Virus record (IMG/VR): IMGVR_UViG_3300043437_000207
Span: 1-61,225 of that record
Source: a virus
Taxonomy: Duplodnaviria; Caudoviricetes
Direction: 5' to 3' (one strand)
DNA length: 61,225 nt
The translations under genes and the position numbers were made by a program. A model generated the notes under the pieces. The model did no database searches. It saw nothing but the letters and a program-made list of their open reading frames with translations, and was not told the origin of the DNA. Shown here piece by piece: positions 1 through 61,225 of the stretch. Positions within the stretch are counted from its first letter, which is position 1. The number at the start of each line of letters is the position of its first letter.

Positions 1-2
1 TA

Positions 3-1247
3 ACTTATATAAATGCATCTTTTGAAGTTATTACAACATCTGGTAATACAAATATTTGTTCTTACATAGAACCTAGAGTAATAGGAGGAACAGAAGGTGT
101 TGTTTTTGATTTTGGAAACTGTGTTGAGGGTTTATGTCCAGAAATTTGTTTTGAATTTACAAACTGTAAAACTGAAGAAACATTAATTGTATCTAACACT
201 ACAGCAATTCTTGGATACTATGCAAACAATAATGTAGTTACCCTACAGGGCTATGATGGTTGTTGGTCAATAGATATTGCAGCAGAACCTTGTGACTGTG
301 CTGTAAATGTAACTGTACTTCAAGTATTTAATTCTTGTTTTACATGTTTACCAATAATTGCATATAAGTTTACTAACTGTAATAATCAATCCATTGTTAA
401 ATATAGTACTGATGATTACTCAACTTATGTAGGTTACACAGTAATACTTGATTGTGGAGAATGCTGGTTTGTTGATTTAATTGATTACCAACCACCGGCT
501 ACTCAGACAATAGTTATTGTAACAGAGTTTGAGTCTTGTTTAGCTTGTAGTAGAACATATTATCAATTAGAGGATTGTTCAGGACCAGACGTTATTTATA
601 CTTATACTGATTTGTCCACCTTTGTTGGAAATGTTGTAAAACTTCAAGATTGTGCAACATGTTGGGAAGTCTCTGAGCTACCTGAACCAGGTATTGATCA
701 ATCTAGTGAAGCTACAGAAGTTAAAGTAGTAATTGATTATACTGATTGTCCAGCATGTCTTGCAGAACTTGCTTGTAGATGTTCTGTTGCTTGGCCAAAT
801 ACTTCTGGAGTATTATCTTATATAGATTGCACCGGTACCCCAGTTACCCTTACAGGTTTAGATCCTGATACACAATCTGAAAAAGTATGTGTAAGAGAAT
901 GGATAACAGCAAGAGAACCAATTTATTTTGGAGACTGTGTTAATGGTAACTGTCCAGTTGAACCTCTTCCTAAAAGATTTATTAGACCTGGCTATTACAC
1001 ACCTGCATGTGATACAGAAAGATTTGAAAAGGTAACATGTAATGCAGCAGAGATGTTATACAAAACAGTACTTACTGCAAGATATGGTATTTCAAATTGT
1101 TGCTATGCTCCGGATGATAAATGGATCATTAGAAAGGAACTGATAGACTTACAAGCAGTAAGAGATCCAAATTATGCTTGTACTCCAACTCAATCATGTT
1201 GTAATAATACATCATCTTGTGGATGTGGATCTTGCAATTCTAGATAA
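3..1247 (+). CDS. Cys-rich repeat virion protein, 5'-truncated (true ORF runs from the window edge; the 612 TTG start in the track is internal)
   Basis: The frame of 612..1247 is open from position 3 (TYINASFEV...). It has three ~65-aa repeats [YF]x[FL]x[ND]C...CW...[FY]x[SD]CxxC, two FG[ND]CV[EN]G[LN]CP motifs and a Cys-cluster C-terminus (SCCNNTSSCGCGSC). Confidence 0.75.
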   Translation, partial: TYINASFEVITTSGNTNICSYIEPRVIGGTEGVVFDFGNCVEGLCPEICFEFTNCKTEETLIVSNTTAILGYYANNNVVTLQGYDGCWSIDIAAEPCDCAVNVTVLQVFNSCFTCLPIIAYKFTNCNNQSIVKYSTDDYSTYVGYTVILDCGECWFVDLIDYQPPATQTIVIVTEFESCLACSRTYYQLEDCSGPDVIYTYTDLSTFVGNVVKLQDCATCWEVSELPEPGIDQSSEATEVKVVIDYTDCPACLAELACRCSVAWPNTSGVLSYIDCTGTPVTLTGLDPDTQSEKVCVREWITAREPIYFGDCVNGNCPVEPLPKRFIRPGYYTPACDTERFEKVTCNAAEMLYKTVLTARYGISNCCYAPDDKWIIRKELIDLQAVRDPNYACTPTQSCCNNTSSCGCGSCNSR

Positions 1248-1263
1248 TTTTTAGTATATTATA
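1231..1263 (+). promoter_or_regulatory. Putative late promoter CTTG-N17-TAGTATATT
   Basis: TAGTATATT at 1252-1260, just upstream of ATG 1278. The same motif and spacing recur at 3669, 16214 and 21662 and resemble Bacteroidota -33/-7 promoters. Confidence 0.55.
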
Positions 1264-1277
1264 ATAATAGAGAAAGT

Positions 1278-2981
1278 ATGAAACCATTAAATTTAGATAA
1301 TAGACCATGTAGTCCAATCTCAAGTAACTGTGTTATTTGGCAGGGACCTGATATCCCATGCATTAAATTGTGCACGGGAGATTCTGTATCAGATGTAGTA
1401 TTCAAACTTGCTACAGAGTTATGTATCATCATGGATCAATTAAATGTGACTAACTATGATTTGTCTTGTTTAGGGATTAATTCTTGTCCTCCAGAAGATT
1501 TTCATGCTTTGATCCAATTATTAATTGATAAGGTCTGTGAAGCAAACGGAGTTACTGTCACAGAAGGAAAAGCATCAGGATGTCCTGACTGTGTTGTATC
1601 AGTAGCACCATGTTTTGTTGAAGGTACTCAAACTACCATGCAATTACTTGACTATGTACAAATGATTGCAAATAGAGTTTGTTCCATCTTAGATCAGATT
1701 AATGTTATCAATAATCAGATTACAAATTTAGATAATAGAGTAACTGTATTGGAGAATACACCTCCGCCAACATTTACTCTTCCAAGCATTAGTACAGGTT
1801 GTTTGGCTACTTATATGGGTAATCTTGCATCTGCACCAATTGATCAAGTACTTAATACATTATTAAATAATAGTACAATTGGTTACTGTAGTTTAATCCA
1901 AGCTACCGGTTTACCTGCAGATATTTTGTCTGCGGTAGCTAGTCAATGTATAGCATCAACGGATGATTCTCTAGCTTCATTAGCTGCAGGAGATTCTCCA
2001 GTTGAACCAATGTCAACATACTATAATGGTACTTGGGTAAACTCTCCAGCTAATGCTGCAGATGCAATTACTAACTTGTGGATTTCATTATGTGATATTA
2101 GAACTTATCTTGAAACATTACCTTTAAGTGTACAAGATACAACTTCAATAGATCTTACATATACAGATGGTACTCTTTCGGCAAATGTTGTTGATACAGG
2201 TTGGGTTAACTTACTTAATTTTTCAGAATTAGATGGTGGATATTATGCAGATGATACTACTACAAATTCAATAATTCCACAATGTAGAAGAATTGGAAAT
2301 GTTGTTCATTTTAGAGGTAGATTAGTTGTTCCTTTAGCATCAAGTGTTAGTGGTCCACCCTTAGTATATTCAATTTCAACAACTACTAATACATATATTG
2401 CAAATACAACAGTTGTACCGTCTCAAACTGGAACAGGAAGTGTTTTCTTAAACGCACCTGGAAGTGTGGTGTTTAATAATAATGCAAACATAATTCCTTC
2501 ATCAGTAGTAGGAGCTGGACAAAATTTTGATAATTCATACGTAGCAAAATTTTCAATTGGTGATAGACTTATAGGAGTAGATGATAGTTCAACAATATTA
2601 ACAACGGTAGCAAATATAATTATCACGACAGATAAAAAATTAATTGTTCAACTTGTTAAAGATGTTGAAGATACACAAGTTACTGGATATACAAGTATGC
2701 AGGGTATTAGTACATCACCATTAAATTATATAATATCGCATGTTACTTTAGATGAATATTTACCTGATTTTGCAAGTGCTTCTACAAATATAAACAGTGG
2801 TGCTGCATCAGGTACACAACCTGTAACTATCAATTTCAAAACTTTACAATATCCATTTAGTTGTGATGCTAATCAACAAGATCAGATTGGAGGATTTTCA
2901 TTTACATTAGATGGTTTAACTGCCTACTTGGATCCTTGTAATACAGATATTAAACCAACTAAAAATTGTAGTGTAGGTTAA
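1278..2981 (+). CDS. Cys-rich fibre/spike-like structural protein
   Basis: N-terminal C-x-CV(I)WQG-x-C module, heptad coiled coil (INNQITNLDNRVTVLEN) and a beta-rich Ser/Thr C-terminus with the RRIGNVVHFRG motif typical of phage fibre tips; lies in the structural block. Confidence 0.55.
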   Translation: MKPLNLDNRPCSPISSNCVIWQGPDIPCIKLCTGDSVSDVVFKLATELCIIMDQLNVTNYDLSCLGINSCPPEDFHALIQLLIDKVCEANGVTVTEGKASGCPDCVVSVAPCFVEGTQTTMQLLDYVQMIANRVCSILDQINVINNQITNLDNRVTVLENTPPPTFTLPSISTGCLATYMGNLASAPIDQVLNTLLNNSTIGYCSLIQATGLPADILSAVASQCIASTDDSLASLAAGDSPVEPMSTYYNGTWVNSPANAADAITNLWISLCDIRTYLETLPLSVQDTTSIDLTYTDGTLSANVVDTGWVNLLNFSELDGGYYADDTTTNSIIPQCRRIGNVVHFRGRLVVPLASSVSGPPLVYSISTTTNTYIANTTVVPSQTGTGSVFLNAPGSVVFNNNANIIPSSVVGAGQNFDNSYVAKFSIGDRLIGVDDSSTILTTVANIIITTDKKLIVQLVKDVEDTQVTGYTSMQGISTSPLNYIISHVTLDEYLPDFASASTNINSGAASGTQPVTINFKTLQYPFSCDANQQDQIGGFSFTLDGLTAYLDPCNTDIKPTKNCSVG

Positions 2982-2994
2982 AAAATAAAATATT

Positions 2995-3564
2995 ATGGCA
3001 ACAAATTGTACAAACTGCGGATGCAGTAAATTAAAGTGTGGCTGTCAAGATACAATGTTGACAACACCAGCAGCATTTCCTACTCCAGTAGGATGTCCTA
3101 AGCCGGAACCATGCTCTGAAGCTTTTGATTCTCAATGTGTATATTATACAGGAGATAATATCTTGTGTGATACTGATATTGTAGTCACTAAAAATGATAC
3201 TATAGAAACAGCATTAAATGATATAGTAGATTACTTTTGTAATAATACTCCTGTACCAACAGCAAATATATTAAAAGTTACTATTAATAAAAATCTTTTA
3301 AATCCTTTAAAGTTAGATTCTACAATTGTAGGAGGTACAGGACCCTTTATATACAATTGGTCTATTGCTCAAAATGTATTTATGGGTCATAACTTTAATG
3401 GTTCTACTACTATAAATAGTGCACTTTTTACTATAACTACCGATGGTATTCGCACTGTATCAGGTGAAGCCTTATATCAAACATTAGTAAAATTAGAAGT
3501 TACTGATGCTAATGGAAATTACGGTTCTGCATATTATTTATTTTCTACATTAATACCTGACTAA
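2995..3564 (+). CDS. Cys-rich structural protein with a C-terminal SprB/PKD-like Ig domain
   Basis: Shares the CVYYTG-x-C module with 1278..2981. C-terminal GGTGPFIYNWS...VTDANG resembles the SprB repeat/PKD signature. Confidence 0.5.
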   Translation: MATNCTNCGCSKLKCGCQDTMLTTPAAFPTPVGCPKPEPCSEAFDSQCVYYTGDNILCDTDIVVTKNDTIETALNDIVDYFCNNTPVPTANILKVTINKNLLNPLKLDSTIVGGTGPFIYNWSIAQNVFMGHNFNGSTTINSALFTITTDGIRTVSGEALYQTLVKLEVTDANGNYGSAYYLFSTLIPD

Positions 3565-3602
3565 AAAATATTAAGTTACAGTTTGTTGGTTTCTGTGACA
3601 AC

Positions 3603-3640
3603 AAAGCAAAGCCCCTGCACTTGTAGGGGTTTTGTTTTTT
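3603..3640 (+). terminator. Rho-independent terminator
   Basis: AAAGCCCCTGCA-CT-TGTAGGGGTTTT hairpin followed by a T-tract, downstream of stop 3564. Confidence 0.8.
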
Positions 3641-3647
3641 ATGTACA

Positions 3648-3679
3648 TTTGCTAATGTCATTTATTTTTAGTATATTAT
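3648..3679 (+). promoter_or_regulatory. Putative late promoter TTTG-N17-TAGTATATT
   Basis: TTTG at 3648-3651 and TAGTATATTAT at 3669-3679, directly before ATG 3681 and just after a terminator. Confidence 0.6.
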
Positions 3680-3680
3680 T

Positions 3681-4262
3681 ATGGAGGAATTTAAGAAGCC
3701 AGATGTAAAAGCGCCTAGGTTTAGACCGGATGTTTATAATGTAATGAATAAAAAGTTCTTTGAAAGTTTTAGAGAAAGATATCCAAAGTATAAACACTTA
3801 GATGATACTCAGTTAAGGAAGATTGGAAAGACCTTTAACCAAGTTATGTATCAGGCGGTTATAGATAATAGAGATGGAATACAACTTCCGGAACAGATTG
3901 GATGGCTTTTTATTGGCTCATGTCAACAGAGTAAGAAACCAAATATTGATTTTGCTAAATCAAAACAATACGGAGTTAGAGTTACTCATAACAATTGGGC
4001 CACAGATGGTAAGCTTGGAAAGATATTCTTTTCAAATTTTGCTCCTAAGCATAGAATAAGAAACAGAGAATATTGGACATTTATTGCATGCAGAGAATTT
4101 AAAAGGAATGCAGGCGCTGCTTATCAGGAAAACTGGAACATGTATCTTACAGTAGCAGCAACAAAACAAGTTAAACTTGCATATACAAAACATCTGTATA
4201 AAGATATGAAAAATAGAGAGACTGCTAAAGCTTTAGAAAACTATAATGAATTTGACTTATGA
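3681..4262 (+). CDS. IHF/HU-like DNA-binding protein of the crAss-like tail module
   Basis: Basic 193-aa protein with the GIQLPEQIGWLFI...PNIDFAKSK pattern; sits immediately before the tail ring genes, as in crAss-like phages. Confidence 0.55.
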   Translation: MEEFKKPDVKAPRFRPDVYNVMNKKFFESFRERYPKYKHLDDTQLRKIGKTFNQVMYQAVIDNRDGIQLPEQIGWLFIGSCQQSKKPNIDFAKSKQYGVRVTHNNWATDGKLGKIFFSNFAPKHRIRNREYWTFIACREFKRNAGAAYQENWNMYLTVAATKQVKLAYTKHLYKDMKNRETAKALENYNEFDL

Positions 4263-4921
4263 CAACAATTGGAGAAGCAATATCAAGAGTAAGAAATACA
4301 TTAAAGGCCGTTAAGGAGGATCCATTCTTAACTGACCGGACAATATATTTTGCATTACTCAAATATGCACAGACTCTTATAAAGAGAGAAGACAATCAAT
4401 TCAGGCTTATGAAAATGAGCCAGATATTTAAGGTGATGCCTTATGTAGAACTTATTGATGTGGATAGAGTAGAAGCAGGGTGTGTTGGTGTGTACTCAGA
4501 ATGTTACTTCAAAAGGTCTAAGGAAAAACTCCCAAATATTTTAAATGGAATGTTTGGTCCTATTATCCGTACAGTATCTTCTATAGATTTATCTATTGAG
4601 ATGTTTAGAACTGATCCTGGAACTTGGACATCAATTACTAAATCTACAACTTTCAAATATAATAAAAACGCATACTTCTGGTATCTTAATGGATATTTAT
4701 ATTGCCCAAACATTGACTGGGATGCAGTTAGAATTGAAGCAATCTTTGATGGGCAATTAGACACCTGTGATACAGATCCTTGCCTTATCAGGCAAGATGA
4801 TCCTTTTGTACTTCCTGAATATCTATTTTCAGAAATAGAACAATATGTAGTAAAAGAATTAACCATGACAATGTCAGTTCCAACAGATGGTCCTGATGAT
4901 AGTCAAAATGTACTTAGATAA
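4259..4921 (+). CDS. Tail ring/adaptor structural protein
   Basis: 220 aa, ATGA-coupled to the upstream gene. N-terminal helix (TIGEAISRVR), YFWYLNGYLY and a C-terminal PTD-x-D-D motif; synteny between the IHF-like and tubular genes. Confidence 0.55.
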   Translation: MTTIGEAISRVRNTLKAVKEDPFLTDRTIYFALLKYAQTLIKREDNQFRLMKMSQIFKVMPYVELIDVDRVEAGCVGVYSECYFKRSKEKLPNILNGMFGPIIRTVSSIDLSIEMFRTDPGTWTSITKSTTFKYNKNAYFWYLNGYLYCPNIDWDAVRIEAIFDGQLDTCDTDPCLIRQDDPFVLPEYLFSEIEQYVVKELTMTMSVPTDGPDDSQNVLR

Positions 4922-5955
4922 TGGACTTTAATTACACACTAAGATATAGAACATTTGACCAGTTACTGGAAGATGTTACTATTGACTTAAATACATTTGC
5001 TCTTGAAAATATGATAGAGCCACAGCAACTTATTAAATTAGTAAGAAAGCTGAACTATGAATTAGGTCTAAGAATAAACCAACAGAAAGAAGCACTGCTG
5101 GAAGTATGCCACGGAAAGGTAAAGCTTCCTGATGACTTCTATGTTTGGAATTATGCAATGGTGTGTAATGAATATACAGAAAGTGTTGGTTATACAGTAG
5201 GTGGAACAAATGTGCAAGAGGTACCATATCAGGAGTTTCCTAGTACTGTAGATGTATGCGCGCCTGAGACTGTAAATTGTAGAACATGTAATTCAAACCC
5301 ATGTAATCATACCGCAGCATGTGATCTTAATCATCCTATAGTAGATCCTATACCAACTGAGTATGATCCAAACAATCCTTATGGCAACACATGCATTGCT
5401 CCAAGAGTATTTATGAATTGCAAAGGAGAACAGTATGAACTTATCCAGGTGGTTAATCCTTCTGTTACTAGAACATATAGATCTTTATCTCCCTTGCGCA
5501 TGGTAAGAAGTCAGGAAATTGATTGTGATTGCCCAAACTTGTATTATAATACAATGGATCAAGGATGGCTGAAAGGAGGCTTCTTATTTACTACATTTCA
5601 TACAGGAAAGGTATATGTTAACTATATGGGAGAAATGGAAGATGATCAAGGACAATTACTTGTACCAGATCACCCACTTCTTAATGAGTACTATGAGTAT
5701 GCACTTAAAAAAAGAATCATTGAAAATCTTGCCCTTAACGGGGAAGATGTAGCACAAAGACTACAACTAATTATTCCTGATTACAGAGCTGCAAGAAACC
5801 AAGCAATGAGTTTAGTTAATACTCCAAACTTTAAAGAGATGGAGGAATTATGGTGGCAGAATAGACGCGCACAGTATTCTAAATACTATGACATGTTTAA
5901 ATCATACCAGAGAGGGAATTACGCAAGAACTTGGAATAATAATAGAGTTATCTAA
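4921..5955 (+). CDS. Tail tubular protein (P22 gp4-like) with a Cys-rich insertion
   Basis: GKVKLPDDF, GKVYVNY and DDQGQLLVPDHP motifs typical of crAss-like tail tubular proteins; precedes the stabilisation protein. Confidence 0.65.
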   Translation: MDFNYTLRYRTFDQLLEDVTIDLNTFALENMIEPQQLIKLVRKLNYELGLRINQQKEALLEVCHGKVKLPDDFYVWNYAMVCNEYTESVGYTVGGTNVQEVPYQEFPSTVDVCAPETVNCRTCNSNPCNHTAACDLNHPIVDPIPTEYDPNNPYGNTCIAPRVFMNCKGEQYELIQVVNPSVTRTYRSLSPLRMVRSQEIDCDCPNLYYNTMDQGWLKGGFLFTTFHTGKVYVNYMGEMEDDQGQLLVPDHPLLNEYYEYALKKRIIENLALNGEDVAQRLQLIIPDYRAARNQAMSLVNTPNFKEMEELWWQNRRAQYSKYYDMFKSYQRGNYARTWNNNRVI

Positions 5956-8900
5956 TGGCTAAGAATAATATTCAAAATACTACAGACAATCAGACAAAGT
6001 CATTTATTAAAGGACTGAACAAAGATTCAGATCCTTCATATGTGACTGATGGTATGTGGACTCATGCTGTTAATGCAATGAACAATACAGCAGAGGGAGA
6101 TGTTGGTACATTATCAAATGAAATCTCAAATTTTCTTTGTGCTAATAGTGGTGCAACTATGCCAGCAACTGTCAGCAAAAAATATGTAATTGGTGCCATT
6201 CAAGTATTTTCTGATAAGTGGTTAATATTCACTGCAGGTCATAATGCATTAGGGCAACCTGTTATGTCTGAGATAGGTTTGTTTGAAGATGATGCTTGTA
6301 GATACCGTCCTATTGTACAAGATGCATGTTTAGGTTTTGATAAAAGATACTTGATATCTGGGTCCTCTAGGGAAAAAGAAGATTGTACATGGCAGGTTTA
6401 CTGGGCGGATGGTCTGAATCCGGATAGATACTTAAACATTGGGGATGATAAAACATGGCCAACATCAGACTATCAATGGGTAGGAGGTGGAGCTTCCAGT
6501 ATGAATTTCTATTCAAACGGAACTGACACAACTTTTTTATGGCCAGGAGTTGAATGGAATCAAAAATGTATAACTGAAAATAATTGCACAGTATGTACTA
6601 ATGTAAATTCATTAAATTGTGAACACATTAGATTGGCTAGACTAATGAAAACACCATGTCTTAATTTGACTTTAGGTTCTCAAGGAGGTACAATGGCTAA
6701 TGGTACATACTTTGCAGTTATTGCATATTGTATTAAAGGTCAAAAAGTAACAGACTGGTTTTCACCTAGTAATAATCAATTTGTATTTACACCAAATGAT
6801 CTTGAAAGCTCATTAGTTCTTGAGGTATCTGCAGATTCAGAAAACTTTGATGAGTTTGTTTTAGCATTGGTACAAAATATAAACCAGGGTACAGTTGCAA
6901 AACAGATTGGTTTTTATTCTACAAAAACTACAACTATTGCAATTGACCAAGTTGATCCTAGTTTGGTAACTATTCCTCTTGAGCAGATTCCAATACAGAC
7001 ACCTGTATTTGAAAAGTCTGATCAGATGACAGATGTAAATAATTATTTACTTCGCGTAGGACCTACATCTAAGTTTGATTTTAACTACCAACCACTTGCT
7101 AATCTTATTCAAGCTAAGTGGGCTTCTGTAGAGTATCCAGCTGACTATTATGTACAAGGTGGTAATCACACTAATTACTTGCGTGATGAAGTGTATGCAT
7201 TCTTTATCCGTTGGGTATATGATACTGGAGATAAATCTTCTTCTTATCACATTCCAGGGAGACCACCACAAAACTTTACTATTCCAACTACAGGAGCTTC
7301 AGTAGCAGAGACAGCAACAGCGGTGTTACCAAATAACTTAGCTACTGATGATCAAGTGTTTGAGGTTTACAATACTGCTTATTCTACTGGTGGTGCATAT
7401 GTTGGTACAACTCTTCCTGATGGTGGTGTTGTGCTAGACACAGGTAATATGGGATATTGGGAATCTTCTGAAATATATCCAGACAATAGGCCAGACATTT
7501 GGAACTCAAGTGAATATTGTTGGACAACTCCTGCAGGACAAAATTCACAGTATGATTTATGCGGGCAACCAATAAGACATCACAAGTTTCCAGAAAACTT
7601 TTTAAATAATAGTGCCAGTACAACAACAGTGCACTTTAGAAATAATCCTAACCCAAGTACATTTGGTAATGATTACTTCATAAGAATTATGGGAGTGTAT
7701 TTTGAAAATATTGTTCTTCCAAAAGATCAAGAAGGAAATGATATTCCTGGTATTGTTGGTTATGAAATTCTACGTGGTTCCCGTGAGGGGAACAAAACTA
7801 TCATTGCCAAAGGTATGGTTAACAACTTCAGAACTTTTACAATAAAAGGTTCTGCAGCAAAAGGCCGTACAGGATTGTATGCTAACTACCCATTTAACAC
7901 AATCAATCCTATAAGCCCTAACTCAGGTGACATGGTAGGTGTTGATGATCCATACATGCATCAAATTAATCAAACTATTCCACAAGATATAGTTTCTTTT
8001 CATTCACCTGATACAATGTTTAGATCTCCATACTTATCAACTACAGAGTTAAAGCTGTATGGTAACTTGTCAGGGTTTTCTTCTCAGCAATTTATTGAAC
8101 CGGATAAACATCCTAGATTCAAATTGCTTGCAGATATAGCATTGTTTCCAATGTTCTTACTTGGTATTGGTGAAGCTATTGTATCTATGATCGGTAAAAG
8201 AACTGATACAGCTCCAAACATTATTCCTGCTACAGGTGTATCTGATGGCGCGGGTGTTGCTGTTACAACATATACAACAGCAGCTACAGGTTTACAAACT
8301 TTACCAACTCCATTGACTTCTCCAATAACATTATACAATACATTCTATAACAACTATTATTCTTCAGGCGCGGCAATTGCAGATATTGGAGCTGGGCTTT
8401 TAGGTATCCCAACTACTGTAGAAGTTGCTGAAGGAGCTATAGTAACTGCATTGAATGCTACTTCTATTGCTCAAGTTAATGCACCTATTATTAGAACAGG
8501 TACAATTGAATTACCAGCATATGCATATTTACCGGCTCCTTTAAGAATTGCGGGAGGAGCAAATCAAATATTGTTTTATTTTTCTGAAGGAGCTAGTACA
8601 ACCTTAGATTTAATCTACGCGTTATTACCATATAGACAATTTGCATTACAACAAATTGCTCATGGTTTTTATAGTGGTATGAATAGAAACCCTGCAGCTA
8701 ATCTATACAGATTTAAGATTGAGGAAAGTTTCTACATGCGTGATAATATCCAGGAAATATCTAGATATCAAACTAATACAGGTGTATGGAAATCTTTCAG
8801 TATAAACAATCTTAAGAGACCAGACTCAGTAGTTGTACGGACAAAATCCGGACCTTACTTTAATCCAGCATATCCTGATGGTGTAACAACAGGTCCAAGT

Positions 8901-11330
8901 TTATTAAACACTGATAAGTCTTTAGTTACTCTTGGTTCTGTAGTTCAGGCTGGAGCATGGAGTGGTGCTGGATTCTTTGCTCCTGGTGCGCGACCTGATT
9001 TTGAAAATTTTGATGTTCCTTTTAGTTTACCAATAGGAAGTCATTATGCTGGAATAAAAGGTAGAGTAAGAAACCAATATGGTCAGCTTAATGGAATCAA
9101 ACAAATTGTAATTACGCCTTGTGAACAAAAGTTTGATCCAGCTTCTGTACCAACATTAGGACCTTATTCATTACCGGGATGTACAGGAATGTTTAGTTAT
9201 AAACAAATAGCTGCTACACCAATTTTATTTAATGGTGATACATATATCAACAGATACACTGAGAAAAATACAATGTGTTTCTATTATGATTGGTTGTATG
9301 CACAGCCTGATGGATTTGAGTATAACTACTACATTCATCAGATGATTCCTCAAACTAGATTTAATGTAAACAGTGTTAGATATGATGTTGGTGATTTGGC
9401 TGAAGCATTAAACTTTTCTTCACCTACTGTACCTGGTACCGGAGCTCTCCCTACTAGATTTTACAATCTTGATTATTATAAAGATAGTACTAGAAAATAT
9501 GATTATATAACAGATCAGCCAATAGGTTTTCCAGATACATATCCTGGTGTCTTTGGTGCCAAGCTTTCAAAGTTCTATTTGGCAAATTCATCTATCAGAG
9601 ATTTCTTTGTTGAGTCAGATGTATTAATTGACTTTAGAAAACAAGGAACTTATGATTGGGAAAAACATTATGATCCGTATAGATTTACAAACTATGGTAT
9701 CATGTTTAATGCAGATCCAAATATTTTGGGAAGAGGTAATGTCTATATTTATGATTATTCTTTAAGTGTATCTAAATTATACAACCAATACTTCTCTGCA
9801 GGTAATTTACAGAGTAGATACTATGACCCTAATGTGGCTAAGCTTTGCTTTACATATTATCCAGATAGATTGATCTATTCATTACCACAACAAGTAGAGG
9901 CCATTAAGGACAGCTGGTTTATTTTCTTAGCTAATAACTATGCTCAGTTTAGATCACAGATCTCAGGGGTTAAGTCAATAAATAAATCTGGTATCTTTAT
10001 TACTTTCAAAAATGATAGTCCAGTAATGTACCAAGGTGTTGATACACTACAAACTGATTTAGGTACTAAGATTACTATTGGTGATGGTGGATTATTTTCT
10101 CAACCACCACAGGCAGTATCTAATGCTGATAAGCCATATGAGTATGGATCATCTCAAAATAGATTGAGTGTTATTTCTACACCGGCTGGTATGTTCTATA
10201 CATGTCAAAACCAAGGTAAAATATTTTCTTATGCTGGAGGGTTAGATGAGATTTCTCAAAACGGAATGAAGTGGTGGTTTATCTTATTTATGCCATACAA
10301 ACTTACAGAAGATTTTCCTGATTACCCATATCAAGATAATCCTGTGGCCGGAATAGGTATGCAGTCAGTATATGATAACAATAATACTATCCTGTATTTT
10401 GCTAAGAAAGATTACGCGGTGAAACCAGACTATAAAGGTTTACTTGAGTATGTTCCATTAGATGCTAAAAAGAGAGGAGACTACTTTACATTGACAACAC
10501 AACCAGGCTCTCAGTTTTTACTTGGTGACCCAGTAGTATTTGATAATGCATCTTGGACAGTAAGTTATGATCCTAAGAATAAACATTGGATTAGTTTCCA
10601 TGACTGGCATCCAGATCTAATGATACCTGCTAAGGATGTATTCTTAACTACCAAGGATTCGGGGCTTTGGAAACATAACCTTATATGTTCAAACTACTGT
10701 AATTTCTACGGAGTGAATTATCCATTTGAGATAGAAATACCTATCCCTACAGGGCAAAGCGTAACTACTCTAAAATCTATTGAATACATATTAGAATGTT
10801 ATAGAAGATCAGCATTTAATTGTGTTGACCAGTTCCATGTTCTTGATTTTAATTTTGACCATGCTGTAATTTATAATACAGAACAAGTTTCAGGATACTT
10901 AAACCTTAACTTGTTTCCAAAGAATAATGTTACACTTAGTCTACAGTATCCAAAGTTAAATGCAAACCTATCATCTTTTGATGTATTGTTTTCTAAAGAG
11001 GAACAGAAGTATAGAATAAATCAGTTCTGGGATATTACTAGAGATCGCGCAGAGTTTCCTATTGGTTCAAACTATCCTCCAACAGGACCTGTTATTCCTG
11101 GAACAACAATCCTTCAAGGAAGTTATGATAGTAATTATACTTGGTTGACTGGTCCGGATGGGTACAGCAGAGTTCTTAATCCAACTAACATGGATTATAA
11201 TAAAGCACAAATGCAAAGAAAAAAGTTCAGACATTATCTTAACTTTATAACTTTGCGTAAAGATGTGTCTGGAGATGTAAACATGATCTTTAAATTAATG
11301 AATAGTAAGAACCAATTATCCCTTAGATAA
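5955..11330 (+). CDS. Tail stabilisation / muzzle protein (P22 gp10-like)
   Basis: 1791 aa. N-terminal FIKGLNKDSDP, YLRDEVYAFFIRW and C-terminal WTVSYD...WISFHDWHP motifs characteristic of crAss-like stabilisation proteins; beta-rich. Confidence 0.8.
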   Translation: MAKNNIQNTTDNQTKSFIKGLNKDSDPSYVTDGMWTHAVNAMNNTAEGDVGTLSNEISNFLCANSGATMPATVSKKYVIGAIQVFSDKWLIFTAGHNALGQPVMSEIGLFEDDACRYRPIVQDACLGFDKRYLISGSSREKEDCTWQVYWADGLNPDRYLNIGDDKTWPTSDYQWVGGGASSMNFYSNGTDTTFLWPGVEWNQKCITENNCTVCTNVNSLNCEHIRLARLMKTPCLNLTLGSQGGTMANGTYFAVIAYCIKGQKVTDWFSPSNNQFVFTPNDLESSLVLEVSADSENFDEFVLALVQNINQGTVAKQIGFYSTKTTTIAIDQVDPSLVTIPLEQIPIQTPVFEKSDQMTDVNNYLLRVGPTSKFDFNYQPLANLIQAKWASVEYPADYYVQGGNHTNYLRDEVYAFFIRWVYDTGDKSSSYHIPGRPPQNFTIPTTGASVAETATAVLPNNLATDDQVFEVYNTAYSTGGAYVGTTLPDGGVVLDTGNMGYWESSEIYPDNRPDIWNSSEYCWTTPAGQNSQYDLCGQPIRHHKFPENFLNNSASTTTVHFRNNPNPSTFGNDYFIRIMGVYFENIVLPKDQEGNDIPGIVGYEILRGSREGNKTIIAKGMVNNFRTFTIKGSAAKGRTGLYANYPFNTINPISPNSGDMVGVDDPYMHQINQTIPQDIVSFHSPDTMFRSPYLSTTELKLYGNLSGFSSQQFIEPDKHPRFKLLADIALFPMFLLGIGEAIVSMIGKRTDTAPNIIPATGVSDGAGVAVTTYTTAATGLQTLPTPLTSPITLYNTFYNNYYSSGAAIADIGAGLLGIPTTVEVAEGAIVTALNATSIAQVNAPIIRTGTIELPAYAYLPAPLRIAGGANQILFYFSEGASTTLDLIYALLPYRQFALQQIAHGFYSGMNRNPAANLYRFKIEESFYMRDNIQEISRYQTNTGVWKSFSINNLKRPDSVVVRTKSGPYFNPAYPDGVTTGPSLLNTDKSLVTLGSVVQAGAWSGAGFFAPGARPDFENFDVPFSLPIGSHYAGIKGRVRNQYGQLNGIKQIVITPCEQKFDPASVPTLGPYSLPGCTGMFSYKQIAATPILFNGDTYINRYTEKNTMCFYYDWLYAQPDGFEYNYYIHQMIPQTRFNVNSVRYDVGDLAEALNFSSPTVPGTGALPTRFYNLDYYKDSTRKYDYITDQPIGFPDTYPGVFGAKLSKFYLANSSIRDFFVESDVLIDFRKQGTYDWEKHYDPYRFTNYGIMFNADPNILGRGNVYIYDYSLSVSKLYNQYFSAGNLQSRYYDPNVAKLCFTYYPDRLIYSLPQQVEAIKDSWFIFLANNYAQFRSQISGVKSINKSGIFITFKNDSPVMYQGVDTLQTDLGTKITIGDGGLFSQPPQAVSNADKPYEYGSSQNRLSVISTPAGMFYTCQNQGKIFSYAGGLDEISQNGMKWWFILFMPYKLTEDFPDYPYQDNPVAGIGMQSVYDNNNTILYFAKKDYAVKPDYKGLLEYVPLDAKKRGDYFTLTTQPGSQFLLGDPVVFDNASWTVSYDPKNKHWISFHDWHPDLMIPAKDVFLTTKDSGLWKHNLICSNYCNFYGVNYPFEIEIPIPTGQSVTTLKSIEYILECYRRSAFNCVDQFHVLDFNFDHAVIYNTEQVSGYLNLNLFPKNNVTLSLQYPKLNANLSSFDVLFSKEEQKYRINQFWDITRDRAEFPIGSNYPPTGPVIPGTTILQGSYDSNYTWLTGPDGYSRVLNPTNMDYNKAQMQRKKFRHYLNFITLRKDVSGDVNMIFKLMNSKNQLSLR

Positions 11331-14300
11331 TGTATAATAAAAAAGTCCTTAAGAAAATCACTTCTAGCTTAGACAAAGCTAAGAAACCTGCTGTTCCTAA
11401 AGATATTATTGTTGACCCAAAAGGACAATGGAATCACCCAGGAAAAGTAACACGTATACCTGCAAGTAACATTACTATGCAAGGAGTAAACTATCCTGTT
11501 ATGGGTGTACCAAATATTGGCATGCCTGTAATGATGTATCCAGGTCAAGACTATGATTTTCCAGGTGCTGACTATGTTGATGAGTATCCTCAAATGCAAG
11601 ATGGTGGTGAGCAAGATGGTATGAATGCAATGATGAAAGCTAGACTTGCATATGCAAATGAGTTTGGTAATCCTGCAGCTAAGAGAATGATCAACCTACC
11701 TGATAATCCATATCAATTTGATAATGGAGATACAGGTACACATTATATGGCAAGTATGGATAACTATGCTGTACCACAAATTCAAGATGAGAATGGTCAG
11801 TTGATGTTAGGAGACTATGGTCCGGAGTCTAATGAAGCAATGAGATTTGAGTCAGATGAAGATGCTAATTATTTTGCTAAGCATTATAAAGATGTTTCTC
11901 CAGGCTTTATGGAAATGGATCTTAGTCCAGAAGAAATAGAAGAGTATGCTAAAGGAGGTTTTATCATAGAAGATATATCCGTACCAGAACTTACTAAAGC
12001 TCAAAAAGGTCTTACTAAAAAACCTTTAGAAATTAGTGACCCAAAAGAATTTGCTTACAGAAATAAAATGTATAATGACAGTTTAGTAGCTTATAATAGA
12101 GATATTAACTTTGATAGAGAGTATATAAATTTAGTTAAAAAAGCAAAATCTTTTAATGAAATATATGAAGGAAAGCAAAAACTGCAAAATAAATATCCAT
12201 TAAATAAAGTTAAACCTTCCATAACACGACATATTAGTTCTTCTCCTATAATTGCAATTAATCCAATTGTTAATTATAAAGCTAAAAATGTAATAGATTT
12301 TAAAAAACCAACACAACCTGTAATATTTAAAAATCAAATTGTACCTACAGTAGAACAAATGGTAACACCTGCAAAAGTTGTACAACCTACACAAAAAAAA
12401 GTTGTTGCTCCTGTAGTACAACCTAAACCTATAACACCTAGTAAACCTACAGCTTATAGAAGTCAAACAGTAATGTATCCTGATGGTAGTTATGAATTAA
12501 GAAGAGTACCTTATTATACGGGTAATGATAAAGGTACATGGACACAAGGTACAAAACTTAATCCTCCGGGTGTTGTAAATGCAACAGATTTATCTCCAGA
12601 AGAACAACAGACTTTAAAAAATAAAAATAAATTAAATTCTAAGAAAGAAGGTGGTGTATTATTAAAAGCTCAAAATGGAAAAACTGTAAAACATACTGAT
12701 AAAAAAGGTAACACTACAACAACAGTTACTGATGATGATGGTACTCAATACATAAAAGTAAAAACTGCTGATGGTAAAGTTTATAATAAAACTGTACCAG
12801 CAATGAAACCAATGTCTCGTGATGAGTTTATGCAAACTGACTATTATAACCAACGTAATCAGTTTCCAGTAATTAATCAGAAATCAGAAACTTTACAAAA
12901 CAGTGCTGCACAGACCGGTCTTAAAACAGATCAAAGATCAGTAGCTCTTAGGAATAAAGCATCACAGGAATACCACACAATGCGTGAAGAACTAATTCCT
13001 ATGATGGCTCATAAAACTGGAATGTCAGAAGATGATGCTAGACGTGCTGTGTATAATATTGATACAGATGTAGATGCATTATACAACAAATATATTTCTC
13101 CTAATGCAGGTAGACCAGATACAATCAAAAAGTTTGTACCTAGAGCTAAACAAAAATGGGATGATAAAGCAATGGACATATTATTTAATCCTATGACTGC
13201 AGCTGGTCATTGGATGCGTGGCCAAGAAGTACCTGATTATTTACAAGAGTCATTAGATAATGGAACCTATGGGTATTGGGCAAACGGAGTATGGCATACT
13301 GAAAGAAATCCTTTTGATGTTGTAACTGATAATACCCCTATAGGGGCAGTCCATGCTGCAAAAAATATTTATGACAGAGCTACAGATAATGTAGATGGTA
13401 ATTTTTGGACTGCTGAAAATGCAATGGATGCTGCAAATATTATACCTACAGCAGCACTAATGAAAGGTATGAAAGGCTTAAAAGGATTTAGATCAAAATC
13501 TTTACCGTTAGATGTATCATCTGATATTTCAAGAATAACATCAAATTCAAATAGAGCGCTTGATTTAGGTTCAGATGTAATAAGACCTTTTAAATCTACA
13601 CAGGCTGGACTTACTACTATTGGTGATCTCACAAGACAATTAGAACCTATAGTTAATAATGAAGGTAGAGTAATTAGACAAATTGGAGATCCTAAATATA
13701 CAGAAACAGGATTACAAAAATTTATTGGTAATACAGGAGCTACTGCAAAAACAGCATCTAAAGCACTTGATGAACAAGGTTTATTAAATAAATCAATAAC
13801 TCAAGATGATATTTATAGCCAACAAGATATAGAAAGACTTAAACGTGTGAATAATGAAAATATATCATATGAAGATTTTGATTGGGGTAACCAAGATGAG
13901 AATGATGATCTAGGAATGAATATGTTTGGTGATAATGAAATGGCCAGAATCTTTGGTGAATCAAATCAACTAAGAACTCCTCCTAATGAAATTTATCTTC
14001 CGGATATTCAAACAAATCCTGTATCAAGAGATACACGTATGGAAATAGTAAATCAAAGAGCTCAACTTAAAAATAAATATGATGCGTTAGGTTTAGACAA
14101 TTATCCATCATTGGAGGAGGCTCCTGAAAATGTACGCTTAAGAGCTTTTGAATTAGAAAAGAAAATTTCTGATATTGATAATTTTTTAGATAGAGCAAGA
14201 CAAAAAAGAATTCAACAACTTACATCTACCCCAGGATTGAATGATATACTTGCTTTTAGAAACCAACCTGGATATATTAACTCAACAACACCTTCTACTG

Positions 14301-16204
14301 TTAATGGTATATCAAGTAAAGATCTTTATCAATTACGTGCTGATCTTGACCGTCTTAATGCTGAAGCAGTTGATCTTTTATTTAATTCATCTAACAAACC
14401 AAAAACACCTGAACAAATAGCAAGAGCTGAAGAAGTAAATAACCAAGTAAGAAAACTAAGAACAGAAATAAATAATAGAACATCTGCCGCACCAGCAGGC
14501 CAGATTGATTTAACCAGACCACGTAGAAATTCTAGAGGTGTAATTGACATTACAGATAATCAACAAATACAACCTATTGCAGAACCTAATCCATTTTTTG
14601 CTTTACAAGGAGATAGAACATCACCACATACAATTCCAAGAAGAACTTCGCGAATTATTAACAGTAATACAGTTCCTGGTACTCCATATACAATAGCAGA
14701 AACTCTTTCTGTACATGATAATCCATTAAATGTAGTTAATGAAGTTAGAAGGCTTGTCCAAGATCAAGCAATTAATTCAACAACTGCTTCTGATTTAATG
14801 AATGCGTTAAGAGGTGAAATAAGAGATATGCCTATAGATTCAAAACAGAAAAAGTTTTTTATATCTGAAGCTACAAGAATAAGTAAGATTCCAAAAGATG
14901 TAGTTTATACAGGTTCAGCAAAACCAAATTCTGAAATTTATAAACTTAGTGAAAGTTGGGCAACTACCCCAGAAGAAAGAGAAGCTATACAAAAGTTATT
15001 AGTTGATAATTATGGATATTCACTGGATGACCTAGAGGGATTTATAGATAGATATGTAACTAGTGATTTATTAATAAATGTTTTTAATAATCAAGTATAT
15101 GATGATGTAAGATATGTTTTAGAACATGGTGTACCAAATCCTAACCTTCCTGTTTTTAATCGTAGAACTGGTGAGATTTCACCATTATTAAAAAACCAAA
15201 CTGAACTTCATCAAGCAGGTTTATCTAAAGATGTTGTAAATAAGATTGAAGATACAATGTATACTTATTCAATGTCAAATACAACAGGTACAGTAAATTA
15301 TAGTCAAGTTCAAGAACCTATAATTCATAAACTTAAGGATAATAAACTTATTGCTAAAACTGAAGAACTTGACGGATTAATTTCAAGTTATGAAACAGCT
15401 ATTTCTAAATTAGGAGACGGTGAGTTAAAAGAAAATCTTACAAGACAACTTGAAGATTACAAAGGAACAAAATGGCTTAGAACAGAATATGCAGATGAAT
15501 TAAAAGCCCAGGGACTCAAACCAAATAAAATTGAAAAAGCTTCTATTATTTCAAACTCTCATGGTCAGAAAAATTTAGTAGATGGTGATGGAAATATTAT
15601 TGGTACCTTAAACGCATATAAAGCAAAAACTCATGAAGGAACACAAGGTTATAAAATTGGTAGTACCGGAGTAAATTATAAATTTCACCCCTACAATTTA
15701 AAACATAGTAAATTTGAAAATTGGGATGAAGCACAAGATTTTTTAGAAAATGAAGAAATTGAAAAACTTATAGCAACAATAACAAATGAATCTGATAAAA
15801 CAAATCCTATTGTTTTAAAACATTTTAAAAGACAAGCAAAAGCAAAAGCAAAAGAAACTGTTAAACGTCTTCAAGAAAATAATGAAAACAGATATGGTGA
15901 AGCATTATATAGAGGAGTTCATCATGCAGTTAAAGATACAAAAGGTGCAGTATTTACAGATCAACATTTTGTTAATACAAAACTTCCTGATCCATTTACT
16001 GGAGAAATTATTAACCGTAAAAGAGCTGAAGATTATTGGAACAGTCAAGCTAAACAATACAATGAAGCTGGAATTCCTAAATCTGAATTTGTAAATCCTC
16101 CTCCACCAACTAATGCTCATGGATATGGAACAGATGAACCACACATTATTATTAGAAGACAACAAGGTGGTGATTTAAGTAAACTAAATAAGTTTATTCA
16201 TTAA
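11330..16204 (+). CDS. Large modular virion cargo protein with xxxGG-delimited domains
   Basis: 1624 aa directly after the muzzle gene. N-terminal GQWNHPG...DEYP module; motifs MQDGG, YAKGG, KAQKG, KKEGG, KAQNG and RQQGG; possible GNAT-like C-terminus. Confidence 0.6.
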   Translation: MYNKKVLKKITSSLDKAKKPAVPKDIIVDPKGQWNHPGKVTRIPASNITMQGVNYPVMGVPNIGMPVMMYPGQDYDFPGADYVDEYPQMQDGGEQDGMNAMMKARLAYANEFGNPAAKRMINLPDNPYQFDNGDTGTHYMASMDNYAVPQIQDENGQLMLGDYGPESNEAMRFESDEDANYFAKHYKDVSPGFMEMDLSPEEIEEYAKGGFIIEDISVPELTKAQKGLTKKPLEISDPKEFAYRNKMYNDSLVAYNRDINFDREYINLVKKAKSFNEIYEGKQKLQNKYPLNKVKPSITRHISSSPIIAINPIVNYKAKNVIDFKKPTQPVIFKNQIVPTVEQMVTPAKVVQPTQKKVVAPVVQPKPITPSKPTAYRSQTVMYPDGSYELRRVPYYTGNDKGTWTQGTKLNPPGVVNATDLSPEEQQTLKNKNKLNSKKEGGVLLKAQNGKTVKHTDKKGNTTTTVTDDDGTQYIKVKTADGKVYNKTVPAMKPMSRDEFMQTDYYNQRNQFPVINQKSETLQNSAAQTGLKTDQRSVALRNKASQEYHTMREELIPMMAHKTGMSEDDARRAVYNIDTDVDALYNKYISPNAGRPDTIKKFVPRAKQKWDDKAMDILFNPMTAAGHWMRGQEVPDYLQESLDNGTYGYWANGVWHTERNPFDVVTDNTPIGAVHAAKNIYDRATDNVDGNFWTAENAMDAANIIPTAALMKGMKGLKGFRSKSLPLDVSSDISRITSNSNRALDLGSDVIRPFKSTQAGLTTIGDLTRQLEPIVNNEGRVIRQIGDPKYTETGLQKFIGNTGATAKTASKALDEQGLLNKSITQDDIYSQQDIERLKRVNNENISYEDFDWGNQDENDDLGMNMFGDNEMARIFGESNQLRTPPNEIYLPDIQTNPVSRDTRMEIVNQRAQLKNKYDALGLDNYPSLEEAPENVRLRAFELEKKISDIDNFLDRARQKRIQQLTSTPGLNDILAFRNQPGYINSTTPSTVNGISSKDLYQLRADLDRLNAEAVDLLFNSSNKPKTPEQIARAEEVNNQVRKLRTEINNRTSAAPAGQIDLTRPRRNSRGVIDITDNQQIQPIAEPNPFFALQGDRTSPHTIPRRTSRIINSNTVPGTPYTIAETLSVHDNPLNVVNEVRRLVQDQAINSTTASDLMNALRGEIRDMPIDSKQKKFFISEATRISKIPKDVVYTGSAKPNSEIYKLSESWATTPEEREAIQKLLVDNYGYSLDDLEGFIDRYVTSDLLINVFNNQVYDDVRYVLEHGVPNPNLPVFNRRTGEISPLLKNQTELHQAGLSKDVVNKIEDTMYTYSMSNTTGTVNYSQVQEPIIHKLKDNKLIAKTEELDGLISSYETAISKLGDGELKENLTRQLEDYKGTKWLRTEYADELKAQGLKPNKIEKASIISNSHGQKNLVDGDGNIIGTLNAYKAKTHEGTQGYKIGSTGVNYKFHPYNLKHSKFENWDEAQDFLENEEIEKLIATITNESDKTNPIVLKHFKRQAKAKAKETVKRLQENNENRYGEALYRGVHHAVKDTKGAVFTDQHFVNTKLPDPFTGEIINRKRAEDYWNSQAKQYNEAGIPKSEFVNPPPPTNAHGYGTDEPHIIIRRQQGGDLSKLNKFIH

Positions 16205-16223
16205 ATTAAAAATTAGTATATTT
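16180..16223 (+). promoter_or_regulatory. Palindrome TAAACT-N5-AGTTTA plus TAGTATATT promoter element
   Basis: taaact-aaata-agttta at 16180-16196, a 17-nt spacer, then TAGTATATT at 16214, upstream of ATG 16240. Confidence 0.55.
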
Positions 16224-16239
16224 AGATATATAGACTATT

Positions 16240-18651
16240 ATGGCAAAAGTAAGAATACGTAAAGCTGGTCCTGGAGAAACTGCAGGATATTATAACAAGA
16301 CAGCTATGTTCTTGAACAAAGCTCAGATGGGACAAGAAGTACAGTCTGAAGAACCTCAAGGACAATCTCAAGAGGAAATGGTTCAAGCATACTATCAGTA
16401 TGCTGAACAACAGTTATCAAATGAGGTAGCACCTGATAAGGTGTATACTGACCTTGTTAGTAATGGTCTACCAGAACAAGTTGCATATCAGATGATTACA
16501 TCTCTTATGGATAAACTTGTAGATGATGGTATCATTAATCCTGATTACAAAAGAGAAAAAGAAAATCCTAATCAAGAAGAAGCTCAGGCAGTTGAAGAAG
16601 AGCCTGCTGCTGTTGAACAACAACAAGAGGATCAGTCAATGTTTGAAGAAGATCAAGATGCAGCTGATGCAGAAGAAGAGTATGTTCAAGATAGATCTTA
16701 CATGCAAATGGGAGGTTATACTGAAGATGACTATGATGCTCAAAATAGTATGATGGATCAGTATTCTGAAGTTAAGGATAATACTGCTGAACCATTTAAT
16801 TTTCAAGAACTTATTAGCAAAACACCGGGTATCCAACCTGGTTTAAACTTTCCAAGTTTATCAGAATATATTCCGGATTATCAAAATATCCAATGGAATA
16901 ATATGGATGCATTACAATCTGAACAAACTGATGAAGACATGTTACCACAACTTGAATCACAAAGAGTTGGTGGCATGGTTAAGAAAAAACAGTTTGTTAA
17001 AAATGTAATGTCTCTTTTGAAAAAACAAGAAGGAGGAGATAATACAGAACAAGAAGATCCAACATTGGGTAAAGGTAATCCTATGGATACACTTACTGAA
17101 GATGTTCAAAAACATAAAAACAATTTCTTAAGTGCTATTAAGACTAAGGCTAATACTGTCAAAACAGAAGAGATGTATGACAAGTTAAGAAAGTCTAATG
17201 ATCCTAGTATGCAGCAACTAGCAATGGGACAACAGTTTCAAGTTGGTGGTATGACGGGTGGTCAAGATCCATTGTTTAGATTTCTTGGTGGTGGTGATCA
17301 AGGATTTCAAGAAGATCCTAATTACTATGAAGCAGACTTTTTACCTGAAGCAGCTTATGGATATTCTACAGGAAACTTAAGAAAAGCTGAAGAAGGAGAA
17401 GAAGTAAAAGCTGATGCAATTCCTAAAGCTAGAATTAATTATGTTCCAAGATACAATAGTACTCCTGGTACATGGGCAAGAAGCTTAACACCATGGAATG
17501 CTATAATGGAATCTTCAAATGTTGATGTACCAATTAGCAAACCATATAACTATGGAACTAATACTGAGTACACAGGTCCATTTGCTGGATTAACACCTGT
17601 TGCTAGACAAGTTACTAAGAGAGGTATCTTTGGAAGACCAAAGAGATACACTGATATTTATGCTATGCAAGATGCTGAAGCTAATGGTGAAATAACAGCT
17701 GACGGCAACACATTAATATTCCCAGAGAGAAACTCCAGAGGGTATGCAGATCTTCCCCTATTGGATAATCCACATGGAGAAAAGATAAAGCATAACTATG
17801 AAGACTTTGATGATTTAAGTATGAAAGCTAAGATGGCTATCAGAAGAGGTGAGAGATTCATGAATAGAAACACTAGAAGACTAGATAGAGATCCAGACTT
17901 TAAAGATGTTGAATACGCGTATGGAGGAGCACTAGATAGTTACATGCCTAAAGCACAAGGAGGATTAACCATTAATAATCCTAATCTTCCTCAACCGGCA
18001 CCTGGTAATACAGAACTTACATTAACTAATCAGCCAGGTCTTATAGGGCAGGTTAATCAAGGCCCAAATACTGTATGGGGTCAGCAACAATCTTTCAGTC
18101 AACCTGCACCAGTTAATAAAGAAGCTGCTGCATACAATAGTAATAATCCTTCTTATGTAACTGAACCGTTAGGAAATGACTTGTCTGAATGTACAGAAGA
18201 ACAAAAGAAAGATCCTACTAGTAAATGTTACAATGCAGGACAAATGACTTATGTTGGTGTTGATGTCCGCAATGATAGAAGTAAGACTGTAGATCCAGAA
18301 GCTGGTGTAAATGTTTTTAATGCTGGTGTCAGAGGTATAACAGGACTATTGAATAGAAAAGATGAGAAGAGAAGAGAAAGACAGATGTATGACAATCAAA
18401 CATCTAATAATCTTTATGCTTCTCAAGCAGGCATGATGAAAGGTCAATGGAATGACTTAGGTTCTATGGCTGGTATGTATAATCCTGGTGACACCGGTCA
18501 AGATACAAGTGGTTATTCATCATATGGTAAATATGGTGGTTACATGCAAGACGGTGGTGAATCAGATTATGATGAAGGTGATGAAGTTTACATGACAGAA
18601 GATGACATTAAAAACTTCATGGCTAATGGTGGAGAAATTGAATACATATAA
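16240..18651 (+). CDS. Acidic, Gln-rich virion cargo protein with many xxxGG motifs
   Basis: 803 aa, low complexity (E/Q/D/M-rich), about 12 motifs of the type KAQMG/MQMGG/FQVGG/YAYGG/MQDGG. Confidence 0.6.
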   Translation: MAKVRIRKAGPGETAGYYNKTAMFLNKAQMGQEVQSEEPQGQSQEEMVQAYYQYAEQQLSNEVAPDKVYTDLVSNGLPEQVAYQMITSLMDKLVDDGIINPDYKREKENPNQEEAQAVEEEPAAVEQQQEDQSMFEEDQDAADAEEEYVQDRSYMQMGGYTEDDYDAQNSMMDQYSEVKDNTAEPFNFQELISKTPGIQPGLNFPSLSEYIPDYQNIQWNNMDALQSEQTDEDMLPQLESQRVGGMVKKKQFVKNVMSLLKKQEGGDNTEQEDPTLGKGNPMDTLTEDVQKHKNNFLSAIKTKANTVKTEEMYDKLRKSNDPSMQQLAMGQQFQVGGMTGGQDPLFRFLGGGDQGFQEDPNYYEADFLPEAAYGYSTGNLRKAEEGEEVKADAIPKARINYVPRYNSTPGTWARSLTPWNAIMESSNVDVPISKPYNYGTNTEYTGPFAGLTPVARQVTKRGIFGRPKRYTDIYAMQDAEANGEITADGNTLIFPERNSRGYADLPLLDNPHGEKIKHNYEDFDDLSMKAKMAIRRGERFMNRNTRRLDRDPDFKDVEYAYGGALDSYMPKAQGGLTINNPNLPQPAPGNTELTLTNQPGLIGQVNQGPNTVWGQQQSFSQPAPVNKEAAAYNSNNPSYVTEPLGNDLSECTEEQKKDPTSKCYNAGQMTYVGVDVRNDRSKTVDPEAGVNVFNAGVRGITGLLNRKDEKRRERQMYDNQTSNNLYASQAGMMKGQWNDLGSMAGMYNPGDTGQDTSGYSSYGKYGGYMQDGGESDYDEGDEVYMTEDDIKNFMANGGEIEYI

Positions 18652-18660
18652 TTTTACAAC

Positions 18661-21630
18661 ATGTTAAAGAAAGTAAGAATCAAAAGACTGCCGCAAGCAA
18701 AGACAGGCTTTCAAGTACAAGGTTCATTATATAATGACGTGCCTGCTATGGGTGGTGGAGCTGACTATAATGCTTATATAGGTGAACCAAAACTTCAAGC
18801 AAGTAAATACATTACTGCTGTTCCAAGAGAAGAAGCTAATCTAGAAGCTGAAGGAGGTGAAACTGTTTATGGTGACATCAATGGAGATGGAATGCCAGAA
18901 CATAAAACTATCAAAGGTCCAAGACACTCTGCAGGTGGTGTACCATTAAAGTTACCAGATGATACATTTATCTTCAGTGATACAAAATCAATGAAAGTAA
19001 AGGAGCCACAGTTCTTAGCTGTGTTTGGTAAAAAGAGTGGTTCCTATACTCCGGCTGATTTAGCTAAGCAGTATGACATTGAAAAATATAGAAAGATCTT
19101 ACAGGATCCTAACACAGATGCATTAGATAGAAAAACTGCAGAGTTAATGCTTAAGAACTATACTCTTAAGTTAGGAGCTCTTGCATTAGCTCAAGAATCT
19201 AAAAAAGGATTCCCTCAAGGAATACCAGCTGTTGCTAGACCTTATATGGAAGCAATGGGTATTAAAGATGAGGATGTGCTTCCTGATCAACAAATTACAG
19301 AGACTGTTAAACAGTTGGATCAACAAGCTTCCAATAATCAAAGAAGTGCAGATACTATGGCTTCACCTACTGAAGAACAAGATGAACAGTATGGTGATGA
19401 AGCTGAGGAAGCACAAATGATTAATAGTGACCGTCCTATTGCACAACCAGAACCAATGCAAGATGAGGCTGCTGGTATGATGCCTGATCAAATGGAAATG
19501 CAAACTGGAGGTGTAATGTCTCAAAACAAATCATTTGCTTTTCAAGATGGTGGTTGGATGCCAGAAGATATTGCTGTATTTACAGGATCAATGCCTGAAG
19601 CTGCATATGGTATGGCTATGGGTGCTAATCCACAAAATTACCAAGGACGTGAGAAAGAACTAAGAGGTGCTTCACGTTTCTTTGAAGAAGGTGGAAATTT
19701 ACCAAAAGCTCAAGAAGGTGTACAGGTTGATGTAACTGGTATGACTCAAGATCAAAAAGACAGAGCTTATTATGATGCTAGAATAGCTAATCCAGATAAG
19801 AAAATTACTGTTATTGAAAATGGTAAAAGCTTAGGTACATTAAAGTATTCAAAAGATAAAGCTACAGATGTTGAAGGTATTGACATGAAAACATTTGGTA
19901 CTGGTCCAAATGCTATTGCTGCAGCGGCTCAATACAAACTTCTTGAAAATAGTTTAAAAGATCCTGATGTTGCTAAAAAACTTTGTGAAGAAACTCAAGC
20001 TTCCTTAAAAGATCCTAGATCTTATGTAAGTAAATCTGGAGCTAAAGGTAAAACTTGGGAACAAAGAGGACATAAAATGCCTGAATGTCAAGAAGTTGTA
20101 AATCAATTTTTAACACATCAAAAAAGAAACTTATCTTTTATGGGTCAAAACATTGATCCGAAATTATTTACAGATAGTGGACAAGGTCTTGCCAGCGCAG
20201 AAGAAATCTTAAAAAGAAAAGCTATTAACCCTAAGACAGGTGCACCAGTAAAAGATTTAGAAGAAGCTAAAGCTGTTAAAGATTACATGCGTACTACTTA
20301 CGGTGGTGGACGTGCCGGATATAAAGATAAAGAAGGAAAAGTTATTGATGTTTCAATTGATGAAGTATCTGGTAAACTTGGTGTACCTTTAGATAAAGAT
20401 GAAAAGTCTAGAGCTTTACAACAAGCTACTTTCCATGGTTATACACACATGTCTGAGAATAGAAGTAAGTATGATAAAGATCTTCAGTATAAAACACGTA
20501 ACTTCTTAGGTAATCTCCAAGTAGGAGTTAATGATGAAGCTGGTATGTCTAATGGATTGTTTAGTACTAAAGGTGTACAGATTTCTCCTATTGATGATTT
20601 TTACATGCCTGAAAAAGGAACTTATGGTAATACTACTGCAGGTCAATTGGCCGGAGCAGGACTGGATAAATATGATATTGAAAATGTAGAAGCTAAAACT
20701 GATACAAAAAAACAAGAATGTCCATGTCAAACATCTACAGGAATAATCTATGTAGGTAGAGATCCTAATACAGGACAATGTAATCCATGTGAGGAAGATG
20801 TACCATATGATGTAAACAAGCCAGCTGAATGGTGGTTACAAGATACAATTAAAACTGCAGGAGCATTTGGAGATAGAATGGGACTTAAGAAATATATGCC
20901 GTGGGCCCCTAGGGTAGACCTAGAAACTCCGCGTCCTACTTTCTTGGATCCTACAAGAGAACTTGCTGCTAATGCAGAACAAGCAAACATTCAGACTCAA
21001 GGGTTAGCACAGTTTGCTGGACCACAAGCAATGTCTTCTAGAGCATCATCTATTCAAGGTCAAGCTAGTAAACAAGCAGCAGATACTTTATCTAGATATA
21101 ATAATGCTAATGTTAATCTTGCAAATCAATTTGAAGGGCAAGTAACAAACATTAGAAACCAAGAACAAGGAATGAATCAGGCGGCTGCTCAAAGAGTATA
21201 TGATCAGAATACAATAGCAAATCAACAGTTTGATAATGCTAAATTGGCTATGAGAAATAATTTGAGAAATCAGTATACTAATGCAATGACAAATAGATCT
21301 AAGACAGATGCTCTTAATCAATTGTATCCACAGTTTGCTGTAAGCCCAGGTACTGGTGGATTCATGCACTTTACTCAAGGACGTGAACTTACACGTGAAA
21401 AATCTAGTACAGAAAAGACATATGATCAATGGTTACAGTATTATAAAGACCAGGGTATGACTGAATCAGCAGCTGTTGATGCAGCTAAGAATGCATTTAA
21501 TTCTCAAGGTTCTACAACTACTTCTGATAATAAAAAAGAAATACTAAAACAACAGTACGATAAGAAAGGTGGTCAGATGAAAAAAGGAGGATTTACTTAT
21601 GGAGATATCACCTACCCATTTATTATGTAA
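18661..21630 (+). CDS. Virion cargo protein (EAEGGE / GxxHxxGGV domain, Gln/Asn-rich C-terminus)
   Basis: 989 aa. N-terminal LEAEGGETV...GPRHSAGGV...IFSD domain of the kind seen in crAss-like internal proteins; GG motifs; Q/N-rich helical tail. Confidence 0.6.
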   Translation: MLKKVRIKRLPQAKTGFQVQGSLYNDVPAMGGGADYNAYIGEPKLQASKYITAVPREEANLEAEGGETVYGDINGDGMPEHKTIKGPRHSAGGVPLKLPDDTFIFSDTKSMKVKEPQFLAVFGKKSGSYTPADLAKQYDIEKYRKILQDPNTDALDRKTAELMLKNYTLKLGALALAQESKKGFPQGIPAVARPYMEAMGIKDEDVLPDQQITETVKQLDQQASNNQRSADTMASPTEEQDEQYGDEAEEAQMINSDRPIAQPEPMQDEAAGMMPDQMEMQTGGVMSQNKSFAFQDGGWMPEDIAVFTGSMPEAAYGMAMGANPQNYQGREKELRGASRFFEEGGNLPKAQEGVQVDVTGMTQDQKDRAYYDARIANPDKKITVIENGKSLGTLKYSKDKATDVEGIDMKTFGTGPNAIAAAAQYKLLENSLKDPDVAKKLCEETQASLKDPRSYVSKSGAKGKTWEQRGHKMPECQEVVNQFLTHQKRNLSFMGQNIDPKLFTDSGQGLASAEEILKRKAINPKTGAPVKDLEEAKAVKDYMRTTYGGGRAGYKDKEGKVIDVSIDEVSGKLGVPLDKDEKSRALQQATFHGYTHMSENRSKYDKDLQYKTRNFLGNLQVGVNDEAGMSNGLFSTKGVQISPIDDFYMPEKGTYGNTTAGQLAGAGLDKYDIENVEAKTDTKKQECPCQTSTGIIYVGRDPNTGQCNPCEEDVPYDVNKPAEWWLQDTIKTAGAFGDRMGLKKYMPWAPRVDLETPRPTFLDPTRELAANAEQANIQTQGLAQFAGPQAMSSRASSIQGQASKQAADTLSRYNNANVNLANQFEGQVTNIRNQEQGMNQAAAQRVYDQNTIANQQFDNAKLAMRNNLRNQYTNAMTNRSKTDALNQLYPQFAVSPGTGGFMHFTQGRELTREKSSTEKTYDQWLQYYKDQGMTESAAVDAAKNAFNSQGSTTTSDNKKEILKQQYDKKGGQMKKGGFTYGDITYPFIM

Positions 21631-21671
21631 ACTTTTGAAGTTTATTAAACTTTAAAAATTTTAATATTTTT
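21628..21671 (+). promoter_or_regulatory. Palindrome TAAACT-N5-AGTTTA plus TAATATTTT promoter element
   Basis: taaact-tttga-agttta at 21628-21644, a 17-nt spacer, then TAATATTTT at 21662, upstream of ATG 21688. Confidence 0.5.
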
Positions 21672-21687
21672 ACATCAAAGATTAATT

Positions 21688-22323
21688 ATGGCAACGTATT
21701 TACAATCAATTTCTGGAATATATAAAATTACTAATCTAATTAGTAATAAGTTATATGTTGGATGTGCTTCTAATATAAGAACAAGAATAAATGATCATAT
21801 TTACAATTTAAGAAAAGGTACGCATTCAAATATATATTTGCAAAAAGCGTGGATCAAATATGGTGAGAAAAGTTTTGTTTTTGAAATAATTGAAAAATGT
21901 AGTGTTTTTGATTTACATGATAAAGAACATTATTGGGTTAATAAATTTAATTGTTTAGATAGATTAATTGGTTATAATCTAAAACCAACAGATCCTAATG
22001 GTTGCTCTATTCATTCAGAAGAAACAAAAGAAAAATTAAGACAAACTAATAAAGGTAAAAAGCCATCTGCTTTATGTATTCAAAAACTTAAAGAAAGAAC
22101 TTTATCAATAGAGCATAAAGAAATTTTAGAAAAGTCAAGAAAACTTGTAAACTTTAAAGAAATACATAGAATGAAAAGAGGTAAAAAAGTCTTAGATACC
22201 ACAACAGAAATTGTCTATAGTTCTTTATCTGAAGTATGTGAATTACTAAATATTAAAAAAAGTTCTTTAAGCCGAAAATTATCAGGTAAAAGAATTAATA
22301 AAACAACATTTAAATATATTTAA
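21688..22323 (+). mobile_element. Free-standing GIY-YIG homing endonuclease (NUMOD3 plus C-terminal HTH)
   Basis: SGIYKITN...LYVG...R motif, NUMOD3-like HSEETKEKLR and a C-terminal NUMOD1-like YSSLSEVCELLNI; more AT-rich than its neighbours. Confidence 0.9.
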
Positions 22324-22325
22324 TT

Positions 22326-25300
22326 ATGGCTACTTATCTTCAGGGTGTTACAGATTATATACCAGATTATCAGCCGTTCCAACCGGACCTGAATTTCTAT
22401 GGTTCTGCCATGCAGACTAAGCAAACACAATATGATTCCAACTGGAAGTCATTGAATAATCTTTATGCAGATTTGCATAATGCTGATTTAACTCATGACT
22501 TAAATATTAAAAAGAAAGATGATGTTTTAAAACAAATTGACTTTAACTTAAAAAGAGTTACAGGATTAGATTTGTCTTTACAACAAAATGTTGATCAAGC
22601 TACTCAAGTATTCAGACCTTTCTATGAGGATAAATATTTGATGAAAGATATGGCTTGGACAAAAAATTATACATCTAAACTAAGTCATGCATTAAATCTT
22701 AAGAATTCTCAAGATGAAAAAATGCGCGGGCAATACTGGGATACTGGAATAAAAGACATGCAGTACCGCAGAGAAGAATTTAAAAATGCAACATTGGAGG
22801 AAACATTAAATATGGGTAATGCAAGTTATACACCATATGTTAATGCAATGGAAAAGTATTTAAAGCTTGCAAAAGAAACTGGTTTATCTATTGACATAAA
22901 AGATGTAGATGCTTCTGGAATGTACTTTGTTAGAGAAAAGAATGGAAAAGCTTTAATGTCTCCATTACAAAATCTATTTATGAGCGCGTATGCAAATGAT
23001 CCTGCCCTACAGGCCGTATATGCTACGCAATCCTATGTAAAAAGAAAAGACTATGCAGAACAATATGCTACTAAGTTTAATGGTAACAAAGATGAAGCTG
23101 AGAAAGAATACTTAAGAGACCAATACAAGTTCTTACAAAACTATACTGCTAGTAAAAAGATTGAATCAAAAGAAGCTGTTGATGTAAATAAGAATAAAGC
23201 AAAAGATGTAGAAAATGCTATTAATAATAATGATGCTGATATTTTTACAGAGTCTTATTTTGAAAGTTTGAACAAAGCATTGGCTATTGATGAGACAGTA
23301 GCTGATCATGCTGAAAAACTTGATAAAGATATTAATGGTGGTAAAAATAATACAATTGCTACATCAGGTGTTACAGGAGATCCTAATGCACTTGACTTTA
23401 GTAATATGGAACTTGCAAGATTAAAAGTAGATGCAGGTACCGCTTCTGTATTAGCAGAACAAGATATTCTAGGAGCTTCAGAAATTTATGCTTTTAAAGA
23501 TTATGTTTATGAAAAATCTGCTAATCCTGTAGGGTTAGAGAACATGAGACATCAGAATGCTCTTGCAAGAATTGACCATACTCATCAACTTAAAAAAGAT
23601 GAGATGAAGTTAAAAGCTGCATATGACTTAGAAAAAACTAGAATTGACCAGGGTCTTAAGAACGGTACAATCTGGTATGATAAAGAGGGAAAAATTCATG
23701 AAGATGATGGTTCTGCTTTTGGACTTACTTTAGGTTCACCATCAGGTTCATTTACAGATGAAATCAATGTATTAAAAGATAACTCTAATAGATACAATGA
23801 AACAATTTCTAATATGACAGGAACTTATATTGGAAATACTTTAACACGTCTTAAAAATCTTGCAGAAAACAATAAAATACAAGACAAAGATTTATGGAAT
23901 GCTCTTTCATGGTTAGACCCTAATAGTAAAGAAGCTGCCAAAAGATATGGTACTAAAAATGGTAAAGTACTTCTTGATAAATTATGGAACAAGTATCAAA
24001 ACAATAATGACAAGTTTATAATAGAATTTACTAAAACTAATCAAGTTGTTAAACTTAAAAAGTTTATGGATAATTGGGCAAATAAAAATACAGGTTACCG
24101 TATTGCTGATGATTATCATAATGATATTAGTGGAAAAGACATTGAAAAATATATACGTTATAGAGATCAAGCATCTATTATTGATAAAGCTAATCATGAT
24201 AAAATTAGTTCTAATATAATTAAAGCTCTTGACTCTGATGAAGGCTTTAGAAAATTAAATGCTGCTACAAAAGAAAAGCTTGTTGATATTTATATTAAAA
24301 ATTTAAAAAGCGGACGAGAACCTAACAAAGGCAAACAAGGCACTAAGTACTTTCAAGCAGGTAAAGAACGTGATGAAACTGAAGAAGAAGTTTTTTATCA
24401 ATTTCTGGATAAACAATTAGGATATGAAAAAGATTCAAAGCCTAGATATAATCCAACAATGTTTGATGTTGAAACAAACAGTGGTGAATTTACACCATAT
24501 ACTAGCGGTTTTGCAAAGAAAAGCGGTATTAAAATAGACAAGATGTATAAAATAATGTCAGAGTCATATCTTAAAACTATTAATCAAACAGGACCAGAGG
24601 GTCTTAAAAGTTATGCGGGTTTTGTAAAAACTAAAGGAGGAAGATACTCTCTTGGAACAAATGAGGTGACCGCTAAAAAAGTAATACTTTCAAATCCAAG
24701 TTTTGGTGGTTTTCAAGATTTTCAAGAAATAATGGCTGACATAAATAGAATTAGATTTAGTCAAGATCCGAGTAAGTATGCTGTAACATATGGTGGTTTA
24801 ACAGAAACAGCAGCAAAAGATAAAACATTAGATCCTTCTTTTACTAAAGCTATGTTAAGAGAGTTACAAATGTCTGCAGGTAAGAATAGTAAGGAAGGTA
24901 GTTTTATGATTGCTCGTTCAGCAATTGCTAGAGAAAAAGCAGATTTAGGTGCTGTTATCATCATTCCATCACAAGAGTTTTTAAAAAAATATATTAAGAC
25001 TGATGCTGGTGCAATTGATTGGGCTAAGATAAAAGAAATTAAAGCTAATGGTATTAGTTTTATTGCTCCAAGACAACAATGGACAAATAACTTTTTTCAA
25101 GAAAATGAACTTACAGCTACAGAACAAATTCTTAATGCTAAAGGAAAAATTGATTATGTACACGGGCAAGGAGCGGGTAGATACACAATGGAAAAAATAA
25201 AAAATGTACCAGGAGTAGATTATAGAATTTCTTACTCTACTAAAAGAATAAATGAATATGGTGATGTTGAAGAAATGTCTGATGCCTTACCACTTATGAG

Positions 25301-25472
25301 ATCTGGTAATAACATTGATAATAATGAATCTGCTATTTATGATAGGCTTCAAGAAATTGCTGTGCATAATGCACAAATGACTAAAAAATTTCAAAGAGAA
25401 GGTAATCAAGAAGCATTAGCAAAAATTAGAAAATCTTTTAAAATACCTCCTGTTGGTGGTTATCAATATTAA
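22326..25472 (+). CDS. Large virion (ejection/cargo) protein
   Basis: 1048 aa, helical, N-terminal YQPFQPDLNF motif; first gene of the giant-protein cluster. Confidence 0.6.
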   Translation: MATYLQGVTDYIPDYQPFQPDLNFYGSAMQTKQTQYDSNWKSLNNLYADLHNADLTHDLNIKKKDDVLKQIDFNLKRVTGLDLSLQQNVDQATQVFRPFYEDKYLMKDMAWTKNYTSKLSHALNLKNSQDEKMRGQYWDTGIKDMQYRREEFKNATLEETLNMGNASYTPYVNAMEKYLKLAKETGLSIDIKDVDASGMYFVREKNGKALMSPLQNLFMSAYANDPALQAVYATQSYVKRKDYAEQYATKFNGNKDEAEKEYLRDQYKFLQNYTASKKIESKEAVDVNKNKAKDVENAINNNDADIFTESYFESLNKALAIDETVADHAEKLDKDINGGKNNTIATSGVTGDPNALDFSNMELARLKVDAGTASVLAEQDILGASEIYAFKDYVYEKSANPVGLENMRHQNALARIDHTHQLKKDEMKLKAAYDLEKTRIDQGLKNGTIWYDKEGKIHEDDGSAFGLTLGSPSGSFTDEINVLKDNSNRYNETISNMTGTYIGNTLTRLKNLAENNKIQDKDLWNALSWLDPNSKEAAKRYGTKNGKVLLDKLWNKYQNNNDKFIIEFTKTNQVVKLKKFMDNWANKNTGYRIADDYHNDISGKDIEKYIRYRDQASIIDKANHDKISSNIIKALDSDEGFRKLNAATKEKLVDIYIKNLKSGREPNKGKQGTKYFQAGKERDETEEEVFYQFLDKQLGYEKDSKPRYNPTMFDVETNSGEFTPYTSGFAKKSGIKIDKMYKIMSESYLKTINQTGPEGLKSYAGFVKTKGGRYSLGTNEVTAKKVILSNPSFGGFQDFQEIMADINRIRFSQDPSKYAVTYGGLTETAAKDKTLDPSFTKAMLRELQMSAGKNSKEGSFMIARSAIAREKADLGAVIIIPSQEFLKKYIKTDAGAIDWAKIKEIKANGISFIAPRQQWTNNFFQENELTATEQILNAKGKIDYVHGQGAGRYTMEKIKNVPGVDYRISYSTKRINEYGDVEEMSDALPLMRSGNNIDNNESAIYDRLQEIAVHNAQMTKKFQREGNQEALAKIRKSFKIPPVGGYQY

Positions 25473-25477
25473 ACAAC

Positions 25478-28400
25478 ATGGCAGAAGAAACAAATGTACC
25501 AGATGAAGGAGTAAAAGATTTATCTCAAATGAGTGAATTTATTGCTCCAGCAGAAATTGGAGTTAATTTACATAAGTCAATGATTTCTCCAGCTTTAGAT
25601 ATTAATAAATATAATACAAAAGCTACTATAAGCAATCCGGCTTTAAGAATTAAAGATACAACAAAAGGTTCTGCTCCATATCATCCAAAAAAAATTACCT
25701 CTCCTAACTCTAAAGAATATGGAGGTTTAAAAGGAATCATGGATGATTTACGTGCAGAGTTATCTCAAAATGTAGATAAGAATGCATATAGTAAAATATA
25801 TGCATATGACTCTTCACCTAAAGGAGCACACAAAGCTAGATACAAAGGATATGGTCAAGAGACATATGATAAGATTGGATTTACTCCTGAAATAGATAAT
25901 GAAACTTGGTTCAATGCTAACACTACCATGTATGATGACTGGAAGCGTATGGCTACACAGGCTGCATGGCCTATGATGAAACTTGGTTTTATGAGTCCTA
26001 TCCATTCATACGGTAAACTTTTTGGACAAGCTGACATTGGTCAAGACTTAGCAGAGGCTAGAGACTATGAAGAATACAATGCTATTGGTTATTCCACTAA
26101 GGGTGGAATTGGTGGGTTCATGATTAACTTACAGAACTCAGCTGCATACTCAGTTGGTATACTTGCAGAGAGTGTAGTTGAAGGAGCTCTTATTGGTGCT
26201 GCAGTAGGGGCAGTAGGTGGAGAAGGTATCGGTGCTGCTCCAGGTGCAGTTATAGGAGGAGTTGTAGAAGGATTTGGAGCATTGTTAAAATTACCAGGTA
26301 CTCTATTTAATATGAGTAAGAATCTTGGTAAGATGACCATGAATCTTAAAAAGTTTGAAAAGATATCTGAAGTAAGAAACCTTTTTGGAAATGCTGGTAA
26401 ATCTATGGGTAACTTCGTAAACCCTATCAGCAATACTTCAGAGGCTGCAATGAAATATGTTTTTAAAAATCCTGATGATCTTAGTAACCTTGCAAGAAGT
26501 GCAAGAACTGTAGGAGCATTATGGCATGATGTAAAAAACATGAATGCTGCATTATCTGAAGGAAGACTTGAAGGCGGATTTACTGAACAAAGAGTTTTTG
26601 ATGAACTTTATAATAAGTACTATGAAAAGTATGGTGTAGCTCCAAGTGATGAGCTTCAAAAAGATATGCGTAAACAAGCAAAGGTAGCAGGTTATCAAAA
26701 CACTTGGAAGAATACTTTGCTTGTACACTATAGTAATAACATTGCTTTTCCATCTATTGCAAGAGCAGGTTTTATGAAAGGGCTTCCAACATTCAGCAAA
26801 ACAGTTGGTAAAGTTGGACCTTTTCAATTAGTATATGATCCAGCTAAAAAAGTTGCTTCTGAACTAGCCTATTCAGCTGAAAAAGTTTCTCTTAGAAATG
26901 CAGTAAAAGCATTTACTAAACCAGCAGCATATGGTAAGACAGCATTGAATTATTTCAAAGCTAACCTTGTAGAAGGTTTTCAAGAAACAGCACAGGATGT
27001 TTTATCAGATGCAACAGAGAATTATTACATAAATAGTTTTAAAAACAAAGACCGTCAAAATTTTGAATATTCTATGGCTACTCTTAACGGAGCCATGAAA
27101 AAACAAATTAGTGCACAAGGTCTTGAAACATTTGCTTCAGGTTTTGCAATGGGTTCTATCCTTGGAATTCCTGGAGGTGTCAAAGATTTTATGAGTGTTG
27201 GGTATAATAAGTATTTCAAACACCGTAATAACTATGATGAGTATATTCAAAAGAGACAAGATGAGGTTGATACAATTGTTGATGCATTAAACACAATGGA
27301 TAAAGGAGCCAAAAACTTTTTTGATCCAAGACTTACTAACTATACAACACAAATGCTTGCTGGTAAAGTTGCTGATGATCCTGAAGGCGCTACAACTAAA
27401 GAAGCAAAAGATACTAGCTTTGCAGCTTTTCAATCTGCTGTAAGAACATCTTTAAGAACAGGAACATTTGATATGTTTCTTAAGAACTATGAAGGATACA
27501 AACAAGCTACTCCAGAAGAGTTAGAACAAGCATGGAGATTGCAACCAGGACAAGGTCAAAAAGCTCTATTGAATATTGATAAGTCTATTGCTAATGCTAA
27601 AACAATTGCTGCTAGATGGCAGTATACTAAAAATAAATTTCCACATGTTGTAAATCCTGCAAACTTTAAGGATGATACTCCGGAGAAAGAAATGGCTGAA
27701 GTGTATAATGAAGCCTACCTTGCAGGTATTGACAATTTAGTATTCATGGGATCTGCATTTGACAATAATGCTGAAAGGTTAGATCAGATGTATAGTAAAT
27801 TATCATCTATTCCTGTAATACAAAATTCAAGATTTTCAGAGATTGCAACTATTACTGATCCTGCAAGATTGACTAAGGAAATAGCAATGCTCCGCACAGA
27901 GATTGAACTTTCTAAAAATGCTGCAACACCAGAAGCTAAAGAACAATATGAAAAACAAAAAGATCTTCTTGATAAATTAACAAGTTTTCAGAAAGAACAA
28001 TCAGGTGTTACTGTAGATTTCTTTAAAAGAATCATGAATGCTCAGAAAACTATCATGCAAACTGAGGGTATTTCTGCTAATGAGGCACAAGTCAAAGCTG
28101 TTGACCAGGTTACAAAAGAATTTGAAGATGAAGGATTACATCCTTTTGAAAGTTATAAAACAAGTTTTAGAGATTTGTTAGATACTCTTGCAGGTTCAGA
28201 AGAAAATAAAGCAAACCTTGGTAGACAATTAGATGATGCCGGAGGATTTGATGATATTTTTGAAATACTGGCTGATACACATCTTCTTAGAGATGAGAAC
28301 ATGCGTCTTAATAAATTCATAAATGTTCTTAATAGTCCACAAGATTTCTATGAACATGTTCAAAGAAACTTTGAATGGATGAAGAAGCTGTATAATAACA

Positions 28401-31400
28401 GACAAGATCATTATGATGAGTTGATTAATAATTCTATGACAGCTATTCAAAGAAATACACTTCTTGAAGAATTAGCTGAAAAAGGAATTTATGTTGACTT
28501 AGAAGAGTTTGCTGAATGGTGCCAAGATAATTCTAAGTTGCCTACATACTTTGTTGATCAAGTAAACAAAAGAATTATCAATAAAGACAGTTACATCTAT
28601 GATAAGTATATTGAGTATTTTGATCTAGCTAAAAATGCTGAAACAACTAATGCTCCTAGACCAAAAAGTACAGAAGAGCAGAAACTTGAAAGAACAATTG
28701 ATAATTATAACAATCAAAGAGAAGGTGAATTAGAAACTGTCAAAAATCAATATGACCAAAGCTTAAAAGATCTATTGGGTTATACTCAAGAAGAGATTGA
28801 TGAGATGCGTGATAAAGCTATGTTTGATGCTGACATGACACCGGAGGAAGCAGCTGAGGAATTAGAACTTGTCAAAAAAGCAATTAAACAATTAGATTCT
28901 GATAATCATCTTGAGATAGAAGCAGTATTTGATCTTGCTACAGAAAATGACATGTTTACTCCACAAGAGTATAACATGGCCAAAGAAGATTTGTTTAGTG
29001 ATGAAGATTCTGTAAATGAAATGGCTGACTTAGCTGAAAAGTTTACTGATGCTGAAGAAGAAGAAGCTATGGAAGCTGCTTCTAATGTATTAATTCTTAA
29101 ACCATTACTAGAAAAAAGAATAGAAGTTCTTCAATCATTTGTAGATGGAACAGCAATGGAGGGGATTCCTAACTATGAGGAAACACAACCCTATAAGGAT
29201 TACACAGAAGCGGTAGATGAAATCAATACTAAGTATGATGGTCTTATAGATGATGCTAGAGCAGAATTTGATAAGGCAGTTAAGGAAGGTGTTGAGTCCA
29301 CTAGACCTGAAGCAATGAAGAAATCCATCCAGGAAGTACAAGAGTTATTTGCTGGAAAAGAAGATATTGTTCAGACTAAAAGAAACTACATTATAGATGG
29401 TGAGGTACATGAAAGAATGTCAAACAGAATTAAAGCTGGTCATGACACTTATGGATACACTGGAGAAAAAGATCTTATGGATCTTTATGATGAGACTATT
29501 GGTGCAGCGCTTGCTGAGGATAGAGAATTAGACCAAGATTTGATTAATGAGTTCATAGAAGCTTTAGTAGCTGCTGACTTACCTGGTGTAAACACAAATA
29601 CTTTTACTGCAGATGTAGTAAGAGATGAGTTAGAAACATTAATTAAAACAGATGGCACTAAGTCTAAAAAGATTCAGAGATATATTTCTAAACTAAAATC
29701 TCAGTTAAGTGATATTGAAAATAAATTAGCTTCAGTAAAAGATAAAGACCGTCTTGCAAGCTTGCAGAAACAGAAAGTAGAATTAGAACAAGCTATTAAA
29801 GATGAAGAGGCTGGTAAGTTTGATGAGCCATTTGAAATGACATCAGACAATATTAAGTCTTTTATCTTAAATACTGTTAAGGAAAATGCATATGAAGAAT
29901 CTAGAGATGCGGGTAACATAATTGACCCTATGCTTAAAGATTATCTTGATACAGCAACTTCTGTAAAACCTAAGTGGGATCCTAAGAAGATGAGCAAAGA
30001 AGCATATGACGCTTTGTTTGATGATGAAACAGGTTACCTTACTGAGCTTAAAAGAAGAGCTGATGCTGGTGAGATCTATATTTTTACCAAAAATCTTATT
30101 GTACATGCTAATGATTTAGTAGATGCTGATGGTAAAAAACTTCCACCGGTAGCTGGTGAAATTGATATGATCATTGTTGACCGTAAAGGAAACAAATTTA
30201 TTGTAGATTTAAAAACAGGTAAAGTAAGAAAATGGTTTAACTATAAAACTATAGGAACTGATTCATTTAAGAAACAGTTAGAAAATACTTTACAACAAGT
30301 GGGATATGCAAATCTTGCAGAAGACATGTCTGGTCAACAATTTGGAGTTAAAATTTTACCTATTGAGATTGGCTTTGATAGTAAAGGTTATATTGTATCT
30401 GCAGGTAAACCAACTAATCCATCTATGTTTACGGGTGAAGAAGTTGTTGGAGATGAAGGCAGTGAAGCTTACACAATAGGATTAGATCCTACAAATATGA
30501 TTCAGGTTAAGAAAGAAGGAACCAATGTTTATGAAAACATAAGTATTGAAGATTTCATGCAAAAACTTATTCCTGTAAGAAGAGTGCCAGGTAGTAAAAG
30601 ACCAAAGCTTACTGTTAAAAAAGAAGTTTCAATCCCTGAAGAAGAAAGAGAGTTTGTTGATGACTTTATGAACAAACTTGCCAATGCTGGTCAGGCAAAA
30701 CCAAGCGGTAAATCATCAACTGCCCCTATAAGGAAAGCAGTAGTAACAATAGAAGATGCCATAGGTAAAACAGTATATTATAATGGTAAGCCTTACACAG
30801 TAAATAAAGAGGGTGTAAGATATGTACTTGAGTCAGAATCTACTGTTATTGAATTAGATACTACAGCTTCAGAAAATTTAAGTGATCTTGGTATTGACTA
30901 CTTTGAAGGAGAGTTCTATACACCTAAGTATGATGTTACAATCAATAGTGAAAATTCTGTTACTGTTGATGGTACTACATATGAGATTAGAGTAAATGAG
31001 TCAGGTAATGTAATTGGTTTAAGTCCGGAAAATAAACCAGAACAAGTTATTAAAAATGAAAGATTACTTGTTGCTGTTGAAATTGAAAGAAATAAAACTG
31101 ATTTCATAACTGAAGTTGAGGAACTAGAAGATGTTGATTATGCAGAAACAATGGATAATCTAAAAGCTAATGATCCTGCAGCTCATCAAAAACTTGAACT
31201 TCTTGAAGGAGTATACAATAAAAACTGGAATGAAACTGTTGAATCTGGTTTAAGTAAACTCTATAGTAAACAAGAACTAAATGATTCAGAAAGACTAGCT
31301 GTAGATTTATGGGTGACAGATGCTATAATTAGCATGACTAAATTATACACTAGACAGTCAGATGAAATTTATGCTAAAGGATTAGATAATCTTGAAATTA

Positions 31401-32293
31401 TTAATACACTTTTATATGAAGGATACAATGAACAATTTACAGAAGTTGGTGCTAATGAGCCTGCCAAAAGAACAGTTAAACAAACTGAAAGTCAAAAACA
31501 AAGAAAGCCAGGTAAAAATGTCACAGAAACAAACACCAGTGAAACAGTAAAAGAAACTGTTTCAGATAAAGAATACAAAGATTTTGTAGATAATGGTGTT
31601 GTTAAGAAAAGCAGAATAAAAAGTATTGCCGTAAATATACAAAAAGGTAATACTTTATCTCAAAGAGAGATGGCAATTTTTTCTGATAAAACATCTGAGA
31701 TCAATGATATGATTATTCAGATGACAGAAAATAAAAATGTAGAAGATTCCATTAAGGAAGATACATTTGATCAGATTCTTGAATTGTATGCTGAACTTGA
31801 TAAGGCTAAACCTAAATTGAGTGAAGAATCATACAATATGCTTAAGGAACAACTTGATGCCCGCGCCTCATTATTGTTTGATGAAACAGGAAATATAGTT
31901 TTAAAAACCGGAGAAATTTATATCTTTACAGCACCGGTAAAAGATGAACAAGTTGCTCAAGGATATAGAGTTAAAATAGATAGTTTTGACCCTATGGCTA
32001 AAACAGTTACTGTATCTAATGTTGGTCCTGGTAATAATAAAACTTTTACTATGAGTATCAAAGACTTTAATGATAGTGCAATGAGTGAAGAATTAATAAA
32101 CAATATGCCTAAAGAAGATGAACCATATGTTCCTTCTGAAGAAGAATTAGATCACTTAACAGAAAGTATGGCTGTTACAGATGGTCAGTTATCTGATTTT
32201 GAACAACTTGCCAAATGGGAAGATGAAGCATCAGCAGATACAATATCACTTGATGATTTAAAAAATGATTTCTTTAATAATTTTAAATGCTAA
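25478..32293 (+). CDS. Giant ejection protein with a Gly-rich hydrophobic segment and a PD-(D/E)xK nuclease-like domain
   Basis: 2271 aa. GALIGAAVGAVGGEGIGAAPGAVIGG hydrophobic stretch (~26150-26290); AGEIDMIIVD...IVDLKTG...QQVGY RecB-type motif (~30150-30310); ends in Cys. Confidence 0.7.
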   Translation: MAEETNVPDEGVKDLSQMSEFIAPAEIGVNLHKSMISPALDINKYNTKATISNPALRIKDTTKGSAPYHPKKITSPNSKEYGGLKGIMDDLRAELSQNVDKNAYSKIYAYDSSPKGAHKARYKGYGQETYDKIGFTPEIDNETWFNANTTMYDDWKRMATQAAWPMMKLGFMSPIHSYGKLFGQADIGQDLAEARDYEEYNAIGYSTKGGIGGFMINLQNSAAYSVGILAESVVEGALIGAAVGAVGGEGIGAAPGAVIGGVVEGFGALLKLPGTLFNMSKNLGKMTMNLKKFEKISEVRNLFGNAGKSMGNFVNPISNTSEAAMKYVFKNPDDLSNLARSARTVGALWHDVKNMNAALSEGRLEGGFTEQRVFDELYNKYYEKYGVAPSDELQKDMRKQAKVAGYQNTWKNTLLVHYSNNIAFPSIARAGFMKGLPTFSKTVGKVGPFQLVYDPAKKVASELAYSAEKVSLRNAVKAFTKPAAYGKTALNYFKANLVEGFQETAQDVLSDATENYYINSFKNKDRQNFEYSMATLNGAMKKQISAQGLETFASGFAMGSILGIPGGVKDFMSVGYNKYFKHRNNYDEYIQKRQDEVDTIVDALNTMDKGAKNFFDPRLTNYTTQMLAGKVADDPEGATTKEAKDTSFAAFQSAVRTSLRTGTFDMFLKNYEGYKQATPEELEQAWRLQPGQGQKALLNIDKSIANAKTIAARWQYTKNKFPHVVNPANFKDDTPEKEMAEVYNEAYLAGIDNLVFMGSAFDNNAERLDQMYSKLSSIPVIQNSRFSEIATITDPARLTKEIAMLRTEIELSKNAATPEAKEQYEKQKDLLDKLTSFQKEQSGVTVDFFKRIMNAQKTIMQTEGISANEAQVKAVDQVTKEFEDEGLHPFESYKTSFRDLLDTLAGSEENKANLGRQLDDAGGFDDIFEILADTHLLRDENMRLNKFINVLNSPQDFYEHVQRNFEWMKKLYNNRQDHYDELINNSMTAIQRNTLLEELAEKGIYVDLEEFAEWCQDNSKLPTYFVDQVNKRIINKDSYIYDKYIEYFDLAKNAETTNAPRPKSTEEQKLERTIDNYNNQREGELETVKNQYDQSLKDLLGYTQEEIDEMRDKAMFDADMTPEEAAEELELVKKAIKQLDSDNHLEIEAVFDLATENDMFTPQEYNMAKEDLFSDEDSVNEMADLAEKFTDAEEEEAMEAASNVLILKPLLEKRIEVLQSFVDGTAMEGIPNYEETQPYKDYTEAVDEINTKYDGLIDDARAEFDKAVKEGVESTRPEAMKKSIQEVQELFAGKEDIVQTKRNYIIDGEVHERMSNRIKAGHDTYGYTGEKDLMDLYDETIGAALAEDRELDQDLINEFIEALVAADLPGVNTNTFTADVVRDELETLIKTDGTKSKKIQRYISKLKSQLSDIENKLASVKDKDRLASLQKQKVELEQAIKDEEAGKFDEPFEMTSDNIKSFILNTVKENAYEESRDAGNIIDPMLKDYLDTATSVKPKWDPKKMSKEAYDALFDDETGYLTELKRRADAGEIYIFTKNLIVHANDLVDADGKKLPPVAGEIDMIIVDRKGNKFIVDLKTGKVRKWFNYKTIGTDSFKKQLENTLQQVGYANLAEDMSGQQFGVKILPIEIGFDSKGYIVSAGKPTNPSMFTGEEVVGDEGSEAYTIGLDPTNMIQVKKEGTNVYENISIEDFMQKLIPVRRVPGSKRPKLTVKKEVSIPEEEREFVDDFMNKLANAGQAKPSGKSSTAPIRKAVVTIEDAIGKTVYYNGKPYTVNKEGVRYVLESESTVIELDTTASENLSDLGIDYFEGEFYTPKYDVTINSENSVTVDGTTYEIRVNESGNVIGLSPENKPEQVIKNERLLVAVEIERNKTDFITEVEELEDVDYAETMDNLKANDPAAHQKLELLEGVYNKNWNETVESGLSKLYSKQELNDSERLAVDLWVTDAIISMTKLYTRQSDEIYAKGLDNLEIINTLLYEGYNEQFTEVGANEPAKRTVKQTESQKQRKPGKNVTETNTSETVKETVSDKEYKDFVDNGVVKKSRIKSIAVNIQKGNTLSQREMAIFSDKTSEINDMIIQMTENKNVEDSIKEDTFDQILELYAELDKAKPKLSEESYNMLKEQLDARASLLFDETGNIVLKTGEIYIFTAPVKDEQVAQGYRVKIDSFDPMAKTVTVSNVGPGNNKTFTMSIKDFNDSAMSEELINNMPKEDEPYVPSEEELDHLTESMAVTDGQLSDFEQLAKWEDEASADTISLDDLKNDFFNNFKC

Positions 32294-32297
32294 TTAG

Positions 32298-35200
32298 ATG
32301 ATCAGTTGTCCAATTACCCAGTTACCTCTTGAAAATTTTTACAAGTATGTATTCCGCGCTATTAAAGATAGACTAGGAAATGATAAAACCTTTGACGTAA
32401 ATGATTTCATGGAGAAGTTGTTTGAGGAATCGGTTAAAAAGGCTGATCCTGAAACTGCAGCTAAATGGTTGCAAAGTACTCCGCGTGTAATAAATTTAAT
32501 TATTACAAAATCATTTAGTGATAAGATTCCTTTAGTAAAAGGATTAGAAAATATTTACGGATTGATGGCTGATTTCTCAAAACCAAACGGTGAAGGATTT
32601 CAGAATGTACTTAAGAAATATATAAAACCTGTAGATACTAAAGATCTAAAAGGAGAGGCTGCGCATCAATTGTCACTTGAGTTTTCTGATGAAGAAGAAG
32701 AGGGTCCTGAAGATGAGAAAAAAGAAACAAACCCAAGAGTTGAGGCAAGACTTAAAACTCCTGTGGTTATGTCTGGTACACTTCAATCATTTGTTCCGGT
32801 AGATCCATCTAGAAAAACTGATACTTACTCAGAAAGACTTGATAAACCAAGAGCTCAAATCCTTACTAATCTTGCAATTCTAGGTGATGCATTAAGTATG
32901 CAAGATCCATTTGATGGAGAGTTTACATATCAAGGAAAGAAAGTAAAAGTTAAAGCAACAAACTTATATACATTTGCTCAACAGAATTTTAATGATTTAG
33001 ATCCTACAACTCAGCAAGAGATTAAGGATTCAAACTTTTATACTAGCACAGGAAGAAACAAAGAAGGTGTTACTCAAAGTGATAAAAGAGTAATACTTGT
33101 TATTACAGATGATGCTGGACAGAACTTATATTTTGATACAGAAGGAAACCTTACTACTAAAGGTAATGGAACTCTAGTGTATCAATTCATGAGAGATGTT
33201 AGACAAACCTCAAAAGGTTATACAGTAACAGATATCTATGGAAAAGAAGAACAGTTAATGCCAATTGAGACTTATGCCCAACTAACATATGATGAAAAAA
33301 TTGACGGAGACTATCCTACATATCTTGAGAAAGTAAAAGATGATAGAGAGAAAGAGCTTAAGAGATTGTTTCAAATAAGAGAAAGTGCATTAGGTAATGA
33401 CATGATGTTGGAATTCTCAGGTCTTAGTGCCGGAGTTACTTCAGATCTCACAGCTACCAAACTTCCCCTATCTGACTTTCTAAAGATACCAGGAGCAACA
33501 AAGAAAGACTTAAAGAGTATCCGTACTCTTAAAAAAGCAGAAGGTAACTTTGGAGAGGGTAGAGCTGTAATTAATTTAAATGGAACAGACTTCCAAGTAA
33601 ACAGATCATCTATGCCAGACAGTGTAGCTGACCAGATTGCTGCAGTTATGTTTGATCCTAATATTCCTTTTGAAACTAAAAAAGATTTCTATTCACAGTT
33701 TATTCCGGAAGATAGTACAACCAAGCTTGCTTATACTATGAGAAAGCATGAGATCATTCCTGATATGGTGAACCAATCATTTAGAATTAAGCTATATGAT
33801 AAAGTAGGTGACAAGTATGGATTTGTTACTGAGCCTATTTTTGATTTTGTTATTTCTAAAGCTGTATTAGATAAGGCTAGTAGAGAAAAATTAGATGCCG
33901 GTATTAAGACTTTTAGTGACACTCTCAAATCTGGTAGAGCTAATGGTAAAGCAACTTACATGTCATACAAATCTGACTTGTTGAATGATGAGGAGTATTT
34001 AGTATACAATTCAAATACAAAACAAATTGAAGTTGCAAACTACATTGATTTTTTATCCACACTTGATGGTTACGTTGATTTATTTGACGGAGATCCTGGT
34101 TTCTACAATAAGCACCTGTTGTTTAATGAAGAGAATAAAGTGGAAAAAGAAATTAAAATTGCTTCTGCGGCAGCATCACAAACATTTGAAGAGGCCCTTG
34201 AGGAATCAATTAAATTAGCAGAAGAAAGAAAAGCATTGGAAAATGCTGATAAATCTCCTATGGAAATTGAGGCACAAGTTATTGCTGATCGCGCTCTTTC
34301 TCCAGAGTTTAGAGCTCAGTTAGCTCAACAAGGAATGGAAGGAAAGTATGATACATACTATTATGCCGCAAGTCTTATTCAAGCTATCAATACTAATATT
34401 AGTCAAAGATATACCAGAGAAGCTGCTGAACAGTTGCGTGATATATTTGCCGGTGCAAGATACATAAACGGTAAACAAATTAATACAGTCACTGATATTA
34501 TCAATAGAGCATTTCCAAAAGCAGAAGGACCTCTTCAGAGAGAAGTTGAAATAATCCAAAAGACTGTTGAACCTGAAATGCCAGACCCAACAACAATAAA
34601 TCCTTCTCCTAAGAAAGGAAGCTTACGTTCTAGAGCACCTAAGAATGATAGCTTAAACCGTGAAGGATACATGGCTGATGAAATTGGTGAAGAAGATACA
34701 GCTAAAGTCCTTGACTGGTGGAACAATACGGCATTAGGAAAAGAGTTACAAAAACATATTGAACTACAACATGCATTTAATCTGGTTAACTCAGATGTAT
34801 TTGCGCGCTTTGTAGTTAGCGGTGCTACATTAGCTAATCCTGACATTAAAGGTAAGATTCAAATTAATAAAGGTGTAGGTACATTGGTTGATGTTTACCA
34901 TGAAGCATGGCATGGTTTCTCTCAATTGTTTCTTACCCGTCAAGAAAAATACAGTCTTTATGATGAAGTAATTAATTACAAAGATGCCAGCGGAAACCAA
35001 CCCTATAAGTCTATGGACTATAAGGCAGTTGATGAGTTACTAGCTGAAGACTTTAGAACTTATATGAAGAGCAATTACATTAAGAAAGGTTCTCCTATAA
35101 GAAATAAACTCTTCAGAAAGATTATGAATTTTATCAGAAGCTTGTTTGGTAAAAAAGCAATTAATCCAACTGAAGTTATCACAGATGTAATGAATGTTCC

Positions 35201-38200
35201 AGCTGTGAGAGAATTGTTTGAGAAATTAAACTATAGTTCTAATAAGAAATCATTTGTGAGATCATACAAAGCCAATATGGATAATGTTGACTTTATGATG
35301 TTGAACCGTGGTATTAGTAAATTAAATAGACCAAGTGATAGTGCCCTTAGTGATCAAGACTCTAGATTAGTTTCTGATACTATGGACATGATCATTTCTG
35401 ATTTTGTTGATGATTGGTACAGAGAAAGAGTTGAAGAAGCTGAAGAAACTGGTAACTATAATAGTTTAAAATCTGGAACTATTGGTTTACTTATTGATCC
35501 AGACCACCGTGCATTCATGTATGAGGTAATCAAAGAAAGATTACAAGATAAGTTGGATGAGTTTAAAGAAAAATTACATTCTCAAGAAGGTGTAACACCT
35601 TTTAGTGAAATTAAAGCTTTAGAATCTTCTGACCCTAATCAGAAAACAATTGAATCAGAAGCAGTAGCTGTATTAAGATCTAATAAAGGAGAAGACAAAT
35701 ATGTATTCCTTAAATCACAGATTGATGGTTTTGATAATCTTGATGCTAACATGCGTAGAGGTACCAGAGTTAGAGGTGAGTCTTGGCATGGTATCAAAAT
35801 AGTTGGTGACTTCTATTCACATAAATCTATTAAGAAAGGTAAGAAGCCGGTAGGGATAATTGTAGTTTCTAGTTTAGAGGATGCTCAAGTTCAGTTTGAT
35901 AATTATAAAGCTGGAGGAGCCGAAGAGTATACAGATTTTGAAGTTAAAGATGTTCCGGATTACATGTTGTCTGCAGAACAAGAATTTATGTTAGATAATG
36001 TTAGAATTCTACAAGCTGCTGTAGATAACTTTGGAGATCCACAATGGGATATTAAAGGTATTGAAGCTACTGGAACAATTGCATATCACTTAGAGAATTC
36101 AGATTTTGATTTATCTAAAAAGAAATATGAGCTTGATTTTGACATGTTAGATGAGAATGGTGATGAGATTGATGAAGATCAAGAAAATGAAACTCATGAT
36201 TCTGAAACACCATTTGGTAGTTCAGCGGGTACTAAAAAATCTTTGATGCAATTAGCTGATAAAGAAGTAATCTACATTCTTAAAAGTTTGTATAAAGTAG
36301 ACCGTAATGGTAATGTTGCATACAATAGACTTGGTTTTAAAGAGCGCGCAGATTTCAAGAAAGTTTGGAACATTGTTACTAAAGCAATTGGTGGTATAAG
36401 AGATAGAGAAAAAGCATATGAGACATTAATGGCAGAAGCAGAAAACTTTCCAGAAATAGCTCAGCTTATTGAAACTAAATTCCCAGATCCAAGATTGATT
36501 ACTAATACATTTGAAATAGATGTGAGTAATTCATTCTGGCAAACATTTGCAAAACCTTCAGTTAAATACTGGCAATTCACTGTGTTCCCACAATATGAGC
36601 CGGGAACAAACTTCCTTACAGGGGAAACAGAAAATGTATTAAAAGGATTTGAAGCTGATGTTACTCAATCATCTATTGAAGTAGATAGCACTATTAGAAA
36701 ATTTGAATCAATTTTCAAAAGTAGTATAGCAAATGATTACATAGAAAAGAATTCAGATAACCAATCTACTTTAAAACTGGATGACGTAATTACTGCATTT
36801 GAGAATAAGAAATATCCTGGTCAGTTAGATACATCTAAAGCATTTGAGTTTGCTGCAGCATTAGGTATGAAGCTTGATGCTTTACCAGTTATCAAAAAAA
36901 ATATAGAAGATAGAGCAGAGTATTTTGGGTTACCATATATCTATGATATTATAAAAGACTTTGCAGGTATTCAGAAATCAAATAAAAGCACTGAACAACA
37001 ACTTGAATACTTAAACAAATTTGTTAGTAATCCAATAGGGACACTAAGAGGTGAGATTCCAAAAGGAATACTAAAAAGCTTTAAGAAAGAAGTAGCAGAA
37101 AAGAATATCCTTAAAAGAATTGCTGAGTTACAATCTCAGTATGGATATGATTCTGCTAATCCAGGTATCTTGCTACCGGACGGTAACAGAGTATTTGAAA
37201 ATGTAAATCATAGTCAAGTTACAGTTACTGTAGATGCAATAAACAATGTTGAAAATCTTAGTGATTTCTGGAGCAAACCAGAGCTAGGTTATATGTCACA
37301 CTTGAGACCAGGTAAATCATTCTTTACTTTAAGATCTAAAATTTTTGGAGCTATGTTTGACACTGCTCAAGGAACCTTTGATAGAAAAGGAACCAGATCT
37401 TTAGAGCTTTTACAAACTGCAGGTACACAGATAGCAGAGATGGAAGGAGTGAATACATCTGACTTAGATAAGTTAGGTAAATTCTTTCAAGAGTTTCATA
37501 CTATGAGCTTAAATGGTATAGCAGAGTTTATCCGCCATGCTGAAAAGAAATCTGCATATGGTATCAAGTTACTGGGTGGTAAAATGAAAGTTATTGTCAA
37601 TGGTATTACAAATGGTGTTGATCAAAACTTATACATTGATATCAGTAAGTTTGTAACTAAACCAAATGAACAAATTAGTGATGGAGAAATAGTTGCTGTA
37701 GGTGGTTATTTCCTTGACTATATTGCTGCAGAATTTGATAGAATTAGATACTTTAAACAAAATCCACAGGATCTTAAAAATATCAAAGGTTACAACAGAG
37801 AGATTAAAGATAAGAATGATAAATTAATTGGTAGAGCTGGAGAATTCTTTACTGCTTTTGATAACATCTTGAGAGATCAAACCAAAAAAGATTTATATGC
37901 TTTGGCATCTGATCCTTTGGTAGATTTACCTACCCATATCAGAAATAACCAAGGACTTTATTTAAAAATTCAACAAGACATTGCTGATTATTTCACTGAG
38001 AAAACAGAAGCAATGTATAATGATTACTTTAAAGATCTGCCTTATGTAGACAATAAGGTTTATGAGAAAGCTGGTATAGAAACTAAAGGTGATATATCTG
38101 ATGAATCAAAGAAAGCTGTTCTTAAATCTTATTTGTTTAATGACTGGATACATAAATTTGAAATGTTTAACATTTTCAATGGTGACCTTTCTCAGTTCAA

Positions 38201-41200
38201 TCATGACAAACAACAAGCAAGTAAACGTGCACCTGGTTCTACATCAGATGGTGATGGATTTGTCAATGATAAGTACATGCATGAATTCATTAACAAAGTG
38301 TTCAACAAGAATACTTATGCTAAAAAACTTGCTAAAGAAACAGGTCTTGACTTAGATAAGTTTGTTATGAATGGTACATTGAATACCGGTGTCATAGCAG
38401 ATGCAGAAAGAAAGTCTGTATATCTAGATGAAATGTTAGAAAGCTGGAAAGAGCAATATACAGCTGCCCTAACCCCTTTATACACAGATAAAGCTGCATT
38501 AAAGAAAGAAATAGATAGAAGACTTGCAAAAGATGCTAAGGCCTATAAGAAGATGACAGAATCTGATGGTGCAGCCTTTATGACATTTGATGCATACCGT
38601 ACACTTAAAAAACAAGGTAAAAGCTGGACCATTCCGCAAGAAACATTATACCAACAGATTGTTGCCGGAGAACAAGTTGATCCTTTAAAAGTAAAAGAGT
38701 TCTTTCCAATTTACAAACTTCATTACTATGGATCAATTGCTAATGCTCCTATAGCAACAACAGGAATGCATAAGTTTGCAGTAGCTCCTATTATTCCAAC
38801 TATTGCAGTAAAAGGTACAGAGCTTTATAATTTACATGTAAAAATGATGAAGGAAAATCTTCAGTATGTAGCATTTGGTTCTGGTTCTAAAGTTGCCACA
38901 CTTACTATGACTGGAGACTTTGATAACATCTTTGGTGATGAAACACAGAAAACAGTTTCTGCAGATGCACCAATTAGAAAAAATGTTATCTACTTGGAGT
39001 ATCTTAAGGATGTAACTAAAGTTGCAAGCAAACTTAAGAAAGAAATTAGCTATCCTACTCAGAAACGTGTATTATTATTAGATGGTCTCTTCAATGTTGG
39101 AGATGTAATTAACAAAGCAAATGCTGAAATAGCTAATAACTACAAAGCTAATGTTAAGGATTACACTGAAACATTAGCTCTGGATTTATTAAACAAGATA
39201 GGTTATGAATATGATCCTAAGACAGAAAAGTATGTTGGAAAGTTAGATAAGTTTATTGAACTTATCAGAGATGAATTAGGAGCTAAAGAAGTTCCTGAGC
39301 ATTTGATTAAACTTCTGGATACTACACTTAGTGATCAGCTATCTATGGACTTTTCTATTCACCCAGAGGCTGACATGCTTGAGAAAGTTATTGTAAATAG
39401 AATTCAAAAAAGTATAATAAAACAGAAGACAAAGGGAGAATCTATGGTTCAAGCTCCATCCACGTTCTATAACGGTGTGTGGGACAGTGCCTACCAAAGA
39501 GATGAAGCTATTAAAAATAATGATGAATTAATCAGAAAATATCTGGGTTCTAACAACTTACCTTTTTATACTAGAGGTAAATTAAATAAAGATGGTACAA
39601 GACAACCAACTTCAGCTATGAAAGTTGCAATACCTATGAATGGTGACTTTTTGAACATTCTTAATTTAAAACATCCTGATGGAGAACTTATTGGAACTAC
39701 AGACCGTCTTAATGAGTTAATTAAAAATGATGAGTGGTTAGATAAGAACAGAGAGCTTATCACTATTGTAGGACCAAGGATCCCAACAGATGCTGCTAAC
39801 TCTATGGAATTTGCTGAAGTATGGCACTTCCTTGATGCTAGTGCAGGTAACACAGTAATTGTACCAACTGAGATTGTTGCAAAAGCTGGATCTGACTTTG
39901 ACGTTGATAAGATTTTCTTCATGCTACCAAATATAAATTCTGATGGTACTTTAACTAAGGCACCTGCAGAAAATTTGGAACAGCTTACCAAGATGGTAAA
40001 AGAATCTAATAGTGTTAGCAAAAAAGTAAGAAAAGAAAAAGGGTTACCAAATCCTCAAGCTTTAATTGATCAGTACAAAAAAGCTGCACAAAATAAATTA
40101 ATCAAAAACACGCGGGACATTCTCTCCTTACCGGACAACTATGCAAGTTTAACAAAACCTAATAATACATATCTTGTAGAAGATGAAGTTGAATTCTATG
40201 ACAAGTATTCTAGAGGGTATAACAACAAAAAGAATGCACATGGTGAGTCTGTAAGGATAAATGGTGACAAAGAAGTAATGAGTCCATCAAGATCATTAGA
40301 TAATGATTACAACTTAAGTCAGCATGAAGCAATGTTATCTGGTAATATGCCGCTTGGTATTATGGCCAAGAAAAACAAAGTGCATGCATTATTCAAAAGT
40401 GTAGGAGCTATTATGCCGTTATCATACAATGCCACTGTGTGGAATGATGAAACTAAAAAGTATGATGAAATTCCTGCTCAGTATGATGTTGTAATCCGTA
40501 TGAGACATAATAAAACTATGTTTAATGAAAATATTTCTTTATCTAATCAGAATAATGTAGATGGTGAAAAGATTGGAGATATTTTTTCTCATGGTCTTCA
40601 AGGTTTGCTTGACCGTGCTAATAATCCTTTTCCATTTAAATTACAAATTGTAAAAGAGGCATTGGGTACAATCAATCACCTTATTGAAGCTGGAGTAAGT
40701 GTACCAGAAGTATTTGCTTTTATCAATAACCCTTGGATTGTAGATTACATTCAGAAACAAATGTACTATGGAGGCTCAATGGCTAAGCTTCAAGAAGCAC
40801 CTGTTCCTAGTCATCAAGTAAAATCTACAGCCTTTAGGGAGACTGTGGCTTCTCTTGTTTCTGCAGGTGGTGAAGAAATGAAGAAAATAGTTAAGCAGGT
40901 GGCAAACTATGCAAATGACCGCAGAATGATGGACATAGCTGATATGCTAAAACAAAAGGATCAAGATAAAGTTTACATCATTAAAACAAAAGATGCAGAA
41001 GGAGAAGAAGTTCTAAAAAAAGCTACTGGAAAAAGAATATTTCATAGTAATGACTTTCCAGTAGATCAAATTATTGAGTTAAAAGAATTTGAAGAAAATA
41101 CAGACTATGATAGTTTAAAAACTTTATTCAAAAGATCCGGTGGTATTGCTAATAATGATAACTTCTATTATGCATCAGAGGCTTTATGGAATAGAGCATT

Positions 41201-44078
41201 CCCAGGATCTTCTACAGTTTCTAAAGATAGATTACAATCTTTAGTAATGGGAGGGCATAATCCTAGTATAGAAAACTTGGCTATTTTAATGCACATGCTG
41301 CAGTTAGAAAAACAATTTAAGGGAATGGATGAATTGGAAATGGCATTTAGTCCAGACACAGGTTTAATGGATACTACTCTTCAGATTAAGAAGAGGGATG
41401 ATGCATTTAAACTATTTGATGAAACATCTAAAATTGATTCTGATTTCTTAAAAAGACTAAGAAATAATTCTATTCTTTCTTCATTCTATAAGAGTGGTTT
41501 GATTATGGATCTTGTAGTTCCATTATTTCCATTGAGACTTAATGAAACTATCTCAAAGTTTGTTGAGAAAAAGATAGACCAAACTAGAGATATGATTGTT
41601 CAAAAGTTTGGGCCTGGGGTAAAAGGAAAAGAAAGATTTATTAACATGTACAACAATGCAGTAGTAAATTACATTTTTCAGAATACCAAGTCTAACTCTC
41701 TTGATAATGATGGAAACGCAGTTACCCTACCGGAATCAGTTCACAGCTTACCAATTAAAGAAGTAACAACAGGTCCTGCAGTATCATTTACAGATAAGGA
41801 TGTAAAAGTTAATTTAGAACAAGCTAGAAAAGATTTTGATGCTAGGATATTCTTGAGTTCAAATAATACTCCTGAAGGTAACAGAGCTAAAAACTTAGAT
41901 ACATTTGATGCTGGAGAAAATCCTTTCCCAACATTTCCAACTTATCTTAAGTTTGCAATAGAGAAAGAATATTTAACTACTGTTTACACTAAAGAATCTT
42001 TAGCTAAGAATAAAGACTTTCTTAAGCTTTCTTTCCAAGCAGGCTCAGAAGATTTGGGTTATGATAAATACATTACTCAAACAGCATTGATGAACAGTTA
42101 TAACCGTGCATTTATTATGGGTACTACTAAGTATTCATATACTACAATGGTTATGGATATAATTAATGAGTTTGAAGACCAAAACATCAAAGATAACTTT
42201 CCTGTACTAGCTCAATTGGCTCCAGCTAAATTTACAAAAGATGTAAATGTTTTAGAGTTGAATGATAAAGCTACAGCTAAAGGAACTGTTGCTGATGATT
42301 ATTATAAAAATCTTAGACAACTAGCAGATTATACTGTAAGAAAAGTGGTAAACTCCAATAAGGAAGTTCAGAAAATGGATAATAATAGAATCAGTGATGT
42401 TTTCAAAAACTTTTCTATGTTTATGTATTATCAACATGGAACTGGTTATTCTAAATTAGGGTTTGTTAAAGTCTTGGATCCGGAGAAGTTTACTAAAATT
42501 ATGCAAAATGCTGCAAACTCTTTCTTGAATAATGATTTGTCAGAAGAAACATTAGAAAGAATCTATAACAGATTGAATGCAAAGTCTCAGTTTAAAAACT
42601 ACATGATTGACCCAAGTAATTTAAATGAAGAAGAATCTGTAGAAGATTTCTTAAGTACTTTTTCTGAAGATGACTTTGGAGATATGTCTGACTTCTTAGA
42701 ACAAGGTCCTACTCAACCAGCTATTAATGTTGATGAGTTTGATGTAGCAGATAAATTAACACCTATAGAACAAAACTTTGCAGATGGTCAAGGTGGTAGA
42801 CAAATGCAACCACAATTTAAAGGTAAGTCTACTATGGATCTTATTATATCAGGAGATAGAACTAGAACTACTAGAGCTAATACTGACATACAAAGAATGG
42901 CTAAGGATTATAACTTATCTAAAATATCAGATCTTGTAGGTAAACTTATAAGAATGACTGATAAAACAGGAAGACAAGTATATACTAGAATTACTAAAGT
43001 TACTCCATTTACACAAGAATATCAAGATGCCACATGGCAAAAAGAAGGTTGGGTAAAATCTGTAACAGATAAACATGTTGGTAATTATCCATATGCTATA
43101 GAGTTTGAAGTAGTAAATAAACCTACTCAACTATCCACTCAAAATCAACCTACAGAAGGTATTCCAAAAGGTCAAGAAGTTGTACCAGGTGTCTATGTTA
43201 ATCAAGGAGCTTTGACTCAAGATGAACAAATGGAGTTATTTGATTATTTAAAACCATATCTTGAAGAACAAGCTGCTAAAACTAATAAAGGTCAGAATGC
43301 AAGTAAAATGATCGGTCTTGGTTTAAGATGGGATTATAAAAGCAATAATGTTGGAAGAGCTGCTATCAATATTCCTGATGTAATTAATCCAGGTAATAAA
43401 ACTAAGTATGGTTATTATAATGTGTCTATCAATGATCAACCTCTTGGACAGATTACACCAAGATTTAAAGAGCTTATGCAAAAAGCTACAGGAGTTGACA
43501 TGACAAATTATGATGGAGCTATTATTAATCTTTATGAAAATGACTCATTTATTTCTTCACATAATGATGTTGATGAAAGTAAATCCGCTATACAATATCC
43601 TGTAATTGGAATTAATATTGGTGGTAAAGGTAATTTCTCAATTGAAAGAATACCTGGAGCAGGTGAGTTGAGTTTAGAAGCTGGAACAGGTTATGTGTTT
43701 GGAGTTGATGGTGTAAATAGAGAAGTATGGCATAGAACATTCCCTACTAAACAAGATACATTCTTACCTGAACTTACTACTAGAATTGATGGTAAAACAT
43801 ATCCAGCTGGATCTTATAGGGTGACTATTACTATGAGAAGGGTAGAACCACTTCTTCCGGAGATGCCAATAGTACCTGCTATTAATGCTGAACAGTTACC
43901 AGTGGAAACAGTAGCTGCGGGCAGTACAGTTATAATTAGTGAATTTTATAATGATCTTACTGAAGAACACAAAAAAATATTAGGTAACTTAGAGGACTTA
44001 ATAGCTGAGTATGATGAAATACCATTTGACTATTCAGAAGAAAAATATATTGAAAGTTTAAAATGTAAATTATCATGA
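32298..44078 (+). CDS. Virion-packaged RNA polymerase polyprotein (zincin + two-barrel RNAP + ASCH-like + AlkB-like)
   Basis: RIPT...AGSDFDVDK catalytic motif (DFDVD at 39894-39908) of the crAss-like RNAP type; HEAWH...ELLAE zincin (34899-35050); MDLIISGDRTRTTR ASCH-like; HND...H...RVTITMR 2OG-Fe(II) motif. Confidence 0.88.
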   Translation: MISCPITQLPLENFYKYVFRAIKDRLGNDKTFDVNDFMEKLFEESVKKADPETAAKWLQSTPRVINLIITKSFSDKIPLVKGLENIYGLMADFSKPNGEGFQNVLKKYIKPVDTKDLKGEAAHQLSLEFSDEEEEGPEDEKKETNPRVEARLKTPVVMSGTLQSFVPVDPSRKTDTYSERLDKPRAQILTNLAILGDALSMQDPFDGEFTYQGKKVKVKATNLYTFAQQNFNDLDPTTQQEIKDSNFYTSTGRNKEGVTQSDKRVILVITDDAGQNLYFDTEGNLTTKGNGTLVYQFMRDVRQTSKGYTVTDIYGKEEQLMPIETYAQLTYDEKIDGDYPTYLEKVKDDREKELKRLFQIRESALGNDMMLEFSGLSAGVTSDLTATKLPLSDFLKIPGATKKDLKSIRTLKKAEGNFGEGRAVINLNGTDFQVNRSSMPDSVADQIAAVMFDPNIPFETKKDFYSQFIPEDSTTKLAYTMRKHEIIPDMVNQSFRIKLYDKVGDKYGFVTEPIFDFVISKAVLDKASREKLDAGIKTFSDTLKSGRANGKATYMSYKSDLLNDEEYLVYNSNTKQIEVANYIDFLSTLDGYVDLFDGDPGFYNKHLLFNEENKVEKEIKIASAAASQTFEEALEESIKLAEERKALENADKSPMEIEAQVIADRALSPEFRAQLAQQGMEGKYDTYYYAASLIQAINTNISQRYTREAAEQLRDIFAGARYINGKQINTVTDIINRAFPKAEGPLQREVEIIQKTVEPEMPDPTTINPSPKKGSLRSRAPKNDSLNREGYMADEIGEEDTAKVLDWWNNTALGKELQKHIELQHAFNLVNSDVFARFVVSGATLANPDIKGKIQINKGVGTLVDVYHEAWHGFSQLFLTRQEKYSLYDEVINYKDASGNQPYKSMDYKAVDELLAEDFRTYMKSNYIKKGSPIRNKLFRKIMNFIRSLFGKKAINPTEVITDVMNVPAVRELFEKLNYSSNKKSFVRSYKANMDNVDFMMLNRGISKLNRPSDSALSDQDSRLVSDTMDMIISDFVDDWYRERVEEAEETGNYNSLKSGTIGLLIDPDHRAFMYEVIKERLQDKLDEFKEKLHSQEGVTPFSEIKALESSDPNQKTIESEAVAVLRSNKGEDKYVFLKSQIDGFDNLDANMRRGTRVRGESWHGIKIVGDFYSHKSIKKGKKPVGIIVVSSLEDAQVQFDNYKAGGAEEYTDFEVKDVPDYMLSAEQEFMLDNVRILQAAVDNFGDPQWDIKGIEATGTIAYHLENSDFDLSKKKYELDFDMLDENGDEIDEDQENETHDSETPFGSSAGTKKSLMQLADKEVIYILKSLYKVDRNGNVAYNRLGFKERADFKKVWNIVTKAIGGIRDREKAYETLMAEAENFPEIAQLIETKFPDPRLITNTFEIDVSNSFWQTFAKPSVKYWQFTVFPQYEPGTNFLTGETENVLKGFEADVTQSSIEVDSTIRKFESIFKSSIANDYIEKNSDNQSTLKLDDVITAFENKKYPGQLDTSKAFEFAAALGMKLDALPVIKKNIEDRAEYFGLPYIYDIIKDFAGIQKSNKSTEQQLEYLNKFVSNPIGTLRGEIPKGILKSFKKEVAEKNILKRIAELQSQYGYDSANPGILLPDGNRVFENVNHSQVTVTVDAINNVENLSDFWSKPELGYMSHLRPGKSFFTLRSKIFGAMFDTAQGTFDRKGTRSLELLQTAGTQIAEMEGVNTSDLDKLGKFFQEFHTMSLNGIAEFIRHAEKKSAYGIKLLGGKMKVIVNGITNGVDQNLYIDISKFVTKPNEQISDGEIVAVGGYFLDYIAAEFDRIRYFKQNPQDLKNIKGYNREIKDKNDKLIGRAGEFFTAFDNILRDQTKKDLYALASDPLVDLPTHIRNNQGLYLKIQQDIADYFTEKTEAMYNDYFKDLPYVDNKVYEKAGIETKGDISDESKKAVLKSYLFNDWIHKFEMFNIFNGDLSQFNHDKQQASKRAPGSTSDGDGFVNDKYMHEFINKVFNKNTYAKKLAKETGLDLDKFVMNGTLNTGVIADAERKSVYLDEMLESWKEQYTAALTPLYTDKAALKKEIDRRLAKDAKAYKKMTESDGAAFMTFDAYRTLKKQGKSWTIPQETLYQQIVAGEQVDPLKVKEFFPIYKLHYYGSIANAPIATTGMHKFAVAPIIPTIAVKGTELYNLHVKMMKENLQYVAFGSGSKVATLTMTGDFDNIFGDETQKTVSADAPIRKNVIYLEYLKDVTKVASKLKKEISYPTQKRVLLLDGLFNVGDVINKANAEIANNYKANVKDYTETLALDLLNKIGYEYDPKTEKYVGKLDKFIELIRDELGAKEVPEHLIKLLDTTLSDQLSMDFSIHPEADMLEKVIVNRIQKSIIKQKTKGESMVQAPSTFYNGVWDSAYQRDEAIKNNDELIRKYLGSNNLPFYTRGKLNKDGTRQPTSAMKVAIPMNGDFLNILNLKHPDGELIGTTDRLNELIKNDEWLDKNRELITIVGPRIPTDAANSMEFAEVWHFLDASAGNTVIVPTEIVAKAGSDFDVDKIFFMLPNINSDGTLTKAPAENLEQLTKMVKESNSVSKKVRKEKGLPNPQALIDQYKKAAQNKLIKNTRDILSLPDNYASLTKPNNTYLVEDEVEFYDKYSRGYNNKKNAHGESVRINGDKEVMSPSRSLDNDYNLSQHEAMLSGNMPLGIMAKKNKVHALFKSVGAIMPLSYNATVWNDETKKYDEIPAQYDVVIRMRHNKTMFNENISLSNQNNVDGEKIGDIFSHGLQGLLDRANNPFPFKLQIVKEALGTINHLIEAGVSVPEVFAFINNPWIVDYIQKQMYYGGSMAKLQEAPVPSHQVKSTAFRETVASLVSAGGEEMKKIVKQVANYANDRRMMDIADMLKQKDQDKVYIIKTKDAEGEEVLKKATGKRIFHSNDFPVDQIIELKEFEENTDYDSLKTLFKRSGGIANNDNFYYASEALWNRAFPGSSTVSKDRLQSLVMGGHNPSIENLAILMHMLQLEKQFKGMDELEMAFSPDTGLMDTTLQIKKRDDAFKLFDETSKIDSDFLKRLRNNSILSSFYKSGLIMDLVVPLFPLRLNETISKFVEKKIDQTRDMIVQKFGPGVKGKERFINMYNNAVVNYIFQNTKSNSLDNDGNAVTLPESVHSLPIKEVTTGPAVSFTDKDVKVNLEQARKDFDARIFLSSNNTPEGNRAKNLDTFDAGENPFPTFPTYLKFAIEKEYLTTVYTKESLAKNKDFLKLSFQAGSEDLGYDKYITQTALMNSYNRAFIMGTTKYSYTTMVMDIINEFEDQNIKDNFPVLAQLAPAKFTKDVNVLELNDKATAKGTVADDYYKNLRQLADYTVRKVVNSNKEVQKMDNNRISDVFKNFSMFMYYQHGTGYSKLGFVKVLDPEKFTKIMQNAANSFLNNDLSEETLERIYNRLNAKSQFKNYMIDPSNLNEEESVEDFLSTFSEDDFGDMSDFLEQGPTQPAINVDEFDVADKLTPIEQNFADGQGGRQMQPQFKGKSTMDLIISGDRTRTTRANTDIQRMAKDYNLSKISDLVGKLIRMTDKTGRQVYTRITKVTPFTQEYQDATWQKEGWVKSVTDKHVGNYPYAIEFEVVNKPTQLSTQNQPTEGIPKGQEVVPGVYVNQGALTQDEQMELFDYLKPYLEEQAAKTNKGQNASKMIGLGLRWDYKSNNVGRAAINIPDVINPGNKTKYGYYNVSINDQPLGQITPRFKELMQKATGVDMTNYDGAIINLYENDSFISSHNDVDESKSAIQYPVIGINIGGKGNFSIERIPGAGELSLEAGTGYVFGVDGVNREVWHRTFPTKQDTFLPELTTRIDGKTYPAGSYRVTITMRRVEPLLPEMPIVPAINAEQLPVETVAAGSTVIISEFYNDLTEEHKKILGNLEDLIAEYDEIPFDYSEEKYIESLKCKLS

Positions 44079-44998
44079 GTTGTATAAACAAAGCAGATAA
44101 AGGTTATAAGGCTTTGCAGAGTGTCTATGGTGACGCTCTGGCAGAGGCTTTTGTCCGTGGGTATCCTACAAATACTGGAAGGTCAGAAGACTCAACATTT
44201 GATATTCCTACTAAGCAAGAAGTTAAAGACTGGCTTACTGAGAAAAAGAAAAACATTCCTAGTTTTATTAAGAGAGCAATGGAGCTTAATCCATACATGT
44301 CAGAGACAGCACTTAAAAGTATGTTGAAAGGTGTTATAAGTAAATACCAAGATGCCTACTTTATTACCACTGGTTTTATAAATTCAAGGTTACCATCTAT
44401 AAATGTTGAAGCTTTAGAAATTATATATAAGCCAAACAAAAAGGTAATGCAAATGTTACAAGAGGCTTATCCTGATATTTTTAAATTGCGTGAAACAAGA
44501 GATCCAAACTCAATAATAGTAGAGATCACTCCTAGAGTTAAATCTGAGACTGATGATCTTTTTGAGGATATTGAAGAAGAGATGTCTAGTGCTGATGAAA
44601 TAGATTTGGAAGATAGTTTGCGCACCTATCAGTCTATAGTAGAGACAAATAGAGGACGTAAACCTGTAGAGTTTATGGCAGGCACTTTAAAATGGCAGTT
44701 AAACAAAAATGGTTTATACAATTTAGTAGATAAGTATAACAATGATGTTTACTTTAGAAACATGGATTTAGAAACTGGAGAAATGGTTCCAGAAGGAGAT
44801 CCTGGTGTGCCTCTTGATGAAGCAAAAAGAGATAGAATTTTCAGAGCAGTATTGCAAATGATTAAAGAACAAAGATTTGATGAGTATCTTGCTGTAAAAG
44901 GTATTGATACTGCAGATATCTATGAGTCTTTAAGAGATGCAAAAACTGATAAAGATTTAAATAAAGTTATAGAAACCTTATTGAAAGCAATATGTTAA
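44075..44998 (+). CDS. Virion-associated protein of the RNAP/ejection cluster
   Basis: 307 aa, overlaps both neighbours; starts MSCINK and ends KAIC. Confidence 0.6.
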   Translation: MSCINKADKGYKALQSVYGDALAEAFVRGYPTNTGRSEDSTFDIPTKQEVKDWLTEKKKNIPSFIKRAMELNPYMSETALKSMLKGVISKYQDAYFITTGFINSRLPSINVEALEIIYKPNKKVMQMLQEAYPDIFKLRETRDPNSIIVEITPRVKSETDDLFEDIEEEMSSADEIDLEDSLRTYQSIVETNRGRKPVEFMAGTLKWQLNKNGLYNLVDKYNNDVYFRNMDLETGEMVPEGDPGVPLDEAKRDRIFRAVLQMIKEQRFDEYLAVKGIDTADIYESLRDAKTDKDLNKVIETLLKAIC

Positions 44999-47900
44999 GT
45001 TGTCCAAGAAAAACAAGTAGAGAATGGCAAGATGTTCTTGCAAGAGCTCATGGTAATGAAGATGAAGCAATGAGAATTTGGATTGAAGAAGAGTATGAAT
45101 TCAATCCAGATTTAAATGTTGTAGTTAAAGAAGAGAACTATGAGGATGAACGTCAAGGAGTGCCTGGCCAAGAAGAGCTGGAGAATGATGATTTTTCTGG
45201 ATTAGTACAAAGAATCAAAGTTTACATCAACAAACAAATTGAGATCTTAAACAGTAAGAAGATTGCAAATGTAAAGTACAAGCAAAGTAAGTTAAAAGAA
45301 TTACTTACTGCTGTGGAAACTATGGATGGTGTAGCTTCAATTGGAATGTTTGTCAAGGATGCCTATGATAAAGCTAAACAAGTAGAGATTAGATTTGGTA
45401 AGCTATTAGCTAATAAAAAGAACATGACTTCTAAAGAGATCATGATTGAGCTGACTGGTATCAATGACTTTGCAAATAGCTATTCTATCTTAGATGAAAT
45501 TGACTCAGCTGATATGATGGACTATTTTACAACAGGAGCTGGAGTAGAAGATACATATGGCCCAATGACACCACAAAAGATGTTAACGGACGCTATTAAA
45601 ATCAGAGACAAGGTGAAGAAAAAAGTAGTCACTGAAGCTATTCCTCTTATGGCAGAGTATTTAGTGGAGTATAAGTCTACCCTACAAGACAAAACCATTC
45701 CTGAAGCAATTGCAAGATTACAACAAGAGATAAAAGACATTGAAGCTAATACAAAAATGTCTGATAAGACCAAAGCATCTGAAATAAAAAAGAAGCAAGA
45801 CTCACTTAAACTTTGGGAAGGATTTGATGTTGACCAAGGGTCAATGGAGAAGATTCTTAAGATGGCCAATAGGGATGAAGGAGTTCTTGACTTTTTGCTT
45901 TCACCTCTTATTACATCTTCTGATAGTGCTATGGCTTTATTTGCTAAGTCTGTTAAGAGTCAGTTAGAATTTGCTAGACAAAAGGATATCAAAGTCAGAG
46001 ACAGACTGGTTGATGCATTTCAGAAGTATAGAAAGACAGCTCCGGCTTCTTCAGATAACACAGCTAAATTCAATGAAGGAATTTATGATGAAGTTGAGAT
46101 ACCTATATATGATAAAGACGGTAGTATTTCCGGAAGCAGAAAAGAAGTACAGTTTGTTCAGAAGTTTGACATGAGTAAGTTTAACAAAGTAAAAAGAGAA
46201 TTCTTTGAAAAGTTGGGCCCATTGCCACAGAAAGTTGGAGAAAAAGCTACTAAGGAAGAAGCAGCTAAAATCAAGGCTTGGTGGGAGGCCCGCAATAAAT
46301 GGTATATAGATAATACACAAGCAAGACCAAAAGAAGAAAGAGATAAGATCATTCTCCAGATGCAAAAGGATAGAGACAACAAAATTATTAGTGAGGATGA
46401 TTACAATAAATGGCAAAGAAAAAATGTAAATGAGTATAAAGGTGTAGTAAATTACTTTGATGATCTTGCAACTCCATCTAATAAATATAAGAGTGATAAG
46501 TGGGATGCCATGTATGACTCTAATGATGTTGCAAAGAATGAGAAAGGTAGATATCATGCTGAGTTACTTAAGATTTATTTTGAAGCTCAAGCTAAACTTC
46601 CTGAATCACAGCAAAAAGAATTCAGAGTTCCTTCTGTTTCTAAGTCTGATCTAGAAAGAATAATGCAAAACGGTCTTAAAGACTTTGCTAAAACAAATGT
46701 AAGTGAAGCTGTCAAAATGCAATCATGGGATACAGAGTTTAAATTAGGTTCATTATCTGAGGAAGATGTAAAGTTCTTACCTATTTATTATACACAGAAG
46801 ATGGATGCTAAAGATGTTACACTAGATTTTGCAATGTCTGTTCTTGTCTTTAGTGCTATGGCCAATAAGTATGAAGCTTTGAATAATATAAATGCTGAAA
46901 CATCTCTTATGAAAACTATTGTTGGTGCCCGTAAAGTTCCAGAAACAAATAGTAAAGGTCAAGGTATACTAGATGCATTTGCAAAGAAGTATGGTTATGA
47001 AGAGTACATCCGTCAGAATGGTGAGAGTTATTCTAAAAAACATCTTGATGCATTTATAGACATGGTTATTTATGGTGAGATGCAAAAAGCTGAGGAGATC
47101 TTTGGTGGATTATCACTTACTAAAATTACCAATACTGCTATGAGTTACTCAGCAATTACTACAATTGCAGCTGATTTACTTAAAGGTGTGGCCAATAACT
47201 TACAAGGTAATATCCAAATAATGATTGAAGCTGTAGGTGGACAGTTCTTCAACCGTAAAAATCTAAGAAGAGGTAAAGCATTTCTTGCTAAAAACTTACC
47301 GGGAATCTTAAGTGATTTTGGAAAACCTGCCCCTACTAGCCTAGCAGGAAAGTTAGTAGAAAAATATGATCCAATGCAAGGTAACTTCAAAGATAACTAT
47401 GGTAAGAAAGTAAGTATGAGTATGGCAAATAAATTATTCCGTACAGATACTCTTTTCTTTAACCAACACTTTGGTGAATATGAAATCCAGGTATCAACCA
47501 TGTTTGCATTATTTGATTCTATTAAAGTTTTAGATAAAGCTACAGGAGAAGAAATAACATTACTACAAGCATATAATACCTATGGTGCAGATGAGGCACA
47601 CAGCAAAATAAAAATTGCAAAGACTAATAGCAAGGGTGAAGCAGAACTAGATCAAGATGGTAAACCTTTGTATGTTCCTTTTGGGGAAACACAAAGACAA
47701 GATATACAAGCTAGACTTCATGGGTTAAACAAGTATATGCATGGTGTTTATAATGATTTTGATAAAGGTACAATTCAGAAACATTCTCTTGGCCGCCTAG
47801 CATTAATGTGGAGAAAACATGTTGCTCCAGGTTATAAGAGAAGATTCAAACGTGTATCTATGGATCATGAAATTGGTACACCAACTGAAGGATACTATAG

Positions 47901-48423
47901 AACATTTGGAGATACTATGATGTCTGATATTAGACAGTATAAATTCAATGTAATTAAAAACTGGTCAACATATACACCCTATCAGAAAGCACAAATAAGT
48001 AAAGTACTTGCTGAGTTAAGTATTATTATGGCTTTGTCTACTCTAGCATTTATACTGACCAATATATTAGTAGATCCAGATGATGATGAAAGAGAAGCAA
48101 TCCAAGATAATTATCTTTATAACTTCTTATTGTATGAGACACTCAGAATGAGATCTGAAACTGCATCATATATTAATCCTATTGATGCTGTCAGAGTATT
48201 AAGATCTCCATCAGCTATGACAAGTACATTTGATAGAATAATTAAATTTGGAAATCAGGTTATGCCTTGGAACATTACTGAAGAGTATGAACGCAAGACA
48301 GGTATATGGGAAAAAGGAGATAACAAAGCTTGGGCAGCATTCTTAAAATTAATGGGATTCTCTGGATACAATACTAATCCGGAACAAGCATGGAAATCAT
48401 TTGAATCAACATTCTTTAAATAA
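44992..48423 (+). CDS. Large helical ejection protein with a C-terminal transmembrane-like segment
   Basis: 1143 aa. Hydrophobic LAELSIIMALSTLAFILTNILV followed by an acidic DPDDDE; last gene of the giant cluster; starts MLSCP. Confidence 0.65.
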   Translation: MLSCPRKTSREWQDVLARAHGNEDEAMRIWIEEEYEFNPDLNVVVKEENYEDERQGVPGQEELENDDFSGLVQRIKVYINKQIEILNSKKIANVKYKQSKLKELLTAVETMDGVASIGMFVKDAYDKAKQVEIRFGKLLANKKNMTSKEIMIELTGINDFANSYSILDEIDSADMMDYFTTGAGVEDTYGPMTPQKMLTDAIKIRDKVKKKVVTEAIPLMAEYLVEYKSTLQDKTIPEAIARLQQEIKDIEANTKMSDKTKASEIKKKQDSLKLWEGFDVDQGSMEKILKMANRDEGVLDFLLSPLITSSDSAMALFAKSVKSQLEFARQKDIKVRDRLVDAFQKYRKTAPASSDNTAKFNEGIYDEVEIPIYDKDGSISGSRKEVQFVQKFDMSKFNKVKREFFEKLGPLPQKVGEKATKEEAAKIKAWWEARNKWYIDNTQARPKEERDKIILQMQKDRDNKIISEDDYNKWQRKNVNEYKGVVNYFDDLATPSNKYKSDKWDAMYDSNDVAKNEKGRYHAELLKIYFEAQAKLPESQQKEFRVPSVSKSDLERIMQNGLKDFAKTNVSEAVKMQSWDTEFKLGSLSEEDVKFLPIYYTQKMDAKDVTLDFAMSVLVFSAMANKYEALNNINAETSLMKTIVGARKVPETNSKGQGILDAFAKKYGYEEYIRQNGESYSKKHLDAFIDMVIYGEMQKAEEIFGGLSLTKITNTAMSYSAITTIAADLLKGVANNLQGNIQIMIEAVGGQFFNRKNLRRGKAFLAKNLPGILSDFGKPAPTSLAGKLVEKYDPMQGNFKDNYGKKVSMSMANKLFRTDTLFFNQHFGEYEIQVSTMFALFDSIKVLDKATGEEITLLQAYNTYGADEAHSKIKIAKTNSKGEAELDQDGKPLYVPFGETQRQDIQARLHGLNKYMHGVYNDFDKGTIQKHSLGRLALMWRKHVAPGYKRRFKRVSMDHEIGTPTEGYYRTFGDTMMSDIRQYKFNVIKNWSTYTPYQKAQISKVLAELSIIMALSTLAFILTNILVDPDDDEREAIQDNYLYNFLLYETLRMRSETASYINPIDAVRVLRSPSAMTSTFDRIIKFGNQVMPWNITEEYERKTGIWEKGDNKAWAAFLKLMGFSGYNTNPEQAWKSFESTFFK

Positions 48424-48430
48424 AATAACA

Positions 48431-48571
48431 ATGGCAAAAGTAGGAACAGCAACAGTAAGAGCATACACCGCAGTAAAAAAATCACGTCCGGGAGTACATG
48501 CAAAAACAAAATCTTCTAAGATGAAGAAATCTAAACACTACACTAAGTCTTATAGAGGACAAGGAAGGTAG
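48431..48571 (+). CDS. Small highly basic protein ending in YRGQGR (not in the ORF track)
   Basis: ATG 48431 to TAG 48571 gives MAKVGTATVRAYTAVKKSRPGVHAKTKSSKMKKSKHYTKSYRGQGR (46 aa, 14 K/R, no D/E), with an A-rich start context. Confidence 0.8.
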   Translation: MAKVGTATVRAYTAVKKSRPGVHAKTKSSKMKKSKHYTKSYRGQGR

Positions 48572-48579
48572 TTAGACAG

Positions 48580-48606
48580 AAAAAAAAGGGGACCATTACA
48601 GTCCCC
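48580..48606 (-). terminator. Rho-independent terminator at the convergence of the two gene blocks
   Basis: Minus strand GGGGAC-TGTAATG-GTCCCC followed by T8; overlaps the stop of 48596..48949. Confidence 0.75.
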
Positions 48607-48949
48607 CTATTTCTATATCCATCAATTGACAGAATAATCTTTTTGTCTCAGCTTCTACAGCTTCTTTTGGCCATTTTTCTTCTGTATCATCCCAGTGTTT
48701 AGTATCAAAACCAAATACCCAATAATTACGTAGTATATCTGGATGATCTACAAATAGGCCAGGAACATCATTCATTTCTGAATAGGTTAATCCACCATGA
48801 ACATCTATATCATCAACATTATTATAATCTACTCCCCATAAAGGATGAGAAGGGGGAACAGCTACATAACCATTCCCCCATCCATTTGGTAATCTTTGAT
48901 TTAGTTTTACTGATTTAAACTCAAATCCTTTAACTACAAACCATTTCAT
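48596..48949 (-). CDS. Conserved phage hypothetical protein (VHGGLTY family)
   Basis: GWGNGYV...HP...VHGGLTY...WVFGFDT-H pattern recurrent in phage proteins. Confidence 0.7.
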   Translation of the reverse strand: MKWFVVKGFEFKSVKLNQRLPNGWGNGYVAVPPSHPLWGVDYNNVDDIDVHGGLTYSEMNDVPGLFVDHPDILRNYWVFGFDTKHWDDTEEKWPKEAVEAETKRLFCQLMDIEIGGL

Positions 48950-49128
48950 TCTTCATCATCTTCTTCACAACAATCACATTTGTTTTCTGCTAAGTCTAGT
49001 ATTCCAAACTCATCATCATAATAATCAACAGCTTCTCTTTTAGTAGGCATAATACCTCCACCATTTGTAACTGCTGCTCCTGCAATATATGCTTTGATAA
49101 TTGCTTTTCTAATTGCTATTGGGTGCAT
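48946..49128 (-). CDS. Hypothetical protein
   Basis: 60 aa, ATGA-coupled to the downstream gene; fits the operon. Confidence 0.55.
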   Translation of the reverse strand: MHPIAIRKAIIKAYIAGAAVTNGGGIMPTKREAVDYYDDEFGILDLAENKCDCCEEDDEE

Positions 49129-49131
49129 ACT

Positions 49132-49515
49132 CTATTGTTTAATAAATTTTGTTAAATCTGGTTTAAAATAATTTATACCTTTCATGATTTTACCATCTCC
49201 TCTAAGGACAGGCTTTCCATCTTCACCAAGTTTACTCATATTACTAGCTTGTATTTCATCAAATACATCTTCTATAATATGTTGCATACCATGTTTAAGA
49301 ATAGTACCACAAAGAATATAAAGTTGATCACCTAAAGCATCTGCAATCTCAACAAGATCTTTTTTATGACATGCTTCTAAGTATTCATCATTTTCTTCTT
49401 TCATAAGACTATGTCTTAAATCATACTGACTATGGATTATTAATCTTGGTGATTCTCCATTCTCTTGACCAAATGCATTGTGGAATTTCTCCACACCTTC
49501 TAATTGTTTCTTCAT
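49132..49515 (-). CDS. MazG-like (PRA-PH-type) nucleoside triphosphate pyrophosphohydrolase
   Basis: EENDEY...EIADALGDQLY...SNMSK...DGKIMKG motifs. Confidence 0.88.
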   Translation of the reverse strand: MKKQLEGVEKFHNAFGQENGESPRLIIHSQYDLRHSLMKEENDEYLEACHKKDLVEIADALGDQLYILCGTILKHGMQHIIEDVFDEIQASNMSKLGEDGKPVLRGDGKIMKGINYFKPDLTKFIKQ

Positions 49516-49519
49516 GCTA

Positions 49520-49527
49520 CAAATTTA
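49520..49527 (-). promoter_or_regulatory. Possible Bacteroidota -7 element (TAAATTTG), near-leaderless
   Basis: TAnnTTTG match 4 nt before ATG 49515 and just past a terminator; no clear -33 TTTG. Confidence 0.35.
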
Positions 49528-49557
49528 AAAAAAAGGGGACAACTTGCGCCATCCCCT
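49527..49557 (-). terminator. Rho-independent terminator
   Basis: Minus strand AGGGGATGGC-GCAA-GTTGTCCCCT (GNRA loop, G-U pairs) followed by a T-tract. Confidence 0.8.
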
Positions 49558-49590
49558 AGTGATTATTGTTCCTACATTAACTATAGGCTC

Positions 49591-51012
49591 TTAAAAGAAA
49601 TCAGGTATATCATCTCCTGATTCTTCAGTATCATCTGATACAAAATCCAAATCAAATGAATTGTCAATAATTTCTTCTTTTTTCTCAACAGGAACATTAT
49701 CCAAATTAGCTTCAATTGGTGTACCTTCAGAAGATTCAATAGCTTCCATCATCTCATAATCAGCAACCATTTGGTCTATAGATTCATCATCATGCGCTAG
49801 GGAGAAATCAACTTCAGGTGCAACTTCCTCAAGAAAGTTTTTTACTTCAGTCTCGCGGATTTCTTCTTCCAAATCTTTTTCTGTTTCTGTATCATATCCA
49901 ACACATGGAACTACTGGAGCTTCAAAAGTATTACCTACAGGATCAGTATACTGTATTGTTTCATCTAAGATTGTAGCAATTTTTTGTGGTTCTTCCTCAG
50001 TTGTCCAAATTTCATCATCAATAATAATATGATCTTCTTCAGCTTCATTAGCATCTAGAATCATTTCCTCAGACTGGTGCACAACTGGCTCTATTTCTAC
50101 CTCTTCTTGCACCACTTGATTATCAGATAGTTGAAAAGCTTCTTCTTCAGTTACTGGATATTGAGCAGCTAATAAAGATTCATCTCCAGTAATTTCAGCT
50201 ATTTGAACTAAAAGATTAGTCTGGTTTTCTGGCTGACCATAATTGTTTTCTAATTCATCCACTACAGCTTCTTCTACAGGAGCTATAACAGCTACAGGAG
50301 TAAAGTTACCAACAGTACTGATAAAGTAATGTAAGATTCTTTGGTCTTCCATCCAAGTGCGCGGGTGTGAATGTTGTAATGCAATAGTCACATAGTTATA
50401 GAAGGCCCATAAGCTATTTGAATCTGCAAATACATGTGATGGACGGTCCATTTGGCTACGTACCATGCTTGCTTGCTCAGTTGTTAAAATCTGAAACTCT
50501 GCAAACAAAATACCCAGCATCTGTGCTTGTCTTCTTTTGTTAAGACTGATACCTTCCATAGAAGCCTTATCTGAAACTAACTGATTATAGTACATATTTG
50601 CATTTTGTACTTGACTATCAATCATATCTTTTGTTTCAATGTCAGCACTTCCCGTATGCTTTCTAGTCCATGTACCTAATTCTCCAGATGTCATAACAGA
50701 CCCTGTTCTATTTATGTATGCACCAACCAAACATTTGAATTTTACTTGTTTGTTGTAACTGTTTGTCCAAGCAAACATCATTGATAGTTCAGGATCACTG
50801 TTGAAATTCAACTTATAAATCCCTTGAGCAATTTGCCCGTCAGCAGTACATCTGTACTCTTCATCTACAATAACAAAACCTTCAGCTAATAACTGTTGTT
50901 TTGAGTAATCAATAACAAATTGGTGACTTATAGTAGTATAAGTAGCACCATGAGCTGGCAAAGGCACACTGATTAAGTGCGCCATTGTGCAATCTTGAAT
51001 TTTCTTTGGCAT
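49591..51012 (-). CDS. DUF932-like protein with a long acidic C-terminal tail
   Basis: YTTISH...NSYNK...GA...RKHTG...SLWAFYNYVT pattern in the N-terminal ~235 aa; E/D-rich tail ending DDIPDFF. Confidence 0.6.
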   Translation of the reverse strand: MPKKIQDCTMAHLISVPLPAHGATYTTISHQFVIDYSKQQLLAEGFVIVDEEYRCTADGQIAQGIYKLNFNSDPELSMMFAWTNSYNKQVKFKCLVGAYINRTGSVMTSGELGTWTRKHTGSADIETKDMIDSQVQNANMYYNQLVSDKASMEGISLNKRRQAQMLGILFAEFQILTTEQASMVRSQMDRPSHVFADSNSLWAFYNYVTIALQHSHPRTWMEDQRILHYFISTVGNFTPVAVIAPVEEAVVDELENNYGQPENQTNLLVQIAEITGDESLLAAQYPVTEEEAFQLSDNQVVQEEVEIEPVVHQSEEMILDANEAEEDHIIIDDEIWTTEEEPQKIATILDETIQYTDPVGNTFEAPVVPCVGYDTETEKDLEEEIRETEVKNFLEEVAPEVDFSLAHDDESIDQMVADYEMMEAIESSEGTPIEANLDNVPVEKKEEIIDNSFDLDFVSDDTEESGDDIPDFF

Positions 51013-51013
51013 T

Positions 51014-52912
51014 TTAAAATAAACTTAATTGATTAGTTTTTGGTTCTAGACTGGCAATTTCTTTTCTTATCTTCTCTAGATAGAATTCAGTATTAATGTT
51101 GTATTCTTCAAAAGGTTTCTCAACATAATCTATGAATACTGTCTGTAACCATTTACCAGATTCTACCTGGATTTCTCGGCCATCCAATAAATTAGTCTTA
51201 ACTATTTTGGAACCAGTTTTACTTATGAAATATCTAATAGTATGTTGTAAGTCTTTAACTTTATAGTTCTTATCTACAACATTGTGTTCAACAAACTTCC
51301 AGTCACCTTTGATCTTCACTCCACCACAATAGTCAAATATATTTGTGTTAGCTTTAAGAAAATCTTCAGGCTGTATTCCATCTACAAAATAAGCATGCAG
51401 AGCTTTAGGAATAATCAGGAAACTTTTGTTTTTATGAAGAGCTAAATCCTTAAACTCAAATCTACCTTTACACTTAGACTTACCATCTTCTGTAACTGCT
51501 ATATAGTTATTTACATCACCTAAGACAATCTTAGAATAGGTATCATGTTCTAACTCCAACATAGTAATCTTTTCCCATTCAGCACAAATTTCCATATACC
51601 TATCAACTCTGTGTCTAGGAACTAAAGTCTCAAGACCATCAGTATTTTGCATTAGAGGAACAGCTTCTGGAATTTCTTCTAGGATCATTTCATACAACAT
51701 AGTCAAACTCAGCTGACCATTGATAGTAATCCTCATTGTAAACTCCGGATCATATAGAAAACTATTCTTATCATTACTTAACCCATAGGTTGAGTTTAGG
51801 ATAATCTTGTACACATAATTCTTAGGATCTTTCTTAGGAATCTTTACTCTCTCATCATAGAACCATTCATATTGATCACAGAATATTTCTTGTGGTAAAT
51901 GTGCTGGCGCCCATCTGTTTCTAATAGCAAGATTAGGATAAAAAGATTTTACATCTGAGGTAATGATAACCATATCCTCGGTAGACATATACACCTTACT
52001 AGTTCTAGCACCATGAATACCACCAAGACCATAATCAGTTTTAACACCTCTATACTGTGCAGAATACTTAAAGCCTCCTTTAGTTTCACCTGGAAAGATA
52101 ACAACATCATTAAACTTTCTCAATAGATTCTGAAAAGTAGCAGTCCTAAACTTTATATAAGGTAGTATGATATCTTTTACAACAATCTTATCACGGTTAG
52201 TTCTCATCTGTCTGAGCTCCCATTTCTTAATTCCAGTCTGATCACTTAAGAACATCAAGAATAATTCCTTGGAGATTCTAGGTTCAGATGCAGAAAACAA
52301 ATCAATATTGTACTCTGAAGTTAAGTTTTTTCTAAGCTCAATCTGTCCTTTGCTTAAGAACATGATAGCTTTAGTTGACTTAACATCATTAATACAATAG
52401 TTTATGATTTCCGGAATCTGTTTAGCTTTAATCTCAGTACTATGATGAATAGGCATATCCATAATGTTGTGCCAATCCATACTAAACTGAATCCATTTTA
52501 AGGAACTTCTCTTAGCTGGATTATCCCAATGGTTAAGCTTAAATACATCAACCTGTTTAATCTGTAAATCTCTTGGACTAAATTCTAGAAACTCTCCTTC
52601 ACTTTGTCTTTGAATTACATCTTGTGCTTTATCATATACAAATCTTGCAATAGACTCACCATCCATTTCAAGAAGTTGTTCTTTTGTACGGAGTATATGT
52701 TCTGTTATTTGGCTGTCAAATCCTAAACCATTGAAACTAACATGCCATTCATCATAAGCAATATTCCTTTCTAGAAAAGTTACCAATTCTAAAATATCAT
52801 TTTTGCTTGAATGACAAACAAAAATCTCTCTGTCTTCTGATTTTACACTTTCAAACACTGCTAAAAAACAGTTGGATAGTGTTTCATAATCATGTACCCA
52901 ATGTGTTCTCAT
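51014..52912 (-). CDS. polB: Family B DNA polymerase
   Basis: Exonuclease motifs DYET, FNGLGFD and YCINDV; polymerase motifs DVKSFYPN, KIILNSTYG and NTDG; C-terminal QLSLF. Confidence 0.93.
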   Translation of the reverse strand: MRTHWVHDYETLSNCFLAVFESVKSEDREIFVCHSSKNDILELVTFLERNIAYDEWHVSFNGLGFDSQITEHILRTKEQLLEMDGESIARFVYDKAQDVIQRQSEGEFLEFSPRDLQIKQVDVFKLNHWDNPAKRSSLKWIQFSMDWHNIMDMPIHHSTEIKAKQIPEIINYCINDVKSTKAIMFLSKGQIELRKNLTSEYNIDLFSASEPRISKELFLMFLSDQTGIKKWELRQMRTNRDKIVVKDIILPYIKFRTATFQNLLRKFNDVVIFPGETKGGFKYSAQYRGVKTDYGLGGIHGARTSKVYMSTEDMVIITSDVKSFYPNLAIRNRWAPAHLPQEIFCDQYEWFYDERVKIPKKDPKNYVYKIILNSTYGLSNDKNSFLYDPEFTMRITINGQLSLTMLYEMILEEIPEAVPLMQNTDGLETLVPRHRVDRYMEICAEWEKITMLELEHDTYSKIVLGDVNNYIAVTEDGKSKCKGRFEFKDLALHKNKSFLIIPKALHAYFVDGIQPEDFLKANTNIFDYCGGVKIKGDWKFVEHNVVDKNYKVKDLQHTIRYFISKTGSKIVKTNLLDGREIQVESGKWLQTVFIDYVEKPFEEYNINTEFYLEKIRKEIASLEPKTNQLSLF

Positions 52913-53139
52913 GGTAGTTTTGTGAATAAACCTTCGTGAATAGGATCTTGTAATTTTTTAGTATTAATATATACTTTTGTTTGACTAGGCATTCTAGCTT
53001 CACATTTACTGCAATGCTCAACTCTTTCTGAATGACTTGGACTACAACAGTCACATTTAATTGGAAAGCTGAAGTAGGTAATTCTTAATGGACCTTCATC
53101 ACTACAATAGTAGCATGGTCCCCATGGCATATCTCCCAT
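52909..53139 (-). CDS. Small Cys-rich (Zn-finger-like) protein
   Basis: CYYC, CDCC and HCSKC motifs; ATGA overlap with polB. Confidence 0.6.
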   Translation of the reverse strand: MGDMPWGPCYYCSDEGPLRITYFSFPIKCDCCSPSHSERVEHCSKCEARMPSQTKVYINTKKLQDPIHEGLFTKLP

Positions 53140-53180
53140 AATCTTGATGTTCAGTTAAGCTGTTCCCCCATTTAGTTAAT

Positions 53181-53214
53181 AAAAAAGGTGGATATTGCGT
53201 CATACCCACCTTTT
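53181..53214 (-). terminator. Rho-independent terminator (possibly bidirectional)
   Basis: Minus strand AAAAGGTGGGTAT-GACGCA-ATATCCACCTTTTTT. Confidence 0.75.
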
Positions 53215-53236
53215 CCGCGTCCAAAGTAAAAGCTAA

Positions 53237-53638
53237 TTACTTAGCTACCTTCTTAAGTTTAGTATCTCCACTTACCTCACCTAAGAATGTTTTATAATCA
53301 AATGAGTCTGCATTAACTGCAAACATTGAAATTAGTGCATTCATAGCGGTAGTATCTTCAACATAGAATTCTTGAAAAACTTCAATTTTGTGTCTTTCTT
53401 CTCTGAAGTTTCTACCATTTGGTCTCTTAGATTTTACTGCCATTGGATCACCATTGTCATCCAATTTAGGTAGCATATGAAGAGATTGTTTTGCAATTTT
53501 TGAAATAACAACAAATACTTTTGTGTCAGGATCAAAGATGCATTCTACATAAGGACATGAATCCGCTACAGGAATCATTCTGAAAGTTTGCTTGTCATTC
53601 CAAGTGGCTTGGACAAGCATCATAGTGTTTTCACTCAT
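53237..53638 (-). CDS. Hypothetical protein
   Basis: 133-aa ORF with its own promoter and terminator. Confidence 0.7.
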   Translation of the reverse strand: MSENTMMLVQATWNDKQTFRMIPVADSCPYVECIFDPDTKVFVVISKIAKQSLHMLPKLDDNGDPMAVKSKRPNGRNFREERHKIEVFQEFYVEDTTAMNALISMFAVNADSFDYKTFLGEVSGDTKLKKVAK

Positions 53639-53657
53639 TTTTTGTTGATTTTAATTA

Positions 53658-54230
53658 TTACAAAGATAATCCAGAATCTGATATGTTCTCAAAATTTGCA
53701 ACTTGAATTAATAATTTTTCTTTTTCTAGATCGGGTTTGTCACAGAGTTCACCTACTTCATACAAAAGAGCTTCAGAAACATTTAATATTTCTGCATACC
53801 TTTTGAAGAACTTTTCAGGAAACATATAGCTTGTAACATAAACATGGTTTCCACTATGTTTATCATAGAAATTAACAATTTTGCGCTTTATTTCATCACT
53901 TATTCTACTGTATCTACCATTAATTAAATGGTGCCAATCAGTACCTAAATCAGAGAAGTCAAATACAAATACAGTTTGTTGAGCATTCACCTTATTAAAA
54001 TTACATAACCTTGTATGTTTTAATAAAATTGTTTTCTCAAACTCTTCATAACCTGACTCATTAGTCTCATATACACAAATAAGTTTTTTATCCTCGGGTG
54101 CATGCACATCATTCCAAGAAAGATAAGTCTCACTTGGAACAATTTGTGTTCCCCTTTTAATATCTAAGAGCGGATAAATTAATATCTTAGACTTTTGAAA
54201 ATACTTCTTATAAAGCGCGTTGATCACCAT
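53658..54230 (-). CDS. Hypothetical protein
   Basis: 190-aa ORF in the operon after the exonuclease. Confidence 0.7.
   Translation of the reverse strand: MVINALYKKYFQKSKILIYPLLDIKRGTQIVPSETYLSWNDVHAPEDKKLICVYETNESGYEEFEKTILLKHTRLCNFNKVNAQQTVFVFDFSDLGTDWHHLINGRYSRISDEIKRKIVNFYDKHSGNHVYVTSYMFPEKFFKRYAEILNVSEALLYEVGELCDKPDLEKEKLLIQVANFENISDSGLSL
53661..53693 (-). promoter_or_regulatory. Canonical Bacteroidota sigma-A promoter TTTG-N21-TATCTTTG
   Basis: Minus strand TTTG (53693-53690) and TATCTTTG (53668-53661), about 22 nt before ATG 53638. Confidence 0.65.
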
Positions 54231-54235
54231 AAATG

Positions 54236-55252
54236 CTAAAGTTTTAAATTACCATTAGCCAGTTCATAAGGAAGATCATATCTTTTGTTTTCATAGTGCC
54301 ATTTAAGTTTGTCAACTAATTCTACAAAAGATTCTGCCCATTTAGCCAGCGTTTCATCTGACACCTGAAATGGATAGACTTGATTATATTTATCTATGAC
54401 AATAAATGTAATCTTTATTTTCCATTCAGTTGCCTCTGGCAAATCAATCAGATATTTATCAGCAACAAGTATTGAGTATATCACAGCTTGAATCCAATAT
54501 CTGTAATACTCTACTGCATTTGGAAAATCCTGAAGAGGTTTGCCAGTAGTCTTAAGGTCATTAATAAAGATGACCTTTGCTTCATGATCAATTACAACAT
54601 TGTCTAAGACTCCTTTAAACCCAAACGGAAGTTGTGGATCATCTGTAGAGAGCAACTGCTCATTGAATACTTGTATTTGAGTATTCTCTGGATCCCTATC
54701 AAGCTGGAGAAGAGCTCTAACATCAGAGTTAGATTTCAGTGCTTCAAGAGATGCATTGCAGCCATCCAATGTAACCTGATCAATCACTGTTTTATCCAAA
54801 CTAGCTTTTAAGAATTCAAAGTATTCAATGTTCTCTGTTGTGAGAATCTTATCAAGTCTTTGTTGATCTGTTTTGAGTGTCTGATATAAGTTTGCGGTGA
54901 GTAGCTGTGTGAGTATCTCTTGTGTATAGTCTCCCAAAGTTAAGGTATTATTCCCTAATGTCAAATGATATTTGAATAAACTGTCAATTATTTTCTTTTG
55001 ACTGTCTGTAGGTACTTTACCCGGTAGGGTGAGAAATTGTTTACCAAAATCATCTGGCTCCAAGAGCAAACAGTGCAGTGCCCTACCTGCTACCAAGTGG
55101 GCATCTGTACTATCTTCTCTTTGTTGCAGCACATAATGGTTATAAAACATAATAGGGGAAAACAATAGTTTATTAATCCCACTGTAGCTGAAGTAAAACT
55201 TCTGCTTGTAAAATTGTTCTAGTTCTTCAGAACCAATCAATGTCAGATTCAT
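54236..55252 (-). CDS. PD-(D/E)xK exonuclease (RecE/Cas4-like)
   Basis: FSYS, GRALHCLLLEP, KGVLDNV...DLKTT and YWIQAVIY motifs. Confidence 0.85.
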   Translation of the reverse strand: MNLTLIGSEELEQFYKQKFYFSYSGINKLLFSPIMFYNHYVLQQREDSTDAHLVAGRALHCLLLEPDDFGKQFLTLPGKVPTDSQKKIIDSLFKYHLTLGNNTLTLGDYTQEILTQLLTANLYQTLKTDQQRLDKILTTENIEYFEFLKASLDKTVIDQVTLDGCNASLEALKSNSDVRALLQLDRDPENTQIQVFNEQLLSTDDPQLPFGFKGVLDNVVIDHEAKVIFINDLKTTGKPLQDFPNAVEYYRYWIQAVIYSILVADKYLIDLPEATEWKIKITFIVIDKYNQVYPFQVSDETLAKWAESFVELVDKLKWHYENKRYDLPYELANGNLKL

Positions 55253-56480
55253 TTGTTTGTGTTATTTGATGGTTATTTGATACGGGTTCTAATTTTAATG
55301 GAGTTTCTATAACTTCTTCAGGGATTATTTCAGCCTCTGGTTCAAAGTTATCCTCAACTGCAAACTCAGATTCAGGCGCCTCTTCTATCCCTATAGGCTC
55401 AACTTCTTCTACTTCATCTTCTACAATTTCATAAGGAGTATACTCTTCTTGAACTTGATACTCATAGTTAAAATTCATCTCTGCTAAAAACTGTGGGTCA
55501 ACTGTGATGGTTTTAACTTTGAAATATGTATGATCACCCCTATCTATGATGTCCTCTTTAGAATGATTAAGAATGATGTCTAACTTATCCGGTGTAAACT
55601 GTCCTTTCTCATGTAAAATTCTACATATATCATCTATAGAGTTTCTATACATAATGTTATCTGAAATCCAGCTTATCAAAGACTTAAAGTTAACATGATT
55701 TTTAGTATTAGAATTACCTATAAGATGATTTTGTTTCTTGAATAACAACAATAGATAGACTAGACTTGCATTGTATTTACAATTGGCCATAATTTCCATA
55801 GCAAGTACATGATTGTCATTATCTGAACTATCAAACATTGTAGTTAACTGTTCATACATTTCTTCATCAATAACACTTGCATCTTTACCATTTAGTTTAT
55901 CAACCATTGTGGTTTCCTCATAAATAGTTTTTCCTATTAATGCTTTCCCTAAGTCAGTAAAATCATCTGAAATAAAATAAGTTTTGCTTTGATCTGCATC
56001 TACTCCTTCAGGTAATAAAGCCAATTTTAACGGGTGGTCAACAGTGATAAATTCATTTGTGTAGTATTCTAAAGCTGTTTTTAACTTGTCAATATAAAAG
56101 CTATCTAAATTAAGAGCTTCATTATCCAAAGCATCAGTTAAATACTTAGTATCAATTTTGTAATGCCAATTACTATTAGTTATTTTATCTACTGTGCTTT
56201 TATTTCCAAAAAATACATCTGCATCAAAAGGACTTCTGACACTTTTAATTCCATACTCAAGAGCAACATTTTTTAGTTTTACTCTTGGTACATTTACGCC
56301 AGGTAAGAAATAAATCTTATCTCCTTTTTGAGGAATATACTCTCCTGTATTTAAAGTAAGTATGTCTTTAGACTCAAATGAACCTATTTTACTTTCAATA
56401 CTAATTACAACATTTTTATGTTTATTTATCTCACCCCAAAAACCTAAGTTAGTAGTAATATTTAATATTTGTTCTGTCAT
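55227..56480 (-). CDS. Hypothetical protein with an acidic tail
   Basis: 417-aa ORF; E-rich C-terminus ending DIDWF. Confidence 0.7.
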   Translation of the reverse strand: MTEQILNITTNLGFWGEINKHKNVVISIESKIGSFESKDILTLNTGEYIPQKGDKIYFLPGVNVPRVKLKNVALEYGIKSVRSPFDADVFFGNKSTVDKITNSNWHYKIDTKYLTDALDNEALNLDSFYIDKLKTALEYYTNEFITVDHPLKLALLPEGVDADQSKTYFISDDFTDLGKALIGKTIYEETTMVDKLNGKDASVIDEEMYEQLTTMFDSSDNDNHVLAMEIMANCKYNASLVYLLLLFKKQNHLIGNSNTKNHVNFKSLISWISDNIMYRNSIDDICRILHEKGQFTPDKLDIILNHSKEDIIDRGDHTYFKVKTITVDPQFLAEMNFNYEYQVQEEYTPYEIVEDEVEEVEPIGIEEAPESEFAVEDNFEPEAEIIPEEVIETPLKLEPVSNNHQITQTNESDIDWF

Positions 56481-56491
56481 TTTCTTAAATT

Positions 56492-56518
56492 AAAAAGAGG
56501 GGAGTATTACGTCCCCTC
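56492..56518 (-). terminator. Rho-independent terminator
   Basis: Minus strand GAGGGGA-CGTAATAC-TCCCCTC followed by T5, downstream of the ATPase gene. Confidence 0.7.
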
Positions 56519-56578
56519 ATGTTTGTATTTGATTAGTTAGATGAATAGAATAAAAAGGGAAAATGTTTTATGTCAGAT

Positions 56579-57769
56579 TTATTTGACAGCCATTTTCACC
56601 ACTTCATTATTCATCATTAGTTTTGAGAACTTCAACTTATTACCATTTACAATCTCCTTAATCATGTAATATCTTAAGTCATCTGTAAAAGCTTCACAGT
56701 CTGTAGTCAACTTAATTAAACGGTTGACCATTGGATCAGAAATAGATTTAGTTTCTGCATAAACTAATGAATAGTTTACCACACGCGTAGCAATTACACT
56801 TGAGATATCAGCTCTAAAATCTTGATCTTTACCAACTGCAGCAGTTAGAGAGTTCATAACATACTGCTCATCTTTAGTCAAGATATCTTCAGGAGAAATA
56901 ATTTTATCAAGTTGGTTATTGATAAACATAGTAAACATTGCTGCAAAGTCTACACCTACAGAACCTTCACCAATCATCTGAATCATTGGTAGTCTTTGGT
57001 TAAAGTTCTTGAATGAACTAATAGCATTGAAGAATGTAGTTACAGCTCTAGGATTCACACTTTGAGTTACCAATTCTGGGTGCATCAACATGAAATTAAT
57101 ACATCTACCATCAATCCCTGCAGTCTCAGCCCACTTAGCCCAAACATCTTTGTCATACTTCAAGCCAACAGAGATAAATCTAGTCTTCTGAGCAATATCC
57201 AAACTAGTAACATTATAGTCACCATTGTCCGGGTTAGTAGTCAAAATAACATGCCAGTTCTTAGGAAGTTTCCAAGAAACATATTCTTGTCTATCCAAAA
57301 TCTCCATAGTAGCTTGCATGAATCTATGGTCAGCTCTGGTGTAATCATCAAGGATTAAGAAACCACCTTCACCTTTGCCTTGAATCCACTCTGGTGCAGC
57401 ATGAGACATGCGTTTAGCAACAACTTTATATCCTTTCTTAACAGCTGCATCTATCTGAGCTTCATTAATCCACATTGTTTTACCTTCTTGGTTCTGAATT
57501 TCAAATTCTTTAACCGGGAAACCAACTAAATCACCTAATTCTTCTAACTGAGATAAATTAAGTTTTACAACTTGCATGTTCATCTCTTTACCCAACTGCA
57601 TAATAGCAGAAGTTTTACCAAGACCTGCATCACCTTCAATGTTTATTGCAACAGGAACTTTTCCTTCAGCTTGAATATACTGATTATTTTCAACCATGTG
57701 TGAGATAAAGTCTTTCATCTCTTCAACATTCAACAATACCTGACTGTTTTCAACTTTCTTTTTTGACAT
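56579..57769 (-). CDS. MoxR-like AAA+ ATPase
   Basis: Walker A GDAGLGKTS, DLVGFP, Walker B LILDDYTRA, TTNP and AQKTRF; adjacent to a VWA gene. Confidence 0.88.
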   Translation of the reverse strand: MSKKKVENSQVLLNVEEMKDFISHMVENNQYIQAEGKVPVAINIEGDAGLGKTSAIMQLGKEMNMQVVKLNLSQLEELGDLVGFPVKEFEIQNQEGKTMWINEAQIDAAVKKGYKVVAKRMSHAAPEWIQGKGEGGFLILDDYTRADHRFMQATMEILDRQEYVSWKLPKNWHVILTTNPDNGDYNVTSLDIAQKTRFISVGLKYDKDVWAKWAETAGIDGRCINFMLMHPELVTQSVNPRAVTTFFNAISSFKNFNQRLPMIQMIGEGSVGVDFAAMFTMFINNQLDKIISPEDILTKDEQYVMNSLTAAVGKDQDFRADISSVIATRVVNYSLVYAETKSISDPMVNRLIKLTTDCEAFTDDLRYYMIKEIVNGNKLKFSKLMMNNEVVKMAVK

Positions 57770-57780
57770 CTTTTTTCTTT

Positions 57781-59088
57781 TTATAATTCTAACTTAATTA
57801 CTCTTCCAGGAAGATTCTCATTCATATACGACTGTTCAGATAACACCCATAGGGTTGGACCTTTTGGTAAAACATCTACACTGCATTCACCATCAGTAAA
57901 ATATACAAGACTAGTATATAATTTATTGTTTTGATTAAAATATTCAATGACAGGATCAAACTCAGTGCCTCCTCTACCGTGTATTTTTAAATCAAGTTCA
58001 CCTTTGTAAGGTTCAATAGAATGAATTCTAGTATCACATTGTATTACTGTGATATCTACACCAGCTTTGTAAATATGATGCATTTCATTCATAAACTCTG
58101 CAAGTTCTTTATCACTTACAGAACCTGAAGTATCAATGGCCAACAACATATGCTGTTTCATCTTAAGTTTTAATCCAGGACTATCAGGAAACTTTCTGTT
58201 CTCTTTTCTTCTGATTTTCTTAGAAAAAACTCTTGTACTTACTCCAGTAAATCTACGGATGTAACCTCTCCAATCAAACTTAGGAGGAAGTATTTCATCA
58301 ATTTCAATAAGACCTTCAATTTCTCCAGGAACTGTACCGCGTTTCTTAACAGTCTGTTCTTTAGCATCTGATAAAAGTTTTTGTAACTGTTTACCAATTA
58401 ACTTTTGTTCAGCTTCAGACATGTTTTCAAAATCTTCCCATGTACTATGATCAGGTATACCTTCACCACTTTCTAATTGATCAAGAAGTTTATCCATTCC
58501 AGGAGACCCACAGGTACCATTTTGTTCTTTATTTTCCTTAGCTTCTTGAAGCTTGTCATAGTAATATCTAGAACCAGCTTTAGTATCTAAGTTAAGTTCA
58601 GGATAATCTTCAATCATTATACCACGGTTCGGAATTTGTTCAGCAAGTTCTGCAATCTGTTCTTCAGTCAAAGTACCATCTTCTCTCCCGGCAGTAATTT
58701 TCTCCTTAAGGGACTCTACCAAAGTGTCATATTCTTCTTTAGTATACTCATCTCCCGGTAACCAATCCCTTTCAATATATTGGTTAATCTCCATATCCAT
58801 TGCAATATTGGCTAACTTTCTATCACTAAATTTAAATATAGTAGATAAGTGACCAAATGCAATATGCAGTAACTCATGCTTAAGAAGACCAAGTCTATGG
58901 TTATCTGTTAGCTTAGCCCAGAAATCTGCATTAATTTCTAGCTGATAATTTATATTCATTTTACTCACACCAGCCGTGGGTACTCTTGTACTCCAATACT
59001 TATTCAACATAATAAGAAAGTGCCCATAATAGGGCTCTTTCAACATTAAGTCTTTGGCTGCTTTACTTAGAGTTTCTTGTTGGCTCAT
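57781..59088 (-). CDS. Metallopeptidase + VWA domain protein (DUF2201-like)
   Basis: HELLH zincin motif; MIDAS DTSGS; GRGGTEF and YFTDG. Confidence 0.88.
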   Translation of the reverse strand: MSQQETLSKAAKDLMLKEPYYGHFLIMLNKYWSTRVPTAGVSKMNINYQLEINADFWAKLTDNHRLGLLKHELLHIAFGHLSTIFKFSDRKLANIAMDMEINQYIERDWLPGDEYTKEEYDTLVESLKEKITAGREDGTLTEEQIAELAEQIPNRGIMIEDYPELNLDTKAGSRYYYDKLQEAKENKEQNGTCGSPGMDKLLDQLESGEGIPDHSTWEDFENMSEAEQKLIGKQLQKLLSDAKEQTVKKRGTVPGEIEGLIEIDEILPPKFDWRGYIRRFTGVSTRVFSKKIRRKENRKFPDSPGLKLKMKQHMLLAIDTSGSVSDKELAEFMNEMHHIYKAGVDITVIQCDTRIHSIEPYKGELDLKIHGRGGTEFDPVIEYFNQNNKLYTSLVYFTDGECSVDVLPKGPTLWVLSEQSYMNENLPGRVIKLEL

Positions 59089-59483
59089 TCTTTCAATTTA
59101 ATATTAATATCAAATTTTTCTGCGGGATACCCTAACTGGTCAAGAAAACCAATCATATCCCCTACAAAGTTTTCAAAATACAACTCAAGTGAATCCTTAC
59201 TAGCTTTTTTCTCTGTCATAATAGACAAACATTTACCACTGGACATTGCAGTTTTATCTACAAAATGTTCAGATATCTTTTTCCAAGACATAGGAGCTTC
59301 TTTCTCCCATACTGTATGATCTTTTTTACCATACTTATATAATACAATCAATTCCCCAAAATAGTCTTTTAAATCAGAGTTTTCCAATACTTCAAATGCA
59401 ATTGTTGCATTTTCTGCATCAGTTGAAGAAATCATATTCAAAAGATTCTTTGTCTCTTCTTTGTTTAATTTAACCTTTGCCAT
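59085..59483 (-). CDS. Hypothetical protein
   Basis: 132 aa, translationally coupled on both sides. Confidence 0.7.
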   Translation of the reverse strand: MAKVKLNKEETKNLLNMISSTDAENATIAFEVLENSDLKDYFGELIVLYKYGKKDHTVWEKEAPMSWKKISEHFVDKTAMSSGKCLSIMTEKKASKDSLELYFENFVGDMIGFLDQLGYPAEKFDINIKLKE

Positions 59484-59833
59484 TACATTTCAACTTTTAG
59501 ATTTTCTCCATCTAAATTCATTACTTCCATTAGAGCATCATTTAAACTCATAATAGCAATAGCTTCTGGACTCATCATATCTTCATCTACATTATACTCT
59601 TTTTCTAAAATGTCAATAGCTTTAGTAATTAAAGCTTCCAATTCATTTTTCATGTTATTTAATCTACTCATTTTTTCTTCATTTTTACTAATTACTATTT
59701 TATATGCTGCATGAAAACCAGCTAAAAAACCTACATATAAATCAGGATGAGGAGCACCATAACTTTCTTCAAGCATGTACTTTTTAGCCATTTCTTCTCT
59801 TTCTCCATCAGCTAGATCTAAAATATTTTCCAT
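59483..59833 (-). CDS. Hypothetical protein
   Basis: 116 aa, coupled; GFLAGF motif common in small phage proteins. Confidence 0.6.
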   Translation of the reverse strand: MENILDLADGEREEMAKKYMLEESYGAPHPDLYVGFLAGFHAAYKIVISKNEEKMSRLNNMKNELEALITKAIDILEKEYNVDEDMMSPEAIAIMSLNDALMEVMNLDGENLKVEM

Positions 59834-60180
59834 CAGTCTTCAATTTTTAAAGTTTTGATTGCCCATTCTTTAGGCTTACCAGATGCAATCATATCTACCC
59901 ATTCTTTTGCACTAGGGATATACCCGTTGCAATCTTCTTTTACATGTTGTTCAGCAACATATCTTGTATATACAGTTTTACCATCTGAGTTGACAAAAGA
60001 CATTCCAAATATCTTTTCACATTCAAATATACCTTCACTATGATGTCTAAACATTCTGTGTTTACTATGACCAATCCATTTTTTAGTTTCATCAAACCAA
60101 TTATGTATTGCAATATAATCACTCCATTCTCCACCCCATTTTTTTATTGAGGATTTACAGTGTTCTAAAGGATGTGCCAT
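59833..60180 (-). CDS. His-rich conserved phage protein (DUF6915-like)
   Basis: MAHPLEH...KWGG...IHNWFD...HRMFRHH...EQHVKED...IPS pattern. Confidence 0.75.
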   Translation of the reverse strand: MAHPLEHCKSSIKKWGGEWSDYIAIHNWFDETKKWIGHSKHRMFRHHSEGIFECEKIFGMSFVNSDGKTVYTRYVAEQHVKEDCNGYIPSAKEWVDMIASGKPKEWAIKTLKIED

Positions 60181-60584
60181 TACTCTAAAGTTTTATCAAT
60201 CAAATTACCATCATGCGTATACTCTTCATACTCTGTAACTCTAATGTTATTATAAATACAATATTTACCGGACGGTACACAGATGCAAACATCTCCATTA
60301 CCCCCTTCATTATTCCACCAATCTTCAATATCTTGTAGTAGTTTATCATTAACCCATTCATCAACAGAATCAGTAAGATTACTATTTAAATCTTCAAGTC
60401 TATCTTCTAAAGAAAATGCATCTACTTCATCTAAAACATCAGATGGTTCATTTATTTCTCCAGTGGTATAATTTATGCTTTCAATTGCACCGCTGTCTCC
60501 TTCACCTTCATAGTGTACTCTGATACCAGTCACACCAAGGTCAGCCAACTGCAATAGAAGGCCTGTCATTTCTTTTTCTGTCAT
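60180..60584 (-). CDS. Acidic conserved phage protein (DUF6878-like)
   Basis: V-x-YEGEGDSGAIE and DWWNNEGG-x-G motifs; lies next to the DUF6915-like gene. Confidence 0.7.
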   Translation of the reverse strand: MTEKEMTGLLLQLADLGVTGIRVHYEGEGDSGAIESINYTTGEINEPSDVLDEVDAFSLEDRLEDLNSNLTDSVDEWVNDKLLQDIEDWWNNEGGNGDVCICVPSGKYCIYNNIRVTEYEEYTHDGNLIDKTLE

Positions 60585-60613
60585 AATTATTTTGTTTTGT
60601 AAAATCTATTCTC

Positions 60614-60839
60614 TTTCATTGTTCTTGTTGTTTAAAGGTTACTCAATATCAAGTTGTCTCATTTGATAATCATAGAATTCTATTTCATCTGATTCTTCAC
60701 AGCATTTATCACAAGACCAAAGAATTATAAGTCTTGTTTCTTTTGGGTCATCTTGTTGTTTATCTACAATTGTTGAATGTAGACAATTCATACATACAAT
60801 TCTGTTTTTTTCTGCTTTTTTCATTGTTCTTGTTGTTTA
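60614..60839 (-). repeat. 21-bp direct repeat (TAAACAACAAGAACAATGAAA on the minus strand) at 60614-60634 and 60819-60839
   Basis: Two identical copies of tttcattgttcttgttgttta bracket the 61-aa ORF. Confidence 0.9.
60639..60824 (-). CDS. Small Zn-ribbon protein
   Basis: CMNC...CDKC; its start codon lies within the 21-bp repeat. Confidence 0.6.
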   Translation of the reverse strand: MKKAEKNRIVCMNCLHSTIVDKQQDDPKETRLIILWSCDKCCEESDEIEFYDYQMRQLDIE

Positions 60840-61223
60840 GTTAATAATTTCCAAGTACTTATTGTACTTTCTTGTTATATACATGTTATCTTTTAAATCT
60901 TCATAAAGAGCATTCAATAGAGGTAAGTACATTTTACCTACAAAGTTTATTGAATATACTTCTATAGCAGATTTAATTTTATAAGGTTTAACCTTAACAG
61001 GTTTATCTAAGATAAATTCACAGAACTTTTTAAATGCATCAATAGTATGTTTTGTACCAACTAAAGATACACCATAAGTTGTGTACTGTTTTTCATACTT
61101 AAATATACAGCCATCACCATCAATCATTCCTCTCCAAAAGTGAGCATTATATAAATAAAAGTCTGGAACTTGATAGTCATGTGTTTTGTTTTTTACAACA
61201 CCTCTTTTTTCAAAAAACTTTCT
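60837..61223 (-). mobile_element. LAGLIDADG homing endonuclease, N-terminus cut off by the window edge
   Basis: Frame open to the window edge: RGVVKNKT...HFWRGMIDGDGCI...RKYNKY, typical of phage LAGLIDADG proteins. Confidence 0.85.
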
Positions 61224-61225
61224 AA

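What the first reader, a model, noticed from the sequence alone, without database searches (positions are those of the whole stretch)
32288..45003. Cysteine 'daisy chain' across four consecutive ejection proteins
Seen: the 2271-, 3926-, 307- and 1143-aa proteins are almost Cys-free (by eye one internal Cys in ~7600 aa), yet every facing terminus carries one. The junctions are ...NNFKC* | MISCP... (32288/32307), ...SLKCKLS* | MSCIN... (44064/44081) and ...LKAIC* | MLSCP... (44993/45001). The outer ends (N-terminus of the first, C-terminus of the last) have none. All three N-termini have Ser-Cys, and all three C-termini are amphipathic helices ending at or near Cys. Inference: these are gene-order-matched docking modules joined by disulfides or a shared metal ion. 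They would link membrane-segment protein, RNAP polyprotein and the final TM protein into one ~850 kDa chain threaded through the tail in fixed order and released on reduction in the cytoplasm.
Basis: partly seen in the sequence, partly recalled or inferred. Interest (0 to 1): 0.88.

Follow-up and report, generated by a model that had tools for sequence, protein, structure and literature searches.

The report
Cysteine-linked chain of crassvirus cargo proteins
In this crAss-like phage, and apparently throughout its order, the giant proteins packed in the virion with the RNA polymerase contain almost no cysteine except one at each end that faces the next protein, which suggests they are joined end to end, probably by disulfide bonds, into one long chain for delivery into the host.

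Summary
The four proteins (2271, 3926, 307 and 1143 aa) hold 7 Cys in 7647 aa, and 6 of these lie at the three facing termini (chance about 1.5e-14).

The window is a Crassvirales fragment with ring, muzzle and virion RNAP genes.

The pattern holds widely:
- 40/40 full-length homologues of the 307-aa protein have Cys only at position 3 and at the end.
- 106/120 RNAP giants have Cys at both ends, against 19 interior Cys in 462,509 aa. Most exceptions are truncated or mis-started gene calls.
- 102/102 junctions in 77 viral loci carry both Cys, and 0/77 last proteins have a C-terminal Cys.
- 12/12 junctions in 10 annotated Crassvirales carry both, including phi14:2 gp67/gp66/gp65 and a ΦcrAss001-like phage where one partner gene lies on the opposite strand.

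Within the window's lineage, fused forms lose both Cys and split forms gain both.

Best reading: head-to-tail covalent junctions, most likely disulfides, stand in for peptide bonds. The chemistry, threading and release on reduction are inferred. I found no description in print.

The parts
25478..32293 (+). First chain protein, 2271 aa (gp67/gp47-like). It has no N-terminal Cys. Its only conserved Cys is the last residue (codon 32288-32290). A hydrophobic segment lies at residues 225-246 (26150-26215).
   Evidence: 70 of 72 full-length-range representatives have a Cys in the last 9 aa and 0 of 72 have one in the first 8. There is a weak BLASTP match to the ΦcrAss001-like 2341-aa protein (2.9e-6).
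32298..44078 (+). Second chain protein, 3926 aa, the virion RNAP giant. Cys4 is at codon 32307-32309 and Cys3923 at codon 44064-44066.
   Evidence: C4 and C3923 are invariant in alignment A3 (21 sequences).
34899..34913 (+). HEAWH (HExxH, zincin-like) motif, residues 868-872 of the 3926-aa protein.
   Evidence: H868, E869, A870 and H872 are invariant in A3. The motif name is recalled; no Pfam hit.
39894..39908 (+). DFDVD catalytic motif of the two-barrel RNAP, residues 2533-2537.
   Evidence: tblastn matches to phi14:2 g066 'Catalytic RNA polymerase subunit' and crAssphage gp44.
43188..43838 (+). AlkB-like 2OG-Fe(II) oxygenase domain, residues 3631-3847. This is a variable 'payload' position in relatives.
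   Evidence: Pfam PF13532, E 3.9e-12. At this position relatives carry PF08719, PF00075, helicase domains, PF25176 or PF18760 instead.
43875..44078 (+). C-terminal junction module of the 3926-aa protein, about the last 50-67 aa (...FYNxLTEEQKxILGNLDDLI...YIESLKCKL[S]).
   Evidence: Conserved in A3. Kept in L008 although the preceding domains are replaced. Absent from the fused L060_782.
44075..44998 (+). Third chain protein, 307 aa. The N-domain is residues 1-155 (44075-44539) and starts MSCINK, with Cys3 at 44081-44083. An acidic disordered linker covers 159-177. The C-domain is residues 178-307 (44606-44998) and ends ...LLKAIC, with Cys307 at 44993-44995.
   Evidence: The C-domain alone is fused to the end of 10 of 120 RNAP giants, without boundary Cys.
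44992..48423 (+). Last chain protein, 1143 aa (gp65/gp49-like). It starts MLSCPRKTSREW, with Cys4 at 45001-45003, and has no C-terminal Cys. A TM-like segment lies at residues 1002-1029 (47995-48078).
   Evidence: 5.4e-49 to phi14:2 gp65; 67 of 68 homologues have Cys at position 3-5, followed by Pro.

Best explanation
The window is the late-gene half of a crAss-like phage (Crassvirales). The four proteins are its RNAP-associated virion cargo block, corresponding to phi14:2 gp67 | gp66 | gp65, with the gp65-like part split into 307 + 1143 aa.

Each break in this block is bridged by a matched pair. The upstream protein carries a short C-terminal module ending in Cys, with 0-3 residues after it in the window's wider clade and up to 8 elsewhere. 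The downstream protein carries an N-terminal 'Cys box' with Cys at position 3-5, typically C-[PI]-x-[KE]-x-[ST]-x-[EQ]-[WY].

I propose that the two modules dock and the two Cys form an inter-chain disulfide once the particle leaves the reducing cytoplasm. This would concatenate the proteins head to tail, C-terminus to N-terminus with polarity preserved, into one roughly 867-kDa pseudo-polyprotein.

Because the Cys sit at the extreme ends, the joint is almost unbranched and could pass a narrow channel as an extended chain. Interior Cys are purged so that no wrong pairs or loops can form. After delivery, reduction in the cytoplasm would free the parts.

Shown here: the pattern, its order-wide conservation, selection at the amino-acid level, junction-specific partner classes, and gain or loss of both Cys with gene fission or fusion.

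Inferred: docking, disulfide chemistry, threading order and reductive release.
For: (1) Anatomy: 6 of 7 Cys lie at facing termini and none at the outer ends; P about 1.5e-14.

(2) Identity of the block:
- CrAss ring 1, ring 2 and muzzle Pfam hits lie upstream.
- The RNAP core matches phi14:2 gp66 and crAssphage gp44, with DFDVD at residue 2533.
- The 1143-aa protein matches gp65 at 5.4e-49.

(3) Conservation:
- 40/40 full-length 307-aa homologues (45-100% identity) have exactly two Cys, at position 3 and at the last or penultimate residue.
- 67/68 homologues of the 1143-aa protein have Cys at position 3-5. The exception is N-truncated.
- 106/120 RNAP giants have both terminal Cys, against 19 interior Cys in 462,509 aa.
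- Of the other 14, 8 are N-truncated, 1 is C-truncated, 3 are mis-started, 1 has its Cys ninth from the end and 1 is unclear.
- 70/72 gp67-like representatives have a C-terminal Cys, 0/72 an N-terminal one, and 5 interior Cys in 156,602 aa.

(4) Pairing rule:
- 102/102 junctions in 77 loci have both Cys. 80 loci were fetched and 3 were dropped for lacking a complete last protein.
- 0/77 last proteins have a C-terminal Cys.

(5) Order-wide: 12/12 junctions examined in 10 annotated Crassvirales of three families carry both Cys, and the outer ends never do.

(6) Not a DNA or translation artefact:
- In PhiCrAssBcn1 the gp47-like gene is on the opposite strand, yet its only Cys is third from the end.
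- Intergenic spacing varies from -20 to +18 nt.
- Both Cys codons are used and the residue before the N-terminal Cys varies.
- L007 and L008 keep the pair without a start/stop overlap.

(7) Fission and fusion:
- L008/L055 splits the giant protein, and the new break carries ...LKECY | MSCINP... where the window's fused protein has no Cys.
- 10/120 RNAP giants carry the 307-aa C-domain fused on, with no Cys at the boundary.
- L060_782 (Cys 3 and 782 only) equals L055_762 plus the C-domain of the 300-aa protein. It lacks the KCKL module, the MSCINK N-domain and both Cys.
- Unsplit gp65-like proteins have only the N-terminal Cys: phi14:2 gp65, the 1349-aa, the 1419-aa and P0096.

(8) Partner classes: C-terminal motif class and downstream N-terminal class map almost one to one in 75 distinct junctions.

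(9) Precedent:
- Inter-subunit disulfides are seen in the ΦcrAss001 tail and portal-vertex protein (Bayfield 2023, passages read).
- Cys suppression in ejected proteins is documented for Schitoviridae (PMC11445570, passages read).
Against: - There is no biochemical or structural evidence. The redox state of these Cys in virions is unknown.
- Virions assemble in a reducing cytoplasm, and many crassviruses live in an anoxic gut, so oxidation is not guaranteed.
- One Cys per terminus does not exclude a metal bridge or another thiol chemistry.
- Parity alone also fits other topologies: N-to-C closure within each middle protein plus first-to-last pairing, or pairing between copies.
- The class-to-class match is confounded by shared ancestry.
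- Two of 72 gp67-like representatives (P0347, P0353) lack a C-terminal Cys, and P0204 is unexplained.
- In distant fused forms, single interior Cys lie near the roughly mapped fusion zones: crAssphage gp44 Cys2220, cr110_1 Cys2348 and 2604, cr108_1 Cys1534. The mapping was too coarse to say whether these are remnants.
- Homology between the three N-terminal modules is only suggestive (hhalign probability 52% over 25 columns).
Confidence: 0.6

Rival explanations
1. The junctions are real, but the two Cys share a metal ion (for example Zn) with other ligands from the docking modules, or from several copies of the chain, rather than forming a disulfide.
For: There is one Cys on each side, in conserved modules that also hold invariant acidic residues (D20 and E24 in the 307-aa N-domain; E3919 nearly invariant in A3). 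A metal site would form in the reducing cytoplasm and in an anoxic gut. Several copies of each cargo protein per virion are proposed for ΦcrAss001 (Bayfield 2023, passage).
Against: No His or second Cys is conserved near either terminus. The C-terminal motifs differ greatly between clades apart from the Cys. A Cys as the very last residue, in 42 of 69 distinct junctions, suits a simple thiol-thiol link better than an ordered coordination shell.
Confidence: 0.12
2. The terminal Cys pair, but in another topology. Each middle protein might close on itself (N-terminal Cys to its own C-terminal Cys) while the first and last proteins pair with each other, or like termini of different copies might pair. 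In either case no linear hetero-chain forms.
For: Counting Cys cannot separate these topologies, because a split always adds one C-terminal and one N-terminal Cys. Copy number above 1 per virion is plausible.
Against: The C-terminal motif class follows the downstream protein's N-terminal class, not the protein's own N-terminus. RNAP giants with the same N-terminus (MI[ST]CP...) end in KCKL, LKECY or ILxKLC according to what follows. The KCKL module and the MSCINK N-domain appear and vanish together. Pairing of like termini would not explain why the outer ends never carry Cys (0/72, 0/77).
Confidence: 0.1
3. The terminal Cys serve another chemistry or signal. Possibilities are a thioester-type ligation or processing step that makes or breaks a peptide bond at the junction, covalent attachment to another virion component, or recognition by the phage's zincin-like protease or a packaging factor.
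For: An invariant HExxH motif sits in the RNAP giant and in P0096. The Drobysheva preprint suggests fused polyproteins are cleaved into components (passage). The N-terminal Cys box is a conserved 10-12-residue motif, more than a bare Cys needs.
Against: The Cys is not at position 1 and the 2-4 residues before it vary. No intein or Hint-type or other Pfam domain lies at the termini. With 0-3 residues after the C-terminal Cys there is no room for a splicing domain. Attachment to a third component would not predict strict pairing across each break.
Confidence: 0.07
4. The pattern is a by-product of nucleotide-level constraints at gene junctions (overlapping start and stop codons, translational coupling signals), not of protein function.
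For: In the window AGTTGT follows each start codon, and ATG-containing strings overlap two of the C-terminal Cys codons. The 307/1143 junction is ATATGTTAA with an ATG overlap.
Against: The pair persists without overlap (L007, L008) and with spacings from -20 to +18 nt. It uses TGT or TGC and nine different residues before the N-terminal Cys. It also persists when the partner genes lie on opposite strands (PhiCrAssBcn1).
Confidence: 0.01

Closest known systems
Crassvirales RNAP-associated cargo proteins (phi14:2 gp67/gp66/gp65; ΦcrAss001 gp47/gp50/gp49)
   Same: The same gene block. It has a DFDxD two-barrel RNAP giant, a gp65-like protein after it and a gp67/gp47-like protein before it, downstream of the ring and muzzle genes. 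The phi14:2 and ΦcrAss001-like proteins show the same terminal Cys.
   Different: The window's lineage splits the gp65-like part into 307 + 1143 aa and adds about 1100 aa and an AlkB-like payload to the RNAP protein. The terminal-Cys rule is not mentioned in the passages I could read of Bayfield 2023, the Drobysheva preprint or the 2026 N4 paper.
Cys-free ejection proteins of N4-like phages (Schitoviridae gp50/gp51/gp52 types)
   Same: Both are giant virion RNAP and companion proteins with strong suppression of Cys. The DEV paper attributes this to passage through the periplasm (PMC11445570, passage). Interior Cys here is 0.003-0.008%.
   Different: The Schitoviridae proteins are reported as essentially Cys-free throughout. 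Here one Cys is kept at each facing terminus. No sequence relationship was found (0 PDB sequence matches at E<=1 for the 3926-aa protein).
Fused 'polyprotein' forms of the crAss-like RNAP block
   Same: The same modules are joined by peptide bonds: crAssphage gp44 is RNAP plus gp65-like, and cr118_1, cr4_1 and cr7_1 are gp67-like plus RNAP. This argues that covalent continuity of the block is tolerated or useful.
   Different: In split forms a Cys pair sits where the peptide bond is missing. The preprint proposes proteolytic cleavage of the fused forms, the opposite direction of processing.
Interchain disulfides of AB-type translocated toxins (established knowledge, recalled; one review seen only in a search listing)
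   Same: Works alike in principle. A single disulfide tethers a translocated chain to its partner and is reduced on reaching the cytosol, releasing the active part.
   Different: Unrelated proteins. There it is one link in a two-chain toxin made by cleavage of one precursor; here it is serial head-to-tail links between separately encoded phage proteins.
Docking domains of modular PKS/NRPS assembly lines (established knowledge, recalled)
   Same: Matched C-terminal and N-terminal modules on separately encoded proteins keep a fixed order. Fusion makes them dispensable.
   Different: Those are non-covalent and belong to a different biological setting. No homology was tested or implied.
Inter-subunit disulfides of the ΦcrAss001 tail and portal-vertex protein gp57
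   Same: They show that crassvirus particles use inter-chain disulfides (Bayfield 2023, passages).
   Different: Those stabilise the static tail and capsid. The present pairs are in the ejected cargo, which was not resolved in that structure.

Membership tests
Crassvirales virion RNAP cargo block | Giant protein with the two-barrel RNAP DFDxD catalytic motif, homologous to phi14:2 gp66 | tested here: met
   DFDVD at residue 2533. tblastn to phi14:2 g066 gave 5e-8 and to cr108_1 6e-20. BLASTP to gp66 gave 3e-13.
Crassvirales virion RNAP cargo block | gp65/gp49-like protein encoded after the RNAP | tested here: met
   The 1143-aa protein against phi14:2 gp65 gave 5.4e-49, and against the ΦcrAss001-like 1349-aa protein 1.4e-55.
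Crassvirales virion RNAP cargo block | gp67/gp47-like protein encoded before the RNAP | tested here: inconclusive
   There is only a weak local match of the 2271-aa protein to the ΦcrAss001-like 2341-aa protein (2.9e-6 over 129 aa) and none to gp67. Position and Cys pattern agree.
Crassvirales virion RNAP cargo block | Crassvirus structural context (tail ring and muzzle genes upstream) | tested here: met
   Pfam CrAss_Ring_2 (1.9e-22), CrAss_Ring_1 (2e-9) and crAss_MUZ (8.3e-30), all.
Crassvirales virion RNAP cargo block | Proteins present in virions and ejected into the host | not testable with these tools
   Known for phi14:2 and ΦcrAss001 from papers (passages). Not known for this uncultured phage.
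Inter-chain disulfide-linked assembly | A conserved Cys on each partner at the contact site | tested here: met
   102/102 junctions and 12/12 in annotated genomes.
Inter-chain disulfide-linked assembly | The two Cys are gained and lost together | tested here: met
   Split forms gain both and fused forms lack both. Distant fused forms were inconclusive.
Inter-chain disulfide-linked assembly | The two thiols are adjacent in a structure | not testable with these tools
   No structure of any junction exists. See Tried and rejected for the one co-fold job.
Inter-chain disulfide-linked assembly | Oxidised (reducible) link in the native particle | not testable with these tools
   This needs non-reducing gels or mass spectrometry of virions.
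Cys-free ejection proteins (Schitoviridae type) | Near absence of Cys over the whole protein | tested here: not met
   The interior is Cys-free (0.004%), but the terminal Cys are invariant. It works like this class in the interior and differs at the ends.
Split inteins / protein trans-splicing | N-intein of about 100 aa starting with Cys after the N-extein; C-intein ending in Asn followed by Cys/Ser/Thr | tested here: not met
   The C-terminal Cys is followed by 0-3 residues. The N-terminal Cys is preceded by only 2-4 variable residues. No Hint or intein Pfam hit.

The most novel reading that the evidence does not exclude
Crassviruses re-join separately encoded cargo proteins into one directional, nearly unbranched chain by terminal disulfides. 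In evolution a peptide bond and a terminal Cys pair are then interchangeable: gene fission creates the pair and fusion deletes it. The roughly 0.9-MDa chain, RNA polymerase and variable enzyme payloads included, is pulled through the tail in a fixed order and falls apart by reduction in the host cytoplasm. This would be a new principle of ordered protein delivery by the most abundant phages of the human gut.
Probability: 0.5. Interest if true: 0.9.

Novelty: new variant of a known kind. Interest (0 to 1): 0.82.

Why it matters
How crassviruses store the huge RNAP-associated proteins and pass them through a narrow tail is an open question. The 2026 N4 paper states that the structures of crassvirus ejection proteins are still needed (passage). 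The cargo was not resolved in the ΦcrAss001 atlas.

An invariant, order-wide sequence rule gives a concrete, cheap test: reducing versus non-reducing analysis of phi14:2 or ΦcrAss001 virions. It also gives a mechanism for fixed stoichiometry and ejection order.

It explains why interior Cys are purged to about 1 in 25,000 residues.

It offers a practical annotation rule. True starts and ends of these genes can be checked by the terminal Cys, which flagged a probable mis-annotated start in cr110_1.

It also points to a set of ejected enzyme payloads (AlkB-like, YbiA/DUF1768, RNase H, helicase) carried on the same chain.

Tried and rejected
Co-fold: one complex-prediction job was run with three chains: residues 3860-3926 of the 3926-aa protein, the whole 307-aa protein as partner, and residues 1-130 of the 1143-aa protein, each as an alignment. 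The tool's verdict was 'no answer'. Scores were 0.57, 0.60 and 0.56. With the partner replaced the score was 0.00 twice, and with chain 3 replaced it was 0.42. The tool says this is no evidence either way.

Family and structure searches:
- PHROGs gave no family for any of the four proteins.
- Pfam gave only the AlkB-like domain.
- PDB sequence searches gave nothing useful.
- Foldseek of the 307-aa model against PDB gave 0 matches at E<=0.001.
- tblastn of the 307-aa protein against GenBank phages found nothing.

Homology among the junction modules was not established:
- hhalign between the three N-terminal modules gave at best 52% probability over 25 columns.
- The comparison of the C-terminal modules gave nothing.

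Mapping fusion points in distant fused forms was too coarse to say whether the junction Cys were removed (cr118_1, cr108_1, crAssphage gp44, Rudgehvirus, cr110_1). No Cys lies in the mapped zone of cr118_1 or Rudgehvirus, while single Cys lie in or near it in the other three.

A search of the window's own record for thioredoxin and Erv1/ALR families found none. The record is only about 51% complete, and the Erv control rang nowhere, so this is uninformative.

The DNA-motif explanation was considered and rejected (see rivals). The split-intein explanation was rejected (see membership test).

Literature:
- Six full-text searches plus passages of four papers gave no mention of terminal Cys or disulfides in crassvirus cargo proteins.
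- The published Nature version of the phi14:2 RNAP paper is not held.
- Supplementary and extended-data tables of Bayfield 2023 could not be seen. These include its disulfide table and its reduced versus non-reduced virion mass spectrometry, and they may bear on the claim.

Full report
WHAT IS THERE

The + strand of the window carries consecutive ORFs at 25478-32293 (2271 aa), 32298-44078 (3926 aa), 44075-44998 (307 aa) and 44992-48423 (1143 aa). Their Cys positions are 1015 and 2271; 4 and 3923; 3 and 307; and 4. That is 7 Cys in 7647 residues. Six of them lie within 4 residues of the three facing pairs of termini, and none lies at the two outer ends.

The window average is 0.75% Cys. Random placement would put at least 6 of 7 Cys into those 30 positions with P = 1.5e-14.

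WHAT THE GENES ARE

Upstream ORFs hit the Pfam families CrAss_Ring_2, CrAss_Ring_1 and crAss_MUZ. A family-A DNA polymerase lies on the other strand.

Residues ~1750-2850 of the 3926-aa protein match phi14:2 g066 ('Catalytic RNA polymerase subunit'), crAssphage gp44 and 70-odd other Crassvirales records. The motif DFDVD is at residue 2533.

The 1143-aa protein matches phi14:2 gp65 (5.4e-49) and the ΦcrAss001-like 1349-aa protein. The alignment offset is about 270-320 residues, which is the size of the 307-aa protein. So 307 + 1143 aa together occupy the place of one gp65-type protein.

The 3926-aa protein also has an invariant HEAWH motif and a C-terminal AlkB-like domain.

The record is a viral fragment of 61,225 bases, about 51% complete. 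The block is therefore the RNAP-associated cargo of a crAss-like phage. In ΦcrAss001 and phi14:2 this cargo is found in virions (passages of Bayfield 2023 and of the Drobysheva preprint).

CONSERVATION IN THE WINDOW'S CLADE

The search with the 307-aa protein returned 45 hits.
- All 40 full-length ones (298-308 aa, 45-100% identity) have exactly two Cys: residue 3 (MSC[IV]NK) and the last residue (38 proteins) or the penultimate (2 proteins).
- The other five are one variant with a different N-half (Cys5 and last), two chimeric-looking gene calls that keep the C-terminal Cys, and two C-truncated fragments that keep Cys3.

Of 68 homologues of the 1143-aa protein, 67 have Cys at position 3-5, followed by Pro. 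The exception is an N-truncated 740-aa call.

Of 120 listed RNAP giants (38-100% identity in the core; 462,509 residues), 106 have Cys within 8 residues of both ends, and only 19 Cys lie in the interior (0.004%). The other 14 break down as follows:
- 8 N-truncated calls
- 1 start called 13 codons too early (Cys at 17)
- 2 starts called about 21-25 residues late
- 1 C-truncated call
- 1 with Cys ninth from the end
- 1 unexplained (P0204)

For the first protein I ran a full phmmer scan of 1.84 billion representatives with its last 999 aa, which listed 150 proteins. I counted only the 72 in the full-length range of 1800-2800 aa.
- 70 have a Cys in the last 9 residues.
- None has one in the first 8.
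- Interior Cys number 5 in 156,602 residues.
- P0347 and P0353 are exceptions.

THE PAIRING RULE IN GENOMIC CONTEXT

A scan of IMG/VR with the 1143-aa family returned 80 loci. Three had no complete last protein and were dropped (L086, L096, L102).

In the other 77 loci:
- All 102 junctions of the chain have a Cys in the last 9 residues upstream and one in the first 14 residues downstream.
- Counted as distinct sequence pairs, this is 69 of 69.
- 0 of 77 last proteins have a C-terminal Cys.
- Interior Cys number 17 in 218,389 residues.
- The C-terminal Cys is followed by 0, 1, 2 or 3 residues in 42, 17, 9 and 1 of the 69 distinct pairs.

Junction 1 (...FKC | MI[ST]CP...) is kept in 5 of 5 loci fetched with the N-terminus of the giant protein. 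One of these is a near-identical contig. The single interior Cys1015 is lost in L015.

THE WHOLE ORDER

I examined ten annotated genomes of Steigviridae, Intestiviridae and Suoliviridae. Twelve of 12 junctions carry the pair:

| Genome | Junction(s) |
|---|---|
| phi14:2 | gp67 ...NTIC \| gp66 MACK...QECK \| gp65 MSCK... (these are the only Cys in 5398 residues) |
| crAssphage | gp45 ...FSCM \| gp44 MSCG... |
| Rudgehvirus | ...YTCS \| MACE... |
| cr118_1 | ...HCKGE \| MICP... |
| cr4_1 | ...NCKGK \| MICP... |
| cr7_1 | ...NKKC \| MFCP... |
| cr108_1 | ...NLCK \| MANVCP... |
| cr85_1 | ...NTIC \| MARDC... |
| cr110_1 | ...MYCE \| (annotated start +14 codons) MSCT... |
| PhiCrAssBcn1 | see below |

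In these genomes the N-terminus of the first protein (9 of 9 seen) and the C-terminus of the last (10 of 10) have no Cys. Where the gp67-like or gp65-like part is fused to the RNAP, that side simply has no junction.

In the ΦcrAss001-like PhiCrAssBcn1 the gp47-like gene lies on the opposite strand. Its only Cys is still third from its end. The RNAP starts MSKRC and has a Cys 8 residues before its end, and the next protein starts MAKKC.

NOT A NUCLEOTIDE ARTEFACT

The opposite-strand case, the variable spacing between genes (-20 to +18 nt), and the junctions without start/stop overlap (L007, L008) all argue against a DNA-level cause. So does codon use: the C-terminal Cys is TGT in 69 and TGC in 10 junctions, and the N-terminal Cys is TGT in 54 and TGC in 25. 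Nine different residues precede the N-terminal Cys. Selection acts on the Cys residues themselves.

FISSION AND FUSION

(a) In L008/L055 the giant protein is split. The new break reads ...LVITKLKECY | MSCINPNN..., while the window's single 3926-aa protein has no Cys there. This is not a clean cut: the AlkB region is replaced by other domains, and the last 46 aa (...YIDTLKCKL) are kept.

(b) Ten of the 120 RNAP giants end with the C-domain of the 307-aa protein (residues ~165-307...ILxKLC) fused on. None has a Cys at the boundary. P0131 has just its two terminal Cys.

(c) L060_782 (Cys 3 and 782 only) equals residues 1-709 of L055_762 plus the C-domain of the 300-aa protein. The fused form lacks the ~53-aa KCKL module, the ~155-170-aa MSCINK N-domain and both Cys. 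These two modules therefore exist only where the chain is broken.

(d) Unsplit gp65-type proteins have only the N-terminal Cys: phi14:2 gp65, the 1349-aa and 1419-aa proteins, and P0096 with a zincin-like HEFSH N-part.

(e) For distant fused forms my mapping of the fusion point was too coarse to be conclusive.

ANATOMY OF A JUNCTION

The AF2 model of the 307-aa protein has mean pLDDT 73.7. It shows an N-domain (1-155), a disordered acidic linker (159-177) and a C-domain (178-307). The last helix (292-306) ends right at Cys307, and residues 1-8, which include Cys3, are coil. No PDB fold matches it.

C-terminal motif classes and downstream N-terminal classes map almost one to one in 75 distinct junctions:
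- xKC[KL]x to C[IV]N[KR], 11/11
- LKECY to C[IV]NP, 3/3
- YKKSC to C[IK].., 7/7
- hxxhC to CP, 42/44

This fits cognate docking, but shared ancestry also contributes to it.

HOW IT MOST LIKELY WORKS

Shown: a strictly paired, junction-specific, amino-acid-level conserved Cys at each break of the cargo block, which in the window's lineage is interchangeable with a peptide bond in evolution.

Inferred, step by step:
- The modules dock.
- The thiols form a disulfide outside the reducing cytoplasm. Crassvirus particles do contain inter-subunit disulfides.
- The result is a polarity-preserving chain of 867 kDa with almost no branch at each joint, able to travel as an extended thread.
- Interior Cys are purged to prevent mispairing. 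This parallels the Cys suppression reported for Schitoviridae ejection proteins.
- Reduction in the cytoplasm frees the RNAP and its partners.

My confidence is about 0.9 that the Cys pairs are functional inter-protein junction elements, about 0.6 that the link is a disulfide forming a linear chain, and about 0.4 for ordered threading with reductive release.

Rivals are a shared metal site, another pairing topology, and another thiol chemistry or signal. The nucleotide-artefact explanation is rejected.

NOVELTY

Six full-text searches, plus targeted reading of the crassvirus structure paper, the phi14:2 RNAP preprint and two Schitoviridae ejection papers, found no mention of this rule. I could not see supplements or the published Nature version of the RNAP paper. 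I rate it a new variant of a known kind: a phage ejection or cargo system with a previously undescribed covalent concatenation device.

Noticed in passing
window 21688-22323 (+) and 22326-25472 (+): A GIY-YIG homing endonuclease gene (PHROG 314, 9.5e-35) sits between the 989-aa and 1048-aa genes. It begins with the same six residues as the downstream gene (MATYLQ), encoded with synonymous differences after a shared TTAATTATGGC. Relatives L012, L013 and L015 have the 1048-aa-type gene (MATYLQGVTD / MATYLSGVTD) and no ORF of 200 aa or more between it and the upstream gene. This looks like a recent insertion that copied the start of its target.
   Followed up: partly
window 43188-43838 (residues 3631-3847 of the 3926-aa protein); proteins P0114-P0233: The region between the RNAP core and the C-terminal junction module is a swappable 'payload' slot. 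Across 120 relatives it carries AlkB-like (PF13532), YbiA/DUF1768 (PF08719), RNase H (PF00075), helicase or exonuclease V-type domains, PF25176 or PF18760. These enzymes would be delivered with the first proteins into the cell and may be counter-defence or repair functions.
   Followed up: no
L016 (NC_055878.1, cr108_1) 16531-16820: The RNAP gene is interrupted exactly at the catalytic motif. One ORF ends ...EIVAKAGSD, and the next annotated CDS resumes about 290 nt later. In the window the sequence is continuous (...AKAGSDFDVD...). This looks like an intron or other insertion annotated as two genes.
   Followed up: no
L017 (NC_055879.1, cr110_1) 12142-25395: The annotated start of the 4417-aa RNAP protein (MLDIAINNNKHNNSMSCTV...) is probably 14 codons too far upstream. 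The internal Met gives MSCT..., which fits the N-terminal Cys rule seen everywhere else.
   Followed up: partly
window 612-3564 (+): Three consecutive small or medium ORFs are very Cys-rich (9.5%, 3.5% and 5.3% Cys; one ends SCGCGSCNSR). They have no Pfam hit. This is the opposite extreme to the cargo block in the same operon direction.
   Followed up: no
window 11330-16204 (+) and 22326-25472 (+): The 1624-aa and 1048-aa proteins upstream of the chain contain no Cys at all and have no Pfam or PHROG family. They may be further ejected proteins, in the positions of ΦcrAss001 cargo proteins 1 and 2, that are not part of the Cys-linked chain.
   Followed up: no
window 34899-34913 (residues 868-872 of the 3926-aa protein); P0096 N-terminal part: There is an invariant HExxH motif (HEAWH) in the N-terminal third of the RNAP giant. 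A separate HEFSH motif lies in the N-part of an unsplit gp65-type relative. Zincin-like modules therefore occur at different places of the block in different lineages.
   Followed up: no
P0166, P0167, P0175-P0178, P0191, P0211 around residues 3470-3660: A second, weaker copy of the motif from residues ~198-250 of the 307-aa protein (domain E 2e-7 to 7e-5, except P0167 at 0.01) lies inside these RNAP giants, about 600 residues before their fused 307-type C-domain. This suggests an internal repeat of that domain.
   Followed up: no
L021 (cr4_1) and L022 (cr7_1): Table-11 translation of the cargo genes contains many in-frame stops: 38 and 18 in cr4_1, 148 and 60 in cr7_1. This is consistent with the stop-codon reassignment known in some Crassvirales. 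The terminal Cys pairs are still present.
   Followed up: no
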